The notes below the pieces were generated by a model. The model ran no database searches. It had not been told where the DNA came from and worked only from the letters and a program-made list of their open reading frames with translations. A program made the translations under genes and the position numbers. Shown here piece by piece: positions 1-53,713 of a stretch of DNA of 53,713 nt (positions are counted from its first letter, which is position 1; each line of letters starts with the position of its first letter). Source of the stretch: a virus (Duplodnaviria; Caudoviricetes); the IMG/VR virus record IMGVR_UViG_3300038393_000835, positions 1 through 53,713 of that record, one strand, 5' to 3'.

Positions 1-562
1 AACGTTTCTTGGACCATTTCCCTTTTGAGTCTTTGAAACCATGAAGCATCGCTGTTAGGATCTTGTTGTTCTGAGCCTCTTTTGCTTTGAGCCATGCTTT
101 CACTTCCTTCTCAAATCGTGAAGCTGTTGGGTCAATGTACTTATCGGCAATCCGCTTTAGAGCTAAGGAATCCCCACCATCTCTAGTTGATATAGCTTCG
201 AAGGAGAGGCGGGCAAGACACATTGTATCGGCCCAGTTTTGAATAAACAGTGGAAACATATCATCCGTGTTGTTAGCGACCATGTGCATATCGTAAGAAG
301 TATTGTGAGCAAACACCCACTCTACTTGAATTGATAATTTAACGAGTATTCTTATCATATCTTCGGTTGCTTTAAAAACATAAACCACTCCATCCCAACA
401 TACTGCTGCTAGGAATGGCTTATCTTTTTTAATGTGTAAACCCGTAGATTCTGTATCAAAAGTAATCCATCTAGGTTTAGCTAACTTTAACATGTGTTCT
501 ATTTCATATTTATCTGATGTGTACTTTACTTCATAATCTTCTCCCGCAACGGTGAGGATCAT
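1..562 (-). CDS. polA: DNA polymerase I (family A), N-terminal part, second allele, truncated by window edge
   Basis: ATG at 562; manual translation MILTVAGEDYEVKYTSDK...WITFDTESTG...AHNTSYD is collinear with 50372..52519 at offset 51957. Confidence 0.9.
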   Translation of the reverse strand, partial: MILTVAGEDYEVKYTSDKYEIEHMLKLAKPRWITFDTESTGLHIKKDKPFLAAVCWDGVVYVFKATEDMIRILVKLSIQVEWVFAHNTSYDMHMVANNTDDMFPLFIQNWADTMCLARLSFEAISTRDGGDSLALKRIADKYIDPTASRFEKEVKAWLKAKEAQNNKILTAMLHGFKDSKGKWSKKR

Positions 563-1756
563 ATTTTCACTCCCTAGTTGTTATAATTTAGGCCCTTCTT
601 GGCCTAAAGGTATCATCTGTTGTTTCTGATATTCATTTCGGTAAGCTTTCAATGCTTTAGCTAATCGCTGTGTCGGCTGTAGCTTTCCTGCCGATGCCCG
701 AACTAGGGAATGTTGGATGAGTGTCTGAAGCACTCCCTGGAATTGTTCCCGGTCTAGCCCTGACAGCATTTGCAGATCCATAATACTCATGTTTTGACCC
801 TTCGCTAGTTGCTGCATCAACAACCTTTGCGAATTGATCAGACCAACTACCACATTATTCACTTGCGGGTTCGTGTAGTTATAGACTCTTTCCTGCTCTA
901 CGAATTTAGGAAGCTGGAAGATTTCATTATCGTAGCACTCTTTCAGGAACCAAGCAGCCCAATCGACATGTTCTTTCTTCACTAGAATTGATTCCCCTGT
1001 ACCATCGTGGCTGAAGCAGGCTCCCGCACACGCTACAGCGATTCTCGCTAGTTTGATAAAGGCTTCGGTCCCGAATAGCTTCACAGTAGAATGATACTGT
1101 TCGTTTAATTGCTTCGTTACTTGCCATGCGTAAGGCCCCACATTCTCATCAAATTTGACTTGATCTTTGGTTCTACTCCAGCACCAGTAAATCAAGTGAC
1201 GGTAAGCAGCGTTATCTTTTTCCTCATATTCTTCCTGATCGAATGGAGATATGATTTGATCTAACTCTAGATCTGGAAGGATGATAATGAAGTCGAAACG
1301 GGCGATATCTTCATCCATCGAAACCAATTCACGAACAATATCAATCCCATTCGCATAAGAAGCAATCGACTTTTCCGAACCGTCCCTAGGGGCTGGATTG
1401 GCGAACCAAATCATCCTCGTTTTAGCAGGAGCCCTACCGGACCCGGAAATCTTCTCGATCTTCGCTACCATTTCAGATCGAATGGCTGTTAGTTGACCGA
1501 TCATTTCCGGTTTCATCCCGGACATTTCATCCATAATGAGGAGTCCTTTATGGTTCTTCGGAATAATCCCCCATTTAGTACGAAACTGGCCCTTACTATT
1601 CCGATCCGCACCCCCAACCAACCCGGCAACACTCGCTAGTTTGAGGTTCGTTGCGTTTCCAATTCCGTAGAATCGTTGCATGAGCATCGCTGTTTTCGAC
1701 TTTCCTGTTCTAGAAGGCCCAATAACTAGAGGTTCTGGGTAGCCTTTTTCCTCTCT
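1..1756. repeat. Terminal overlap, copy 1 (imperfect direct repeat of 51958..53713)
   Basis: Offset is 51957 at the start, middle and end; first 127 nt identical, then many substitutions. Confidence 0.97.
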
Positions 1757-3433
1757 ACCGTTCACCTTAAAGCCTAAGACGGAGTGATAAAGGACATCTA
1801 CAGCATAAGCAACCATGCGGTGAGAGAAGGCCCCGACAACTTCCTTGGTATGCTCATATCGTTTTTCCATCATCACAAACGGATCGCCTTGGAATATAGA
1901 TAATTCTTTGATGATTTCAGGAGTCATGCGAAACGCATTGATGGAACTATCCGAAGTCTCGGCTCGATCAATGACCATGACCGTTTGCTGATTCTCGGTT
2001 GGATGCGGGTATCGTTTAAAGTAAATGCGATATCGTTCCCCGTCCTGTAGATCCATTCCAATCGTATATCCTACTAGTTCGGCCGGCCGGTAATCGGTCC
2101 ATTCTCCTTCTGATTCTACATCTGGAGAAAAGGCAATCTTATCCACATGCGTGTAATCTAGGATCTTCTGCTCTAGTCCGGGGCATCCTTTCGGAACTCC
2201 GATAAAGGATTTCAACGCATCTTTCTGTTGCTGTCTCGGTACGTCCGCAATTTCAATGAGCTTTGATAAGTTACTGTTATCAAGGAACCATGTTCCCGAA
2301 TCGTTTAGGTTTTTACCGCATAATTGACATGCTTTACTTTCTGGATTCGGTCTTGCACATCTCCAATCAAAAGCGGTTGGAATATCCGTCATCGTTTTAT
2401 CATAACGACCTTCCACAATAACCCGACTGGAGATATATTTATTGTGATACTCGACATGCGGTACTTCCCACAATTGAACTAGAGGATATTCACGGTCTTT
2501 ATCTTCTTGGTAAACATCATCCTGATAAGGTAAAGCTTCCTCTAGTTTTTGGTATAAATCCTTCGATGTGTGGTTATACTTTAGAAAGAAGTCGGTAATG
2601 TCCTTATCGTCTGGTGCTCCGCTAAGTCCCAGATCGACGAGATAGACAGTAGCTCCGGCTTCTTTTAGTTGTAAGGCAACTCTCCTAGCTCCATTTTTTC
2701 CGGCTTTGTCACAATCATAGCAAACGTAAACGGTTTTATCTTTGAATTTTCCTGCGAATAGCTTCGGGAGTCCGGCTCCTTCTCCTCCGGTGTTGGTTAT
2801 AGCGTTGAATCCATGTTGCCTTGCGAGGAGGGCATCATTTTCTCCTGCTACGAATAGAGTGGGATCGTTGCTCTTGGCCCATTGATCGTGGGGAAAGAGT
2901 AGATTAGTCGTACCTTTTTCGGATGTGATCTTTGGTCGATCTTCAGCTTTCCATTCTGGGTTATAGGTGCGTTTATCTAAGAGGAATCCTTCGACGTAGA
3001 TGGGGTATGTAATCCCCGAACCAAAATATCCTAGTTTGTATTCTTTAATTGTTTCTTCTGTCAGTCCCCGTTGTTCGGTGAGAAATTCAAGTAAGTGAGG
3101 TTGATCTTGTAAGTTTTCAACGCAGCGTATCCATTCTTCATCTTCTGATTTACCGTCAAACATCCCTAGATAATGGAGTGCGTCATGGTAGGTAATATTT
3201 TGAACTAGAGAAATGAATTTGACTTCTGACATTCCCCCTTTCGAGAATCGCCCTTCGGCTGCACAAGTCTTACAGTGAAAGACGTTATCCTTGGTATTTA
3301 CATGGGCTGAAGGGCGTTCTTCAAATCCTTTGCTGTGTAAGAACGGGCATAATACGTCAACTTCGCCATTTGGCTTAACTTCAAACCCACCCCGTTCGGA
3401 AAAATATGTCTCAAAATATGCTCCAGATCTCAT
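581..3433 (-). CDS. Primase-helicase: Zn finger + TOPRIM primase + MCM-like AAA+ helicase
   Basis: CPFLH..CKTC Zn finger; TOPRIM AGEND and YDCD; Walker A GPSRTGKS, ASVAGLVGG, Walker B LLIMDE, arginine finger ARFD resemble MCM motifs. Confidence 0.85.
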   Translation of the reverse strand: MRSGAYFETYFSERGGFEVKPNGEVDVLCPFLHSKGFEERPSAHVNTKDNVFHCKTCAAEGRFSKGGMSEVKFISLVQNITYHDALHYLGMFDGKSEDEEWIRCVENLQDQPHLLEFLTEQRGLTEETIKEYKLGYFGSGITYPIYVEGFLLDKRTYNPEWKAEDRPKITSEKGTTNLLFPHDQWAKSNDPTLFVAGENDALLARQHGFNAITNTGGEGAGLPKLFAGKFKDKTVYVCYDCDKAGKNGARRVALQLKEAGATVYLVDLGLSGAPDDKDITDFFLKYNHTSKDLYQKLEEALPYQDDVYQEDKDREYPLVQLWEVPHVEYHNKYISSRVIVEGRYDKTMTDIPTAFDWRCARPNPESKACQLCGKNLNDSGTWFLDNSNLSKLIEIADVPRQQQKDALKSFIGVPKGCPGLEQKILDYTHVDKIAFSPDVESEGEWTDYRPAELVGYTIGMDLQDGERYRIYFKRYPHPTENQQTVMVIDRAETSDSSINAFRMTPEIIKELSIFQGDPFVMMEKRYEHTKEVVGAFSHRMVAYAVDVLYHSVLGFKVNGREEKGYPEPLVIGPSRTGKSKTAMLMQRFYGIGNATNLKLASVAGLVGGADRNSKGQFRTKWGIIPKNHKGLLIMDEMSGMKPEMIGQLTAIRSEMVAKIEKISGSGRAPAKTRMIWFANPAPRDGSEKSIASYANGIDIVRELVSMDEDIARFDFIIILPDLELDQIISPFDQEEYEEKDNAAYRHLIYWCWSRTKDQVKFDENVGPYAWQVTKQLNEQYHSTVKLFGTEAFIKLARIAVACAGACFSHDGTGESILVKKEHVDWAAWFLKECYDNEIFQLPKFVEQERVYNYTNPQVNNVVVGLINSQRLLMQQLAKGQNMSIMDLQMLSGLDREQFQGVLQTLIQHSLVRASAGKLQPTQRLAKALKAYRNEYQKQQMIPLGQEGPKL

Positions 3434-3455
3434 CGGTTTCCCCTTCTTTCTCTAA

Positions 3456-3545
3456 TTCACCCACTTAGGAAGAATCTAACGTTTAGTATTTAAACTAGCA
3501 AAGTACCCGGGTTAATGCACGTTAGATTCTTACTAAAGGGGTGAA
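3456..3545. repeat. 27-bp imperfect inverted repeat (long stem-loop) upstream of the primase gene
   Basis: TTCACCCACTTAGGAAGAATCTAACGT ... ACGTTAGATTCTTACTAAAGGGGTGAA, 3 mismatches, 36-nt loop. Confidence 0.85.
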
Positions 3546-3552
3546 GCACCCT

Positions 3553-4200
3553 TTAATGACTATAAAAAGATTCCCATTTTTTAAATTTATAACTATCGTA
3601 TGTTCCATGAGAATGCTTTTTAATTTTATAATAAACTAGATAAGCGTCTTTCTTTGATAATTGAAAGTATACCGTTTTTGATGTTCCTGTTGAATTATAT
3701 ATTTTGTTAGGTTCTTTATTAATTTGAGAACATATCCAAGTATACACTTCTGAAATTAACGGATATCTTCCAGCTATTGATACCATTCCTTTATAAACGT
3801 TTCCGTCACCGTCGAATAATCCTTTAATAAATGACCATTTATATTCTTCAGGTACGAAACCAAACGGATTTCTTAGATCCTTGTCACCTATAACATTTAT
3901 TCTAGAAAAGAAACTCATAATGTGAGGACTAGAAAGTATTAGATATCCTACAGGTTTTTTTCCCAATCTTCCTTTTGTATCTTTTGTTACGTATACTTCC
4001 TTATCAGCTTCAAAAACATTTCGTGCAGCCTCTAATAAATCCAAATCTGTATTGTAAATCTTAAATTCGTTAGGTCTAGATTTGCTTCCAACACTTCCGT
4101 CTGCGGTTACTAATCCTAAAACCCAAGAATTATTTATAGTCCATTCGTCAAATATCATATGATTCAGGTATAGAGCCAATTTGTTTCTTCCCCTTATCAT
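3553..4200 (-). CDS. Free-standing LAGLIDADG homing endonuclease
   Basis: WVLGLVTADGS and FIKGLFDGDG motifs; ATG at 4200 follows GGAGG (the track's 4209 start lies inside the RBS). Confidence 0.9.
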   Translation of the reverse strand: MIRGRNKLALYLNHMIFDEWTINNSWVLGLVTADGSVGSKSRPNEFKIYNTDLDLLEAARNVFEADKEVYVTKDTKGRLGKKPVGYLILSSPHIMSFFSRINVIGDKDLRNPFGFVPEEYKWSFIKGLFDGDGNVYKGMVSIAGRYPLISEVYTWICSQINKEPNKIYNSTGTSKTVYFQLSKKDAYLVYYKIKKHSHGTYDSYKFKKWESFYSH

Positions 4201-4272
4201 GAAAACCACCTCCTAAGACCTATTTTACCATAAGTCTTAGGGATGGTAAATCATTTTATTAATTTAGGTAGA

Positions 4273-4770
4273 TCAAAAAGGGAGATCATCGTCTGACGGT
4301 ACTCCACCGCCAGTAGGAACTGCAAATGGATCGGCTGTTGGTTGGCCCCCGCTGTAGATATGTTGGCTACCTAGTACGTAATGAACTCGTTCTCTCGTTT
4401 TTGTTTCGCCTTGGTTATTCTCATATTCTTCATGCTTGATTTTAACACGAAGCGGTTTATAAACAATAGCTTTTGCAAAATCTTCAATCGTGGCAAAGTT
4501 TTGCTGACCTGTTAAACCTAAAGCAGCTAGGAAAGACATATTCATTTGTACTGTGTTTGGTGTGAAGTACAACGTATGGAAAATCTTACGCTTCTTACCT
4601 GGTTGGTCTACATCGTCACGTACGGTTAGTTCGGTTGCAATTTGCGGTGTTTTCTTTTGGCTGGATACTCCAGGCTCAACCTTACTAATGATCACTTCAT
4701 ATTCACCGACAGGTAGTGGTTCAAAGCTTCTAGTTTCTACTTGTTTTTCATCAAAGTTAAAGAATGACAT
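4273..4770 (-). CDS. DUF669-type single-stranded DNA-binding protein
   Basis: FEPLPVGEYEV N-terminus, acidic DDDLPF C-terminus, adjacent to Sak4-like ATPase. Confidence 0.85.
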   Translation of the reverse strand: MSFFNFDEKQVETRSFEPLPVGEYEVIISKVEPGVSSQKKTPQIATELTVRDDVDQPGKKRKIFHTLYFTPNTVQMNMSFLAALGLTGQQNFATIEDFAKAIVYKPLRVKIKHEEYENNQGETKTRERVHYVLGSQHIYSGGQPTADPFAVPTGGGVPSDDDLPF

Positions 4771-4800
4771 GGTTTATTCCTCCTAGTTTTGGATGTTCTT

Positions 4801-4830
4801 ATCATATATCAGGTGTTACGTGATAGTCAA
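4801..4830 (-). promoter_or_regulatory. sigmaA-type promoter for the SSB gene
   Basis: TTGACT-18 nt-TATGAT on the minus strand. Confidence 0.65.
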
Positions 4831-4846
4831 TAGGGAGTGAGAAAAA

Positions 4847-5656
4847 TTATTTCCTCACATACCCAAGTTGTTCAAAAATCTCACTCCACACAGGGCTCAC
4901 AATCTTAGCTGGGAGTGGCTCCCGTTTCTTACTTTGGCGTACTTTGGAAGCATAACCCCCGGCTGATTGAGTGAGAACCCCTCTTTCTATTCCTACACGC
5001 TTTCCTTCTTCAAACAACTCACGGTTATACATGTAGAAGAATCCATCGACTATACTCATAACGATATCAGGTGTCTTGGACCCGGATATAGCAACCTTAG
5101 TCTCTAATAATTGCTTCGTAATTTCATCCCGTACTTCCGCAACATGGGAGATCCATAAAACATGAACTGAATTGTCTCCTCTCTTGGTTAGTCCATGGAA
5201 GAATTTTAATACCTTTGTCATTTCAGTTTGCAATGTTCCATAATCCTGGAGCTGTTGCTCTCCGAATTCACCCGTTTTACCTCGACTGCGAGTGGGAGCA
5301 ATGACTTTCACGATCTGCTCTTTAAGCGCATCCTCGAAACGACCTAGGGAATCAATAGCGATCATATCATACCCTGCAAGTTCCCCTAGATGTAATGATT
5401 TCATCACTTCCTGAAAGATGGTGTACTGGGTAACTTCCTTTCCCTGTTCGGCTGTTTGTTCCGCAGCTTCTTTCACAATGTCAATTCGGTCTACATGTTC
5501 CGCTTCGGATAGAACCGCACTCCCTCCTTCAAAATCAATCAGCAGTACCTTTAATTCTGGATCATCTAGGGTACTGGTCTTTCCTGTACCCGGTTTTCCC
5601 ATTAAGATAACGTGCATCGCTTCTGTAATTTCAGCTGGCTTAGTAATTTTAAACAT
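4847..5656 (-). CDS. AAA_24/Sak4-like ATPase (single-strand annealing)
   Basis: GKPGTGKTS, LLIDFEGG, IAIDSL; ATG at 5656 after GGAGG. Confidence 0.8.
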   Translation of the reverse strand: MFKITKPAEITEAMHVILMGKPGTGKTSTLDDPELKVLLIDFEGGSAVLSEAEHVDRIDIVKEAAEQTAEQGKEVTQYTIFQEVMKSLHLGELAGYDMIAIDSLGRFEDALKEQIVKVIAPTRSRGKTGEFGEQQLQDYGTLQTEMTKVLKFFHGLTKRGDNSVHVLWISHVAEVRDEITKQLLETKVAISGSKTPDIVMSIVDGFFYMYNRELFEEGKRVGIERGVLTQSAGGYASKVRQSKKREPLPAKIVSPVWSEIFEQLGYVRK

Positions 5657-6701
5657 TTTCTTTCTCCTCCCTTGTATATAAAGCATCCACTAAAAAGTTT
5701 ACATCACTTCCATCGAATCCGGCTACACAAATATCTTTGTACTGACAATCCCAACTACAGTCATTTGTAATATTCCGGTAAGCAGCTTCCTTCACTCCTC
5801 GTTCTAACCATTTACGTAAGTCTTTCAAATCCATAGCCGTGTAGTAAAATTCTTCAATCGAAGCATCTATCTCCGGTTGAAGTCGGTGTACTTCCACTCG
5901 ACGGAAGAATTCTCTAGGTGTTTGCTTTAAGTAATCGATAATATCTTTATAATCATCTGGAGAAAATCCTAGATCGTCTACAGCTTTCATAAATAAGTTA
6001 TAAGTCGTTTTCTGATTCTTCGCTTTCGATAAGCTACCATCCTTTAAGACTTTTGGAGGTTCTGGGTAATCTTTAAGGATGATATTGTACACAAAGCCGA
6101 CAAGTGGTTTACCGTTAAGACGAGGTTGGAATACTGTTGCTGGATGTTTGTTTCCGTTTTTGTCATATACATAACCCTTTCCATTTTGGATTTGTTGTAA
6201 AGCCCACCAATATCTAGAGATTTGACGGTCCATCACTGAGTTTTTCTCATATTTATCTAAACTAGCGGTTGTTTTGTGGTCCATGAAATAAATCTTACCG
6301 TCTAGTTCGTAAACCAAATCAATTGTACCTGTGAATGTCACATGTTCATCTAAAGGGATCTCAAATCGTAGCTCGGTCGCTAAGACTTTCCAGTTTTGAT
6401 CGTTTTCCCACCAATGATTATAATAATTATCAGCAACAGTTTGAGCCATGAGCCATAAATCGTCTAGTTCTTGTTGATAAATACTTGAAGTATCAGTCTC
6501 ACGGAACATCCTAACCATTTCTTCATTTGCTGTTCCTTGTTGCCCGTTATTGTACAAAACCTCCAAAAACCTGTGAAACAACGTCCCGAAAAACAACTTA
6601 TCATTCTGCTTCTTTGGGATCAGTCCATCATGCCAACGATAAGACCATCTTTTTCTACATCTTAAAAAATCATTAATTTCTGAACCTCTAACCGTTACCA
6701 T
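5649..6701 (-). CDS. PD-(D/E)XK exonuclease (RecB/Cas4-like, probable Fe-S cluster)
   Basis: SEINDFLRC..W, GTIDLV, DHKTT, C-terminal CSWDCQYKDIC. Confidence 0.85.
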   Translation of the reverse strand: MVTVRGSEINDFLRCRKRWSYRWHDGLIPKKQNDKLFFGTLFHRFLEVLYNNGQQGTANEEMVRMFRETDTSSIYQQELDDLWLMAQTVADNYYNHWWENDQNWKVLATELRFEIPLDEHVTFTGTIDLVYELDGKIYFMDHKTTASLDKYEKNSVMDRQISRYWWALQQIQNGKGYVYDKNGNKHPATVFQPRLNGKPLVGFVYNIILKDYPEPPKVLKDGSLSKAKNQKTTYNLFMKAVDDLGFSPDDYKDIIDYLKQTPREFFRRVEVHRLQPEIDASIEEFYYTAMDLKDLRKWLERGVKEAAYRNITNDCSWDCQYKDICVAGFDGSDVNFLVDALYTREEKENV

Positions 6702-7197
6702 TACTTACCTCCCTAAGTTTATTTTCAAACGCTTTATAAGCTTCTTCAGGAGTGTCATACAAACCTAAATAAATTCTTTTATAATTTAATTTAATATGTG
6801 CTTGCCATTTATTTCTTCTACTTTCCCAGCTAACTCCTCTATATCCGCTTTTACTTAATGGATTAGGACCTAAACGATTTAACCCGTTTTCAGACTTTGT
6901 TGCTATTCTTAAATTCATCGATCTTCTATTATCTAACGTGTTATGATTTAAATGGTCAACGTCCTTTGATCTATCATTTATATCCATTAAATATCTATGA
7001 ATATAAATTGCACTTCTTTTACCAGTTTTTCTAGAAGTATGTCCCCACACATATCCTTTAGGATTTACAAACCATGTGAAAGGAAATTGTTTAGTTTTTT
7101 CTAAATCCGAAGTATCAATTAAACATTCATAAGTAATACCTTTTCCTTTTACAAATATCGCAGTAACATTTCCTCTAACTTCATAAGAATTTTTCAT
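6688..7197 (-). CDS. HNH-AP2 homing endonuclease
   Basis: VDHLNHNTLDNRR.NLR plus SGYRGVSW...W.A.I AP2 domain. Confidence 0.9.
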   Translation of the reverse strand: MKNSYEVRGNVTAIFVKGKGITYECLIDTSDLEKTKQFPFTWFVNPKGYVWGHTSRKTGKRSAIYIHRYLMDINDRSKDVDHLNHNTLDNRRSMNLRIATKSENGLNRLGPNPLSKSGYRGVSWESRRNKWQAHIKLNYKRIYLGLYDTPEEAYKAFENKLREVSNGNG

Positions 7198-7253
7198 TTC
7201 GCATCCCCTCCGTTACTTATAGTATACACGTAAGTAACGTAAGTATGCAAGTA

Positions 7254-7403
7254 TTATTTTTCTCCTTTTCTCCACTCTTCTTCAATTAATCTTTCGATAA
7301 CGCTTTTCATTGTACCTCTTTCACGATAAGCAAGTTCTTTTAACTTTTCTTTTATAGAAGCTGGAACATCTACAATTATTTTCTCTACTCCTTCGTTAAT
7401 CAC
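7254..7403 (-). CDS. Small ribbon-helix-helix (CopG/Arc-like) DNA-binding protein, 49 aa; not in ORF track
   Basis: GTG after AAGGAGG; MINEGVEKIIVDVPASIKEKLKELAYRERGTMKSVIERLIEEEWRKGEK. Confidence 0.75.
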   Translation of the reverse strand: MINEGVEKIIVDVPASIKEKLKELAYRERGTMKSVIERLIEEEWRKGEK

Positions 7404-7424
7404 GTTATCAACCTCCTTTCCTTT

Positions 7425-7454
7425 ATAATATCACACATAGCACATGTTATGCAA
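7425..7454 (-). promoter_or_regulatory. sigmaA-type promoter
   Basis: TTGCAT-18 nt-TATTAT with extended -10 TG. Confidence 0.6.
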
Positions 7455-7459
7455 CCTCA

Positions 7460-9085
7460 TTATTTTAGTAATCTTTTTATTGCCTCTCGGCCTCCTTCAT
7501 TAATTACATCGGTCAATGACTTCTTATTCTCTATGATCTTCTGGATCTTTTCGTCCACTGAATCGGAACAGACGAATGATACAATGGTGTGTTTGTGAAT
7601 TCGTGCCTCTGTAGTCGGGGTAATTCGATCTTCGGCCTGCTCCAGCTCTGACGGATTGTATGGATAATCCGTAAAAAGAATGGTTTCCGCACGATCCAGT
7701 GTGAATCCGGTTCCGGCTGATATGATGTTGCATAAGAGGATTCGAGTATCCCCATTTTGAAAAGCCATAGCATTCTTTTCTTTCTCATGATTAGACATCT
7801 TCCCATTGATTTCCCCAACCTTTTCCTCTAGGTTTTGTAATTTCTCTTTTAACATCTCTAGATAACTAGTGAACATCGACATAATGACCACTGGGTCACT
7901 GTTATTCTCCAGGTATTCCAGTAATGCTTCGGTTTTAGCACTTGGAGCCTTTAGTTCTAACAATGTAGGATCTAGACAAATCTGTCGCAGCCTCATGAGC
8001 TGGGAAAGGACTCCTGGTGTATCCACTTCGTTTCCTTCTTCGTCAGAAGCTAGGAAATCATCTTTCATTTGGTTATATAGTTTAAGCTGCTTTCCTTCCA
8101 TCTTACAATGAATGGTGATCCGTTCCTTATCCGGCAACCATTCCATAACCTCTTTTCGCTTCCTCTGGACTGATATAAACCCGATTAATTCCTCTAGTTC
8201 ATCCTTTCGGTGGGGTTTTACTCCTATAATCTCATCGTATCCTGCCCAGTTTTTCCTAGTTTCAATGTATCTGTTAAAGAAGTCCCAATAACTAGAAAAT
8301 TTTTGAGGGTATAGAAAGTGAAGTATGCCCCATATATCCATTGCAGATTTAACCGAAGGGGTCCCCGTTAAAGCATATCTCCTTTCTGCTTTGATTTGGT
8401 AGATGGCTTTTGATTGTGCTGTTTTTGGATTACGTAGGAAATGACATTCATCTACAAAACAAGTATCAAATACCGTTTCCTTAGCTATTTTTATATCTTG
8501 TTTTACTGTATCTTTACTTACGATGTAAACATAAGGAACATCTTGAATGTAAGGATATTTCCATCTAGCCTCTCTTTTTAATGGAGTTCCTTCAATAACA
8601 TGACACATAGCTTCTGGATACCATCTCTCCACTTCTTTTTTCCAGTTGTGAACTAAAGATGCTGGAGCAACTACTAAGTTTCGCTTCGTCCCTAGTTCTT
8701 TCATTAAGATAATACTCGTAGGGGTTTTACCCGTTCGGGGCTCATTAAATATCCCGGCTGCTGGCATTCGCATTAAGTATTCTACATCGGCCCGTTGATA
8801 GCATCGCAATCGATCATCCTTTACAAACTGGGAATCGGTTTGACGTTTTAAATCTAGGAAATTATGACGAGTGGCTGCCATTTGTCGGCCCACATCTAGG
8901 AAATTGGAATCCTGGTTAAGCTCCGGGAAAGCTCTTAGCAGCTCCCGCATGGTAAAAATGTTTCGAGGGAATCGGTAAGCGTCCCTCTTTTTGTTATATA
9001 ATCCATTTAATACATTTTCGGCATAACTTCTATGTTTAGTAGGTAACTGGAGAAAAATATACTCTCCTTCAAATCGTGCAATCAT
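7460..9085 (-). CDS. SNF2-family (SF2) helicase
   Basis: EPRTGKT, DECH, LTGTP, AGTGFTL, QAEDRI motifs. Confidence 0.9.
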   Translation of the reverse strand: MIARFEGEYIFLQLPTKHRSYAENVLNGLYNKKRDAYRFPRNIFTMRELLRAFPELNQDSNFLDVGRQMAATRHNFLDLKRQTDSQFVKDDRLRCYQRADVEYLMRMPAAGIFNEPRTGKTPTSIILMKELGTKRNLVVAPASLVHNWKKEVERWYPEAMCHVIEGTPLKREARWKYPYIQDVPYVYIVSKDTVKQDIKIAKETVFDTCFVDECHFLRNPKTAQSKAIYQIKAERRYALTGTPSVKSAMDIWGILHFLYPQKFSSYWDFFNRYIETRKNWAGYDEIIGVKPHRKDELEELIGFISVQRKRKEVMEWLPDKERITIHCKMEGKQLKLYNQMKDDFLASDEEGNEVDTPGVLSQLMRLRQICLDPTLLELKAPSAKTEALLEYLENNSDPVVIMSMFTSYLEMLKEKLQNLEEKVGEINGKMSNHEKEKNAMAFQNGDTRILLCNIISAGTGFTLDRAETILFTDYPYNPSELEQAEDRITPTTEARIHKHTIVSFVCSDSVDEKIQKIIENKKSLTDVINEGGREAIKRLLK

Positions 9086-9087
9086 AT

Positions 9088-9279
9088 CTACCTCTCAATG
9101 TCTTGATCACGTAATTCAGATGGTATGTGACTTCTAGCTGATTTCAAATCTTCAATAAGCTCCTGGACCTTTGGAGTATAAACATCATTCGGGTTTCTCT
9201 CGATGAAATTCTCTAATCTTTGAATTGACCTTCTTAGTTCAATACTGGTCTTGGCTATAGGGTGTATCATAGGTAACAT
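9088..9279 (-). CDS. Hypothetical protein
   Basis: AGAGG RBS, upstream promoter, abuts the helicase gene. Confidence 0.65.
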   Translation of the reverse strand: MLPMIHPIAKTSIELRRSIQRLENFIERNPNDVYTPKVQELIEDLKSARSHIPSELRDQDIER

Positions 9280-9308
9280 GTTATCAACCTCTTTCGTTTG
9301 TTTTTATT

Positions 9309-9338
9309 AGTATAGCACATTGTACATGACATATGCAA
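9309..9338 (-). promoter_or_regulatory. sigmaA-type promoter
   Basis: TTGCAT-18 nt-TATACT with extended -10 TG. Confidence 0.65.
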
Positions 9339-9361
9339 TCATTTTTATTTAGCAGGATTCC

Positions 9362-10090
9362 CTAAATCCGGAATCCCGCATTGCAACTAGGGCAAACTAC
9401 ATAGTTTCCTATCACTTTTCCTCCATCTACTTTACAAGCTGGGCATGAGTCTGGGTTTTCATCATCTTGTGGTAGTTTTCCGCAATCAAGGCTGCCTATC
9501 TCATCTAGGAATTTTCCAACCGCTAAATCCCCTCTAGTTTCTTGCTGATATCGAAGGGCCGGATAGAATGGTAATAGTTTTGCTTGATCCATACTTTGAA
9601 ACGTAGCAACCTGATTATTAATAATGGCACTAGCTAAAGATTCTACATTAACGTATTTGTAATATCGAAGCAATTTGCGGAAAATGGCTGCTATTGTTTC
9701 CTGATTGACTTGTGAATCCTTTGGTAATCTGAAATGACTTCTCCAGTTTTTATAAATCATTTTATCCTCTAAATGATTCCATCTAGGAGTCATCATTGAT
9801 AAGGGGTGAACCTCTTCCTTAATCACATCATACGCTTCCGGGTCAATATCCTTTAAATCTAGGGAACCTTTGAGAATTCCGTGAATGAGTTCCTTAAATG
9901 TTAGCTCCTGACTGAACTTCTTTGGCAGATCTACCCATGGTATACTATTGTCAGGGTTGCAAGCGTAATCCATTAACTCAACAAAGGTACTAATCACTTC
10001 CATAGCCTGCTTTTTCGTTGCCGGATCAGATAACAAACGGTCTAGATTCGGCTTATCATCCGTTTTTATTTTGAATTCCATGTCTTTCAC
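9362..10090 (-). CDS. Hypothetical protein with C-terminal Zn ribbon
   Basis: CPAC...CPSC at the C-terminus. Confidence 0.7.
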   Translation of the reverse strand: MKDMEFKIKTDDKPNLDRLLSDPATKKQAMEVISTFVELMDYACNPDNSIPWVDLPKKFSQELTFKELIHGILKGSLDLKDIDPEAYDVIKEEVHPLSMMTPRWNHLEDKMIYKNWRSHFRLPKDSQVNQETIAAIFRKLLRYYKYVNVESLASAIINNQVATFQSMDQAKLLPFYPALRYQQETRGDLAVGKFLDEIGSLDCGKLPQDDENPDSCPACKVDGGKVIGNYVVCPSCNAGFRI

Positions 10091-10110
10091 ATCCTTTTAA
10101 ATTCTTAAAT

Positions 10111-10305
10111 TTATCGAAACTTATTTATAAACTTTGTTGCTTCATTTTTAATCTGATCTGCCAATTTTATTGCTTCTTCTGGTGTGCAGTTAATTTCAAT
10201 GTAGTCATTCTCGTTAAATTGAATTTCTATTTGGGTGCTAGACTTGTTCATATCCAATTGCTGAAAACCAACTTTCCAAAATGATAAATACGTATCAACA
10301 TTCAT
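10111..10305 (-). CDS. Hypothetical protein
   Basis: AGGTGGTG RBS, in operon. Confidence 0.6.
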   Translation of the reverse strand: MNVDTYLSFWKVGFQQLDMNKSSTQIEIQFNENDYIEINCTPEEAIKLADQIKNEATKFINKFR

Positions 10306-10504
10306 TACTTCACCACCTTGTAAAGATTCTGGAGTTTATCAATAAATGATTACTTCGTCCTCATATTCATCTACATAAAGAATAGTTGCCGATTCTTGCA
10401 AAGGACCACAAAAAGATACTACAGTTTTTTCTTGATCGTATTTCTTTAATTGCTCAATAAGTTCTTTAACCTTCATAGAATCACTTCCTTACAGATTGTT
10501 GAAT

Positions 10505-10726
10505 TTATCGAACAAACACGATTTCATTATTTTCAAAACACGTTGCCCCACCCAAGTAATGATGTTCTCCGAAAATACTCATTAGTTCCCATAGCTGAAA
10601 TTTATAAAAACCAGCATAATCAGGCTCAGGTTTTGAGTTAAATTCTTTATAGTATTCATTAAGTTTTATTTTGCCGTGTGGAGTAAGCTTCACATAAACC
10701 TGAATATTGATGTTGCATTTAAGCAT
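10505..10726 (-). CDS. Hypothetical phage protein
   Basis: ATG (MLKCNINIQ) after AGGAGGTG; VKLT..G...FQLWELM.IFG pattern typical of small phage proteins. Confidence 0.7.
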   Translation of the reverse strand: MLKCNINIQVYVKLTPHGKIKLNEYYKEFNSKPEPDYAGFYKFQLWELMSIFGEHHYLGGATCFENNEIVFVR

Positions 10727-10886
10727 TTTTACACCTCCTAAAACAGAATAAAATGGCGAATCTATTTCCTTTTCCATTTATTCCGGGCCCTTTTAATCTC
10801 TAATTCTCTTTCAAGTAGATCATAAAAGGCCCCATTCATCAAAAAGTTCAAAAATCTAGCGATAATCAGTACAATATAGTACATGA

Positions 10887-11489
10887 TTAAAATACGAGTT
10901 CTTCATCATCTGCTGCGGGCTCTGGAGCTGGGGAACCTTTGACGGGTTCGGGGGTTGGTTCGACTTGTTTTGGCTGTTGCGTTTTCTTTTCTAGTTCTTT
11001 AGCGACTTCCTGATCATACCTTTCTTTTTGAATTTGGGTTTGCATCTCCTTATATTGGTTAAAATACTCTTCATTATGGTTCATGACCATTTGGACACAG
11101 TACCGGACCGCATCGGAAATGCTAGAGAAATTCTGTTCATCCTGTAAAGCAACTAGGAATTGGGCCATGTCGGGGGAACCAATACGAATGGATATGGGGC
11201 GTTCTACCATGCTTCGGATCTTTTTCACTTGGTCCGAATCCTGAACCGTATCAATTAAAATTTCCCGGTATGCTTTTTGGGCCTGCTCAAGGCCAATAAG
11301 TTTAATATCGCCTCCACGTAGGATAATATTTTTAGGGCTATTAACATGTTCCTCGCTGGGACAGATCCAAGGGCTTTCGCAATACGGTAATAGGGTGTTA
11401 GGATCGTACAAAATACTCTTCTTATTTCTAGTTACTCCACATGCTGTGCAGCTTTTACCTAATCTTTCAGAACTTGTATGTTTTATCAT
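10887..11489 (-). CDS. Putative regulator: N-terminal Cys cluster + internal RHH-like segment + acidic tail
   Basis: CTAC..C..C; ISIRIGSPDMAQFLVALQDEQNFSSISDAVRYCV. Confidence 0.55.
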   Translation of the reverse strand: MIKHTSSERLGKSCTACGVTRNKKSILYDPNTLLPYCESPWICPSEEHVNSPKNIILRGGDIKLIGLEQAQKAYREILIDTVQDSDQVKKIRSMVERPISIRIGSPDMAQFLVALQDEQNFSSISDAVRYCVQMVMNHNEEYFNQYKEMQTQIQKERYDQEVAKELEKKTQQPKQVEPTPEPVKGSPAPEPAADDEELVF

Positions 11490-11638
11490 AGGAAAATCCT
11501 CCTTTAATTTACTATATGTTATTGTATGTGCTATGTTGCATGTCAGAACTAGGGAAATTCTCTAGCTCTGAAATACATCCGAAGTGATTGTTTGTATTAT
11601 ATCGCACTTCGGAATTGTATTCAAGTATTGACTTTCAA

Positions 11639-12070
11639 CTATATACCACTGCTACCAAATCCTCCGGTGCGTTCCCCTTCTGCTTGATCATCGTCAGCAA
11701 CTAGGAAAGGCATGAAAACCGCCTGGGCTATTCTATCGTGAATATTAACAATAAATATTTCGTCACCATGATTCATTAATAATACGCCTATTTCTTTTCC
11801 TTCATAGTCCTTATCTACTGTACCGGGAGTGTTTAAAACAGTAATCGTATAATGTAAAGCTAAACCAGACCTAGGCCGGATCTCTACCTGTTCACCGGGT
11901 AGCATATACGCAGTTAAACCTGTTTTAATTAATGTCCACTTTCCAGGATGAATGACCGCTGGTTCAATTGCATGAATATCGTACCCGGCAGATTCACGTG
12001 TAGACCTTGTTGGTAAAATTGCGTTTTCATTTAACTTTCTAAAACCTCTAGTTCTTACTAATCCTTTCAT
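11639..12070 (-). CDS. dut: Trimeric dUTPase
   Basis: SAGYDI, RPRSGLA, GTVDKDYEG, RIAQ, RTGGFGSSG. Confidence 0.96.
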   Translation of the reverse strand: MKGLVRTRGFRKLNENAILPTRSTRESAGYDIHAIEPAVIHPGKWTLIKTGLTAYMLPGEQVEIRPRSGLALHYTITVLNTPGTVDKDYEGKEIGVLLMNHGDEIFIVNIHDRIAQAVFMPFLVADDDQAEGERTGGFGSSGI

Positions 12071-12575
12071 CTAAAAACCTCCATTTATATCCTCTTGAAC
12101 TTTTTGCTATACCTCTTGCAACTAAATCGGCAGCCCAATATCCTGCTATTTTTGCTTCTAAAATACTATCCCACACTTTAACTACTTCATTTGTTATCGG
12201 ATCTATTTGTTCTATTTTACGTTTTCTTTTATTTCGATCCTCTACATAAATTCCTCCTTTAACCGCATGTTGCATGTTTTCAAGATTAGTACAATATTCC
12301 AAGTTATCAATATGGTTATTTGTTTTATTAAAATCTTTATGATTGACTTGTAAATCAGACTTTCCTAAAAATGCTTCAGCAACTACTCTATGAACTAGAT
12401 AACTTTTTCTTGTTTCTTTTCCTCCATTATAAAAAGTAACTGCTAAGTATCCTTTCGGTCTTGGTGACTGTTTTAAAAATCTTTTACTTTTCTTTCTTCT
12501 TATGTTTCCGTAAGAAGAAACTTCGTAAAAATCTTCCCAATCCGTAACATCTCTCCAAATTTCCATTTTGCACAC
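12048..12575 (-). CDS. NUMOD4-HNH homing endonuclease
   Basis: EIWRDV...YEVSSYGNIR, VHRVVAEAF, VNHKDFNKTNNHIDNLEY. Confidence 0.9.
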   Translation of the reverse strand: MCKMEIWRDVTDWEDFYEVSSYGNIRRKKSKRFLKQSPRPKGYLAVTFYNGGKETRKSYLVHRVVAEAFLGKSDLQVNHKDFNKTNNHIDNLEYCTNLENMQHAVKGGIYVEDRNKRKRKIEQIDPITNEVVKVWDSILEAKIAGYWAADLVARGIAKSSRGYKWRFLDERISKN

Positions 12576-12637
12576 ACTCCAGTCATTAAGGTATGACTTT
12601 ATTATATATCATAACTGAAGTGTACGCAATTTATGAT

Positions 12638-12865
12638 TTATAATGTAGGATCGGTAATACCTTGCGTTTCGAATTCCTTTTCTTGCAATTGCTGGACCTG
12701 TGATAATAGGGCCTTTGCTATTTGTTCGGCTTGAGCTGGGGAGAGAGCTAGGGAAAGTTTTGAGCCAGATACCCCCTCTGAACCTAAATGAGCCATGATT
12801 GTTCCCTCGTTTTCCCATACATTTAAGTATAATTCCTTATTGAATGGCATGAATGAAACGTCCAT
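12638..12865 (-). CDS. Hypothetical protein
   Basis: AGGAGA RBS; TAATG coupling with the upstream ORF. Confidence 0.65.
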   Translation of the reverse strand: MDVSFMPFNKELYLNVWENEGTIMAHLGSEGVSGSKLSLALSPAQAEQIAKALLSQVQQLQEKEFETQGITDPTL

Positions 12866-13017
12866 TATTCTTCATCTCCTTTATAATCGGATTGACTTTC
12901 TCTTAAATCGGCTTGAAAACACTCCCCGCTGCAATAGTGTTCATCCCATTCAGCCATCATACGTTTTCCGCAATACTGGCATTTCTTTGGGTACCATCCA
13001 GCTTTACTGTCTTTCAT
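12865..13017 (-). CDS. Small Zn-finger protein, 50 aa; not in ORF track
   Basis: GGGAGGG RBS; KCQYCGK...YCSGEC. Confidence 0.65.
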   Translation of the reverse strand: MKDSKAGWYPKKCQYCGKRMMAEWDEHYCSGECFQADLRESQSDYKGDEE

Positions 13018-13103
13018 CTTTAACCCTCCCTAGGTTTTAGCCTGTTTATAGGCTTTGTGGGAACTAGGAGGGATTGTTTTCCTAGTTCGTGAAAGGCTAT
13101 AAA

Positions 13104-13526
13104 CTAATTCGTTCTGTAGATGTAATAGATTTCTCCTTCGATTTCGGTTTCATCTTCTGTACCATCATAAGTATTTAAAAAGTGTGCATGACCATCAGCT
13201 GAAACTGCACTTTCTATGAATTCTTCAATTCCACAAGTTTTTTCGATCAATCTAAGGATTGCATCGTTTCCAGACTCACATTTTTCACATAACGCTTCAA
13301 ATACTTCTTCTGGTAATTCTGTTTCGCAAGCTAGGAATGAAGGACTGAAGGCCCAAACGCTTTGTTCGATGTATTCTTTAACTGCTTCTTCTCTTTCTTC
13401 TTCAGTAAGAACTATGAATTCTTTACCTTCAGCAGCGTAATTGTTTTCCCACTCTACAGAAACATCATTATACTTGCATCCTAAAACTTCCATCAAAGCG
13501 ATTTTCTTTTCCATCATTTTTACCAT
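13104..13526 (-). CDS. Highly acidic early protein
   Basis: About 34 D/E versus 11 K/R in 140 aa; first gene after a strong promoter. Confidence 0.75.
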   Translation of the reverse strand: MVKMMEKKIALMEVLGCKYNDVSVEWENNYAAEGKEFIVLTEEEREEAVKEYIEQSVWAFSPSFLACETELPEEVFEALCEKCESGNDAILRLIEKTCGIEEFIESAVSADGHAHFLNTYDGTEDETEIEGEIYYIYRTN

Positions 13527-13563
13527 CTCCCTAGGTTTTGTTATTTTCTTACTTCTTGATTAT

Positions 13564-13593
13564 AGTATATCACGTGACATGTATTATAGTCAA
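13564..13593 (-). promoter_or_regulatory. Early sigmaA promoter
   Basis: TTGACT-18 nt-TATACT with extended -10 TG and A-rich upstream region. Confidence 0.8.
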
Positions 13594-13634
13594 GTGTTTT
13601 GTAATTTTATTTTTTAGAAGTTTGTAGTAAAACT

Positions 13635-13787
13635 TCATGAGCTTTTTTTTTTTGTTGAGTTCTCACCCTTAAAAACTGGGAAGGATGCAAGAAATTTATC
13701 TGAATAATGGTAAAGACTGTAGTAACTTACATTTTGATTCTTTCCTTTATATATTAAGTAATGTTTGTCGTCAATCCATTCTTGCAT
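13635..13787 (-). CDS. Hypothetical early protein, 50 aa, containing an A11 tract; not in ORF track
   Basis: AAGGAGGA RBS; MQEWIDDKHYLIYKGKNQNVSYYSLY... Confidence 0.55.
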   Translation of the reverse strand: MQEWIDDKHYLIYKGKNQNVSYYSLYHYSDKFLASFPVFKGENSTKKKSS

Positions 13788-13946
13788 GTTATTTCCTCCT
13801 TTTAGTTGTTTAATTGGTTAGTAAATGTCGGATAAAGCTAGAGAATGTTAGAAGGGCGTAGAATGCTGCAAAGAATGCCCCGGCCCCTATGGGGGCTAGA
13901 ATGGTGATCATGAGTAGGTCTAGTTTAGTTGGCATTTGGTTGCTCC

Positions 13947-14240
13947 CTAGATATAGTTTATAAACTGTATATTTGAAAAATGTTCATCATAAGTCTTTTT
14001 AATATCTTCTACTGTTTCTTTCCATTTCTTAGGGACTGGGCGAATATCTAGGCGATAACAGGAATAACGATCTCCGGATAAACTGCGATTATCTTTGTAA
14101 GCAAATCCGGCCTTGTATCCTTCCTCATCTTTCCAGAATTCAATCTTTAAATTATTTGCTACATGAAATATGATGACATTATTAATTCCGATAGTTACCA
14201 AGTATCCATTTAAAATCGTATTTTCATTTGTTTTTAACAT
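13947..14240 (-). CDS. Hypothetical early protein
   Basis: GGGAGG RBS. Confidence 0.7.
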   Translation of the reverse strand: MLKTNENTILNGYLVTIGINNVIIFHVANNLKIEFWKDEEGYKAGFAYKDNRSLSGDRYSCYRLDIRPVPKKWKETVEDIKKTYDEHFSNIQFINYI

Positions 14241-14303
14241 TTGTTATTTCCTCCCTAGGATTTTCTAAAACTAGAGAATTTAGATTGATTCTCTCGTTTA
14301 TGG

Positions 14304-14321
14304 AAAGCCCCTGGGGGCTTT
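14304..14321. terminator. GC-rich hairpin, possible terminator
   Basis: AAAGCCCC-TG-GGGGCTTT. Confidence 0.5.
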
Positions 14322-14330
14322 GTTTATTGT

Positions 14331-14597
14331 TTAGCCTACATAGGCCCAATGACTTGCTTTGTCTTTTCTGCGTTTCTTTTCTTCTCTTACTACTTCATCT
14401 TTAATGTATTTTGGGATTTTAGGCATTGGGCATTGGCTGCCATCCATTTGATATCCATAAAACTGGAAATCGTATCCCACAAAGAATTTAAAAGCTAGAC
14501 CTTTATCGTAATTGCTCATGTACCCGTTTCCGTCTCCATTGAATTGAAGTGACCAACCATTTTTAAATCCGTATCCGTAAGATGTCGTGTTTTTCAT
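14331..14597 (-). CDS. Hypothetical early protein
   Basis: AGGGAG RBS; first gene after a promoter. Confidence 0.7.
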   Translation of the reverse strand: MKNTTSYGYGFKNGWSLQFNGDGNGYMSNYDKGLAFKFFVGYDFQFYGYQMDGSQCPMPKIPKYIKDEVVREEKKRRKDKASHWAYVG

Positions 14598-14645
14598 TCT
14601 TCATCGCTCCCTAGGTTTTGTTTTTATTGTTTCCTTCTTGATTTA

Positions 14646-14674
14646 ATCTTACTACAAGTTTTTGTGAGTGTCAA
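14646..14674 (-). promoter_or_regulatory. Early sigmaA promoter
   Basis: TTGACA-17 nt-TAAGAT. Confidence 0.8.
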
Positions 14675-14701
14675 CTACATTTTTTAAATTCTTTGTAGTA
14701 T

Positions 14702-14959
14702 TTATTTTAACATTGATTTTTCATGGTGAATATCCGCTAATTGTTGGGCTATGAGCTGATGTTCTTTCGATACCTTCTTTTGTACTCTATAGGGCTTTGA
14801 TTCTCCGATTTTATAAAATTCTACAGTATAAGGGTAATATCCAGGAGTATGCCGGATGATTACCTTACGAATAATGATCGAATGTTTACTATGAATTGTC
14901 TCGGTGAAGGATAATGATAGGCTTTTTTCGTCTACTACAATATTTTGGATCGTTTGCAT
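14702..14959 (-). CDS. Hypothetical early protein
   Basis: AAGGAG RBS. Confidence 0.7.
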   Translation of the reverse strand: MQTIQNIVVDEKSLSLSFTETIHSKHSIIIRKVIIRHTPGYYPYTVEFYKIGESKPYRVQKKVSKEHQLIAQQLADIHHEKSMLK

Positions 14960-14974
14960 ACTGGAATCAACTCC

Positions 14975-15060
14975 TTTGTAGTTTGTATTAATTTTCGTAG
15001 TTTTGTGGTTTTAGTTTGTAGTATAGACAATTTAGGAAATGTTTACGTAAAGTTTGTAGT
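14975..15060. repeat. Cluster of TTTGTAGT-like direct repeats
   Basis: Copies at 14975, 14994 (variant), 15002 (variant), 15015 and 15053. Confidence 0.75.
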
Positions 15061-15073
15061 ATTTTGATTGTGT

Positions 15074-15430
15074 TTAGTACGATTGCCATTCTCCGAATTT
15101 CTTTGATTCGTATGTTCTCACGATGCTTGCTATAATGTGACACGTGTACAGCTTTTTTGGTGGTGCCTTTAAATGTTGTGAGACCGCAGCTGGAGAGATT
15201 TCCAGTAAGTTAGCGATTCCTGACACGTTATAGCCCTTCTCTTTAAGGCCATGAACTAGGTGTTTTGTTGAGATATCCTCTACGGATGATTCGATCATGT
15301 GCATATCCCGTGGTGTAAATGGAAGTTTTGTGTATTCGTGTAATGCTGTTCGAATGGTTTCGGAAGTGATAAAAGGGTATTGTTTCTTAATAATCTTTAA
15401 GCATAAAACTACGTCAATGTGATTTAACAT
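15074..15430 (-). CDS. HTH DNA-binding protein
   Basis: GYNVSGIANLLEISPAAVSQHLK helix-turn-helix pattern. Confidence 0.75.
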   Translation of the reverse strand: MLNHIDVVLCLKIIKKQYPFITSETIRTALHEYTKLPFTPRDMHMIESSVEDISTKHLVHGLKEKGYNVSGIANLLEISPAAVSQHLKAPPKKLYTCHIIASIVRTYESKKFGEWQSY

Positions 15431-15517
15431 GTATTATTCTCCTTTACTATAATTAATGAGTGTAAGACAGGGAATGTAGAGTTTGTAAACACTTAACAAA
15501 ATGGCACCCCCTCCCCC

Positions 15518-15678
15518 CTCTAGAAAATTAGGGTGGGGTCAAATTCCCCCTTTTGCTTAACAAAATAAGTATAGTACTTACATATCATTAACTTAATTAT
15601 ATTAAATTTAAAATAATTAAGCAATAGTATTATTTATTAAGTAAAAAGGGGAATTCTTAGAAGACCACATTTTTAGAG
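15518..15678. repeat. AT-rich nested inverted repeat, candidate origin
   Basis: AATTCCCCCTTTTGCTTAA/TTAAGTAAAAAGGGGAATT outer arms and CTTAATTAT/ATAATTAAG inner arms in non-coding DNA. Confidence 0.65.
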
Positions 15679-15778
15679 CCAGAGGAAAAAAAACTTTGTA
15701 CGACAAACTCCGTTTACAGAGGGTCTGGACACAATTATGAATATTCTGAATAAGGGAGGTAAGGCCCGCTACTGGAGC

Positions 15779-15919
15779 CTATACAAGACGCTTGATCACC
15801 CTCAGTTCGCAAGGGCTAACCAAGATCCCGCAGCTAAACAAATTATCAAGCGATACGAGAAAACGAGCTCCTTCCTTTCTTGCATAATACTGACGACCTT
15901 TGTACTCGACTACTAACAT
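15779..15919 (-). CDS. Hypothetical early protein, 46 aa; not in ORF track
   Basis: AGGGAGTG RBS; MLVVEYKGRQYYARKEGARFLVSL... Confidence 0.6.
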   Translation of the reverse strand: MLVVEYKGRQYYARKEGARFLVSLDNLFSCGILVSPCELRVIKRLV

Positions 15920-16039
15920 GTTATCACTCCCTAGTTTATTTGCCTTCTAAGAGGCTTATTGAGGGTTTAAGATGTAATCCCTTAAACCACTCTAAAACGT
16001 CTTAGAATTGATTCTAGAAGGTTTGAGGGCCGAAGCCAC

Positions 16040-16207
16040 CTAGTTTATTTCGATCATATCGTATAGTTCAAAGTCTACCATGTTTTTAGACCATGTTTGG
16101 AATTGTTCGTAGGCTGTTAGCATGTCGCCCTCTTCATGATCCCAAAAGTTTCTTTCTAACTCTAATTCACCATGGATATTTGGTTGATAGTATTTTACTT
16201 TTAACAT
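16040..16207 (-). CDS. Acidic hypothetical early protein, 55 aa; not in ORF track
   Basis: AGGGAGTG RBS; MLKVKYYQPNIHGELELERNFWDHEEGD...; first gene after the promoter at 16254-16282. Confidence 0.7.
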   Translation of the reverse strand: MLKVKYYQPNIHGELELERNFWDHEEGDMLTAYEQFQTWSKNMVDFELYDMIEIN

Positions 16208-16253
16208 TTGAATCACTCCCTAGTTTTTATCGTGTTTCCCTTGCCTTGATTAC

Positions 16254-16282
16254 ATCATATCACGTGTCATCTACTATGTCAA
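16254..16282 (-). promoter_or_regulatory. Early sigmaA promoter
   Basis: TTGACA-17 nt-TATGAT with extended -10 TG. Confidence 0.85.
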
Positions 16283-16603
16283 CTACAAGTTTTAAAAAAG
16301 TTTGTAGTATTGTCCAATCCCTCTAATGGCTAGTGTTTTGCGAGCGAGTGCGAGCCATTGCGTTAGGCGGTTACCCTATCCCTAGCTGTCAGTACTGTCA
16401 CGGGCTTGCTAGCTGTCTTTTATTTTTAGCTTTTATTTTTCATTTGGTTTTGTTTTATATCGGTTTTGATTACCCCACCCCTCACCCTAGGGGTATGGCT
16501 CGAAAAGGGACTCCGTATATCCAGGGTTCGGGGGCTAGCCAGGGGCTATGCAAAACGCATTTTATTTGACTAAAAATAATTGGAATACTACAAGAGGTGG
16601 GTA

Positions 16604-16632
16604 TACCCAAAAATACCACCTTATGTTATAAT
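16604..16632 (+). promoter_or_regulatory. Candidate late promoter of the packaging operon
   Basis: TG-N-TATAAT with non-consensus -35 TACCCA, similar to 35466-35494. Confidence 0.6.
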
Positions 16633-16673
16633 TGTATTAAAGGAAATATAAGGAGTATAGGGGGAATAATCGG

Positions 16674-16796
16674 GTGATTGGAAAGCTATTTTGTATGTTT
16701 GGATTTCATAAGTGGATTCAAACTTACAGAAACCAATATAGTACAATAACGTTTATTCACTGTGAACGTTGCGGTGAAAAGGATGTGAATTTTTAA
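16674..16796 (+). CDS. Small Cys/His protein (DUF1660-like), 40 aa; not in ORF track
   Basis: MIGKLFCMFGFHKW...CERCG; TAATG overlap with terS. Confidence 0.6.
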   Translation: MIGKLFCMFGFHKWIQTYRNQYSTITFIHCERCGEKDVNF

Positions 16797-17197
16797 TGTT
16801 AATCGAAATGCTCAAAAAGAACCAACAGTTCAACGAACTCCCAACACCAAAACAAGAACTATTCGCTATCCTAGCTATCAAATTCGAAGAAGATCCAACC
16901 GCTATTTACTTAACACCGGACGAACTAACACAACACACCAACACGGGAAACAAGGATCTATGGGTACAATTCCTAGCTCTGCCCCCCGTCAGCCAGTTCA
17001 TCAAAGCAGAAATGGCCCGACTCACAGACGTAGCCCAGCGTAAGGCCCTCAAGTCCCTACAGGCTCAGGCCATGTCAGGGAACGTTGCTGCTGCAAAAGA
17101 GATTAATGATTTGGCAGGAATATACCTTAGTCAGAATAACAATCGTACAGTAGTCCTTCATCAGATTAGTCGTCCTAAAGTAAAGGAGGTTAAATAA
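16796..17197 (+). CDS. Probable terminase small subunit
   Basis: First large late gene; A.SGNVAAAKEI motif typical of TerS. Confidence 0.6.
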   Translation: MLIEMLKKNQQFNELPTPKQELFAILAIKFEEDPTAIYLTPDELTQHTNTGNKDLWVQFLALPPVSQFIKAEMARLTDVAQRKALKSLQAQAMSGNVAAAKEINDLAGIYLSQNNNRTVVLHQISRPKVKEVK

Positions 17198-17691
17198 TGA
17201 AGAATGTATATGTCGTGAATGGGGATAAGACCTTTATAATATTTAATTGTAAGGGGTCCAAAAATTTCACAGTTATTGACACCGAAGATTTACCTAAATT
17301 AATGAAATACAATATGACTTGGTTTGGTAGGCAAGACAGATCAGGACATATGTATGTTTGGGGTAAATGGAACGGTGGACATTTGCATCTTCATCGTTTA
17401 ATAACCGACTGTCCTGAAGGAAAATTAGTTGATCATATTAATCTAGATTCCTTAGATAACCGAAAGTCAAATCTTCGTATTGTTTCTCATTCTGAAAATA
17501 TGCAAAATCTTAATATGAAGAAAAGAAATACTTCCGGTTACAGAGGAGTTTACTTTAAGAAATCACAAAATAAATGGGCTGCTCAAGTAAGAGTGAATGG
17601 AAAGGCAATTCATGGAGGATATTTCAATACTTCTGAAGAAGCTAATGTAAAAGCAATTGAAATGAGAAAGCAGTATTTTGACTTTTCATAA
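17197..17691 (+). CDS. HNH-AP2 homing endonuclease
   Basis: VDHINLDSLDNRKSNLR; SGYRGVYF...WAAQV. Confidence 0.9.
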   Translation: MKNVYVVNGDKTFIIFNCKGSKNFTVIDTEDLPKLMKYNMTWFGRQDRSGHMYVWGKWNGGHLHLHRLITDCPEGKLVDHINLDSLDNRKSNLRIVSHSENMQNLNMKKRNTSGYRGVYFKKSQNKWAAQVRVNGKAIHGGYFNTSEEANVKAIEMRKQYFDFS

Positions 17692-17709
17692 TAAAGGAGG
17701 ACAAGCCTA

Positions 17710-18228
17710 ATGGCAATTGATCCAAACCAACTCGCACAAATGCAACAACAACTAGCCCAACAATACCAAGGACCACAAGTAAACCCAAACCCACAATTAC
17801 AACAAGTCATTGAGCAAAGCATCCTAGGCGTTATTAACCTAATGAACCAAACAACCCAGGACCCGAACTTAAATAAAGACATTCAAGCAAAGACGGTACT
17901 ATCCCTAGCTCAGGCGATCAAAACCCTACGAGAAGCCGACATTGAAGGTTCTCTCCAGTTCGAAAAAGCCCGCCTCGAGATGGACCGGCAGAAACATGAG
18001 ATGACACTCCAACAGCAACAACAGTCTCACGAACAGGATTTACAGATGAAACAAGTGGATTTACAGCATAAATCTAATGAGAGTCAAATGAACTTAGCGA
18101 TGAAAGCAAGAGAGATGGAAATGAAGGGTATAGAGAATCAACAAAAATTATCACACCAACATGAGATGAATCAAATCAAAGCCAGCCAACAGAAGTCCAA
18201 ACCTTCTAGCCCTAGTTCAGAAAACTAA
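17710..18228 (+). CDS. Gln-rich coiled-coil hypothetical protein
   Basis: AAAGGAGG RBS; Q-rich composition. Confidence 0.7.
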   Translation: MAIDPNQLAQMQQQLAQQYQGPQVNPNPQLQQVIEQSILGVINLMNQTTQDPNLNKDIQAKTVLSLAQAIKTLREADIEGSLQFEKARLEMDRQKHEMTLQQQQQSHEQDLQMKQVDLQHKSNESQMNLAMKAREMEMKGIENQQKLSHQHEMNQIKASQQKSKPSSPSSEN

Positions 18229-18259
18229 TCAGTTAATATAGCAAGTCAGGAGGAAACCT

Positions 18260-18991
18260 ATGGCAAAGAGACGAGAAAAAGTAGCCGAAAATAAACGACA
18301 GGAAAATGATTTTATTCAAAATCCTTTTCTAACTACACTTCCTTATAACCCTGACGAATACCAAAAACGATACATGTCTAACATACAGAAATTTACTTTT
18401 ACAGGAGTAGATGCGGAATCAGGAACAGGTAAAACTACTCTAGCTGTTTATCAAGGTTTTGAACATCTTCGAAAAGGTCTAGTTGATAAATTGGTCTACA
18501 TGCGATTTGTGGATGAGCGGTATCTAAAGAACGGATTCCTTCCAGGAGATCTGGAGGAAAAAGAACGGTTGCTGTTCTATCCTTTCTTTGATGCTCTTGA
18601 AGAATTGGGGATTCCTTATAAACGATTCAAGTTCCTTAAAGATCAAGGAATTATTGAACTAAAAACAGACACTACGGAAAGAGGACGCAATCGAAAGGGA
18701 ACATTCCTTATTGTGGATGAATCTCAAAATGCGAAACAGTTCTCCGATCTTCAGTTAGTGTTTACTCGTTTGCATGATGAAAGAGGAAAATCGGTAATGA
18801 TCGGTCATTCAGGGCAGTTAGACAACCGAAACCCTGAACGTACTCCGAGACAGCGATTAATTCCTTTTCAGGCGTATATGATTCACATGCTGAAGAAACC
18901 ATTTAGCACCCAATCTTTCCTAGTTAATAACTACCGTGGTGAATTTAGCAGACATGCAGATAGAATTATGGAAACGGTGAATGAACTATGA
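18260..18991 (+). CDS. phoH: PhoH-family ATPase
   Basis: SGTGKT, GFLPGDLEEK, RGRN, IVDESQN, GHSGQLD. Confidence 0.9.
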   Translation: MAKRREKVAENKRQENDFIQNPFLTTLPYNPDEYQKRYMSNIQKFTFTGVDAESGTGKTTLAVYQGFEHLRKGLVDKLVYMRFVDERYLKNGFLPGDLEEKERLLFYPFFDALEELGIPYKRFKFLKDQGIIELKTDTTERGRNRKGTFLIVDESQNAKQFSDLQLVFTRLHDERGKSVMIGHSGQLDNRNPERTPRQRLIPFQAYMIHMLKKPFSTQSFLVNNYRGEFSRHADRIMETVNEL

Positions 18992-20523
18992 GTTTTGAAT
19001 GCCAAGGCTGCTATAACGGCACAATGCAAGAACCTGAAGATAAACACCCGTCCTATCTAATATGCCCTAGTTGCGGAGCTATAGAATTGACTTATGTTCC
19101 GCAACCTCACCAAGAAGAGTTTCACGCAACTCCATATACTGTAGCTGAAGACGGATCTATAAAGCCTCAGTTAATTGGAATATTTGGTGGGTACGGTTCA
19201 TCAAAATCGAGAGCGTCTTTGCAGGAAGTTTTTCTGAGAGCATTAGAAAATCCGAATGGAACAGGTTTATTATCGGCACAGACATTACAGCAATTGAAAA
19301 GAACAACAATAAAAACGTTGCTGGGAGAAGTAATCCCTCCCCCATTAATTGAGTCTTATAATAAATCAGATGGGGAAATAAAACTCATCAATGGATTCAC
19401 TTTCTACACAATTCCGGTTGATGATGAAGAGAAAATTCGTTCAATCAATATGGGTATATGCCATCTTGAAGAAGCAAGCGGAATCAAGGAGTCTATTTAT
19501 ACGCAGCTACTTACCCGTATGAGGGACCCTTTCGTAAAGAATAAAGCCATATTTGTGTGTTCTAACCCATCACTAGGATGGATTAAAGAAATTTTCGTAG
19601 ACAACGAAAAACGAAAAGATCCAAGGCATCCAGAACATGGAGAGTATAACCCATTTATCACAACATATATCTGGAAAACGAAGTTAAATAAATATCTTCC
19701 TCCAGATTTTTATGAAATTACAAGTAAAGGTCGACCTCAATGGTGGATAGATAGATTCTTAAATGGTTCGTTCGAACACAGTGATGGTCAAGTTTACCCC
19801 ACTTTTAATAGGTGTATTGTAGATCCTTACCCTGTTGTAGAAGGAAAAACAGATCGTTTCGGAATTCCTTTAAGTTGGGAAAGAGTAATCGGAATGGATC
19901 ACGGCTTGAGAAATCCGACTGCGGTTACTTTTGGAGCAATTGATCCAGAAAAGGGAAAAGTAGTTATTTATAATGAATACTACAAACCAAACACACTAGT
20001 TCCTGAACATGCTAAAAATCTAAAGCCTTTATTAGAAGAAATACCGATAGGCAGACTACGTTTCATGGTAGCAGATCCGAGTATAAGAAATAAAACAGAC
20101 CCAGTGAACGGAAAAAGTGTACAAGGTCTTTATCAAGAGTACGGGATATTCTTTACTGAAGGGAACAACTCCATAGAAACAGGGATTTTAAAGGTAAATT
20201 CATACGTTGAAAGGGGAAAATTAGAGGTTTATTCTACTTGTGTAAATACAGTAAGAGAACATCTAAATTACAAATTCCCTGAAATAACAATTGACGATGA
20301 TAAAAACCCTGACGAAAAACCTATGAAGGTAAACGAACACTCATGCGATGCGACACGCTACATGATGATGAAATTACCCGATGATCCCGAATTACTCAAA
20401 GCAGGAGCCTACGAAACACCCAAATACACCCGTTCTAGTTTCCGTAAAGAAGAAAACGAATGGCATTGGTCCGATGATATGGAAGAAAGACATAAAGAAG
20501 GAGACTGGATGAGCTATGTTTGA
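18988..20523 (+). CDS. Terminase large subunit with N-terminal Zn ribbon
   Basis: GGYGSSKS, HLEEA, SNP, GMDHG, HSCDATRY; CQGC...CPSC at the N-terminus. Confidence 0.93.
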   Translation: MSFECQGCYNGTMQEPEDKHPSYLICPSCGAIELTYVPQPHQEEFHATPYTVAEDGSIKPQLIGIFGGYGSSKSRASLQEVFLRALENPNGTGLLSAQTLQQLKRTTIKTLLGEVIPPPLIESYNKSDGEIKLINGFTFYTIPVDDEEKIRSINMGICHLEEASGIKESIYTQLLTRMRDPFVKNKAIFVCSNPSLGWIKEIFVDNEKRKDPRHPEHGEYNPFITTYIWKTKLNKYLPPDFYEITSKGRPQWWIDRFLNGSFEHSDGQVYPTFNRCIVDPYPVVEGKTDRFGIPLSWERVIGMDHGLRNPTAVTFGAIDPEKGKVVIYNEYYKPNTLVPEHAKNLKPLLEEIPIGRLRFMVADPSIRNKTDPVNGKSVQGLYQEYGIFFTEGNNSIETGILKVNSYVERGKLEVYSTCVNTVREHLNYKFPEITIDDDKNPDEKPMKVNEHSCDATRYMMMKLPDDPELLKAGAYETPKYTRSSFRKEENEWHWSDDMEERHKEGDWMSYV

Positions 20524-20623
20524 GTTTTGGAATCTATATTTGCATGATGCAGGATTTTTCTCTCTCATAACTTTTTGTACATGTTTCTTAGTAGCGATGC
20601 TTTGGAGTCTTAAAAGAATGTAA
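20516..20623 (+). CDS. Small hydrophobic peptide, 35 aa; not in ORF track
   Basis: MFEFWNLYLHDAGFFSLITFCTCFLVAMLWSLKRM fills the gap after terL. Confidence 0.4.
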   Translation: MFEFWNLYLHDAGFFSLITFCTCFLVAMLWSLKRM

Positions 20624-20634
20624 TAGGAGGAGTA

Positions 20635-21051
20635 ATGACAAAAGAACACGATCAGATTAGACGATTAATAGAACTAGCCCACTACGAAGATCACCCAGAT
20701 CGTAAAGAATCTGAGGCGTTTCGAGACATTAAACGACACTACCATGAAATCGACGCACCGTGTTTCATTGACAACAAATATTGTTCACCAGGAATCGAGA
20801 TCCATCACAGTATTATAGAGTGGTCGGCTTGGACTTCTATTGAAAAATCCAAAGTCGATTTCCATGATCCCGATACCCTTATCAATACTATGCCCTTATG
20901 TAGGGTTCATCATACATCCAAGGGGTACGGAATTCACAGTATTACCTATCCAATCTGGATACTACAGAAATATATGAATGAAGAAGCATTGGACGATTTC
21001 CACAATGCTGTAGAGAAAATGTTACAGGAGGAGAAACATGGCAACGCCTAA
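20635..21051 (+). CDS. HNH-like (His/Cys) protein
   Basis: C..C..IEIHH...NTMPLCRVHH...GIH. Confidence 0.55.
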   Translation: MTKEHDQIRRLIELAHYEDHPDRKESEAFRDIKRHYHEIDAPCFIDNKYCSPGIEIHHSIIEWSAWTSIEKSKVDFHDPDTLINTMPLCRVHHTSKGYGIHSITYPIWILQKYMNEEALDDFHNAVEKMLQEEKHGNA

Positions 21052-21334
21052 AAAGAAATATCCATACGCTATTTATTACAAAGATGGCTCCTATATGATT
21101 TACGATTTGACAACCGACGACTACGCCACCCTAGTTCAAAGTATGATTGATGAAGCCCATGCGGTTGTAACTTCTGTCGGACTCCTAGTTCTTGAGGACA
21201 TTCGATCCATCATTGAACAGAAACCGGAACCAAAGGTCAAGAAGGTCAAAGAAGAAAAGCCAGCGTACCCGGATCTAGATGCAGAAAGCGTAGAATGGCT
21301 CAATGAGTTTATGAAACAGGAGGGGATGAACTAA
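21038..21334 (+). CDS. Hypothetical protein
   Basis: AGGAGG RBS; TAATG coupling to the portal gene. Confidence 0.7.
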   Translation: MATPKKKYPYAIYYKDGSYMIYDLTTDDYATLVQSMIDEAHAVVTSVGLLVLEDIRSIIEQKPEPKVKKVKEEKPAYPDLDAESVEWLNEFMKQEGMN

Positions 21335-23253
21335 TGGCTGAGAAAGAACAACCCAAATTAACACCCGCACAGGAACAAAAACTGATTCAAAAATACTACC
21401 AACGATTCCGCAAATCCTCTAGTTCTACTACTGAAAAGCGTAAGCTTTGGCAGACCTTAGATGTATTTGACCGTGGGGATCAATGGAAGAATCAAGCGAT
21501 CCCACCATGGGTTCCAAAGCCAGTAACCAACCGTATCCGATATGTACGTACCTTAAAGCGGGCCAATCTCGCTAGTTCGATTCCGAAAGCTAACTTCTCT
21601 CCTGAGTATCAGGAAGATGCTGCTTACATCTCTAGATTGCAAAAGGCGTATGACCATGTATGGGAAAAGAAGAAAGTTCCCCGTGTAGTTCGTCGTAGTA
21701 TTGACCGAGCATTACTCCAGGGTACAGCGATTGCTTACGTTTACTCAGAGGATGATGTTTACGGAAAGTACTATGGAGAGAACGATTTGCGTAATCGTCT
21801 ATTCCAGGGAGACATTTGCGTAAAACGTATCCCAGTGGCGAACTTCTTCCCAGATTCAGATGCGTATCGTCTAGAGGAATGTAAGTATGTGGAAGTAACA
21901 GAAATCCTCTCCGTTAATCAAATCAAGGAAAATCCTGAGTTTCAAAAGTATGCGGGTAAGAAACTACAGGAGCTAAAGATCGCAGGACCGGGGCAAGATC
22001 AAGACGAATCCGGGGCGATTTACGGGCGTGAAGCGACTCCTTTGAATAACGGAATGAACGTTCAAGGGGATGAAATGGTTACTCTTCATACGCATTGGGA
22101 CCGTGAATTTAAAGGCGGTAAATGGATTTATAACTGTACGTATTATCTAAAAGAAGCCGACTTTATTCTTCTTCGATTGAAAGATATCAAGCCAGCAGAA
22201 TTCCCATTCGCCGTTCTTTACGATGAAGAAGAGGAAGCCGAATTCTTTGGATCTTCAACGGCTATGGATATTCTGGAGAATCAAAAGATCATCAATAAGC
22301 TGGACCAGACTGCATCCATCCTAGGTGTGTTGCATCAAAACCCGCAAAAGGTTGTCTTGCGTGAGTCTGGTATCAATGCTCAGGAACTAGCAAGAACAGG
22401 GACCCTTCCAGGTAAAGTTTGGACAAGTAACGTGGATGCAAGCAAAGCCATCTCTGTAGTTCAACCGATGGATATTCCGAAGTCTTTGTTTGAATTGAAG
22501 GACAGAAAAGAAAATGACATTAAAGAAGCTGTCGGAGTTAATGAAGCGTATACCGGACAGTCAGTGGGATCACTTACCACTTCTACAGGTGTAGATTCCT
22601 TAATTGAACGTGCTACGATCCGTGACAAGGATAAGATGATACAGATTGACGAGTTCGTAGAACGAATCTCACATCTGATTGTTACCTTTATTCTTTACAA
22701 ATGGCAGGATAAAAGACCGATCACGACTACAGGGCCGAACGGTCAACCGCAATATGGAGAGTACGAACCGATATCCGGGGATATTGCGGAACAGTTGGAA
22801 TGGCGTGTGAAGTCCGATGTATATGCAAAGGCTCCGGTTACTCAGGCAACCAAGCGTCAACAGGCCGATCAATTATTACAATTACAAGGTCAATTTCAAT
22901 TTGATCCGCCTGTAATAACAGTGCAGGAATGGATTAAGTTTCAAGACTTCGATACTAAAGAAGAAATTTTATACCGTATGCAACAAGATCAACAGAAAAA
23001 GGATGCTCAAGAAGCTCAGAATTTAGCAGATCAAATGGCACAGATAGCAGATCGAATATCACAAATGAGAGCAGAAGGTATAAATGAAAATGATATTCGC
23101 CAAGCTGCTATTCAGTTATCCAGTGAATTATTAATGAAAGAGCAACAAAATGATATGAAAAATGGCGGACAACCGACAATGGCAAATCAACCTACAGCTC
23201 CGAAAGGTAGTGCGAATGCTGTTGCTATGAGTAACATGACACGTGGCGTTTAA
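21334..23253 (+). CDS. Portal protein (podovirus/P22-like)
   Basis: 639 aa between terL and scaffold; GDQW N-terminal motif, Q-rich C-terminal coiled coil. Confidence 0.85.
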   Translation: MAEKEQPKLTPAQEQKLIQKYYQRFRKSSSSTTEKRKLWQTLDVFDRGDQWKNQAIPPWVPKPVTNRIRYVRTLKRANLASSIPKANFSPEYQEDAAYISRLQKAYDHVWEKKKVPRVVRRSIDRALLQGTAIAYVYSEDDVYGKYYGENDLRNRLFQGDICVKRIPVANFFPDSDAYRLEECKYVEVTEILSVNQIKENPEFQKYAGKKLQELKIAGPGQDQDESGAIYGREATPLNNGMNVQGDEMVTLHTHWDREFKGGKWIYNCTYYLKEADFILLRLKDIKPAEFPFAVLYDEEEEAEFFGSSTAMDILENQKIINKLDQTASILGVLHQNPQKVVLRESGINAQELARTGTLPGKVWTSNVDASKAISVVQPMDIPKSLFELKDRKENDIKEAVGVNEAYTGQSVGSLTTSTGVDSLIERATIRDKDKMIQIDEFVERISHLIVTFILYKWQDKRPITTTGPNGQPQYGEYEPISGDIAEQLEWRVKSDVYAKAPVTQATKRQQADQLLQLQGQFQFDPPVITVQEWIKFQDFDTKEEILYRMQQDQQKKDAQEAQNLADQMAQIADRISQMRAEGINENDIRQAAIQLSSELLMKEQQNDMKNGGQPTMANQPTAPKGSANAVAMSNMTRGV

Positions 23254-23265
23254 TATGGTATAATT

Positions 23266-23350
23266 AAGTAAGGCTAGGGTCGCTCCCGAAAAGAAGAATC
23301 CCACTTCCTGCCTTACTTTTATTTTTGGGAAAATACTTCGGGAGGTATTT
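23266..23350 (+). ncRNA. Structured leader or antisense-like RNA upstream of an HNH gene
   Basis: Stem AAGTAAGGC/GCCTTACTT; enclosed CTCCCGAA and TCCCA are complementary to downstream TTCGGGAG (RBS) and TGGGA; preceded by TG-N-TATAAT. Confidence 0.55.
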
Positions 23351-23353
23351 AAT

Positions 23354-23866
23354 ATGAAAAATAATTATGAAGTTCGTGGAGATGTCACTTGTATTTATGT
23401 GAATGGAAAAGGCGTAACGCACGAATGTATAATCAGTACCAGTGATTTAGAGAAAGCAAAAGAATTCCCTAATACTTGGTACGCTAGTTATCATCCAAAC
23501 ACAGATTCATTTTATGTTCACGGACATTTGTATAAGCCGAAGCAAATAAAAATACAATTACACAGATTTATAATAGATGTTCCTATAGGCATTCATATAG
23601 ATCACGCAAATCACGATACGCTAGATAATACTCGAAGTAATTTGAGATTAGCTGCTCATAAAGAAAATATGCAGAATAGAAGAGCTATTAGAAATACAGT
23701 AAGTGGTGTAAGAAATGTTTCCTGGTGCAAACCTAGAAACAAGTGGCAAGTAATAATGGCCGTAAACGGTAAACAAAGACACTTTGGATATTTCATAGAT
23801 CTAAAAGAAGCTGAAATTTTTGCAACTAATTTAAGAAGAAAGCATATGCCTTTTTCACAAATTTAG
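23354..23866 (+). CDS. HNH-AP2 homing endonuclease (paralog of 6688..7197)
   Basis: IDHANHDTLDNTRSNLR; N-terminus MKNNYEVRGDVT closely matches the 7197 ORF. Confidence 0.9.
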   Translation: MKNNYEVRGDVTCIYVNGKGVTHECIISTSDLEKAKEFPNTWYASYHPNTDSFYVHGHLYKPKQIKIQLHRFIIDVPIGIHIDHANHDTLDNTRSNLRLAAHKENMQNRRAIRNTVSGVRNVSWCKPRNKWQVIMAVNGKQRHFGYFIDLKEAEIFATNLRRKHMPFSQI

Positions 23867-23877
23867 GAGGTGAAGTC

Positions 23878-24054
23878 ATGGCTAGTAAAAAGCAGCCCGA
23901 TCCAATGAAAGATGTAAAGCGTCTTTCTAAAAATGTAGATAAGTTAGAAAAAGCAAACACACCGAAATTGTCTAAGTCAGATCCAAATAAAGCAAGAGCG
24001 GATAAGTGGAATAAAGAAGTATCAAATACCTTGTCAAAGGTACGTAAGAAATAG
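23878..24054 (+). CDS. Small basic protein, 58 aa; not in ORF track
   Basis: AGGAGGTG RBS; MASKKQPDPMKDVKRLSK... Confidence 0.7.
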   Translation: MASKKQPDPMKDVKRLSKNVDKLEKANTPKLSKSDPNKARADKWNKEVSNTLSKVRKK

Positions 24055-24133
24055 TATAATACACTTAATCGTAAATTCTTTCCGTTATCACTCCCTAGGT
24101 GTAATGGAATTAACCCCTAACTAATGCCTAAAG

Positions 24134-24556
24134 TTAGGGGTTCTTTATTTCATACAGAACTAAATTGACTACCCGATCTGGGTTTTCATTAATTTCCTTA
24201 TCTGTAAACCTCAATGTTTTCCATCCCTTACTAGCGAGAAAAGCATCCCTACGTTTATCCTTCGCTACCGCTTCCGGTGAACTATGCCATATCAACCCAT
24301 CGCATTCCACCGCAATTCCATACTTAGGCAAAGCCAAGTCAATCGAATATCTGCCGATCTTTAGCTGAGTAACAGGAACGATTCCCCGGCCCACTAATCC
24401 ATCAAATACCTTTCGCTCAATAGAGCTTTGGCAATACTGTCGATAATACTGAGCCTGCTGCTGAATATCTACATTATCCCTAGTTCGTATGAACGTCATA
24501 ATTCCGCTAATTATAATCAATCCAAATAAGATCCAAAATTCAAACTGATCGAGCAT
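24134..24556 (-). CDS. Membrane-anchored DUF559/Vsr-like PD-(D/E)XK endonuclease
   Basis: N-terminal hydrophobic helix; SSIE, YSIDLA, IAVECDG..WH, DKRRDAFL...GW..LRF; antisense to the head operon. Confidence 0.85.
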   Translation of the reverse strand: MLDQFEFWILFGLIIISGIMTFIRTRDNVDIQQQAQYYRQYCQSSIERKVFDGLVGRGIVPVTQLKIGRYSIDLALPKYGIAVECDGLIWHSSPEAVAKDKRRDAFLASKGWKTLRFTDKEINENPDRVVNLVLYEIKNP

Positions 24557-24601
24557 GACACACCTCCTATCTCTAGTTTACTGCTAGTCGTTTATAAAAT
24601 A

Positions 24602-24631
24602 CATATTAACCATTTGGGCGGTATTCTATAC
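24602..24631 (-). promoter_or_regulatory. Candidate sigmaF (forespore) promoter for the DUF559 gene
   Basis: GTATA-15 nt-GGTTAATATG versus B. subtilis consensus GYATA-15-GGnnAnAHTR (one mismatch). Confidence 0.5.
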
Positions 24632-24669
24632 AATGGTTGTTTTGTAATAACTATTTTCTATTTGGTGTA

Positions 24670-24698
24670 TTTACAAATAGTGGTTCTTATAGTAATAT
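24670..24698 (+). promoter_or_regulatory. Promoter for the scaffold/capsid operon
   Basis: TTTACA-17 nt-TAATAT. Confidence 0.5.
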
Positions 24699-24796
24699 AT
24701 TAATAGAATGCTAGAGTTCGGTTAGGCAACCGCAAACAGCCTATGCAGTAAAATTTTCGCTAGGTACAGCGTAAAAATCCAAAGGAGAGTAGAAGC

Positions 24797-25648
24797 ATGA
24801 CTGATGAATTGTTCATTGAAAACGTCGATATAGATGAATACGGAGATCCGATTCAAGCTGAACCTGAGAGTTCACAATCGGAAGAACCTATAGTGGAACC
24901 AGAAGTGGAAGCAGAACCACAAACAGAAGTTGAACAAGAACAGACTGAGGTTGAACCTGAGCCTGAACCTTTAGCAGAGGAACCGAAAAAAGTTCAATCT
25001 TCTGAAGAGAATGCGAGGTTTGCTGAACAACGCAGACAACAGCAATTGCAGAAACAAATCGAAGAAGCACGTAAACAATGGGAAGCCGAATCGCCTCAAG
25101 CGAGAATTGCTAGGGCTTTACAAGAACAATACGGAATACCACCGGAGCAGATCCTTTCTCAGTTAGAAGAAGCAAGACTAGCAAGAGAAGCTGAAAGGCT
25201 TCAAGTGCCTGTTGAGTATCTGAAAAGAGCAGAACAGGAGAAGCAACAGCAAACAAGTGAGATTCAATCCCTTCGGGATGAATTGAATCGTATTCAGTTT
25301 GAATCCTGGAATAGCCGTATTGAAATGGAGAAAGCCAACTTAGCAAAGGAATACCCGATGTTGTCGTCTGATGATTTAGGACAAGCTGCTGTAGCTATGT
25401 TGCAAGAATATCAGAATCCGAACATGCCTCTTAAAGAAGTGGTGATCGCTAAACACTGGTCCAAAATCGAATCGAGTCTACGGGAACAAGCTCGTCAAGA
25501 AGCTCTAGCTCAAGTGAGTGGTCGTGCAAAAAGTCCGTTAGCACCCCAAGGAGGCAAACCTCTAGTGACAGCCACGCTAACAGACGAAGAACGTTGGGCT
25601 GCTAAATTGCTAGGTATGTCCGAGGAGGATTATCTCAAATATAAATAA
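24797..25648 (+). CDS. Capsid scaffolding protein
   Basis: Acidic N-terminus, coiled coil, C-terminal LTDEER..AK.LGMSEEDY.K motif, upstream of the capsid genes. Confidence 0.8.
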   Translation: MTDELFIENVDIDEYGDPIQAEPESSQSEEPIVEPEVEAEPQTEVEQEQTEVEPEPEPLAEEPKKVQSSEENARFAEQRRQQQLQKQIEEARKQWEAESPQARIARALQEQYGIPPEQILSQLEEARLAREAERLQVPVEYLKRAEQEKQQQTSEIQSLRDELNRIQFESWNSRIEMEKANLAKEYPMLSSDDLGQAAVAMLQEYQNPNMPLKEVVIAKHWSKIESSLREQARQEALAQVSGRAKSPLAPQGGKPLVTATLTDEERWAAKLLGMSEEDYLKYK

Positions 25649-25675
25649 TTCCAACTAAAAGAGGAGGGTTTTAAG

Positions 25676-26092
25676 ATGGCTTTTAGGTATCGTAAAAGCA
25701 TTGATGGAGATGCGATTTCTCCAGTAAAAGACTTCACCTTAGATACGACTTATGCTGTTACTGCTGCAAAAGGTGACTTGGTTCGCCTTAACGGTTCCGG
25801 TAACTTAGTATTAGCTGCTACAGGTGATACAAATGTTCTAGGCGTGTTAGAAGGGTTTAACTTTGAAGGAATTACAGCAACTAAGCCTGTAACTGGAAAA
25901 GTTCGTACTGCTCCTAACGCAATTTACGAAGCAGACAAAGTGGGTGCTGGTGCATTGACTGTTGGAACTGCTTACGGTATCGACGGTTCTAGCAACCTTG
26001 ATACTGCGGATACAACTACTTTGATCGCAAAGATCGTAGAAGTTGTTAATGGTAAGCCTTATGTCGTAATCACGGCTAGACAACTAGTCTAA
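25676..26092 (+). CDS. Capsid decoration/cement protein
   Basis: KGDLV..., Ala/Gly/Thr-rich, directly before the MCP gene. Confidence 0.65.
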   Translation: MAFRYRKSIDGDAISPVKDFTLDTTYAVTAAKGDLVRLNGSGNLVLAATGDTNVLGVLEGFNFEGITATKPVTGKVRTAPNAIYEADKVGAGALTVGTAYGIDGSSNLDTADTTTLIAKIVEVVNGKPYVVITARQLV

Positions 26093-26111
26093 TAGAGAGG
26101 GGGAATAATCA

Positions 26112-26993
26112 ATGGCAGTAATTAGCGGAAATTATGGTCGTTTACTTGAACCAGGTTTACGTAAGACTTTCTTCGAAACTTACAAGGAAAAGGCTGAACA
26201 ATACTCCAAAGTATTCAACGTTTTGACTTCTAGCAAAGCGATTGAAACAGATTTAAGAATGGGTGGATTTGGACTTTGGAATCCTAAAGGAACTTTAGAT
26301 TCTACTGAATTCCATGATCCAACTCCTACTGACACAATTCAGTACAAGCATACTACTTTCTCTCAAGGCTTCCAACTAGAGAAGGAATTAGTAGACGATG
26401 AGCAGACTAACATCATCAACAAGATGCCAAAAGCTCTAGCTCGTGCTGCACGTGCCACTATTGAAACTCAAGCTGCTTCTGTATTGAACAATGCGTTCAC
26501 TACCGCAGTATTAAAGGGTCAACCTTTGATCTCTGACACTCAAGTATTACTTGGCGGTGGAACTACTGACAACTTCGTAGGAGCTCTAGCTTTAACTGAA
26601 GCAAACCTTGAAGTAGGTATGAAACTTGCACGTGAGCAAGTAGATGAAAGAGGAATCCTTATTCAAATGGTTCCTGATACTTTAATCGTTCCACGTGGAC
26701 TTGAGTTCACGGCTGAAAAGATTAGCAAATCTGCTCAGTTACCTGGAACAAACAACAACGATATCAACCCAATGAAGGGCCGTTTCAATGTAATCGTTCT
26801 TGATTACTTGACTGACGATGGTCGTTGGTTCCTAGTTGATTCTAGCTTAAATCCGTTGAACTTCTTCTGGAGAGAACGCTTGAACTTCAAGCAAGATACT
26901 GACTTCGATACTGACGTTGCGAAGTACAAAGGCCGTATGCGTTTCTCTTATGGCGTTAGTGATTTTAGAGGCATTATAGGGGCTAAACCATAA
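26112..26993 (+). CDS. Major capsid protein (HK97 fold, Mu gpT-like)
   Basis: LLEPGLR, PDTLIVP..LE..A, YLTD...WF, RFSYG.SDFRG. Confidence 0.9.
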   Translation: MAVISGNYGRLLEPGLRKTFFETYKEKAEQYSKVFNVLTSSKAIETDLRMGGFGLWNPKGTLDSTEFHDPTPTDTIQYKHTTFSQGFQLEKELVDDEQTNIINKMPKALARAARATIETQAASVLNNAFTTAVLKGQPLISDTQVLLGGGTTDNFVGALALTEANLEVGMKLAREQVDERGILIQMVPDTLIVPRGLEFTAEKISKSAQLPGTNNNDINPMKGRFNVIVLDYLTDDGRWFLVDSSLNPLNFFWRERLNFKQDTDFDTDVAKYKGRMRFSYGVSDFRGIIGAKP

Positions 26994-27075
26994 ATTTAAT
27001 ATAACTAATTCTACCACGAATTAGATTGCAATCAAAATACCTCCTTGCTAAAATATAGTGAGGAGGTGTTTTTAA

Positions 27076-27609
27076 ATGAAAACATGTGTAATTTGTAGAA
27101 ATACATTCGATCCGTCTAAGAATCATCCAAAGCAAGAGTGTTGTTCCAAACAATGCACTAGAAAAAATGCGAATAACAAAGCAGTTTTGTCAGGTAAGAA
27201 AAAGGAGTATTCAAAACGCTGGGGCGATAAGTACCGAGAAGAAAAGAGAAAAGCTGATTTGGACTATCACAACCGCACTTACTTCGGAGGTCTTAAATAC
27301 GAAGCACTTAAACGAGACAACTATTCATGCACAGTTTGCGGTGAATCTAAAGAAAGTAAACTTATCGTTCACCATATAGACGAAACTCCTAAAGACACTG
27401 ACGTTTTGGAGAACCTTTTAACTATGTGCAGAACGTGTCATGCAAAGGAACACCACGCTGGAGAACTAAATGTTAAGTATAAAAATATTTCTAAAGAAGA
27501 AATTCTTGAAGCAATTAATTCTTCAAGGACACTTCAAGAAGCTTCAAATAAATTAGGAATTGACCGTTCTACTTTACGAAGAAAACGTAAAGAGTTCGGT
27601 ATTTACTAG
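27076..27609 (+). CDS. HNH endonuclease with Zn finger and C-terminal HTH
   Basis: RDNYSCTVCG..VHHID..NLLTMCRTCHAKEH; LGIDRSTLRRK. Confidence 0.88.
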   Translation: MKTCVICRNTFDPSKNHPKQECCSKQCTRKNANNKAVLSGKKKEYSKRWGDKYREEKRKADLDYHNRTYFGGLKYEALKRDNYSCTVCGESKESKLIVHHIDETPKDTDVLENLLTMCRTCHAKEHHAGELNVKYKNISKEEILEAINSSRTLQEASNKLGIDRSTLRRKRKEFGIY

Positions 27610-27618
27610 GAGGACATT

Positions 27619-27783
27619 ATGTATCGCTTAACTACTATTTCTGAACATTTATTGCAAGATATTGTAGATGAATTAAAGAAAAACAACGAACTACTTTCCA
27701 AGTTAATTTCAAAGTCTGAAGCAAATGAAGAAGTTGAAGTAATCACAGAAACTCCTAAGAAAAGGAGTAAGAAGGGAGTGTAA
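27619..27783 (+). CDS. Small hypothetical protein, 54 aa; not in ORF track
   Basis: AGGAGG RBS; fills the gap before the adaptor gene. Confidence 0.65.
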   Translation: MYRLTTISEHLLQDIVDELKKNNELLSKLISKSEANEEVEVITETPKKRSKKGV

Positions 27784-27785
27784 TC

Positions 27786-28361
27786 ATGCTAGTCAGTGAT
27801 ATTCAATTAGAAGTCAAATCATTAGTGGAGGATCTTCCACTCATTGATGATACGGTACGATGGGTCAACGCTTGCCTAGCGGATCTAGGAATTGACTTGG
27901 ATGCCAACTTTCCTCTAGTTGTGAATGCAAATTCCGACCTCTCTAGTTCGGGAATCCCTACAAAATTTCACGGAATGGTAGCTTTATTCTGTACTGTAAA
28001 ATACCTAGAGAAAGATGGTAGTTTCCAAGAATCAAACGTATTTGCCCAGCAATATGACGATTTAAAAAAGCGATTCATCGCAGCCTTTGAAGTTCCGATG
28101 CAGTACAGGGATGATCGTTTATCCCAGCAATTTATTGCCACATTAGGTCAATCCACTTTTGAGATTACCAAAGAGGGATACGATCCAACTTATGGGGATC
28201 TGAAAGTTTACGTGAACAGTTCTTTAAAAGATATCATTGTAAATAGCGATAAGACCTTCGTGCTCACAACGTATACATGTGCAGCGAATGATAAAGTAAC
28301 AGCTCTATGGGAGGAACATCAAGATTTTGTCGAACCTCCTTACAACTTTTGGACCTGGTAG
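27786..28361 (+). CDS. Head-tail adaptor (tail tubular protein A-like)
   Basis: Position; RWVN.C..DL and IPTKFH..V.LF patterns. Confidence 0.65.
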   Translation: MLVSDIQLEVKSLVEDLPLIDDTVRWVNACLADLGIDLDANFPLVVNANSDLSSSGIPTKFHGMVALFCTVKYLEKDGSFQESNVFAQQYDDLKKRFIAAFEVPMQYRDDRLSQQFIATLGQSTFEITKEGYDPTYGDLKVYVNSSLKDIIVNSDKTFVLTTYTCAANDKVTALWEEHQDFVEPPYNFWTW

Positions 28362-28371
28362 GAGGTGAATT

Positions 28372-30345
28372 ATGCGACAGAATATACGTCCAAATCCAAG
28401 CGAAAAAATCTTTGAAGCTTACATGGATTTCTCAGGCGGTTTGAATTCAGAGACTTCCAATGAGAAATTGAAAGACAATGAATTCCCCTTAATGCAGAAT
28501 GTGGATCTTTCAGGCCGAGGGTCAGCCAAACGTCGAACGGGTAGAACTTCTCTAGTTTCTCAAGCCGGAACGGCACAGGGAATGAACTTCTTCTATCGGC
28601 TAGGGCAAACCGAACCGGATCTCATCCTAGCGATTAGCGGAAAACTTTATGTGAAGCAGGCTGGAAGTTCAACCATTTCCCAGATCAATATAACAGATAG
28701 TGGTTCGGCTTTCACTTTCCAAACTACTCTTCCTGTTGAGGGGGTCCAATACGGAACCAGCATGTTTTGGGCAACGGGTACCAAGTTGGTTGAAGTAACC
28801 TATAGCGGTTCTGCATGGTCAGCTGTGACGGTAACGCCTTACACACCAACGGTTATGGAAGCTATCTATATCGGAACCAACGGTCTAGCTTCCAATCCTG
28901 ATTCCTATGTACAGGATGGAGTGGATACAGTTTTAACAGCCGTGGGAATTAAACCGAATAAAAGAACAGCTACAGTCAATCAAAATATGAGCATGACGGC
29001 TTACATTAATAAGCCTGCTTCCATCACGTCTGTCGATTATAAATGGGAATATAAAAAGTCGGCCGAAACCACTTACACGCTGGGTCGGGATTGGACCAAC
29101 GGAACAACGGGTAAAAGTTATAACTTTAATGTAACAAGTGCTGGAACTTACGATATTAAGGTAACGGTTCGTGACAACGCCAACCAAACCAATACCAACA
29201 CTTATGTTCTCTCTAGCTATATTGTCAATCAAGTAGAGGATAAATCCAACACCGACTTACCTGTTACGGGGATTCAGAAGTGTAGAAAGATCCTATTGCA
29301 TTGGGATCGTATCTTACTTTCTCTAGATGATACAAATCCTTATCAAATGTATGTATCGGATCTAAACAATCCACGATACTTTCCTGTTACTAATACGATT
29401 AAGTTTGATACAGGGAAGCAAGAGCCGATCACATCTGTTATTCGATACCAGGATATGTTAGTCGTATTTACGAAAACAACGATCCAAACTTTAACAGGAA
29501 AATCAACAGATGACTACTCTAGATATCTAATCCATGATGGAATCGGATGCGTAGCCGGACGTTCGGCTCAGGTTGTAGGGAACGATATTATTTTCCTCAG
29601 CGATGAAGGAATTATGAAACTAAAGCCGAATTATTTTAAACTAGAGATGATGAATGTTCAGCGTATTGATTTTCCGATTAAGTCAGAATTACCTAAAGAC
29701 AGCGATGCTTGCTCCCTAGTTTATGACAGCCAATATTGGATCTGCTTTCCGCAAAAGTCAATCGTCTACCGATTGTACTACGATAATGCGATGTGGGTAA
29801 AGGATGTTTCGACAAAACTGAATTTCAATCAATTCGCTCATTATGGAGATAAAGTCTATAACTTAACCACAGCAGGAAATATTTACATTCACGACAAGAC
29901 TGTTCACAGTGATTGCGGGGAAGTGTTCGAAATGCCTGTGGAGTCAAAGTATTTAGACTTAGGTTCTTCCTTTAACTTTAAAAAACTGAAGAAAATTCAC
30001 GTATTATTGGGGACGACAGGGGCTAAATTCTATGTCACGATCACAGCCGATAACCAAGTTGCTTTATCTCCTGAAGCTGGACAAGTAGTGAAAGACGAGA
30101 ATGGCTACACAACATGGCAAGTTACATCTACACCTAACTTAGAGGCAGGTGATCAAGGTTCTATATTTGGTCAATGGGAACTAGGACAGTCTACATTTGG
30201 GGCAGATGCGAAGTTATCCGGTCATAAAATTTCGATTACCAATACAAGTAAAAGTCGAAGAATTAAAGTGAAATTTATTCATCAAGAGGATAAAGCCTGC
30301 GAAATATTCGGGTTTGGCCTTGAATTTAGATTAAAGAAACCATAA
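28372..30345 (+). CDS. Tail nozzle/stabilisation protein (T7 gp12/P22 gp10-like) with inserted Ig-like domain
   Basis: DFSGGLN N-terminus, KRRTG, beta-propeller-like repeats, GIGCVA. Confidence 0.8.
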   Translation: MRQNIRPNPSEKIFEAYMDFSGGLNSETSNEKLKDNEFPLMQNVDLSGRGSAKRRTGRTSLVSQAGTAQGMNFFYRLGQTEPDLILAISGKLYVKQAGSSTISQINITDSGSAFTFQTTLPVEGVQYGTSMFWATGTKLVEVTYSGSAWSAVTVTPYTPTVMEAIYIGTNGLASNPDSYVQDGVDTVLTAVGIKPNKRTATVNQNMSMTAYINKPASITSVDYKWEYKKSAETTYTLGRDWTNGTTGKSYNFNVTSAGTYDIKVTVRDNANQTNTNTYVLSSYIVNQVEDKSNTDLPVTGIQKCRKILLHWDRILLSLDDTNPYQMYVSDLNNPRYFPVTNTIKFDTGKQEPITSVIRYQDMLVVFTKTTIQTLTGKSTDDYSRYLIHDGIGCVAGRSAQVVGNDIIFLSDEGIMKLKPNYFKLEMMNVQRIDFPIKSELPKDSDACSLVYDSQYWICFPQKSIVYRLYYDNAMWVKDVSTKLNFNQFAHYGDKVYNLTTAGNIYIHDKTVHSDCGEVFEMPVESKYLDLGSSFNFKKLKKIHVLLGTTGAKFYVTITADNQVALSPEAGQVVKDENGYTTWQVTSTPNLEAGDQGSIFGQWELGQSTFGADAKLSGHKISITNTSKSRRIKVKFIHQEDKACEIFGFGLEFRLKKP

Positions 30346-30357
30346 GGAGGGGAAAAC

Positions 30358-32550
30358 ATGGCATCTACAAGAATCAACATTCCAGCATTGAAACAATGGT
30401 CGGACGGTGAAGTTCTGCATGGTCCCGATTATAACGGAGATCGCAGCCTAGTATCAAATGCAATAAATGACCATGCAACTGATTTAGAAAATCGTTACAC
30501 AAAATCGGAAGTAGATTCTATTATCATCACTAGAGAAAAGATCGCTAACGGCAGCGTGGATGTAACCAAAATCGACACTGCTTCCCTAGATGCTCGCTAC
30601 GCTTATGGAACTGCACTTGAAACACATAAATTAAGCGGTGATCATGATGGACGTTATTACACCCAAGCACAAACTGACGATAAGTTTTCAAATTATATTT
30701 CAGCATGGCAACCACAACAGCTAGGTAAAATGTATCAATTATATCAAAGCATCACCTTAGCTTCCGCCAGCTCTACCGTAACGTTAAACATTCCTGAATA
30801 TAACGCTACTACGGATTTTATCCAATTATCTCAAAATGGAATGCTGATTAAAAAAGGTGTTGATTATTCCGTCAGTTCAGATGGAAAGACCATTACCAAA
30901 CTTAGTGGTCAGTGGACTTTACCGACTACTCTAGATGTAACTATTTTAAAAGCACTTGATACATCGTCTGTTTATCAAGATGGTAGAATGCTACAAGACG
31001 GCAGCGTATCGAAAGCGAAGTTTGATACGGCATTTCAGAATGAAATTGGAATTTTATCGGGAAATTGCATCAACGTAAAATCTTCTCCTTATAACTGTAA
31101 AGGAGATGGAGTAACGAACGATACCGCAGGAATCCAACAAGCCATTAATGATGCCTATACACAGAAGAAACCTGTCTTTTTTCCTTCGGGTAATTATTAC
31201 GTAACTGCATCATTATCCATACCAAGATTCATTACCTTGCTAGGTACGAATAATTTAAATTTGAATAACTGTGTCATTACGTCCACAGCGACAAAAGTAT
31301 TTGTTGGTACTACTCCAGGTACAGCAAGTAGTTATTTTGTTACTACGGTGGATATGCGTAACCTTGGAATTAGTGGAAGTGGTTCGAGTGCTATTTTATT
31401 TGATTTCATGCAATTGGATGAGTCCACGATTGAAAATTGTTGGATTTATAACTTCAACTATGTCATCAATGGAAACTTAACTAACGTTTCAAACATTCAT
31501 CATAACCGTTTCTTAAATATCTACACATCATTATTGTCAACACGACTAGGAACCGTGAAGAATACAATGGTTGACAGTAGAATCCATCATAACTATATTG
31601 ACGGAACAAACCAAGGAAACGCTATATTGATTGACTTAGAGTATGGGAATTACTCTGATATTCACAATAACTTCATGGACTTTGCCAATATTGGAGTACG
31701 TTTGGATGCAGGATCAATGATGATGAAAGTCAATGACAATATGTTTGATGTTTGCTATAACGCTATCTCAATGGCATCTGGAGCGGCAAATGAAATTCTA
31801 GGAAACACGTTTGGAAAATGTTCTAAGAGTGATGTTTCTACATTCTCCAATCTATCTACTGCAAACCAAACAACCTATTCCTCTAATAACTGGATTGGAA
31901 TTAAGCTAGGAGCAGGAGTAAACAATTTAGCCATTAAAGATAACGTGGCATATAAGAGCGATGTATTACTCGATATGTCCTCATCTGGATACAACAACAT
32001 TAGCACTAATGGCAATGTAAATAGTTATTCGACAGGCGTAATTGTTAATATGAATAGATCAATGGATTATAACAATCCGAACGAAAGTAAAAACCTCAAT
32101 ATTGGAGAAATGCAATATAAAAACGTTACCTCTCTTCCAAGTACAACAGCAGGAAGTGGAGTCAATTCGTTCATCGGTCATTTTGTATGGTATAACGGAA
32201 AACTTGCTTGTCAACGGTCAGGTGTTCAAGAAGTGGATTCGTTAAACGTCACGGCAGGAGCAACCACTTCTGGAAATGTGACCGTAACATTAGCAGGAAC
32301 AGCATTTAACGTAGCGGTGAGTGCAGGTGATTCAGCATCAACCGTAGCAAGCAAAATAGCATCTGCATCTTATAGTGGGTGGTCAACATCATTAAGTGGA
32401 ACGACTGTAACATTTACCTTTAACGTTCCATTCACAAGGTCAGCACCTTCATTTAGTGGAGGAACTACAGGTGTAACAGGAACTATGAGTGTAACTGCTA
32501 CAGGAACCATGAATTATTGGTCAGATACAGCAGGTGTTACCTTAACGTAA
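30358..32550 (+). CDS. Tailspike with right-handed beta-helix (pectate lyase-like depolymerase)
   Basis: INVKSSPYNCKGDGVTNDTAGIQQAI, VFFPSGNY, Asn-rich repeats. Confidence 0.85.
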   Translation: MASTRINIPALKQWSDGEVLHGPDYNGDRSLVSNAINDHATDLENRYTKSEVDSIIITREKIANGSVDVTKIDTASLDARYAYGTALETHKLSGDHDGRYYTQAQTDDKFSNYISAWQPQQLGKMYQLYQSITLASASSTVTLNIPEYNATTDFIQLSQNGMLIKKGVDYSVSSDGKTITKLSGQWTLPTTLDVTILKALDTSSVYQDGRMLQDGSVSKAKFDTAFQNEIGILSGNCINVKSSPYNCKGDGVTNDTAGIQQAINDAYTQKKPVFFPSGNYYVTASLSIPRFITLLGTNNLNLNNCVITSTATKVFVGTTPGTASSYFVTTVDMRNLGISGSGSSAILFDFMQLDESTIENCWIYNFNYVINGNLTNVSNIHHNRFLNIYTSLLSTRLGTVKNTMVDSRIHHNYIDGTNQGNAILIDLEYGNYSDIHNNFMDFANIGVRLDAGSMMMKVNDNMFDVCYNAISMASGAANEILGNTFGKCSKSDVSTFSNLSTANQTTYSSNNWIGIKLGAGVNNLAIKDNVAYKSDVLLDMSSSGYNNISTNGNVNSYSTGVIVNMNRSMDYNNPNESKNLNIGEMQYKNVTSLPSTTAGSGVNSFIGHFVWYNGKLACQRSGVQEVDSLNVTAGATTSGNVTVTLAGTAFNVAVSAGDSASTVASKIASASYSGWSTSLSGTTVTFTFNVPFTRSAPSFSGGTTGVTGTMSVTATGTMNYWSDTAGVTLT

Positions 32551-32591
32551 AATCAAATAGATTCAATCTTTCATAGAAAAGGAGTGATACA

Positions 32592-35018
32592 ATGATTACT
32601 AGACAAGAATTACACACCAGCGTTACGCAAACGTTGGACAAGGTGGATCAGGCGATATCTGCTACTCCTATTTCCTTAGTTCGTGGACAGAATCTAGTAA
32701 ACGCAACGGGAGATGGAATAATACCATTCAACGTCCTATCCATCAAAGGAAGAACGCTCATTAACCTTCTTGGGCGTGATGGGAATTGTGAGGATACGAG
32801 TAAGTGGACACCTTGGTTTAGTTCGACTCTTACATTAGATTCGACCAACAAAAAATATGGTTCTAACTCTATTAAGGCAACGGCTACTGGCACAAGTGGC
32901 GTGGGTATGTACCAAGACATTACATCCAAGTTAAAATCGAATAGTTATTACATTGCTATTTCAGAGTCGTTTAACAGTAGTGCTAACTATTCTACAGTAG
33001 TTGCGGTGAGCAGTAGTGGTACCTCTTCTGTTGGTAATTTTGTATCTAACAGAACAAACTTCGGTGTTTCCTATGTTAAATTCACAACTCCAGCAAGTGT
33101 TACACAATCATTTTTATATGCGTACAATACAGCTGGAACAGTAACTATAGGGGATACCGTAAACAATGATGGCATACGCCTATTCGAAATCACCCAAACC
33201 GAATACAACGCCATTGATACCATGACAACCGCACAAATAGCGGAAAAGTACCCATACATTGACGATATGAAAAGTTTGCAAAACCCATACGTCAATGTGT
33301 ACGGTTCCAATCTTTTACCGGATTTTAGTCAGTGGACGTTACATGCGAATGCAGTCATAACAGATTCATATAAATTGACGTTGAACGCTACAGGAACATT
33401 CCAAAATACAGATATTTTAGTGAATGTAACTCCTAACACTCTGTATACGTATAACGTTCAAACGTCTGGAACAGTAAGAGTTTATAACGGAACGAATGAT
33501 ACATCAGGTGTACTGTTAAGTGCCAATGGTTCATTCACTCCGACTGTGTCACAAGTTTTAGTGCGTGTAACAAGTGGCAATACTGCCTCTGGAACATTCA
33601 CCTTCACCAACCCTATGCTCAACCTTGGCTCAACCGCCTTACCTTTCGTCCCAAGAAACGACAGTCCGGTATACTTCCAAACTAGCTTGGCAAGTAGCGT
33701 AGATGGCACTATCTATGATTCGGTAGCACCAATCAACGGTGGGTTTGTGAAAACGTCACGATTTAAGGAATTGGTGCTGGATGGGACGTTGGGTTGGAGT
33801 TTTGTGGTAGATGCGACAGGTCATAAAACTGTTAAGATTCCTCTTACTGGATTCGTTACTAATGTAGGGAACTTGGTTAAATATGATGGAAAGATTGGAA
33901 CTGTTATTCCATCAGGTTCACTTCCATCAGCAGATACATTCGCTTTATCGGATGCATTTTATGTATCCATAGCCGACACCGATTCGGGATGGGGCGAAAG
34001 CTATACACCGAGCGTTGCGGAGATACAGGCGTATTTTAATGGGTGGTTGATGAGTAATAGTACGACAAATTCAAATACACTTTATGACGGAACTGGTACA
34101 AAAACATGGTGGGCTAGAGGATTAAGCGGTGTATATGTAACCACATGCCCTACTACTTTAGCATCGAGTAATTACACACCATACCGCCTACTCTACCAAC
34201 TCGCTCAACCTACACAGGAAACCATCGTCACAGAAGGTTTGTATCCTGTACTCCAAGCAGGAGCGAATCAAGTGGAGTTGGGTGAGAGTGTTCAGGTTAG
34301 GGAATTGGCGAAACCTAAATTAGATAGTGGATATTACTATATCAACATTTCTAACGCCTACCCTAACGGAGCAAGCCAATTAAATTACATGGCTAAGAAA
34401 ATACTCAAAGTGTATTTAAAGGGAACAGAGTTTACGAAATGGAAGTATAGTGCAAGTTCATATAAATACGGTGATGAAGCTATTTATATAAATCAATCAG
34501 ATTACAACGGAACAGACCCAATCACCGTCACCTACATTGCCCAACCTTTTGCCGTTAGTTCTAGCATCCTATCGCTAGACGGTAGCTACGAATCCAACCT
34601 ACGCAAAGATGTGGATAAGAACACGCAGAATATCAGTGATTTAGCGGAAAAGGTTACAGCGTTAGAGATAAGTAAGGCGAATAGGAATCAGCCGAATTGG
34701 ATTGCTCCTACGCTGTTGAATGGGTGGGTAAATTATAGTTCTGTAACAAACCTCACCAGTTATTTTAAAGATGAATTTAATATAGTTCATATTCAAGGAT
34801 TCATTAAAAGTGGAACAACGACAGCAGGAACAGTGTTGTTTTATTTGCCAGTAGGTTATAGACCGAAAACAACTATTTCTATGGTTACCATTTCTAATAA
34901 TGGGAGTGGGGAGATACTGGCACGAATTGAAATCAATTCAAATGGTGCGGTGTCTATCTATTTAGGCGGTAACACTTGGTTATTCTTAAATAACATCCAT
35001 TTCCTAGCTGAACAATAG
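32592..35018 (+). CDS. Tail fibre/receptor-binding protein
   Basis: IKGRTLINLLG, PYRLLYQLAQP, C-terminal PTLLNGW...LPVGYRP. Confidence 0.8.
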   Translation: MITRQELHTSVTQTLDKVDQAISATPISLVRGQNLVNATGDGIIPFNVLSIKGRTLINLLGRDGNCEDTSKWTPWFSSTLTLDSTNKKYGSNSIKATATGTSGVGMYQDITSKLKSNSYYIAISESFNSSANYSTVVAVSSSGTSSVGNFVSNRTNFGVSYVKFTTPASVTQSFLYAYNTAGTVTIGDTVNNDGIRLFEITQTEYNAIDTMTTAQIAEKYPYIDDMKSLQNPYVNVYGSNLLPDFSQWTLHANAVITDSYKLTLNATGTFQNTDILVNVTPNTLYTYNVQTSGTVRVYNGTNDTSGVLLSANGSFTPTVSQVLVRVTSGNTASGTFTFTNPMLNLGSTALPFVPRNDSPVYFQTSLASSVDGTIYDSVAPINGGFVKTSRFKELVLDGTLGWSFVVDATGHKTVKIPLTGFVTNVGNLVKYDGKIGTVIPSGSLPSADTFALSDAFYVSIADTDSGWGESYTPSVAEIQAYFNGWLMSNSTTNSNTLYDGTGTKTWWARGLSGVYVTTCPTTLASSNYTPYRLLYQLAQPTQETIVTEGLYPVLQAGANQVELGESVQVRELAKPKLDSGYYYINISNAYPNGASQLNYMAKKILKVYLKGTEFTKWKYSASSYKYGDEAIYINQSDYNGTDPITVTYIAQPFAVSSSILSLDGSYESNLRKDVDKNTQNISDLAEKVTALEISKANRNQPNWIAPTLLNGWVNYSSVTNLTSYFKDEFNIVHIQGFIKSGTTTAGTVLFYLPVGYRPKTTISMVTISNNGSGEILARIEINSNGAVSIYLGGNTWLFLNNIHFLAEQ

Positions 35019-35033
35019 AAAGGAGGATAAACC

Positions 35034-35288
35034 ATGAAAATTGTATATGAACTGATCGAAGGTAAACCGTTCATGAACAATCCAATTCTGATTGAAAATG
35101 ATGCGGAGATTCCAGAAGGGCATGTGGAATTGGATCACTCCAAATCATATAAGGAAACTGGGGAGGAACTATCTCTAGTTGAATTGGATGCGATTCGTAA
35201 TACTCCAGTGAAGAAGTCTGAAGTACGTTTGTTGCAAGAATCCCAGGCGAAGATCCTGTTGATGCTTGCTAAAAACAACATTAAATAG
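35034..35288 (+). CDS. Tail fibre chaperone-like protein
   Basis: Lies between the fibre gene and XkdX. Confidence 0.55.
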   Translation: MKIVYELIEGKPFMNNPILIENDAEIPEGHVELDHSKSYKETGEELSLVELDAIRNTPVKKSEVRLLQESQAKILLMLAKNNIK

Positions 35289-35298
35289 GAGGTGTGAG

Positions 35299-35424
35299 AT
35301 GTACGATACGATTAAAACCTATTACGATATGGGGATTTATACAAATAGCGATGTTCGTGAATTTGTGGTAGCCGGATGGATCACACCTGAAGAGTACACA
35401 CAAATTACAGGCGAAGCGTATTAA
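35299..35424 (+). CDS. XkdX-family protein, 41 aa; not in ORF track
   Basis: MYDTIKTYYDMGIYTNSDVREFVVAGWITPEEYTQITGEAY. Confidence 0.85.
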   Translation: MYDTIKTYYDMGIYTNSDVREFVVAGWITPEEYTQITGEAY

Positions 35425-35430
35425 AATAAA

Positions 35431-35462
35431 AACGGGGAAGCGTATTTTGCTTCCCTAGTTTT
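35431..35462 (+). terminator. Rho-independent terminator
   Basis: GGGAAGC/GCTTCCC stem followed by a T run. Confidence 0.65.
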
Positions 35463-35465
35463 ATG

Positions 35466-35494
35466 TATCCAAACCTACTATTTTTTGGTATAAT
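35466..35494 (+). promoter_or_regulatory. Candidate late promoter of the ejection/lysis operon
   Basis: TATCCA-17 nt-TATAAT with extended -10 TG. Confidence 0.6.
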
Positions 35495-35529
35495 AAAAAT
35501 GATAGATTCCTAGAAAGGGGGATTTTGTT

Positions 35530-37506
35530 ATGGCTTTAACAGCTCCGAAGATTTCGTCAACAAGTACATCTAAACCGACAACCTCTAGTTCTAGTACCAC
35601 GACAAGAAATGGAAATAACTTTAACGGTACAGGATACGCATATACAGATCATTATGGATTTTCTCATGTTGTTAACGATTTAAAAACAGCTCAGCAATAC
35701 GGACAGCAAGGGAGTATCCAGCAATATACAGGAAACTACGGTGGAGGGTACGCTCTAGGATCTAACGGTCAACGTATGGCGGTTCCAACCAAAGGAGCCG
35801 TTGCTTACGGTAATGATGCCAACACAGGTGGGACCCAATGGGCTTCTTCGAGTGTACTAAGTCCGTTACAAGATGCCTACAATGCAGCATCACAAAAGAT
35901 TAACAATGTAGTGAACCAATATGCAACTCCGACGAAAGTTTCAGGCGTTTCGACAACAACCCCTAGTTCGGCTAATACGTATGGTTTAGGTCAAAATCAA
36001 TACGACTATCTCAATTGGTTATCTAGCGGGGCGAATGGTACGGGGAATGCAGAATGGGCAAAAGCTCAGTTAGCTGATGCTCAATCGAAGTACAGTATAC
36101 CTTCAACAAGTACGGCATCTTCCGGTGTTGCGTTACGTCAACAGTTAGAATCTCAGGGTTACAAAGTTGATTATGACAACTCGACAGGTTCGATTCAGGT
36201 ATCTAAAGATGGAAAAACTTCCGTATTAAGTCCAGGCCAATACACCAATAACAACGGTACAGCTTACATTACGGCTGATCAATTTAAACAGCTAACACAA
36301 CCGCAAACGCAAGAACTTCCAGCACAGCCAACGCAAATGGTTCAACCTGTTCAGCAATTAAATCCGATGGATTGGCTGGCTCAACAGCAACAGCAGATGC
36401 AACAGCTTTGGCAGGCTCATGCTCAAAAACAAGCTCAGGACCTAGCCAAACAGAAAACAGATGCTTTACAAACTTTAATTGATCGTTTAAAAGGAAACCA
36501 GAAAACAGGACTTGAGCAGATCAACAATTCCGTTGCTGATTCCAACCAAGCCTTAGAAGATAAGTCGTTCCAGAATTTCTTAGCTGCAAGACAGGCTATG
36601 GCAAACCGTGGATTGGCTGGAAGCGGATTGGCAAGTGACCAAGATACTCGACTTCTTCTAGCTAAACAAAAGGATCTATCCGGGGTCTACCGTGATGCAG
36701 CAACGAGAGCTTCTGCATTGAATAATCAGTACAGTACTCAATTGGATGATGCCTATAAGCAATTATCCGATATTAACGTTGGTTCTCTAGCTTCCGATGC
36801 TTACAGCAAACTTTATACAGACGGTATGAAAGCTTTGAATGATCAATTTGGAAATATTGTGGATTGGGCGAAGTGGGGAACCCCTTCAGCTAACCAAACT
36901 TTACAAAGTCAAACCGATTTGTATAAGTGGCTGAATCCATCGGCTGATAATGTTCTAGATAACCAAACAGATCTTTATAAGTGGAATAACTTATCAGCAG
37001 CAGACCAAACGAAGTATCTGTGGGAAAACTTTAAATTCAATAATGTGGATGCAAATACCAAAGCGACTCTACAAAACGCTGCAAATATTGCTTCAAATAA
37101 CAATGCGAATGCGGTCACATTAGCTAACTTAAATAATGCAAGCCGTGAAAATGTAGCGAAGTGGAATAATCAAACACAGTTGACTGTGAATGAAAACAAT
37201 AACGCAACAAAGCTAGAAGAAAAACGTCAGTCCATTAATATGCAGATGAAACAACTAGAGAGTCAACAATGGAATCAAACAGGTTCTCAGTTGGTGGCTC
37301 AGGCTAAAACAGCATTCCAAGGAGCACAAGACATTCTAGCCCGTTTGAAAGTAGAAACTGATCCTACGAATAAAGCGATTCTTACTCAAACCTACAACAA
37401 TCTAGTGAACCAAGGAAATACGTATCTTGGACAAGCTCAACAGAATACAACGGGTGGATCAGGTAGCCAAGGAAATGTTAGTGCGGATTTTCCAATAACC
37501 AATTAG
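35530..37506 (+). CDS. Internal virion/DNA ejection protein
   Basis: Q/N/A-rich and helical, RGLAGSGLA motif, 18-aa KW..PSA repeats; position after tail genes. Confidence 0.7.
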   Translation: MALTAPKISSTSTSKPTTSSSSTTTRNGNNFNGTGYAYTDHYGFSHVVNDLKTAQQYGQQGSIQQYTGNYGGGYALGSNGQRMAVPTKGAVAYGNDANTGGTQWASSSVLSPLQDAYNAASQKINNVVNQYATPTKVSGVSTTTPSSANTYGLGQNQYDYLNWLSSGANGTGNAEWAKAQLADAQSKYSIPSTSTASSGVALRQQLESQGYKVDYDNSTGSIQVSKDGKTSVLSPGQYTNNNGTAYITADQFKQLTQPQTQELPAQPTQMVQPVQQLNPMDWLAQQQQQMQQLWQAHAQKQAQDLAKQKTDALQTLIDRLKGNQKTGLEQINNSVADSNQALEDKSFQNFLAARQAMANRGLAGSGLASDQDTRLLLAKQKDLSGVYRDAATRASALNNQYSTQLDDAYKQLSDINVGSLASDAYSKLYTDGMKALNDQFGNIVDWAKWGTPSANQTLQSQTDLYKWLNPSADNVLDNQTDLYKWNNLSAADQTKYLWENFKFNNVDANTKATLQNAANIASNNNANAVTLANLNNASRENVAKWNNQTQLTVNENNNATKLEEKRQSINMQMKQLESQQWNQTGSQLVAQAKTAFQGAQDILARLKVETDPTNKAILTQTYNNLVNQGNTYLGQAQQNTTGGSGSQGNVSADFPITN

Positions 37507-37877
37507 GAGGTGATGCCAATTACAAGAACTACTACAAAATAGCAGAAGATGCGAAAGGAAATCCACAGGGATACAGTACAGCAGCAAACGCAATACGGCA
37601 GGCATTAGAAAGCGAAGGAGCTCCTTCTAGTTGGCTAACTCCGATGCTAGAACTAGCAGCTAGGGAATCGAGTTTCGATAATACAAATAAGAATCCCGAA
37701 TCCACAGCATACGGACTCTTCCAATTCTTAGATGGAACATGGGGAGACACCGGAATCAGTCGAACATCCGACCCTTATCAGCAAGCCGTAGCAGCGATCC
37801 GATATATTAAAAACCGTCCAAATTACGGAGATCCTTATAAAGCTCTTAGTTTCTGGGATGCGAATAAATGGTACTAG
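37482..37877 (+). CDS. Lytic transglycosylase (SLT) domain, probably reached by -1 frameshift
   Basis: ARESSF, AYGLFQFL..TW, AAIRYIK.R..YG, WY end; frame open from 37482 with no usable start codon until 37644. Confidence 0.75.
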   Translation, partial: CGFSNNQLGGDANYKNYYKIAEDAKGNPQGYSTAANAIRQALESEGAPSSWLTPMLELAARESSFDNTNKNPESTAYGLFQFLDGTWGDTGISRTSDPYQQAVAAIRYIKNRPNYGDPYKALSFWDANKWY

Positions 37878-37891
37878 AAAGGAGGTAAGTT

Positions 37892-40800
37892 ATGCCTAGT
37901 CAAAATATGATTGATATTCTGAATCGGTATAGGGATCAAAACAATCAAATGATGACAGGCTTGGATTCGGTGCTTAAAAAGCCGAGTCCAAACCTCTCTA
38001 GTTATCAGAATCCCAATCCGATCAATTTGACTCCATCTGATTTAAGTGGAACAACCCCATCTGAACCAAAATCCAATTGGTTCTTAGATACTTTAAATTT
38101 CCTGGATCGTCCAAGAGCTGCAATTGTCAATCCTTTAGCTGATATCGCACAAAATGGATGGAGTAATGCTCATGTTATGCAGGATATTTGGGATGGAATA
38201 TCGAAAAACGAGGGTCATAAATCTTTCAGTGACATCTTAAACGCACAAACAGCCGTTAAGGACACCCCAGGTAAACTCGATTGGAATGATGTTTTAGGTT
38301 TTGTGGGAGATGTAGCCCTTGACCCTTTGACTTATTTGACATTTGGAGCTGGAAGTGTAGCTAAAGCCGGAACGAAAGCAGCGTTACAAGCAGCGAAAGG
38401 GATTGCTGAAAAAGAAGGAATGCAATTAGGGAGAATGGGTAAAGATGTATTCTCTAGTTTTCCTGAACAAGTTTACGATAATACAATTTCAAAATATGCA
38501 AGCAACCCGAACATCAATCAAAACTTAGCAGAACGGTTAGCTACTAAGAAATATTATTCTGCTGAAGACGCTATTAATAATGCAGCTAAAGAAGCTAGAG
38601 CAACTTCTCAGAATTCACTATTAAACCTTGATGTACCTTTCACGAACATTACAAAAGGTTTAATCAGTAAAGAACAGTTACCTTTCGGGATGGGAAGTCC
38701 ATTTATTAAGTCTTCTCCTGCAATTGGAACTGTTGGAGCTGAAGCAACAAGAAAACTGCTTACAGATGCGGGATTAGGGGATGCAGAACATGCCGATTTC
38801 TTAAAGAATATTTACGGAACTAGCGATGCTTCTCAGCTAACTTTACAACAACTAGACCATTTAAAGCAGAATTTACCTCAATTCGATCCGGCAATTGTGC
38901 GAAATTTACCGAATGACTATGCAGTAAAAGAGTATCTACAAAAATATTTAGTTCCTGATGTTCGTTACGATATTAAAACTCAAAAGCCAATCATCAATCA
39001 AGAGTTGAATTACACTAAGTTCCAACCGGAAGATATCTTAAATAATATTGATCCACGTATTGCTAAAACCGTCGAACCTCTAATTCAGGGATTCGCAGAC
39101 GATATTAGCGGATTAAATAAATTAGCTCCTCAGAGTGTGGAAATGTATGGAGATTTCATTAAACAATTAACTTCCACTATCAAAGGAAAAACAGCCGATG
39201 AAGTACGTACATCATTGAGTCAAGTGGCTGATACCTTACGACAAGCTCAAAACACAGCTAAAATAAGCTACCGACCATTCCAACAATTCGAAGAATGGAT
39301 TCGTGAAGCAACAAAACTGGATAAGCCTGCTAAAAGTATTGCAAATGATTTAGAAAAGCAATTTGGCAAATTCGTTGCTGATGCGGGCGGTAAATCTTCT
39401 CTAGGTGCGAAGCTGTCTAAAAACATCTTAAATCCACGGACTCTTTTATCGAAGGATGAATTAGTTAATGATGCTGCGGTAAAGATCCGCAATACCGATA
39501 ATCGGGTTTACGGTCATATTCAGCAGATGAACATGGACATGAAAAATCTATCCAAAATTACCAAAGGTCTTACGTCTGAAGAAAAGAATGCCGTATATCA
39601 TGTTCTTGAAAATAAAGCTCCTGGTGGAAAGTCTATTGACGACTATCTGAACGGTAAGAACAAAGACAAAATCTTAGAAGCTGCTCAACATGTAAAGAAC
39701 ATCTTAGATCGTATTGGTCAAAGGGATATAAAATCAGGGACCGTTGGAAAGTTACGTCAAAATTATTTTCCTCACGTATTCGGAATGGCTGATGATGAAG
39801 CTAGAAAGATCCTTGAACGACTACAAAATGATCCCGAACTAAAAAAGTTCTTGGGTCGATCCCAAACCAATAAACACGGAATGGAACGTACAGGATTCCA
39901 GACTTTAGCAGATTGGCAGGATGCGATTACCGGACTAATGAAGGAAGGGAAAACGGAAGAAGCCAATGCCCTTCGTCAATTATTTGAAGGAGATATGAGT
40001 AAAGCTTTAGAAAGACGTTACTATACTTCCATTCGTTCTTCTGCGATGGCTGATTTGTATAAGGACCTTCGAGGATCTGGATTAATTCAACGATCTGAAG
40101 ATCGTATTAGTTTTCCGAACAGTCACGGTGAAATGAAAACGTTGGATGCCCAGGAAGCTAAGAAGTTAGGACTTCCCGTAGGAACAGCCGTTCATCAAGA
40201 AGTGTATCAGGGATTACAAAAAATGCACGACCTGTTCACAGATAAGGGAGTACAAAATGTATTAGACCAACTAAACGGAATCCAAAACATCTGGAAATCT
40301 CTAGTTACTTCTGTTATGCCAAGTCATCACTTCTTCAACTTCATCGGTAACGTAGCAAACAATGCGATGGCTGGAGTTACTGTTAAGAGATATAAGGATG
40401 CAGGAATTTTGCTTAAAAAGCTAGAAAAAGGGACGTTGAATGATAAGGAGCAAAAACTTGTTCAACAGGCCCTAGACCAAGGAGTTCTCAACCAAGGTCA
40501 TGTCAGTGACTACGCAGGAAATATGATGAATTTCCGAAAGCCGACTTGGGGAGATAAAGTAGCTGACGGTATCCGAAACTTGCCCGGTGCGAAGCAGATG
40601 CAAGATGTAGGAAACATGGCTGATAATTTTACTCGTCTAGCTTTGTTCTTAGAAGGTAAAGCAAAAACAGGTTCAGCCCAGCAAGCGGGGGATATGGTTC
40701 ATAAGTATCTCTTCAATTATCGTGAGATTACGAATGCCGATAAGGTCATGCGTTTAGGAATTCCGTTCTGGACTTGGACAAAGAACAATATCCCTCTCCA

Positions 40801-41332
40801 GCTCGAACATCTCATGCAAAGTCCTAGATACTACGCCACTTACGGAAAAATAAAAGAACGTTTAGCAGGAGATCCAAATGCTACTCCTGATTGGGCTCAA
40901 GAGGAATATATGAAAACCGGAATCAAAAATGATCAAGGTCAAGATTATATGATGAACCCTCGATTGCCTTTACAGGATCTTAGTAAGCTAGGAGATCCAA
41001 TGCACATGATGCTTAACAGTATGACTCCGTTTGCTAAAGTTCCAATTGAAGTGGATATGAACAAGCAATTCTTTAACGGGCAGCCTATTGACCGAACAAA
41101 AGCAACGGAAGATATGAGTTATGATCCAAATGCATTAATTCCGTATCTGGAGCGACAACTAGGAGGATTGAGTAAACTTCCAGGTCTAGCATCTGGGGAA
41201 GTTGATCCATTATCGCTACTTATTGGTAAGCCACAAGCCTTTGATCCTGAGAAAACACAACTCGTTAAACGGCTTGATGAGGGTAAGAAAAAGAAAGCCG
41301 AACAAAAACGAGCAAAGGAAGGGGCGAAGTGA
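37892..41332 (+). CDS. Large internal virion/ejection protein
   Basis: 1146 aa; DVALDPLTY and IPFWTW..NIP patterns typical of podophage ejection proteins. Confidence 0.7.
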   Translation: MPSQNMIDILNRYRDQNNQMMTGLDSVLKKPSPNLSSYQNPNPINLTPSDLSGTTPSEPKSNWFLDTLNFLDRPRAAIVNPLADIAQNGWSNAHVMQDIWDGISKNEGHKSFSDILNAQTAVKDTPGKLDWNDVLGFVGDVALDPLTYLTFGAGSVAKAGTKAALQAAKGIAEKEGMQLGRMGKDVFSSFPEQVYDNTISKYASNPNINQNLAERLATKKYYSAEDAINNAAKEARATSQNSLLNLDVPFTNITKGLISKEQLPFGMGSPFIKSSPAIGTVGAEATRKLLTDAGLGDAEHADFLKNIYGTSDASQLTLQQLDHLKQNLPQFDPAIVRNLPNDYAVKEYLQKYLVPDVRYDIKTQKPIINQELNYTKFQPEDILNNIDPRIAKTVEPLIQGFADDISGLNKLAPQSVEMYGDFIKQLTSTIKGKTADEVRTSLSQVADTLRQAQNTAKISYRPFQQFEEWIREATKLDKPAKSIANDLEKQFGKFVADAGGKSSLGAKLSKNILNPRTLLSKDELVNDAAVKIRNTDNRVYGHIQQMNMDMKNLSKITKGLTSEEKNAVYHVLENKAPGGKSIDDYLNGKNKDKILEAAQHVKNILDRIGQRDIKSGTVGKLRQNYFPHVFGMADDEARKILERLQNDPELKKFLGRSQTNKHGMERTGFQTLADWQDAITGLMKEGKTEEANALRQLFEGDMSKALERRYYTSIRSSAMADLYKDLRGSGLIQRSEDRISFPNSHGEMKTLDAQEAKKLGLPVGTAVHQEVYQGLQKMHDLFTDKGVQNVLDQLNGIQNIWKSLVTSVMPSHHFFNFIGNVANNAMAGVTVKRYKDAGILLKKLEKGTLNDKEQKLVQQALDQGVLNQGHVSDYAGNMMNFRKPTWGDKVADGIRNLPGAKQMQDVGNMADNFTRLALFLEGKAKTGSAQQAGDMVHKYLFNYREITNADKVMRLGIPFWTWTKNNIPLQLEHLMQSPRYYATYGKIKERLAGDPNATPDWAQEEYMKTGIKNDQGQDYMMNPRLPLQDLSKLGDPMHMMLNSMTPFAKVPIEVDMNKQFFNGQPIDRTKATEDMSYDPNALIPYLERQLGGLSKLPGLASGEVDPLSLLIGKPQAFDPEKTQLVKRLDEGKKKKAEQKRAKEGAK

Positions 41333-41508
41333 TGGAATGGTTATTCGAAGTGGCGAAGATCTGGGGTCCTGCTACAGCCCTAGTTTGCTGGGTGCTTTAT
41401 ACAAACTGGGTTAGAGAACAACGATATCTAGGTATCGTACAAACTCTATCAGAAGAGGTAAAAGAGAGATTAACAAAGATAGAAACCATGGTTAAGAAAA
41501 TACACTAG
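41332..41508 (+). CDS. BhlA/UviB-like holin, 58 aa; not in ORF track
   Basis: MEWLFEVAKIWGPATALVCWVLYTNWVREQRY...; directly before the endolysin. Confidence 0.8.
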   Translation: MEWLFEVAKIWGPATALVCWVLYTNWVREQRYLGIVQTLSEEVKERLTKIETMVKKIH

Positions 41509-41519
41509 GAGGAATCAAC

Positions 41520-42158
41520 ATGAATATTCAGTGGATTGGATCTCCGAACTTTGAATTATATCGCAGAGGCTATAAGCCTCTTGCGATTGTCAACCACATT
41601 ATGTGCGGTACTTTAGAAGGAACAGACTCTTGGTTTAAGAATCCTGCTTCTCAAGTATCGGCCCATTTTGGAGTAGGTAAAAATGGAGAGATTCATCAAT
41701 ATGTAAATGAACTAAGCACCGCATGGGCAAACGGTAGAAAGAGTACACCAGATGAATCATGGTTAGCTAACTTTCCTGCTGGGGTAAATCCGAACTTATG
41801 GACCATTTCCATCGAACATGAAGGATATCCTGAAGATGGATTAACAGAAGCCCAAACAAAAGCAACTATTGAACTTCACAAATATTTAGTTGAAAAATGG
41901 AATATCCCAATCGACCCTATCCATATAACGGGCCATTTCAGAATTGACAGCGTATCTAGAAAAGACTGTCCTGGTCCGAAGTTTCCGTGGGATAGATTAT
42001 TCAAAGAACTGAAAGGAGGATATCAAATGAAACCTGAAGATGCAAACAAAATCATTGAATTTTTACAAGCTGCTTATGGCATCGATCCGAACCCAGAATT
42101 CGGTAGACTAGCAGATGAACTTCGCCTAGCTTCTGGACAAGAACCACAAAACAAATAG
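41520..42158 (+). CDS. Endolysin, N-acetylmuramoyl-L-alanine amidase (Amidase_2)
   Basis: IVNHI, VSAHF, AWANG, ISIEHEG, ITGH, KDCPG. Confidence 0.95.
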   Translation: MNIQWIGSPNFELYRRGYKPLAIVNHIMCGTLEGTDSWFKNPASQVSAHFGVGKNGEIHQYVNELSTAWANGRKSTPDESWLANFPAGVNPNLWTISIEHEGYPEDGLTEAQTKATIELHKYLVEKWNIPIDPIHITGHFRIDSVSRKDCPGPKFPWDRLFKELKGGYQMKPEDANKIIEFLQAAYGIDPNPEFGRLADELRLASGQEPQNK

Positions 42159-42169
42159 GAGGACTAATC

Positions 42170-42382
42170 ATGAGTAAATCATTAGTGATTTCAATTGTGA
42201 GCTTGATCTTAGGTCTAGTGAGTTCCATCTTCGGAAAACAGATTTTTGACAGCGAGCAGATACAACAGTTAGGAGAAATCGTGTTTTATATCGTGACTTT
42301 TGTGAGTGCTTATCTGCATAAGCCAAATCAAAACGGCTCAGAATCGACTCCATCTCAAAATTCTGACAATTTAAACCAATAG
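42170..42382 (+). CDS. Second holin-like membrane protein
   Basis: Two hydrophobic segments; follows the endolysin. Confidence 0.65.
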   Translation: MSKSLVISIVSLILGLVSSIFGKQIFDSEQIQQLGEIVFYIVTFVSAYLHKPNQNGSESTPSQNSDNLNQ

Positions 42383-42407
42383 AAAAGACCCCTTATAGGG
42401 TCTTTTT
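42382..42407. terminator. Bidirectional terminator
   Basis: AAAAGACCC-CTTATA-GGGTCTTTTT between convergent operons. Confidence 0.8.
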
Positions 42408-42740
42408 CAGTTCAATCAGCTTTTTCAAGTACCATTCCGATTTTTTCAAATCTTGCAAGCCATTCTTGAGGCGGTATCTAAGGGTGTACTTTAGTATATT
42501 ACCCTTGAGAAATCCCTCATATTCTTCAGGTGTTAATTGATCCTTTAGAATGTCGATTACTTCTAGGTTTCCTGCTGTGTAATGAGGGGGTTGATTGACC
42601 ATATCTACTTTTTGTTTATTTATAATTTCCTTTAGTTCATCATACGTAACCATTTGAACTTTTCCAGTTTGATGAATTTCACAAAAACTAGAGTCAGTCA
42701 TAGTTACATATCCGCAACTGGCAATTCCGCATTTAGGCAT
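42393..42740 (-). CDS. DUF3310 (SaV-like) protein
   Basis: DMVNQPPHY, GFLKGNILKY..R...KNG.QDLKK..WYL. Confidence 0.85.
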   Translation of the reverse strand: MPKCGIASCGYVTMTDSSFCEIHQTGKVQMVTYDELKEIINKQKVDMVNQPPHYTAGNLEVIDILKDQLTPEEYEGFLKGNILKYTLRYRLKNGLQDLKKSEWYLKKLIELKKTL

Positions 42741-43362
42741 CCTTCTTCACCCCCGTAATAAACTCCGAATATGGTAACGACTCAGCCCACTCTCGAAACT
42801 CCTGCCATTCTGATAAGCGATGCCCTTTACGATCATGGTAAGCATTGGCGATTGTTGCGTAGTTCAATGTTGTGGTACGCTTTTGCATCCAACCTGAAGG
42901 GAGTAACTGTATAAGAAGTTTCCAAATGCGACGATCTTTAGTTTCTAAAAACATATTTCGGAGCATTTCTAAATCCTTAAATAAAGGAATAGTTATGGGT
43001 TCATGGCTATCTTCAAGAGAAAATAATTCAGGAGTCATTTCCTTCCTTTGAATCGTATGCATAGTGCTCTCGCTGTTCGTAACAATAAATTTATATTGAT
43101 CCATCTCTTTCCACCAATACAAGGGAGCATTGATATCTACACAAACCATGACTTGTCTCATCCATTTGGCATGGCTTCCCCCAGCCTTCGCTAGTTTGAA
43201 TAAAAGGGCGTGGTCGTTAGGACCGATGATAAACTCAGGATCGCAACAAGAGCATTCGTTTTTCCAATAGCTATCCGATTTATCATGACTTTCCCAGCTA
43301 TTTCTAGCCCCTCTTATGGCTCCTTTAAAGTTGAACACTTCGGTTTCCGTGAACTCAATCAT
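42733..43362 (-). CDS. ThyX-like flavoprotein-fold protein
   Basis: AIRGARNS...HAKWMRQ..DINAPLYWWKEMDQY...NSESTMH...LLPSG; canonical RHRx7S motif absent. Confidence 0.55.
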   Translation of the reverse strand: MIEFTETEVFNFKGAIRGARNSWESHDKSDSYWKNECSCCDPEFIIGPNDHALLFKLAKAGGSHAKWMRQVMVCVDINAPLYWWKEMDQYKFIVTNSESTMHTIQRKEMTPELFSLEDSHEPITIPLFKDLEMLRNMFLETKDRRIWKLLIQLLPSGWMQKRTTTLNYATIANAYHDRKGHRLSEWQEFREWAESLPYSEFITGVKKDA

Positions 43363-43736
43363 TTATTTCTCCCCTTTTCAATTAGGCAATAGTAGTGTAT
43401 CCGACAGTACCCGTGTCCGAAATGTCTGCTGTCACAGTCAGGTAGTTTACATTTTTTATTGGCAATCGATCCCTCCGGCCTACCTCCTCCTGTTCCTTGT
43501 TTAAGAACAATTGTAGGATCTCCGTGATTCAGCCACCGTCTATAGTGCATGTTACAGTAACCTCTAGATTTATAATCCGTTCTTTCGCATCCCTCAACGG
43601 TACAGGGACGCTCCTTGCGTATGTACACTTTCTTCGGTTTCTCCGGTTGGGGTTTAGGCCGGGACATAAAATGGTCCCGACACAAACCTTCATCCCAACT
43701 AGGGAGATTGCAGCCCTCCATCTTGCACGTTTTCAT
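43359..43736 (-). CDS. Protein of three Cys/His metal-binding repeats
   Basis: C-x3-GC...G.C..H repeated three times. Confidence 0.7.
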   Translation of the reverse strand: MKTCKMEGCNLPSWDEGLCRDHFMSRPKPQPEKPKKVYIRKERPCTVEGCERTDYKSRGYCNMHYRRWLNHGDPTIVLKQGTGGGRPEGSIANKKCKLPDCDSRHFGHGYCRIHYYCLIEKGRNK

Positions 43737-44058
43737 TATTCTCAGCCTCTTTCGCTAGTTTTTCTACACAAAACTTATGGAAGTAGCTAAGAACGGCACG
43801 AATTCCTGCTGAACTGGTTGCAAACCCATCCTTAACTAATTCATTGAAGATATAGTCTACAGCATCGTCGGTGCAAACCGTATCCTCAACCCCTAGTTCA
43901 AATTCTGTTGTTTCGTCGAAATCACTTTCATCTAAGTAGACGTAATTGACTTCTTGGCAGTTATGACATTCAACACTCAATTCAATTTTTCCGCTGTAAT
44001 CCTCCATTCTTACCGCCTCCATATCTGAGATAAAAAATTCCATGGCGTATACTATCAC
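43699..44058 (-). CDS. Acidic hypothetical protein with CxxC
   Basis: In operon; true start probably the second or third Met. Confidence 0.65.
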   Translation of the reverse strand: MIVYAMEFFISDMEAVRMEDYSGKIELSVECHNCQEVNYVYLDESDFDETTEFELGVEDTVCTDDAVDYIFNELVKDGFATSSAGIRAVLSYFHKFCVEKLAKEAENNENVQDGGLQSP

Positions 44059-44485
44059 GTTGATGGAGATTGGTTAGTCTGCCTTGACAGTAATACTTTG
44101 AACCTCTCTTCTCGAAGAATCCTAACTTCACTAGTTGATCATCTGCGACTCGTACTTTGTCAGAGGGGTTTTGCATTTCAAACTTTATATCACTTATCCA
44201 GCACATCATTCTGATAAATCCTATAAGTTGCGGTGTTTCTAAACTAGACCAAGATTGACTCTTAGCTTTGTGTCCAAACAATCTATAGGATTCGCAAAGA
44301 ACAATGTCTGGAGCTTCATCTACAATTAAATAATCATGATGTTTCCAATATTGTTCTTGATTTGGAAAATCAGAAGCCTTTATATCGCCAAACTTCTCTA
44401 GTTCTCCGTCTTGGAATACGGCATAACCCGTTGTTCCTTTTCCTTCGTCGTAATTACCACTTGGATCTAATGCTATAATTCTCAT
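43982..44485 (-). CDS. RuvC-like Holliday junction resolvase
   Basis: IIALDPSG..TGYA, VLCES, HQRDSIRH. Confidence 0.75.
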   Translation of the reverse strand: MRIIALDPSGNYDEGKGTTGYAVFQDGELEKFGDIKASDFPNQEQYWKHHDYLIVDEAPDIVLCESYRLFGHKAKSQSWSSLETPQLIGFIRMMCWISDIKFEMQNPSDKVRVADDQLVKLGFFEKRGSKYYCQGRLTNLHQRDSIRHGIFYLRYGGGKNGGLQRKN

Positions 44486-44551
44486 CTCTTATCTCCTCCC
44501 TAGTTAGTATTATTATATCACCTGATATGTATTATGGAAAGAAATATTTTC

Positions 44552-44590
44552 TAGGACAAAACATATTAGCTACCATACCAGCATAGTATA
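44552..44590 (+). promoter_or_regulatory. sigmaE-type (mother cell) promoter with adjacent SpoIIID-like box
   Basis: ACATATT-14 nt-CATAGTAT (B. subtilis sigmaE consensus ZHATAXX-14-CATACAHT); TAGGACAAAA at 44552 versus SpoIIID WWRRACARnY. Confidence 0.7.
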
Positions 44591-44616
44591 TATGACAGGA
44601 AAGGAAGTGTAAGAAT

Positions 44617-44832
44617 ATGAAATTTATCAAGGTTGAAACAGGATTTGGAGGGTGGGATGAATATAACGATGCGGGGCAATTCGTTCGCCACTTAACCAAC
44701 TATCAACATCATCAAGCGGTTCAAGAACACATTCAAAATCATGCCCATGATTGGCTTCTCCATTTCTCATTATGGTGGACCCATCATTCACAATACATGG
44801 CTGATATCATGGCCCAATCTTTTTACAACTAG
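44617..44832 (+). CDS. Small His-rich hypothetical protein, first gene of the FtsK operon
   Basis: AAAGGAAG RBS; 71 aa. Confidence 0.7.
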   Translation: MKFIKVETGFGGWDEYNDAGQFVRHLTNYQHHQAVQEHIQNHAHDWLLHFSLWWTHHSQYMADIMAQSFYN

Positions 44833-44843
44833 GAGGGATAGAC

Positions 44844-44975
44844 ATGTGGGGAAAGTTAGCTCAATACGCAACCATTCTTGTTTTCTTAGAGTGGTTAGGT
44901 AGGCAAGGACTGTTTGGACTTAGAGGAACGGGGGTGTTGACATGGTTCTGGGAACTCTTATTGGTGCATCTATGA
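44844..44975 (+). CDS. Small membrane peptide, 43 aa; not in ORF track
   Basis: AGGAGGG RBS; MWGKLAQYATILVFLEWLGRQGLFGLRGTGVLTWFWELLLVHL. Confidence 0.7.
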   Translation: MWGKLAQYATILVFLEWLGRQGLFGLRGTGVLTWFWELLLVHL

Positions 44976-46282
44976 TCGCTCCGGCTATTATTTATCCTCT
45001 CTTGGATTCTCCAACAAAGCGATTCAAACAAAAGCTCTACTACACCTTTAGTTCTTACGACATGCCGGACATTAAGATCCTGGAAGTTTACAAAACGGAT
45101 TATGGATTCAAAGCGAACATCCAATTACCTCACGGATTACCGCACTCAGACTTCATGAAAGAACTAGAGGGGATAGAGCAATCAATGATGGCAAAGATTC
45201 GGGTGAAGCGGGGAGTAGGCCGGATACTTCTCCTTGATTTCGGGATGCTTTCTCTAGATAAGAAGATTGACTATGAAAGAGTACCCAAACAAGGAATGAA
45301 AATCCCTCTAGCTACCCCATTCGGATTCATTCATATGGATTTTACGCATATGGTCGGCGGGGGAGCTACGGATATGGGGAAAACAGTTCTTCAGTTACTC
45401 ATCGCCACTCACCTATACATTCAATCCAAAGGAACCATTGATCTCATCATCTCCAGCAATAAAACAGCCGACTACTACATGTTCAAAAACCTACCCAACG
45501 TTACTCTAGTTGAATCCGATGAAACCTTAAAGCAGCTAAAAAGAGTGGTGAAAGAATACGAAAAGCGGAAAGAAATCATTAATGAACTAGGGAATGTCAA
45601 TGACCATAAGACTCTTCGAGAGAAATACCCCGATAAAGCCTTTCAACCGATTTACGTGATCATTGATGAGTGCGGGGTGTTCTCCGAAGATAAAGATGTG
45701 AAAGAGCAACTAACCGAAATTGCAGAACGAGCTCGATATGTAGACATTCATCTTGTGTTGTTTTCACAAAGACCAGATGTGAAAGTTTTAAATGAACGCA
45801 TTAAGGCGAATCTATTAACGAGGATAGCATTAACGACAGCAAGCGATAAAGATTCCAGGATTATACTCGGTATGGATGGAGCTGAAAAACTGGGAGGAAT
45901 TAAAGGAAGGGCCATTTTGCTTGAGAGTTTACCTGTAGAAGTTCAAATCCCATACCTATCAAACGATACAGCCGAAAGGTTATTAAGGAGTGTTAATCAT
46001 GACAGACAGGGACGAATTGATCATCCAAAAACTGAAGCAGTTTCGAGTCCTGAGCCGGGACCAGATTGGTTCGATAGTATGTTCGGATCTAGCGAGACCG
46101 TGGGCAACCGTGAACCGGATCATGAAACGGTTAAGTCGGGATGGGCTTTGCTTGCCGATCCCCCAACCCAAAGACAAACCGTATCTCTACATGCCGAACC
46201 CCGCATTCATACACACGCAAAGCAGCCGGATACAACACTTCCTGGGATTAGTCGACATCTACCTATTGTTAGGGAAGCCTGA
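44942..46282 (+). CDS. FtsK/SpoIIIE-family ATPase with N-terminal membrane anchor
   Basis: HMVGGGATDMGKT, YVIIDE, FSQRPD, IKANL..RI, GAEKL..IKGRAI. Confidence 0.92.
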   Translation: MVLGTLIGASMIAPAIIYPLLDSPTKRFKQKLYYTFSSYDMPDIKILEVYKTDYGFKANIQLPHGLPHSDFMKELEGIEQSMMAKIRVKRGVGRILLLDFGMLSLDKKIDYERVPKQGMKIPLATPFGFIHMDFTHMVGGGATDMGKTVLQLLIATHLYIQSKGTIDLIISSNKTADYYMFKNLPNVTLVESDETLKQLKRVVKEYEKRKEIINELGNVNDHKTLREKYPDKAFQPIYVIIDECGVFSEDKDVKEQLTEIAERARYVDIHLVLFSQRPDVKVLNERIKANLLTRIALTTASDKDSRIILGMDGAEKLGGIKGRAILLESLPVEVQIPYLSNDTAERLLRSVNHDRQGRIDHPKTEAVSSPEPGPDWFDSMFGSSETVGNREPDHETVKSGWALLADPPTQRQTVSLHAEPRIHTHAKQPDTTLPGISRHLPIVREA

Positions 46283-46559
46283 ACGATTCCTAGTTGAGCC
46301 CGACATTCCCAACCATACTTACCGGCCGGATGCCATTACCCAGTTACGGGACCAACGAATCGTGATTGAATATCAAAGATCCCACATCTCCCACAAAACC
46401 ATGCAGGAAAAAGTGAATAACTTTGTGGATAGTGGGGATATCCATAGATCTAGAGAACTATGGATCATCACGGATAAAGCCTTTAGAGTGGAGCATCCTA
46501 AAGAATACACCGTCCATCAATTTCCACTAACCGAAGTCAAAGAAAAAAGAGTCCTGTAA
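45999..46559 (+). CDS. Replication-relaxation (Replic_Relax) family protein
   Basis: MTDRDELII..L..FRVLSRDQI, RIMKRL, PYLY, IQHFL, YRPDA, IEYQRS; ATG at 45999 after AAGGAG. Confidence 0.85.
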   Translation: MTDRDELIIQKLKQFRVLSRDQIGSIVCSDLARPWATVNRIMKRLSRDGLCLPIPQPKDKPYLYMPNPAFIHTQSSRIQHFLGLVDIYLLLGKPERFLVEPDIPNHTYRPDAITQLRDQRIVIEYQRSHISHKTMQEKVNNFVDSGDIHRSRELWIITDKAFRVEHPKEYTVHQFPLTEVKEKRVL

Positions 46560-46571
46560 AGGACTCTTTTC
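46545..46571. terminator. Bidirectional terminator
   Basis: AAAAGAGTCC-TGTAAA-GGACTCTTTT. Confidence 0.8.
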
Positions 46572-46671
46572 ACGTTCTCCATCAGCCGACCAAGGATCTG
46601 AGGGGAGAAACAAAGGTTATATTTATAATACGGTATCCCTAGTTTTGAATCAAAGGTAAGTGTTTCCTGCC

Positions 46672-47684
46672 TCAGCGAACGCCACAAGCTCCGTTAGCAC
46701 AATTCGGGTCTTCAATATCCTCATCAATATCTTCAGGATTCTCTAATCGGTTCAACACATTCATATCAAACGGAGCCATAGCAGCCTTTAATTCTTCGAA
46801 TTTCTCTTTCGTAATTGCCTCAAGTGGTGCGAGCTGATAGCTATGCCCCGAATAAGCGAGAAAACTAACGGCTGTGAAATCATCCCACTTACTGTAAACA
46901 ATTTCCTCAGCTTTCGCCCATTCCCCATCTTTAATGTCAATGGTATTAGAAGAGTTGTGACGGGTATAGTATTTTTGGAAATCAAAATAGGTTCTGAACT
47001 GTTCTTCAACATTCGAATCCTCCTTACTACGTTTAGCACCACTAGCAATTGGGAATTCTATAACTAGGGTACGTGCATTCGCTAGTTGTTCCTCTCTAGT
47101 TGCCCCCGGAGTCCCAACTTCAGGATGCACCAACCACCCTAGTTCTTGAACGGTTTTTGCTAACGGGTCCATCGCATTGATGCGAATTCTACGGATGTAG
47201 TAAGGTGAATGCGACAAATGCAAGCCAGACGACACAGGTGATTTCGTTATTGGATTTACCGCAACTAGGGATAAGGTTCCTTCCGGCTTTACGGTTGTAT
47301 CCAATAAAGGTTTACTAATGCGTAATTCTGAAGAGTATCGTTCCACTTCTTCTTTTACAGCTAGGGATAGCATACGAAGTAGGTCACGTTCAGCCTCTAG
47401 ATCATATCCAAGAATCGCAATCGCATCTTTCCAACCGGTTACGGATGTTCCAATCAGACGATCCGTGGATTGAACCTTTGCCCAGCCTTTCGGATCTTTA
47501 CTCCACGGCATACTCTCTAGTTCTACCAAGGTCATACGCATTCCAGCTCGAGCAGAAAGCTTCTGAGCATTGATCAATCCTGCGATATTCAACACATACT
47601 TCCCAGCTACTTCATGAATAAAGGCCGTTACGTTAATAGTTGTTAGGTTACAAACGCCTCGAGAACGAAGATCGATTTCGGCAC
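46672..47684 (-). CDS. nrdJ: Class II (B12-dependent) ribonucleotide reductase, exon 2
   Basis: After splicing reads CAEIDLRSRGVCNLTT; TTVKPEGTLS; C-terminal CANGACGVR. Confidence 0.9.
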
Positions 47685-48569
47685 CACTTATGTTACGAAC
47701 TAGCCGATTCCGCTAGTTCTCTCTAAGTTTCCCTAGAGGTCAGACTATATCACGTACAGGATTCCATTTGTATAAGAAACTTTCTACAGGACATTCAGGA
47801 AGTTTTTTATAAAATTTATCAAACATACTTTGTTTGATAGCAATTCTATTTCTATCCGCAACCCTAGTCTCAATATCGTACCAATTAAACAACATGAGTT
47901 GCAATTCCTGAATTTCCGTAGCGTTATATCTGTCAGTACAAAACATTATTCTCACAGGTTTACCTTTCAGGTTTACTACATATCCATCTCCGATAAACCA
48001 TTGAAGCATAGCGTTAGGTGTTAAAACAAAATCATTAGGAATAGCTTTTCTTCTTTTACCTTCCTCATCGTATTCATACCATATTTGCTCTAGTTCTCTA
48101 AAAGCTGGGTAGAATTTAGTTTCGATCATATAAGATTCCTTTGAACCAGGAAAGCTTCCTCTATAGGCTTCTTGAATTTTAAACTCAATACCTTCAGCCT
48201 CAAATAACTTCCCTAGATATTCAATGTAATCTAGATTCATGTTCTTAACTTGTAACGATGCGGAATGTTTACTTTTCCTATTGTTTGTTAAATGACCATC
48301 GCCTAACATTAGACCTTCAAAATGTGAGACAAAGCTTCTTGACAGATTAAGTTCCTTAAAGAAATGAGCCATTCTGTACCCTCCCGTTTCGAACTCTCTT
48401 GAGTCCTACTCTACTTCCTTCTATTGTAGCATTCTATTAGTATCTCCACAATAGGGTTTCGATAGTCGTTGAACCTTCCGATTTCTCGGCTTGGCTGCTG
48501 ATTGTCCTCGGCTTTACGTTAGGAGTTTCCAGCAATTAAGGAGGTTTTACATCCGCTATGCTACTTTTA
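47685..48569 (-). mobile_element. Group I (IA-type) self-splicing intron in nrdJ
   Basis: Exon AUCCGU pairs with IGS GCGGAU; P AAUUGCUGGAAACUCC, Q AAUCAGCAGCC, R UCAACGACUA, S GAUAUAGUCUG; terminal G at 47685; removal restores NP-C-AEI. Confidence 0.93.
47740..48372 (-). CDS. Intron-encoded LAGLIDADG homing endonuclease
   Basis: FEGLMLGDGH and QWFIGDG; lies between R and S, and its stop overlaps S. Confidence 0.92.
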   Translation of the reverse strand: MAHFFKELNLSRSFVSHFEGLMLGDGHLTNNRKSKHSASLQVKNMNLDYIEYLGKLFEAEGIEFKIQEAYRGSFPGSKESYMIETKFYPAFRELEQIWYEYDEEGKRRKAIPNDFVLTPNAMLQWFIGDGYVVNLKGKPVRIMFCTDRYNATEIQELQLMLFNWYDIETRVADRNRIAIKQSMFDKFYKKLPECPVESFLYKWNPVRDIV

Positions 48570-49905
48570 ACGGATTCATAAAGATTTGTTCCATCATATC
48601 TTCAATCATCGCTTCGGTTGGGTTATCAATTCCCATCCCTTTCAATCTGCGAACCGCTAATTCTCTAAGGTTTACAAAGCCCGGTTCACCCTCACGTTGC
48701 ATCATTTCGAACACAAGATTCAGGACTCCCCTAGTCGGCTTCTTTGTAAAAGCAATTGAATTATTTGACATTCTGCGATGGTGCAGCGGTCTAGCATTCG
48801 GGTCCATTAGGGTAAGACTCTCTAGTTTAGCAGCCCACTCCGTATTACCCATTTCGTATAACTTACGAATAACTTTGTCGTGTCCCTCTTGGTCCCAAAT
48901 TCCGTTAACGCCATACTTCGCAAATACACACTCCCAATCGACTTCAGGATCGTCACCAATACCGAAAATTTCGGCAGTTCTGCGAACTCCTCCCACAACT
49001 ACATTATAGCCAATACAATTTCCCATATCTAAAACATGGATCGGTCTTAGCTGTACATAACCTGGAGCCACTTCAACCGGATCGTCTAGGAATGTGTCCA
49101 CTTTGTTTTTAATAATACTTTCAAACGACTGGAACATCTCAATCATCGGTTCGGCCCCTGAAGCGGTTCCACCGAAGGTCTTTAATCGCTCCCCATTTTT
49201 GCGTACATAATCATAGTTGATCTTCAGCACATTTACATCTGCGTACTCTTCCTGGATATGAACATCTAGGAAATATTTAAGGGCTGTTACCCATCCTTCC
49301 TTCGAATCGCCTACGTAGATCGTTACGGTATCCCCGTTTCGTACTATTGACGAGTCTGCTACTTTGATGGTAGGGTATAGGGAGTTGTAAGGGTCATGCT
49401 TAATTAACAAATTATTGCGAACAGGCTCTAGCTTTGCAGCCATTTTCGGAGTACATTTGAAGCCGACACCTACGCCTACAAGCAAGTTATAGAATAACTC
49501 AGTAAGATTATAGAGCGAGTCAATTCCAACATAAGAACAGTTAAAGTTAGCCATTGGATACTTTTCAGCCACACTATTGTCAGCCCCACCCACCCAAAGG
49601 GTTCTTCCTGATAAGAACTGGCGAAGATTAAACATTTGGTCAAACAAATATTCTGCTTCCGTTCTCAGTCTTGCAAGAATATCTACAGACAAGTCACCAT
49701 ATAATTCTACTAAGTGTTTGTAAGCGAGGGAAACATTGTATTGAGCAGCCCGACATGCTGTCTCTTTCCAGGTTTCCCTTCTCTTTTTAGATGGCAAATA
49801 ACGTGAATAGGTACGCAAATAAACAAAGGTACTAATCTCCGATTGATGTTCAGGGAAATCAGGATACTTCGCTAGAAATTCCTCAGTTAATAATTGGATC
49901 GACAC
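48570..49905 (-). CDS. nrdJ: Class II ribonucleotide reductase, exon 1
   Basis: VYLRTYSR..RETW, SGRTLW, FNCS, GGTASG, GGVRRTAEI, RRMSNNS, GEPGF; GTG at 49905 after AGGAG. Confidence 0.92.
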
Positions 49906-50001
49906 GTAAATTTCTCCTCTCATAAAAAGCGTGGTAACTCTACTTATTCGACGTTGACCACGCTATTTCCTTCTGTATTTAAGAATAAATTCTGGAATCT
50001 A

Positions 50002-50340
50002 TCAAGAAACTTCTTTAATGATCGCTAGCACTTCAGACTTTGTCTTATAATCCTCTGTAAAATGCATTAGGTTATATTGTCTTGGACTTGGATTATCTGG
50101 ATCAGTAGATTGACACCCTTCTCGATTTAATTCTTTTTGAAATTTTTCGTGTGGACACCATTTCAATCCGCCCCATGAAATCCACTTTGACTTTGAACTT
50201 TCCACTTTAGTTATTTCAAGAGACTTACCTGTATTCCGCTTAGCAATCCATAAGTATTCATCTAACTGCATTTTCCAAGGTTTATAGGAGTCTCCAAATA
50301 ACATAATAGAGTCATCTGTAAAAGTAACTCTTACAATCAT
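50002..50340 (-). CDS. Hypothetical protein between nrdJ and polA
   Basis: AGGAGGTG RBS; AT-rich. Confidence 0.7.
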   Translation of the reverse strand: MIVRVTFTDDSIMLFGDSYKPWKMQLDEYLWIAKRNTGKSLEITKVESSKSKWISWGGLKWCPHEKFQKELNREGCQSTDPDNPSPRQYNLMHFTEDYKTKSEVLAIIKEVS

Positions 50341-50371
50341 GAGTACACCTCCTTTCTATTAAATGTTGAAT

Positions 50372-52519
50372 CTAATGAACCTTGCGTTTCTCAGCCCAAT
50401 TTGTTGATGTGAATTCCACTTCCGCAACGATCGGGACCATGATATCGGTTGTTGACTCCATAATCTCTTTGATCTTAGGAACTAACCAATCTTCATTTTC
50501 CGGTATTTCAAACTGTAATTCATCGTGAACGCATAGGATCATCTTCGCTTTACAATCGTTTTCTGTAAGCAGCCGATCAATTTTAATCATTACTTCTTTC
50601 AGAATATCTGCTGACGTACCTTGGATTAAATAGTTCCCAGCTTTGTAGAATTTCCGTGAATCTGAAATGTAGTATCTTCGACCACGCATATTAACCACAT
50701 AGCCCTTTCTCATGCCCTCCGATACCTTATCTTGATACAATACAACTAGAGGAAACGCATCTGTATAACCCTCTGCCATCGCTATAGCTTCTTCTAAGTC
50801 TATTTCTAAAACTTCCGCAGCCATTTTAGGACCTCCCCCGTAGTTTCTCATAAAATTGAACGTTTTACCCAACGATCTCCAGCTTTCTAGCTGTTCTTCC
50901 GTTAGCTTGCTGGCATCAATCTCTAGTTTATCTAAAGCTTTTAAGGTAGTAGCTAGGTGAACATCTGTGGCAACCCATGGGGTTCCATCTTCCATCAACC
51001 AAGCCGATACCTCCCCATTCTTTTCATTCCATCGGGATCTTCCTTCGACAGTCTTATAATCGTAGATTTCACCTGATTGAAAATGTCGGCATCCGAAAGG
51101 CATGTATGCTCGGCACAAATTTCGATCTCCTCCGAATGGGATCGTATAATGGCCTTGCACCCGCAGTTCAACTTGACTGTAATCGAGGTAATAGATTCGT
51201 CCGGTAAACGCTCGACGAGGGTGAAAGAGTTCAAATTCGGCTGGTGCTGACTTAGGACCATTTTGCTTTTCATGAGCATCCCCTTCTAGAGTTAATAGTC
51301 GCTTCTTCGGGAACTGTTGGGCATCGCCACTAAAACGTCCCGATACTGGATTGAATTGGTTCATCTGGGAATAGAATCGTCCATCGTATTCCGATACATC
51401 TAGAATGCGTTCAATGTAAGTCGCTTTCCATTTCTCAAGGGTTCTCATTTTGTTAATGATCTTCGCTAGTTCGGCCCCATCAGTTCCTTTCATCTTCTGC
51501 ATCTTCTTCAGGAACTTTTTATCCGTGGATTCCGGTTCCTCACCTAAAATTGACTCATAGATCTTTTTGATCTTGGCATGCTGCCCGACATTGAATTCCA
51601 TACCCGCTAGAAGATGCATTTGAATCGTCAGATCGTTGATATAATCCTCTAGCTTCTTATTCGATTCCACTAAGTAATCCCGATCAACGGCAATTCCGGC
51701 CCTCTCCATTTTCCATACAACGGGGATTAGGTCAAATTCACGCTTCATTACCTCTAGTTGCTGGCGATATTCCACAACGGGAAGTGACTTACGAACGAGG
51801 ATGTTAGTCAGAATCACATCGACAGCTAGATAAGGAATCATGATCTCTAGTGGTACATCTTGATAGGTTGGTTTCGGGCATTCTTCTCTCCAGTTGTTTA
51901 GAATATCGAGAACTTCTTGCGGAATCGGCTCCGTACCATTGTTCAAACCATCGGTTAAACGTTTCTTGGACCATTTCCCTTTTGAGTCTTTGAAACCATG
52001 AAGCATCGCTGTTAGGATCTTGTTGTTCTGAGCCTCTTTTGCTTTGAGCCATGCTTTCACTTCCTTCTCAAATCGTGAAGCTGTCGGGTCAATATACTTG
52101 TCGGCAATTCGCTTTAATGCAAGACTGTCGCCTCCATCCCTAGTTGATATGGCTTCAAAGGAGAGTCGGGCGAGGCCCATAGTATCTCCCCAGTTTTCAA
52201 TAGCTAACGGTATTGAATCTCCTACAATATTTGCTACCATGTGCATATCGTAAGAAGTATTATGAGCATAAATTCTTTCGACTGAAGAAGCCCAACCATA
52301 TAGCATCCCTAACATAATTTTATTAGCGGGGAAAACAAAAACCTTTCCGTCCCAACATATAGAAGCTAGGAAAGGTTTATCTTTCTTAATGTGTAGCCCA
52401 GTAGTTTCCGTATCAAACGTAATCCATTTAGGACTGTCTTGCATTAACTTCATAGATACTAATTCTACATCATCTGTATAAACCACTTCATAATCTTCTC
52501 CCGCAACGGTGAGGATCAT
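50372..52519 (-). CDS. polA: DNA polymerase I (family A) with 3'-5' exonuclease
   Basis: FDTETTG, AHNTSYD, SGRFS, LDYSQVELR, R..GKTFNF..NYG, NYLIQGTSAD, VHDEL. Confidence 0.95.
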   Translation of the reverse strand: MILTVAGEDYEVVYTDDVELVSMKLMQDSPKWITFDTETTGLHIKKDKPFLASICWDGKVFVFPANKIMLGMLYGWASSVERIYAHNTSYDMHMVANIVGDSIPLAIENWGDTMGLARLSFEAISTRDGGDSLALKRIADKYIDPTASRFEKEVKAWLKAKEAQNNKILTAMLHGFKDSKGKWSKKRLTDGLNNGTEPIPQEVLDILNNWREECPKPTYQDVPLEIMIPYLAVDVILTNILVRKSLPVVEYRQQLEVMKREFDLIPVVWKMERAGIAVDRDYLVESNKKLEDYINDLTIQMHLLAGMEFNVGQHAKIKKIYESILGEEPESTDKKFLKKMQKMKGTDGAELAKIINKMRTLEKWKATYIERILDVSEYDGRFYSQMNQFNPVSGRFSGDAQQFPKKRLLTLEGDAHEKQNGPKSAPAEFELFHPRRAFTGRIYYLDYSQVELRVQGHYTIPFGGDRNLCRAYMPFGCRHFQSGEIYDYKTVEGRSRWNEKNGEVSAWLMEDGTPWVATDVHLATTLKALDKLEIDASKLTEEQLESWRSLGKTFNFMRNYGGGPKMAAEVLEIDLEEAIAMAEGYTDAFPLVVLYQDKVSEGMRKGYVVNMRGRRYYISDSRKFYKAGNYLIQGTSADILKEVMIKIDRLLTENDCKAKMILCVHDELQFEIPENEDWLVPKIKEIMESTTDIMVPIVAEVEFTSTNWAEKRKVH

Positions 52520-53713
52520 TGTACCACTCCCTAGTTGTTATAATTTAGGTCCTTCCATTCCAAGTGGAATCATCTGTTGTTTCTGATATTCATTTCGGTA
52601 AGCTTTCAATGCTTTAGCTAATCGCTGTGTCGGCTGAAGCTTTCCTGCTGAGGCCCGAACTAGGGAATGTTGGATGAGTGTTTGCAAGACTCCTTGGAAT
52701 TGTTCCCGATCCAGCCCTGATAGCATTTGCAGATCCATAATACTCATGTTTTGACCCTTCGCTAGTTGTTGCATCAACAACCTTTGCGAATTGATAAGGC
52801 CAACCACAACGTTATTGACTTGCGGGTTCGTGTAGTTATAGACTCTTTCCTGCTCTACGAATTTAGGAAGCTGGAAAATCTCATTATCGTAACACTCTTT
52901 CAGGAACCAGGCAGCCCAATCGACATGTTCTTTTTTCACTAGGATCGATTCCCCAGTTCCATCGTGACTAAAGCAAGCTCCAGCACACGCTACAGCGATT
53001 CTTGCTAGTTTGATAAAAGCTTCTGTCCCGAATAATTTCACAGTTGAATGATACTGTTCGTTTAGTTGTTTGGTTACTTGCCATGCGTAAGGTCCCACAT
53101 TCTCATCAAACTTGACTTGATCTTTTGTTCTACTCCAGCACCAGTAAATCAAGTGACGGTAAGCAGCGTTATCCTTTTCCTCATATTCTTCTTGATCGAA
53201 TGGAGAAATGATTTGGTCTAACTCTAGATCTGGGAGAATGATAATGAAATCAAAGCGGGCGATATCTTCATCCATCGAAACCAATTCCCGAACAATATCA
53301 ATCCCATTCGCATAAGAGGCAATTGACTTTTCCGACCCATCTCTAGGGGCTGGGTTGGCAAACCAAATCATTCTTGTTTTTGCCGGAGCCCTACCGGAGC
53401 CTGAAATCTTTTCAATCTTCGCTACCATTTCAGATCGAATGGCTGTTAATTGACCTATCATCTCCGGTTTCATCCCAGACATTTCATCCATAATGAGGAG
53501 TCCCTTATGATTCTTAGGAATTATCCCCCACTTGGTACGAAACTGACCCTTACTATTCCGATCCGCACCCCCGACTAACCCGGCAACACTCGCTAGTTTG
53601 AGGTTCGTTGCGTTTCCAATTCCGTAGAATCGCTGCATGAGCATCGCAGTTTTCGATTTACCCGTACGCGATGGACCGATAACTAGAGGTTCTGGGTAGC
53701 CTTTTTCCTCTCT
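51958..53713. repeat. Terminal overlap, copy 2
   Basis: Collinear with 1..1756. Confidence 0.97.
52538..53713 (-). CDS. Primase-helicase C-terminal part, second allele, truncated by window edge
   Basis: The 368 aa shown match 581..3433 except Q to M near the C-terminus. Confidence 0.93.
   Translation of the reverse strand, partial: REEKGYPEPLVIGPSRTGKSKTAMLMQRFYGIGNATNLKLASVAGLVGGADRNSKGQFRTKWGIIPKNHKGLLIMDEMSGMKPEMIGQLTAIRSEMVAKIEKISGSGRAPAKTRMIWFANPAPRDGSEKSIASYANGIDIVRELVSMDEDIARFDFIIILPDLELDQIISPFDQEEYEEKDNAAYRHLIYWCWSRTKDQVKFDENVGPYAWQVTKQLNEQYHSTVKLFGTEAFIKLARIAVACAGACFSHDGTGESILVKKEHVDWAAWFLKECYDNEIFQLPKFVEQERVYNYTNPQVNNVVVGLINSQRLLMQQLAKGQNMSIMDLQMLSGLDREQFQGVLQTLIQHSLVRASAGKLQPTQRLAKALKAYRNEYQKQQMIPLGMEGPKL

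Follow-up and report, generated by a model that had tools for sequence, protein, structure and literature searches.

A roughly tenfold excess of one short DNA word in a soil phage genome, and a primase-helicase as its possible reader

Introduction

Bacterial chromosomes have provided well-studied examples of over-represented, oriented DNA words (Chi, KOPS, uptake sequences and HIP1), and where phages borrow the Chi word of their host the reader belongs to the cell. No description of a phage-intrinsic word of this kind was found in the literature searched, most subscription journals lying outside the reach of that search. The soil phage genome analyzed here (53,713 bases, called the window below) contains about ten times more copies of one short word than expected, which raises the question of whether the word is a signal in the DNA and, if so, what reads it.

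Results

Excess of the word over shuffled sequences

When the word was counted on both strands of the window, 77 copies of CNCTAGTT were found, versus a mean of 5.67 (sd 2.08, maximum 11) in 100 dinucleotide-preserving shuffles, none of which reached 77. The original prediction had expected 6–7 copies at a GC content near 38%; the GC content is in fact 39.5%, and the excess was confirmed. The first 1,756 bases of the window recur at its end with 87% identity, and the sequence therefore represents one unit of about 51,957 bases.

1..53713, both strands: dispersed word copies, 77 CNCTAGTT/AACTAGNG sites in the window, of which 71 lie within the ~51,957-base unit
1..1756, unstranded: left copy of the end overlap, with 7 word sites; the other copy preserves 6 of them, and in the seventh the first base changes from C to T
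51958..53713, unstranded: right copy of the end overlap, with 6 word sites

Between the end copies, 6/7 sites are retained, where the background is 0.49 (p = 0.057). Read along the purine strand, the word has the consensus (G)AACTAG[A/G/C]G(A). The 12 positions given as examples in the original prediction are all present in our site table, its tally of about 49 plus-strand and 18 minus-strand copies was reproduced (49 and 19 copies of C[CGT]CTAGTT in the unit), and its variable base is indeed almost never A (3 of 71 unit sites). The density in the phage is 1.3 per kb. The broader pattern YBCTAGHT occurs 159 times in the unit, and AACTAGTT, the palindromic join of the word, does not occur.

We performed three kinds of shuffles, 200 of each, using longest-ORF calls rather than gene-finder output as genes. 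The 49/19 copies of C[CGT]CTAGTT on the plus and minus strands compared with means of 12.5/4.4 when synonymous codons were shuffled within genes (keeping the proteins), 20.3/6.9 when third positions were shuffled with the next base kept, and 10.2/3.6 when codon order was shuffled, all of these means including 9/2 intergenic copies left unshuffled. No shuffle exceeded 28/12. Among coding copies only, 57 were observed and about 5.8 expected under synonymous shuffling. All eight frame/orientation classes were in excess, by 5–22 fold across the allowed frames and gene orientations, showing that the signal lies in the DNA and not in the codons. Loss of the excess under codon-preserving shuffling and an orientation set by the coding strand only had been named beforehand as outcomes that speak against selection; the observed counts lay outside all shuffles, and every class was enriched.

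It is very improbable that the excess has no function and is only a by-product of base composition, codon-pair preference, or a bias in mutation or repair. CTA is unusually frequent among the Leu codons (22%), and the third-position context does raise the expectation, as the second shuffle shows. The observed counts are nevertheless above all 200 context-preserving shuffles, in every frame and both orientations; CTAG itself is not in excess beyond the broad word (130 of 289 copies lie outside it, versus 185–194 expected in all); and both the site conservation and the absence of the word from close relatives of similar composition, described below, speak against such a by-product. A restriction or modification target was also considered and rejected, since such words are avoided in phage genomes, whereas this one is enriched; those avoided in the window include GGATCC (0 vs 15.4 expected), CTTAAG (0 vs 11.1), and CTGCAG (0 vs 7.6).

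Versions of the word in related phages

In related uncultured soil phages, the word takes forms of its own (AACTGGGG, AACTAAGG, CTGAAGAA, and ATCTAAAG). Observed and expected counts were 24 vs 2.75 in G309, 23 vs 0.9 in G310, 28 vs 3.8 in G001, 39 vs 6.9 in G312, and 16 vs 3.8 in G003, and nearly the same word is found in genomes of 35–56% GC. Although G309 matches the window in GC content (0.40) and the two endolysins are 82% identical, the two genomes have different word spectra: AACTGGGG occurs once in the window and 15 times in G309, where 0.8 copies are expected in each. Sites coincided at orthologous positions in 11/129 cases between the window and G309 (0.16 expected), 6/99 between the window and G001 (0.15), 8/67 between G309 and G001 (0.1), and 5/101 between the window and G310 (0.1). 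In these alignments, some sites are kept at orthologous positions over approximately 50% protein divergence. The central claim of the original prediction, a selected cis signal on the DNA, is thus supported by frame and orientation independence, site conservation, and lineage versions; taken as a whole, its interpretation is partly supported.

Word counts showed no enriched word in the relatives L016–L019 and API480, and close relatives of similar composition lack the word. When gene families were compared between word-rich and word-poor genomes, none separated the two sets; DUF3310 was the only family in 5/5 word-rich and 0/5 word-poor records, and it is also present in the word-less L016–L018.

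Strand polarity

The 49:19 split of C[CGT]CTAGTT in the unit is uneven (binomial p = 3.6e-4); among coding sites it is 40:17, where the shuffles predict a share of 0.59 (p = 0.105). YBCTAGHT splits 101:58 in the unit, with 27:27 in 0–16 kb, 39:6 in 16–36 kb, and 35:25 in 36–52 kb, and is balanced beyond the middle block (62:52). The strand bias is real and mostly regional. Of the earlier claim that it holds in plus- and minus-transcribed blocks alike, the overall bias stands, and the even spread is only weakly true because the bias is concentrated in one block.

15929..35968, plus strand: polar block, a module of small genes, terminase, portal, capsid, and internal virion proteins, with the pyrimidine form of the broad word 39 times on the plus (coding) strand and 6 times on the minus strand (counts for 16–36 kb)

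The block adjoins a divergent region near 15.5–16.8 kb; the assembly wraps around and does not fix the physical genome ends. The pyrimidine form lies 32 times on the coding and 29 times on the template strand, and in minus-strand genes the purine form is commoner on the coding strand. Polarity recurs in G001 (19:4 in the first 18 kb) and G309 (39:16 over the whole sequence), the overall skew being 63–74% in the genomes compared and absent in G311. After masking the word and removing the transcription-linked part, we found the purine form mainly on the strand that is richer in G over the whole genome, clearly so in 6 of 7 genomes and ambiguously in G003, the sign of the GC skew being assumed to mark replication by the phage replisome.

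Word counts in candidate hosts

The endolysin, with 55–60% identity, provides a lead to Desulfosporosinus as host, and this is the one line of evidence for it. In five Desulfosporosinus genomes, the word has 207–288 copies per ~5 Mb, compared with 536–705 for a reversed-word control. Among 301 genomes of the same phylum (Bacilli and Clostridia left out), the highest density in the rows read was about 0.12 per kb, versus 1.3 in the phage. Thus, the word is not a host Chi-type word in the candidate genus or in these genomes. The rarity of the word in likely hosts, its differences between sister phages, and the selection on it together point to a reader encoded by the phage.

It is accordingly quite unlikely that the word is a Chi-like signal for a host AddAB/RecBCD-type nuclease, accumulated as in Chi-rich lambdoid phages. 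The purine form does lie on the G-rich strand, and the skew of Chi in Escherichia coli is similar to the ~72% of the word. Chi-rich phages are also the closest precedent on record for an oriented host signal being the most frequent octamer of a phage genome: in the accessible text of PMC12315714, LLS carries 23 Chi sites (one every 1.86 kb, 20/23 in one orientation) and P1 has 50, the octamer being, as here, the commonest 8-mer, approximately 10-fold or more over chance, with copies within genes, mostly in one orientation, at ~0.5–1.3 per kb. Chi, however, is a host word and abundant in the host chromosome, whereas the present word is under-represented in 5/5 Desulfosporosinus genomes, which are a lead only, and never abundant in the 301 phylum genomes. 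According to the same text, Chi-rich phages characteristically have no recombination module of their own; the present phage has one (a Sak4-like annealase, an exonuclease, and an SSB). Each phage lineage here has its own version of the word, sister phages of equal GC and near-identical endolysin differ in their spectra, and nearly the same word spans widely different GC contents, all of which counts against Chi.

A primase-helicase as candidate reader

581..3433, minus strand: candidate reader of 950 aa, in which a DnaG-type primase (CHC2 zinc ribbon and Toprim) is joined to an MCM-like AAA+ helicase that carries a winged helix at the C-terminus

This protein matches the PHROG DNA primase (E 3.9e-17). 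Toprim_2 scored 23.8 bits, above its cut-off, and Zn_ribbon_DnaG 23.8 bits, just under its cut-off of 24.9; the CHC2 pattern is visible in the alignment. The combination of CHC2 zinc ribbon, Toprim, and MCM-like helicase in one protein is conserved over the whole phage group. The structure model places a confidently modelled winged helix at the C-terminus, beside the MCM-like lid helices, and this would be a possible double-strand reader if the sites serve loading.

Our best guess, to which we give a probability of about 0.35, is that the copies are preferred priming or loading sites for this protein. We infer both the identity of the reader and the priming or loading act. The word (G)AACT[A/G]G[A/G]G(A) would be a positively selected, cis-acting DNA signal with a phage-encoded rather than a host reader, most likely a replisome protein, the DnaG-type primase fused to the MCM-like helicase. 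The copies would be places where RNA primers preferentially start, with the embedded d(CTA)/d(CTG) of the single-stranded template as the starting point, or alternatively loading sites for the primase-helicase. Sites would be found on both strands because both serve as lagging-strand templates, and the excess on one strand would reflect the prevailing fork direction. The earlier suggestion of priming sites is the option that fits best, given the encoded DnaG-type primase and the CT[A/G] core shared with DnaG initiation trinucleotides.

By the usual rule, the strand with G excess would have the leading-strand sequence and be the lagging-strand template; the polarity would then agree with priming in 6/7 genomes, the fork direction being taken from the sign of the skew only. 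The densities per strand correspond to one site every 1.1 kb and one every 2.7 kb, the scale of Okazaki fragments. The layout of the word, four bases 5' of a cryptic base plus that base, presumably mirrors the pentamer sites of T7. Every enriched version has CTA or CTG at the same place, as the invariant core on the purine strand. The accessible text of PMC2978363 gives d(CTA), d(CTG), and d(TTA) as DnaG initiation trinucleotides, with synthesis starting at the middle base, and assigns DnaG specificity to a beta4 residue pair; the likeness to DnaG/T7-type sites extends to the zinc-ribbon primase encoded here. A residue just past the zinc ribbon, in the motif G[M/L]SE, was M in 4/4 genomes with a CTA word and L in 4/4 with a CTG word, a co-variation that rests on only ~2–3 independent contrasts on the primase tree; word-less relatives have either residue.

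Several observations count against the primase. Known DnaG-type and T7 primases read 3–5 bases, and a word of 8–10 specified bases would not need to be enriched for them. The T7 primase pentamers are not enriched (GGGTC 94 vs 74 expected, TGGTC 141 vs 139, and GTGTC 85 vs 70), in contrast with the ~10-fold excess here. L016–L019 and API480 have orthologous primase-helicases (31–47% identity) and no enriched word, and the residues equivalent to the beta4 pair showed no co-variation with the word in the aligned primases. A single fork direction does not predict a bias confined to 16–36 kb in the window, and the spacing of the sites is Poisson-like and irregular (CV 1.17).

Other phage-encoded readers

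44942..46282, plus strand: rival candidate reader, a 446-aa FtsK/SpoIIIE-like ATPase that lacks a gamma domain and whose N-terminus, on visual inspection of the alignment, includes a hydrophobic stretch

The word might instead be an orienting or loading signal for this membrane-anchored translocase, like KOPS, SRS, or the TRS of TraB, possibly so that the genome's late-gene end is pulled into the cell or phage DNA is moved directionally. The protein matches PHROG 1358 (E 9e-50), and such a gene is found in all of the most strongly enriched genomes; in a first tally, an at least 2-fold excess of AACTRRRR was present in 8/15 FtsK-bearing and 0/7 FtsK-less loci (Fisher p = 0.022, kinship ignored). 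FtsK-type ring translocases read 8-bp, G-rich, polar words, and the present word is likewise 8 bp, purine- and G-rich, dispersed, and polar over a 20-kb block. Read into that block, it ends in TAGGG/TAGAG, which we take to resemble the NAGGG end of KOPS. We nevertheless consider this reading unlikely. The motor domain PF01580 was present in 24/24 family members, whereas a profile search for the gamma domain PF09397, the winged-helix reader, found it in 0/24 even at E<=1, and the two aligned sequences (window and G001) show little conservation in the tail that follows the motor. The minor orientation is ~7-fold enriched in coding DNA rather than depleted, and the skew is weak or regional. The lack of a gamma reader domain and the enrichment of both orientations argue against a KOPS-like signal. 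In addition, the FtsK-less G002 and G003 have a related word enriched 4–7 fold, and six FtsK-bearing loci (L049, L052, L053, L060, L061, and L063) have no enriched word in ~12–21 kb. The KOPS/SRS-like option of the original prediction is thereby weakened.

A further possibility, in our view less likely than the primase and likelier than the translocase, is that another phage-encoded, sequence-specific protein binds the word on double-stranded DNA in either orientation. It might serve as a mark of self or in organizing, tethering, or coating the genome (a DNA-coating protein was the third option of the original prediction), with the strand bias secondary to coding or expression constraints. Enrichment of both orientations (5–14 fold), the Poisson-like placement, the balanced orientation outside 16–36 kb, and a length of 8–10 specified bases, typical of protein–DNA sites, agree with this; so do the drift of word spectra between sister lineages, as with a co-evolving reader and site, and the many small early ORFs (9–16 kb) without a family match. 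On the other hand, no gene family splits word-rich from word-poor genomes, no particular protein is put forward, and an extra assumption is needed for the polarity in the 16–36 kb block, G001, and G309.

Comparison with other dispersed words

DUS/USS uptake sequences, like the present word, occur about once per kb, within genes and in all frames. Dozens of copies of one asymmetric site over a ~50-kb genome are also seen in the stoperators of cluster A mycobacteriophages, which are 13–14 bp long, mostly intergenic, and oriented with transcription. The sites here differ from stoperators in lying inside genes and in being free of the coding strand; the 32 coding and 29 template copies also led us to reject repressor sites of the stoperator type. 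HIP1 of cyanobacteria resembles the word in frequency and placement, according to the accessible text of PMC5861425, where its function is described as long unknown. Both HIP1 and DUS/USS are words of cellular genomes, whereas this one is in a phage and implies no uptake system, and HIP1 is palindromic and the present word asymmetric.

We tentatively propose that the uncultured soil phages of this group use a genomic 'zip code', a word of 8–10 bases at 1–3 copies per kb, read by a co-evolving phage-encoded machine that makes replication or DNA handling self-selective. The primase-MCM-like helicase is one candidate for this machine, and the gamma-less FtsK-like pump a less likely one. Co-evolution of word and reader would account for sister phages in the same host having different versions (AACTAGAG, AACTGGGG, AACTAAGG, CTGAAGAA, and ATCTAAAG). 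If this is true, replication or DNA handling would favour the genome of the phage itself over DNA of the host or of competitors. A primase-helicase as reader would mean a replisome with unusually long template specificity, natural co-evolution of enzyme and site, and a handle on the discrimination of own from other DNA; an FtsK-like reader would mean sequence-guided translocation without a gamma domain. With either, the word spectrum is a simple, computable trait that could serve for sorting lineages and choosing proteins for binding tests.

Local arrangement of sites

The original prediction had placed the word at many ribosome-binding sites, which was overstated: it lies <=30 nt upstream of only 5/67 called starts, and two of these are the two copies of the PolA start. 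Its occurrence in hairpin stems is real and rare, with three convergent pairs within 20 bp in the window; the members of one, 47062/47080, are 18 bp apart.

572..579, minus strand: word over the ribosome-binding region of the PolA start, AACTAGGGAGTG-N5-ATG
52529-52536, 24571-24578, 43753-43760, and 44498-44505: similar arrangements
13062..13087, unstranded: convergent pair AACTAGGA ... TCCTAGTT, an inverted repeat with a 9-bp stem between called genes
11547..11567, unstranded: convergent pair AACTAGGG ... CTCTAGCT, an imperfect, intergenic inverted repeat
47062..47144, unstranded: densest cluster, four strict sites (47062-, 47080+, 47094+, 47137+) in the 3' part of a split ribonucleotide reductase gene
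29722..35172, unstranded: longest stretch without a strict site (5.46 kb), spanning the tail genes 30358-32550 and 32592-35018

The second of these tail genes has the strongest PHROG match among the proteins scanned in the window (E 6.8e-153), and for this reason it may be a recent import.

Abundance and form of the word

Counting from the sequence had pointed to an enrichment of 8-mers of the C[CTG]CTAGTT class, and exact counts bore this out: CNCTAGTT occurred 77 times on the two strands of the window, as compared with a mean of 5.67 (S.D. 2.08, maximum 11) in 100 dinucleotide shuffles. Within one genome length without the repeated end, the plus/minus counts were 23/10 for CTCTAGTT, 16/7 for CCCTAGTT, and 10/2 for CGCTAGTT, and there were only three copies of CACTAGTT. 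From third-order Markov expectations, AACTAGAG (33 observed vs 3.1 expected) and AACTAGGG (23 vs 2.3) deviated more than any other 8-mer in the genome. Judging from flank statistics, the word extends to roughly (G)AACTAG[A/G/C]G(A), as read on the purine strand, and looser forms were likewise over-represented (CTCTAGCT, 12 copies; CTCTAGAT, 11; TCCTAGTT, 14). The broad form YBCTAGHT had 159 copies. These account for 159 of the 289 CTAG tetramers, and since the remaining 130 compare with an expected total of about 185–194, the CTAG excess is wholly due to the word. The palindrome AACTAGTT was absent, as against about 10 copies by an independence estimate that is inflated because most CTAGTT copies belong to the asymmetric word. 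Regular spacing was ruled out, as the spacing was Poisson-like (CV 1.17); the largest word-free gap (29.7–35.2 kb) lay over two tail genes.

Several palindromes were strongly avoided in the window (GGATCC, 0 vs 15.4; CTTAAG, 0 vs 11.1; CTGCAG, 0 vs 7.6; AGGCCT, 0 vs 4.0), a pattern that looks like restriction avoidance. The six-base palindromes ACGCGT, CCGCGG, CGCGCG, GCGCGC, and AGCGCT also had zero copies with Markov expectations near 0, suggesting that the four-base cores CGCG and GCGC are themselves rare. The opposite extreme to the window in CTAG content was found within the same phage group: L018, an IMG/VR relative of 20,159 bases, had no CTAG in its 20 kb, as against about 71 expected from base composition.

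The signal resides in the DNA

Coding sequences were permuted in three ways, 200 times each, and the observed plus/minus count of 49/19 was compared with the means, which include the 9/2 intergenic copies that shuffles cannot move. The mean was 12.5/4.4 when synonymous codons were permuted within each gene, 20.3/6.9 when third positions were permuted with the next base kept, and 10.2/3.6 when codon order was permuted; the maxima over all protein- or codon-preserving shuffles were 28/12. Coding DNA held 57 word sites where about 5.8 were expected, and all eight possible classes of frame and orientation were enriched (5–22 fold). A codon or peptide artefact is thereby ruled out. In agreement with the original prediction, the word neither vanished under codon-preserving shuffling nor tracked the coding strand only; since the enrichment came through the shuffles in all frames and both orientations, the signal resides in the DNA.

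Lineage versions in related phages

PolA and FtsK-like searches of IMG/VR yielded about 25 related loci, eight of which were fetched as whole records. The window's exact word stood at control level in the nearest relatives, the uncultured phage genomes G001 (9 vs 10 for the control), G002 (1 vs 0), and G003 (5 vs 8), which rules out enrichment of the identical word there. We therefore performed de novo k-mer scans, and these found lineage versions of a word family with the frame CT-RRRG-AA.

Lineage versions of the word in related uncultured phage genomes (observed vs expected copies)
G309, GC 0.40: AACTAGGG 16 vs 1.7; AACTGGGG 15 vs 0.8; AACTAAGG 11 vs 1.4
G001, GC 0.56: AACTGGGG 23 vs 1.7; AACTAGGG 8 vs 0.4
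G310, GC 0.40: AACTAGGG 27 vs 1.3; AACTAAGG 15 vs 1.6
G311, GC 0.35: AACTAGGG 11 vs 0.9; AACTAGAG 13 vs 1.3
G312, GC 0.49: CTGAAGAA 41 vs 4.9
G003, GC 0.40: ATCTAAAG 19 vs 3.4
G002, GC 0.43: ATCTAAAG 11 vs 1.6
G313, GC 0.39: AACTAAGG 16 vs 3.1

No enriched word was found in Paenibacillus phage API480 or in the loci L016–L019. Synonymous shuffles showed a DNA-level excess in all frames in G309, G310, G001, G312, and G003. Some sites occupied the identical codon position in orthologous genes, with matching orientation, at a protein identity of about 50%; between the window and G309 this held for 11 of 129 sites as compared with 0.16 expected, and other genome pairs were similar. Six of seven word sites were kept between the window's two end copies. 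The over-representation is genuine and under selection; it is intrinsic to the phage, and each lineage has its own form of it.

Strand bias and placement

The strict word was split 49:19 between the strands (p = 3.6e-4), and its coding sites 40:17 as compared with a shuffle-expected share of 0.59 (p = 0.105). The broad word was split 101:58, with 39:6 at 16–36 kb (p = 5e-7) and 62:52 outside this block (p = 0.40). The polarity of the word is real but moderate and independent of the coding strand; the genome-wide bias proposed earlier stands for the overall counts, but in the window it is concentrated in this one block. G001 showed the same pattern, with 19:4 in the first 18 kb (head genes) and an about even split beyond, and the splits were 39:16 over the whole genome of G309, 29:17 in G310, and 16:20 in G311. 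When GC skew was compared with the word masked and the transcription-linked component removed, the purine form lay mostly on the strand with the genome-wide G excess in six of seven genomes.

Since orientation is independent of the coding strand, stoperator-like, promoter-like, and RNA-level readings are ruled out. The word had been placed at many ribosome-binding sites, which proved overstated: it occurred in this region of only 5 of the 67 gene starts. Its proposed presence in hairpin stems was confirmed insofar as convergent word pairs form inverted repeats, but at just three places in the window; the relatives contained a few further pairs, including one in G309 whose 12-bp stem precedes a run of T.

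Genome and gene content

The IMG/VR record (53,713 bases) is classed as linear, and CheckV estimated it to be complete. Its DNA was present in 11 runs, from soil and rhizosphere, that belong to 11 studies. Positions 1–1756 repeat 51958–53713 at 87% identity, with 203 mismatches and 18 gap openings over 1,767 aligned columns; the assembly thus wraps round a unit some 51,957 bases long with two strain variants joined, and the contig seems to run round a circular or permuted genome and to combine two co-occurring strains. Megablast against cultured phages gave no DNA matches for the window, and the closest cultured relatives by PolA were the Paenibacillus phages API480 and SV21 (about 41–42% identity). 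Genes are our own longest-ORF calls, with contents from PHROG/Pfam scans.

From 42.4 kb across the wrap as far as 15.4 kb, minus strand: block of PolA and the other genes listed below (ORF calls and PHROG/Pfam)
16.8–42.2 kb, plus strand: terminase, portal, capsid, internal virion protein, tail genes, endolysin (PHROG/Pfam)
44,942–46,282, plus strand: FtsK/SpoIIIE-like gene (PHROG/Pfam)
3553–4209, 6688–7197, 12048–12575, 17197–17691, 23354–23866, 24134–24556, 43359–43736, 47740–48372: homing-endonuclease-type genes

The minus block encodes PolA, a 950-aa primase-helicase, SSB, a Sak4-like annealase, an exonuclease, an SNF2-type helicase, dUTPase, a ribonucleotide reductase interrupted by a LAGLIDADG gene, and many small ORFs. 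Of the eight homing-endonuclease-type genes, six belong to the HNH and two to the LAGLIDADG type; none had a tblastn match in G001–G003 or API480, and the selfish-gene load is thus unusually heavy. The ribonucleotide reductase gene (46672–49923) lies in two pieces flanking the LAGLIDADG gene; a contig of run X11 linked 47662 to 48572 through 24 bases of different sequence, pointing to a variant that lacks the insert. Contigs of three of four runs skipped 412 bases at 49981–50394, with 19 other letters between. This takes out a 112-aa gene (50002–50340; PHROG 32581, no assigned function), which is thus a presence/absence variant in the population. A 209-aa protein (42733–43362, minus strand) had no Pfam matches and was 79% identical in G309, where its neighbours were about 50–57% identical; in a protein atlas it lay beside viral clusters, one with Thy1/ThyX in 10% of members, a lead to a candidate thymidylate-synthase-like enzyme.

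The putative recognising protein

The best genomic matches of the endolysin were in Desulfosporosinus and Desulfitobacteriaceae (55–60% identity), which is a lead to the host but does not prove it. The word was rarer than the reversed control in five Desulfosporosinus genomes (207–288 vs 536–705), and across 301 genomes from their phylum it reached at most about 0.12 per kb as compared with 1.3 per kb in the phage. A host Chi-type word was not found in these two sets of genomes. The window and G309 have the same GC and endolysins 82% identical, and their word spectra differ. Since the word is rare in candidate hosts and these spectra differ, the recognising protein is most likely encoded by the phage. 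The closest documented kind is that of Chi-rich phages, in which the word belongs to the host, whereas here it is phage-intrinsic (PMC12315714). The literature searched yielded no account of such a phage-intrinsic word.

No gene family was found that separates word-rich from word-poor genomes. We tentatively favour a replisome word that would be recognised by the phage primase-helicase (probability roughly 0.35). A site for some other double-strand DNA-binding protein is a possibility of somewhat lower standing. The FtsK orienting signal of the original prediction drew support from the presence of the FtsK-like gene in every strongly enriched genome; it is nevertheless unlikely, as none of 24 family members had a gamma domain, the word was enriched in both orientations, G002 and G003 carry a related word without the gene, and six FtsK-bearing loci had no enriched word. 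The rarity of the word in the Desulfosporosinus genomes makes a host Chi-like word improbable, and a by-product without function is more improbable still, given counts above every shuffle and enrichment in all eight classes. One FtsK-like family member, the metagenome homolog P0010, carried an extra Replic_Relax domain (PF13814, E 7.8e-9), a hint from sequence that the family may be akin to plasmid or ICE DNA-transfer ATPases.

The primase-helicase, to which the favoured replisome reading would assign the word, is common to the whole phage group and has a CHC2 zinc ribbon, Toprim, and an MCM-like ATPase. A model of residues 691–950 (mean pLDDT 76.7) showed lid-like helices and, at the C terminus, a winged helix; its closest structural matches were chains of MCM3, MCM7, and MCM4, and the last ~90 residues matched winged helices of the ArsR/MarR type, with weak Foldseek E-values (1e-3 to 0.1) and probabilities up to 0.9–1.0. 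The product of 581–3433 (minus strand) unites a bacterial-type (DnaG) primase and an MCM-like helicase with a winged helix at its C terminus, a combination that deserves its own description.

The constant core across all word versions was CTA or CTG. DnaG primases start at CTA/CTG trinucleotides, at the middle base, and the known specificity pair is located in beta4 (PMC2978363). Residues equivalent to this pair showed no co-variation with the word. In the G[M/L]SE motif after the zinc ribbon, the variable residue was M in all four CTA-word genomes and L in all four CTG-word genomes, a co-variation with few independent contrasts on the tree. Phage T7 (L159) gave no precedent for enriched primase sites, as its primase pentamers were not over-represented in its genome. 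By the same statistic, ACCTAAAG occurred 18 times in T7 as compared with 2.3 expected, 15 of them on the plus strand; it lies outside the promoter consensus and resembles the ATCTAAAG word of G003.

What the first reader, a model, noticed from the sequence alone, without database searches (positions are those of the whole stretch)
44552..46571. Sporulation-wired DNA-transfer cassette: sigmaE/SpoIIID promoter driving FtsK/SpoIIIE ATPase + Replic_Relax + small proteins
Seen: a four-gene operon on the + strand inside a minus-strand block, with its own terminator. It is preceded by ACATATT-14-CATAGTATA and an abutting TAGGACAA box rather than a sigmaA promoter. Known: these match B. subtilis mother-cell sigmaE and SpoIIID consensus sites; FtsK/SpoIIIE ATPases pump DNA across septa; Replic_Relax proteins are plasmid DNA-nicking/relaxation proteins; the gene pair occurs in other Bacillus phages without an assigned function that I know of. 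Inference: a phage with no visible integrase or Par system may switch on a minimal relaxase + pump in the doomed mother cell to move its genome into the forespore or a neighbouring cell.
Basis: partly seen in the sequence, partly recalled or inferred. Interest (0 to 1): 0.9.

Follow-up and report, generated by a model that had tools for sequence, protein, structure and literature searches.

The report
Sporulation-type promoter on phage DNA-pump cassette
A soil phage carries a self-contained gene cassette for a membrane DNA-pumping ATPase and a DNA-nicking protein, and its private promoter looks like those that spore-forming bacteria use only in the mother cell, which suggests a testable way for a phage to hide its genome in a spore.

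Summary
At 44552-46571 there is a + strand unit inside minus-strand genes. It has TAGGACAA, ACATATT-N14-CATAGTAT, two small ORFs, an FtsK/TcpA-like membrane ATPase, a Replic_Relax (MOB_C-type) winged-helix plus PD-(D/E)XK nuclease, and a bidirectional terminator.

In the window alone the motifs are no commoner than chance. Conservation makes them significant:
- ATA-N16-CATAnnnT lies upstream of the cassette in 10 of 19 related loci.
- A matrix built from 16 other loci has its best hit in the whole window at this site.
- The matrix scores sigmaE-regulon promoters in three Bacillaceae genomes above sigmaF/G/K genes (p=0.0046).

The exact SpoIIID half-consensus TAGGACAA is missing from close kin. 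It recurs next to the -35 in two cultured Bacillus phages: 3 of 36 cassettes, 0.07 expected.

New points:
- The ATPase ORF always ends inside the nuclease gene, in a fixed frame.
- That tail is predicted to dock on the nuclease.
- The nearest cultured phage lacks the cassette, so it is a moron.

A mother-cell (sigmaE/SpoIIID) reading is therefore well supported in silico but unproven. Transfer of phage DNA into the forespore remains inference. Rivals are a vegetative delayed-early role, conjugative hitch-hiking and exclusion.

The parts
44552..44559 (+). TAGGACAA box. It equals the first 8 bases of the published 10-bp SpoIIID consensus TAGGACAAGC and lies 1 nt upstream of the -35 block.
   Evidence: Searches give the sequence and position. 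One search gives the consensus (passage in PMC11180830). The exact 8-mer occurs in 3 of 36 cassette upstream regions against 0.073 expected. It is absent from the closest kin.
44561..44567 (+). -35-like block ACATATT (ATA core) of the cassette promoter.
   Evidence: ATAT is the most informative -35 column set in the alignment of 18 loci.
44582..44590 (+). -10-like block CATAGTAT(A), 14 nt after the -35 block, preceded by G.
   Evidence: The matrix built from 16 other loci has its top hit in the window at 44559, scoring 22.7 against 14.6 for the next.
44617..44832 (+). orfA, 71 aa, His-rich, not hydrophobic, no known family. It is absent from the nearest relative L006.
44844..44975 (+). orfB, 43 aa, mildly hydrophobic. 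It overlaps the start of the ATPase gene by 34 nt. A look-alike ORF sits in the same place in L006.
44942..45998 (+). FtsK/TcpA-like ATPase. It has one N-terminal membrane helix and a conserved middle region, with Walker A (G146 K147), Walker B (D242 E243) and QRPD (276-279). No gamma domain was found.
   Evidence: phrog_1358 E 2.7e-48. PF01580 scores 21.5 bits, below the 24-bit cut-off. PDB FtsK E 1.7e-15 and 'DNA translocase coupling protein' 6o1w E 1.7e-11 over residues 117-341. Invariant columns from A1. Hydropathy 2.06.
45999..46282 (+). C-terminal tail of the ATPase ORF (residues 353-446). It is read in another frame across the first 94 codons of the nuclease gene. Residues 375-381 (PDWFDSM) are predicted to dock on the nuclease domain.
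   Evidence: same frame relation in 26 of 27 loci examined, the odd one being 268TH008, annotated with a 4-nt overlap. In the 26 loci measured the overlap is 14-299 nt. Synonymous-shuffle p is 0.012 in the window. Complex prediction.
45999..46559 (+). Replic_Relax / MOB_C-type protein, made of an N-terminal winged helix-turn-helix and a C-terminal PD-(D/E)XK nuclease fold. The RBS AGGAG lies 8 nt upstream.
   Evidence: PF13814 25.7 bits against a 25.3 cut-off, N-terminal part only. PF06054 CoiA_nuc E 3.2e-9. phrog_2190 E 2.2e-23. AlphaFold2 pLDDT 95.7. Foldseek best hits are Bax1, Can2, McrC and MarR-type chains, all with E above 1e-3. Invariant residues R4 R40 H80 P94 E100 D111 E124 K138.
46544..46571 (.). 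Bidirectional intrinsic terminator. It ends the cassette and also the converging minus-strand ribonucleotide reductase transcript.

Best explanation
The finding is a moron: a self-contained transcription unit inserted between the replication genes of a virulent phage of the Paenibacillus/Bacillus type.

Its core has four elements:
1. A private promoter of the mother-cell type (-35 ATA, 16 nt, -10 CATAnnnT). In this phage a SpoIIID-consensus half-site abuts it.
2. A membrane-anchored hexameric-type ATPase of the FtsK/TcpA kind, without a DNA-reading gamma domain.
3. A winged-helix plus PD-(D/E)XK nuclease of the Replic_Relax/MOB_C relaxase class.
4. A terminator.

The tail of the ATPase is encoded out of frame over the start of the nuclease gene and is predicted to hold the nuclease. 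The pair would therefore work as one machine, with the nuclease finding and cutting or nicking a specific DNA site and the ATPase pumping that DNA.

What is shown: the anatomy, the conservation of the promoter, the folds and the conserved catalytic residues.

What is inferred: that sigmaE RNA polymerase, tuned by SpoIIID, reads the promoter, so that the unit is silent in growing cells and switched on in the mother cell of a sporulating host. A second inference is that the substrate is the phage's own genome. The likeliest purpose is then to get that genome into, or keep it with, the forespore (a 'virospore').

My odds:
- Anatomy: about 0.9.
- Mother-cell sigma dependence: about 0.6.
- Forespore delivery: about 0.3.

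The figure given below is for the joint reading 'a sporulation-timed DNA processing and pumping module'.
For: **Anatomy.**

**The cassette is a moron.**
- The nearest cultured phage is Paenibacillus phage API480 (TerL 38% and DNA polymerase 42% identity).
- In API480, DNA polymerase and the resolvase sit next to each other with no cassette between them.
- In Bfsp1, 268TH008, Palmer and 274BB002 the cassette follows a terminator-like hairpin. I read those hairpins by eye; only Palmer's is annotated.

**Promoter.**
- The window scores 12 of 15 against KMATATT-N14-CATACAMT. That consensus is recalled. The ATA and CATA features and the 16-18 spacing are quoted in PMC3789822.
- 12 of 19 distinct lineage loci reach 12 of 15 or better upstream of the cassette. 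Only 3.6% of 720 random 150-nt windows do.
- The strict pattern ATA-N15-17-CATAnnnT lies upstream of the cassette in 10 of 19 loci. There are only 20 further hits in 358,398 nt-strands.
- In the alignment of 18 sites the informative columns are exactly ATAT and (G)CATA...T.
- A matrix from 16 other loci, leaving out the window and L006, puts its best of 107,364 positions at 44559, scoring 22.7 against 14.6 for the next.

**Positive control.**
- I scored a two-block matrix made from the phage sites on three Bacillaceae genomes.
- It rates the upstream regions of spoIIIAA, spoIID, spoIVA, spoIIM, spoIIID and spoIIP (n=18) above those of spoIIR, SASP and dpaA (n=15). Mann-Whitney p=0.0046.
- 5 of 18 sigmaE-gene regions exceed the 95th percentile of 990 random windows, against 0 of 15 controls.

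**SpoIIID box.**
- The published consensus is TAGGACAAGC.
- The exact TAGGACAA lies next to the -35 in the window, PfEFR-4 and vB_BhaS-171. That is 3 of 36 upstream regions against 0.073 expected.
- 8 of 36 regions match 8 or more of 10 positions, against 2.1 expected.

**Host side.** Homologous ATPases occur in 260 phage records, 159 of them Bacillus phages. spoIIIE homologues are listed among sporulation genes enriched in phages of spore-formers (PMC10294663).

**Precedent.** SPbeta sprB has an experimentally shown mother-cell promoter of the sigmaE/K type (PMC4191935).

**Tether.**
- The complex prediction supports binding. The score is 0.74 against a best control of 0.25. That mark was reached by 58 of 80 solved complexes and by 2 of 110 mismatched pairs.
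- The runs agree in at least 18% of contacts, and the partner's pLDDT is at least 87.
- The interface joins tail residues 375-381 to nuclease residues 95-150. My own alignments were used, so the calibration counts hold only roughly.
Against: - No expression data exist, and the host is unknown. The holders are soil and rhizosphere metagenomes.
- In the window alone the motifs are at chance level.
- The 19 lineage loci share synteny and ancestry, so they are not independent.
- 4 of the 19 (L012, L014, L024, L042) have no hit of 11 or more of 15. Three of these show CGTA in place of CATA.
- TAGGACAA is absent from 16 of the 17 lineage upstream regions.
- The positive control is modest. spoIIID (0 of 3) and two of three spoIID regions are not picked up, and host sites score 8-12 where phage sites score 14-22.
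- In B. cereus-group phages the -35 reads ACAAGTT, not ATA.
- A review states that the Fah FtsK gene is 'delayed' in ordinary infection.
- A Staphylococcus phage and 52 mycobacteriophage records also carry FtsK-like genes, so the gene kind is not tied to sporulation.
- Spo0A boxes are not enriched: 5 against 6.9 expected.
- Mechanically, a pump made only in the mother cell, with a single membrane helix, has no obvious route across two membranes.
- Synonymous sites in the overlap are barely more constrained than in the rest of the gene (0.55 against 0.58 changed).
Confidence: 0.4

Rival explanations
1. The cassette is an ordinary middle ('delayed-early') unit of vegetative infection. The odd promoter would be read by the host's main polymerase with a phage-made activator, or by an unrecognised phage factor. 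The ATPase and nuclease would serve phage DNA metabolism: replication start, concatemer or segregation work, plasmid-like carriage, or DNA entry.
For: - PHROG names the nuclease family 'replication initiation protein'.
- The Fah FtsK gene is classed as 'delayed' in ordinary infection (review passage).
- Authors of phage papers have proposed roles in injection (Pony), in replication or segregation (RBClin15) and in plasmid-prophage leftovers (Novomoskovsk).
- FtsK-like genes also occur in phages of hosts that do not sporulate.
Against: - The promoter type is unique in the genome. A phage-wide middle-gene factor would be expected to serve several promoters.
- No sigma or activator family was found among 50 ORFs scanned, though each was scanned with one or two libraries only.
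- The promoter travels with the cassette into unrelated phage backbones, which favours a host factor.
- The match to sigmaE features and to the SpoIIID consensus would then be coincidence.
Confidence: 0.25
2. The cassette is a mobilisation module, consisting of a TcpA-type coupling protein and a MOB_C relaxase. It would let phage DNA hitch a ride through the conjugation pore of a resident plasmid or integrative element into neighbouring cells.
For: - PF13814 is counted as the MOB_C relaxase class, and in Firmicutes elements tcpA lies just upstream of the relaxase gene (PMC5357655; PMC6499999).
- The ATPase aligns with the solved 'DNA translocase coupling protein' over its whole motor.
- Distant homologous pairs (L016-L019) are followed by membrane proteins and an M23-type peptidase ORF. 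I read these from translations only.
- The tail-to-nuclease docking prediction fits a coupling protein holding its relaxase.
Against: - No pore genes lie in the phage.
- A mother-cell-type promoter makes little sense for cell-to-cell transfer.
- No oriT was identified.
- Transfer of a 52-kb virulent phage genome would kill the recipient, although that could be the point.
Confidence: 0.12
3. The cassette is an exclusion or defence moron. A membrane ATPase and a nuclease would attack or expel incoming DNA of competing phages or plasmids.
For: - The unit has the classic moron layout, with its own promoter and terminator in the opposite orientation to its neighbours.
- The ATPase domain matches those of the defence proteins SspH (E 2.6e-22) and mad8.
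- The nuclease's nearest folds include Can2 and McrC.
Against: - The PADLOC hits cover the shared ATPase domain only, and the nuclease has no PADLOC hit.
- The phage looks virulent, so there is no long-lived lysogen to protect.
- The reading does not explain the promoter type.
Confidence: 0.08

Closest known systems
FtsK/SpoIIIE-like plus 'replication-relaxation' gene pairs annotated in Bacillus phages (Wbeta/Gamma/Fah group, Pagevirus Pony/Page/Palmer, PfEFR-4, 268TH008, vB_BhaS-171, Salasmaviridae Bfsp1 and DLc1)
   Same: The two families occur in the same order, often with small ORFs in front and usually as a separate unit after a terminator. The ATPase ORF ends inside the next gene.
   Different: Identity is only 23-39%. 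In my searches no paper assigned a function, a sigmaE-type promoter or a SpoIIID site to these pairs. The window's lineage has the longest overlaps (up to 299 nt) and a clean ATA/CATA promoter.
TcpA-type coupling protein with a non-canonical relaxase in Firmicutes conjugative and mobilisable elements (pCW3, Tn916/ICEBs1/ICESt3 and streptococcal IMEs). The MOB_C relaxases are related to restriction endonucleases (pAD1 TraX).
   Same: An FtsK-related membrane ATPase gene lies directly upstream of the relaxase gene. The relaxase class PF13814/MOB_C has a PD-(D/E)XK fold.
   Different: Here the pair sits in a virulent phage with no pore genes and no identified oriT, under a mother-cell-type promoter. 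Nicking activity is untested.
SpoIIIE, the host pump that moves the chromosome into the forespore
   Same: It shares the motor family and is membrane anchored.
   Different: The phage protein has one membrane helix rather than a multi-helix anchor, and no gamma (sequence-reading) domain was found by Pfam. It is paired with a site-specific nuclease. SpoIIIE's anchor of four helices and its expression before septation are recalled, not taken from a call.
Mother-cell-specific phage or prophage genes: SPbeta sprB (sigmaE/K-type promoter shown by reporter and GFP) and skin spoIVCA (sigmaE plus SpoIIID; recalled)
   Same: A phage-borne gene is wired to the mother-cell programme through a CATA-type -10 and possibly SpoIIID (PMC4191935).
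   Different: Those genes control excision of integrated prophages. Here the cargo is a DNA pump and nuclease in a phage where no integrase was found.
Streptomyces TraB/clt double-stranded DNA conjugation (recalled)
   Same: A single FtsK-like pump and a recognition site are enough to move DNA between compartments.
   Different: TraB reads its site itself. Here a separate winged-helix nuclease would do so. This was not compared by any search.

Membership tests
FtsK/SpoIIIE family (Pfam PF01580; FtsK-HerA pumping ATPases) | The profile match reaches the curated cut-off. | tested here: inconclusive
   The window protein scores 21.5 bits against a 24-bit cut-off. However, phrog_1358 gives E 2.7e-48, PDB FtsK gives E 1.7e-15, and most relatives carry a precomputed PF01580.
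FtsK/SpoIIIE family (Pfam PF01580; FtsK-HerA pumping ATPases) | Walker A, Walker B and the arginine/sensor motif are intact. | tested here: met
   G146 K147, D242 E243 and Q276 R277 P278 D279 are invariant in 15 of 15 sequences.
FtsK/SpoIIIE proper (chromosome translocases) | A C-terminal gamma winged-helix domain that reads polar DNA motifs, and a multi-helix membrane anchor. | tested here: not met
   Pfam finds no FtsK_gamma hit. There is one hydrophobic helix at residues 1-20. The tail after the motor is low-confidence and probably disordered (others' pLDDT 39-41).
TcpA-type conjugative coupling protein | An FtsK-like motor with an N-terminal membrane anchor, encoded directly upstream of the relaxase gene. 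| tested here: met
   Chain 6o1w 'DNA translocase coupling protein' gives E 1.7e-11 over residues 117-341. Gene order. Description of the arrangement in PMC5357655.
TcpA-type conjugative coupling protein | It works with a type IV secretion pore encoded by the same or a helper element. | not testable with these tools
   No pore genes appear among 50 ORFs scanned in the phage. A helper in the unknown host cannot be checked.
Replic_Relax / MOB_C relaxase (Pfam PF13814) | The profile match reaches the curated cut-off. | tested here: met
   The score is 25.7 bits against a 25.3 cut-off, and only residues 11-56 align. Partner proteins in Carmel_SA and 268TH008 match full length (E 7.6e-17 and 6.2e-17). 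phrog_2190 gives E 2.2e-23.
Replic_Relax / MOB_C relaxase (Pfam PF13814) | An HTH domain fused to a PD-(D/E)XK nuclease fold with acidic and lysine catalytic residues. | tested here: met
   The AlphaFold2 model has pLDDT 95.7. Foldseek gives a winged helix plus Bax1/Can2/McrC-type nuclease, all with E above 1e-3. E100, D111, E124 and K138 are invariant in 21 of 21 sequences. Family fold assignment from PMC3424549.
Replic_Relax / MOB_C relaxase (Pfam PF13814) | Site-specific nicking at an origin of transfer. | not testable with these tools
sigmaE-dependent (mother-cell) promoter | A -35 ATA and a -10 CATAnnnT, 16-18 nt apart. | tested here: met
   In the window ATA lies at 44563-65, followed by 16 nt and then CATAGTAT. 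The features are quoted in PMC3789822. They are conserved in kin and resemble host sigmaE-regulon promoters.
sigmaE-dependent (mother-cell) promoter | Transcription depends on sigE and is confined to the mother cell. | not testable with these tools
   No RNA run is listed as holding the sequence.
SpoIIID binding site | A match to the consensus TAGGACAAGC. | tested here: met
   8 of 10 positions match, and the first eight are exact. The 8-mer recurs in 3 of 36 cassettes against 0.073 expected. It is not conserved in close kin.
SpoIIID binding site | SpoIIID binds it and changes transcription. | not testable with these tools
   This needs a gel shift or footprint and a spoIIID mutant.
Phage moron | Own promoter and terminator, present or absent between otherwise syntenic phages. 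| tested here: met
   API480 lacks the cassette between DNA polymerase and the resolvase.

The most novel reading that the evidence does not exclude
'Conjugation inside one cell'. A virulent phage would carry a coupling-protein-plus-relaxase module that is switched on by sigmaE and tuned by SpoIIID in the mother cell. The module would nick the phage genome at a private site and feed it into the forespore, either through the mother-cell-to-forespore conduit (the SpoIIIA-SpoIIQ channel) or the SpoIIIE pore. That would make active, phage-encoded virospore formation a widespread trait of Bacillales phages. The out-of-frame tail of the pump would be the tether that loads the relaxase.
Probability: 0.13. 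Interest if true: 0.95.

Novelty: new variant of a known kind. Interest (0 to 1): 0.78.

Why it matters
Phage genomes are known to be trapped in spores, and authors have guessed that phage-borne segregation genes help (PMC10294663; PMC12991052). In my searches, however, no phage-encoded machinery or regulatory link has been pinned down.

If the reading is right, a conserved mother-cell-type promoter with a SpoIIID consensus site sits in front of a pump-plus-nuclease cassette. That would be the first concrete wiring of a lytic phage's DNA-moving genes to the host's developmental programme. It can be tested directly with standard B. subtilis genetics.

The work also recasts a gene pair that is annotated vaguely in more than 150 Bacillus phage records. 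It becomes a coupling-protein/MOB_C-relaxase module, linking phages to the conjugation toolkit.

Finally, it brings up a conserved long gene overlap whose product is predicted to tether the two proteins.

Tried and rejected
**Searches and tests that led nowhere or were weak**

- Near-identical DNA in the phage collection: no match.
- Single-protein locus search in viral contigs: nothing. The alignment-based search worked.
- Genome-wide motif counts in the window: not above chance. The window's motif alone is therefore not evidence.
- Whether SP-15 and LIS04's longer proteins (544 and 516 aa) are fusions with the nuclease: no similarity by BLASTP, and Pfam finds no Replic_Relax. Rejected.
- PADLOC: only ATPase-domain hits.
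- Spo0A boxes: 5 against 6.9 expected.
- Sequence search of solved structures with the nuclease: nothing below E 0.5.
- Extra synonymous-site constraint in the overlap. The pooled fractions are 0.55 against 0.58 changed, from non-independent pairs. It is lower only in the closest pairs, for example L012/L042 at 5 of 41 against 31 of 116. This is weak, so the case for a translated tail rests on the frame staying open and on the docking prediction.
- sigmaK reading: the AC lies 19 nt from CATA, where I recall 16-17 being expected. sigmaD, sigmaH, sigmaF/G and sigmaA readings checked by eye fit worse. Those consensus sequences are recalled.
- Expression: no RNA holder is listed among 11 runs, all soil or rhizosphere metagenome DNA.
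- Literature. Searches found no paper that gives these cassettes a sporulation-type promoter. Supplementary tables of PMC3789822 and PMC517825, which list the promoters, were not seen and could refine the matrices. The Fah primary paper was not seen; only a review passage was.
- Not done: the search of protein representatives and the protein-atlas search were not used. orfA homologues were not searched beyond the family libraries. Terminators in relatives were not scanned systematically.

Full report
**What the window is**

The window is a whole virus record of 53,713 bases, rated complete. Its two ends repeat each other at about 90% identity with an offset of 51,957 bases, so the real unit is probably about 52 kb.

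Fifty ORFs were scanned, each with one or two family libraries.
- They show a replication block: primase-helicase, SSB, Sak4, exonuclease, helicase, dUTPase, family A DNA polymerase, and a ribonucleotide reductase split by a LAGLIDADG endonuclease ORF.
- They also show a structural block (PhoH-like protein, portal, head, tail) and an amidase with a holin-like ORF.
- No integrase, partition protein or sigma factor was hit.

The nearest cultured phages infect Paenibacillus larvae. API480 and SV21 share 38% identity in TerL and 42% in DNA polymerase. B. subtilis phages Goe11, Goe12 and Goe14 come next. Near-identical DNA is held by 11 soil and rhizosphere metagenome runs.

**The observation**

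The unit runs on the + strand between minus-strand genes, with a RuvC-like resolvase gene on its left and the ribonucleotide reductase gene on its right. It ends in a strong hairpin that can terminate both converging transcripts.

The 131-nt gap in front of the unit holds sigma70-type promoters only on the minus strand.

Taken alone, the motifs are not remarkable. Their counts in the window equal those in shuffles. One of 29 other gaps matches the recalled sigmaE consensus equally well.

**The proteins**

*The ATPase.* The 446-aa ORF has one N-terminal membrane helix and an FtsK-type motor with intact Walker A, Walker B and QRPD motifs.
- It falls just under Pfam's cut-off, but matches phrog_1358 at 2.7e-48.
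- Among solved structures it matches FtsK at 1.7e-15 over part of the motor. It matches a 'DNA translocase coupling protein' (6o1w) at 1.7e-11 over the whole motor. I recall 6o1w as TcpA of pCW3.
- No gamma domain was found.

*The nuclease.* The 186-aa protein has a winged helix followed by a PD-(D/E)XK nuclease fold.
- The model has pLDDT 95.7. The best fold matches are Bax1, Can2, McrC and MarR-like chains, none below E 1e-3.
- H80, E100, D111, E124 and K138 are invariant in 21 relatives.
- Pfam places it marginally in Replic_Relax. Partner proteins in Carmel_SA and 268TH008 match that family full length.
- The literature counts Replic_Relax as the MOB_C relaxase class, related to restriction endonucleases. 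It notes that in Firmicutes mobile elements the FtsK-like coupling-protein gene lies just upstream of the relaxase gene.

So the pair looks like a minimal coupling-protein-plus-relaxase module.

**Relatives**

The ATPase has homologues in 260 phage records, 159 of them Bacillus phages. The same two-gene order occurs in very different phages: Wbeta-like phages, Pagevirus, PfEFR-4, 268TH008, 274BB002, PM1, vB_BhaS-171, the phi29-like Bfsp1 and DLc1, and a Staphylococcus phage.

Published notes on the pair are guesses only. They suggest injection, segregation, sporulation cross-talk or plasmid leftovers.

Searches with an alignment of 15 homologues brought in:
- 16 viral loci;
- 20 metagenome loci;
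- 4 genome loci.

About 19 distinct loci form the window's own lineage. They share the same neighbours, with the RuvC-like gene divergent on one side and replication genes convergent on the other. API480 has DNA polymerase and the resolvase side by side without the cassette. The unit is therefore an insertion with its own signals, which makes it a moron.

**The promoter test**

- *Consensus scoring.* I scored KMATATT-N13-15-CATACAMT. This consensus is recalled; its ATA, CATA and spacing features are quoted. Of 19 distinct lineage loci, 12 have a site with 12 or more of 15 matches just upstream of the first cassette gene. Most sites lie 48-60 nt before the ATPase start, and most have a 14-nt spacer. 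Only 3.6% of random 150-nt windows do as well.
- *Strict pattern.* ATA-N15-17-CATAnnnT is present there in 10 of 19 loci. It occurs only 20 times elsewhere in 358,398 nt-strands.
- *Alignment.* When 18 sites are aligned on the -10, the informative columns are ATAT, a G, CATA and a T four bases on. The flanks have diverged.
- *Matrix scan.* A matrix from 16 other loci finds its best score in the entire window at 44559. The score is 22.7, against 14.6 for the next. The phage has no second promoter of this kind.
- *Exceptions.* L012, L042 and L024 carry CGTA instead of CATA. L014 has no candidate.

**Positive control on real genomes**

I located six sigmaE-regulon genes (spoIIIAA, spoIID, spoIVA, spoIIM, spoIIID, spoIIP) in three Bacillaceae genomes reached through my loci. 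As contrasts I located spoIIR (sigmaF), SASP genes (sigmaG) and dpaA (sigmaK). Which sigma factor controls each of these genes is recalled from B. subtilis.

A two-block matrix made only from the phage sites picked plausible promoters upstream of several sigmaE genes. An example is GTCATAAT-N-GCATACATT before spoIIIAA in all three genomes.
- The sigmaE set (n=18) scored above the contrast set (n=15), with p=0.0046.
- 5 of 18 sigmaE regions, against 0 of 15 contrasts, exceeded the 95th percentile of 990 random windows.
- The effect is moderate. spoIIID and two spoIID regions were missed, and the tested windows differed in length.

**The SpoIIID box**

The published high-affinity consensus is TAGGACAAGC. 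The window has its first eight bases, one base upstream of the -35.

The closest relative, L006, has TCTAACAT there, and 16 of the 17 lineage upstream regions lack GGACAR.

Yet the exact 8-mer sits in the same position in two cultured Bacillus phages: before AAGTT-type -35 blocks in PfEFR-4 and vB_BhaS-171. TTGGACAAGG and TTGGACAAAC occur in Bfsp1 and L040.
- The exact 8-mer is in 3 of 36 upstream regions, against 0.073 expected.
- 8 of 36 regions match 8 or more of 10 positions, against 2.1 expected.

The box is therefore a recurrent feature of these cassettes, but an optional one.

**A new structural point**

In 26 of 27 loci examined the ATPase ORF runs past the start of the nuclease gene in the same relative frame. 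The exception is 268TH008, which is annotated with a 4-nt overlap. In the 26 loci measured the overlap is 14-299 nt, and it is 284 nt in the window.

Shuffling synonymous codons of the nuclease gene keeps the frame open that far in only:
- 1.2% of trials for the window;
- 0.24% for L006;
- 0.12% for L008;
- 0.24% for L014.

Nine of the 26 loci have p above 0.3. Synonymous sites in the overlap are hardly more constrained than elsewhere. Two of every three tail bases are fixed by the nuclease frame, so the tail's apparent motif (LPSF or DWF) may be partly a by-product.

Independently, a complex prediction of the ATPase's last 147 residues with the nuclease supports binding.
- The score is 0.74 against a best control of 0.25. 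That mark was reached by 58 of 80 solved complexes and 2 of 110 mismatched pairs.
- The runs agree in at least 18% of contacts, and the partner's pLDDT is at least 87.
- The contact joins tail residues 375-381 to nuclease residues 95-150, which lie outside the overlap.
- The score is the model's own confidence, not a measurement. My own alignments were used, so the calibration counts hold only roughly.

**How it most likely works**

*Shown:* a portable unit with a private, conserved, non-sigmaA promoter; a membrane motor; a site-reading nuclease with conserved catalytic residues; and a likely tether between them.

*Inferred:*
- The promoter is read by the mother-cell sigma factor sigmaE. sigmaK has overlapping specificity. 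In some phages SpoIIID sets the timing.
- The unit would then be silent during ordinary lysis and switched on when an infected cell has already divided asymmetrically.
- The nuclease would mark the phage genome and load it on the pump.

The purpose that fits best is to carry the genome into the forespore, or to keep it with the forespore. This has long been suspected for phage segregation genes. SPbeta sprB is a proven example of a phage gene with a mother-cell promoter.

*Weak points:* the host is unknown and there is no RNA evidence. A distant relative's gene is expressed in vegetative infection. The route across two membranes is unexplained.

*Rivals:* a vegetative middle-gene role in DNA metabolism, hitch-hiking through a resident conjugation pore, and exclusion of foreign DNA.

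**Verdict**

- The regulatory reading is supported by conservation and by a positive control, but it is not proven.
- The function remains a hypothesis.
- The gene pair is known, and sporulation links have been guessed before. The conserved mother-cell-type promoter, the recurrent SpoIIID consensus, the relaxase/coupling-protein reading and the overlapping tether are new as far as my searches reach.

Noticed in passing
window 1-1756 and 51958-53713: The two ends of the record are direct repeats at about 90-92% identity (offset 51,957). They re-encode the same DNA polymerase N-terminus and primase-helicase C-terminus. This looks like a circularly permuted genome assembled across two strain variants, not a true terminal repeat.
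   Followed up: partly
window 46672-47595, 47740-48372, 48556-49923 (minus strand): The ribonucleotide reductase gene is in two pieces (phrog_367 positions 31-371 and 418-696). A LAGLIDADG homing endonuclease ORF lies between them, so an intron or an intein-like interruption is likely.
   Followed up: no
window 6688-7197, 12048-12575, 17197-17691, 43359-43736, 24134-24556: The load of selfish nucleases is unusually heavy. There are four HNH endonuclease ORFs, one of them with an AP2 domain, and a DUF559/MTES_1575 endonuclease ORF on the opposite strand inside the structural block.
   Followed up: no
L029-L032, L042, L012 and L007, about 20-60 nt upstream of the -35; window 44500-44545: Upstream of the promoter the relatives carry tandem 7-nt-spaced CACATAA/CACGTCA-type repeats ending in GTCAAC. 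These could form an operator for the divergent promoters, or the nuclease's recognition site.
   Followed up: no
L016-L019, L038-L040, L045 (for example L017:3455-6473): Distant FtsK/Replic_Relax pairs sit behind a divergent Cro/CI-type HTH gene. Membrane-protein ORFs and an M23-type peptidase ORF follow, an arrangement more like a small conjugative element than a phage. Several also have sigmaE-like matches upstream; L040's GAATATT-15-CATACAAT scores 15 of 15.
   Followed up: partly
L060 (Bacillaceae genome G003), about 40 nt upstream of spoIVA: The candidate sigmaE promoter of spoIVA reads GGAATATT-N15-CATAAATA with TAGGACAA inside the spacer. That is the same 8-mer as in the phage.
   Followed up: no
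protein P0010: One metagenomic homologue shifts frame inside the ATPase motor and runs on into the Replic_Relax frame. This gives a single 458-aa ORF carrying both Pfam families. It could be a sequencing error, a pseudogene or a natural fusion.
   Followed up: no
window 42383-42406: A second bidirectional hairpin terminator separates the lysis genes (+ strand) from the minus-strand nucleotide-metabolism block.
   Followed up: no
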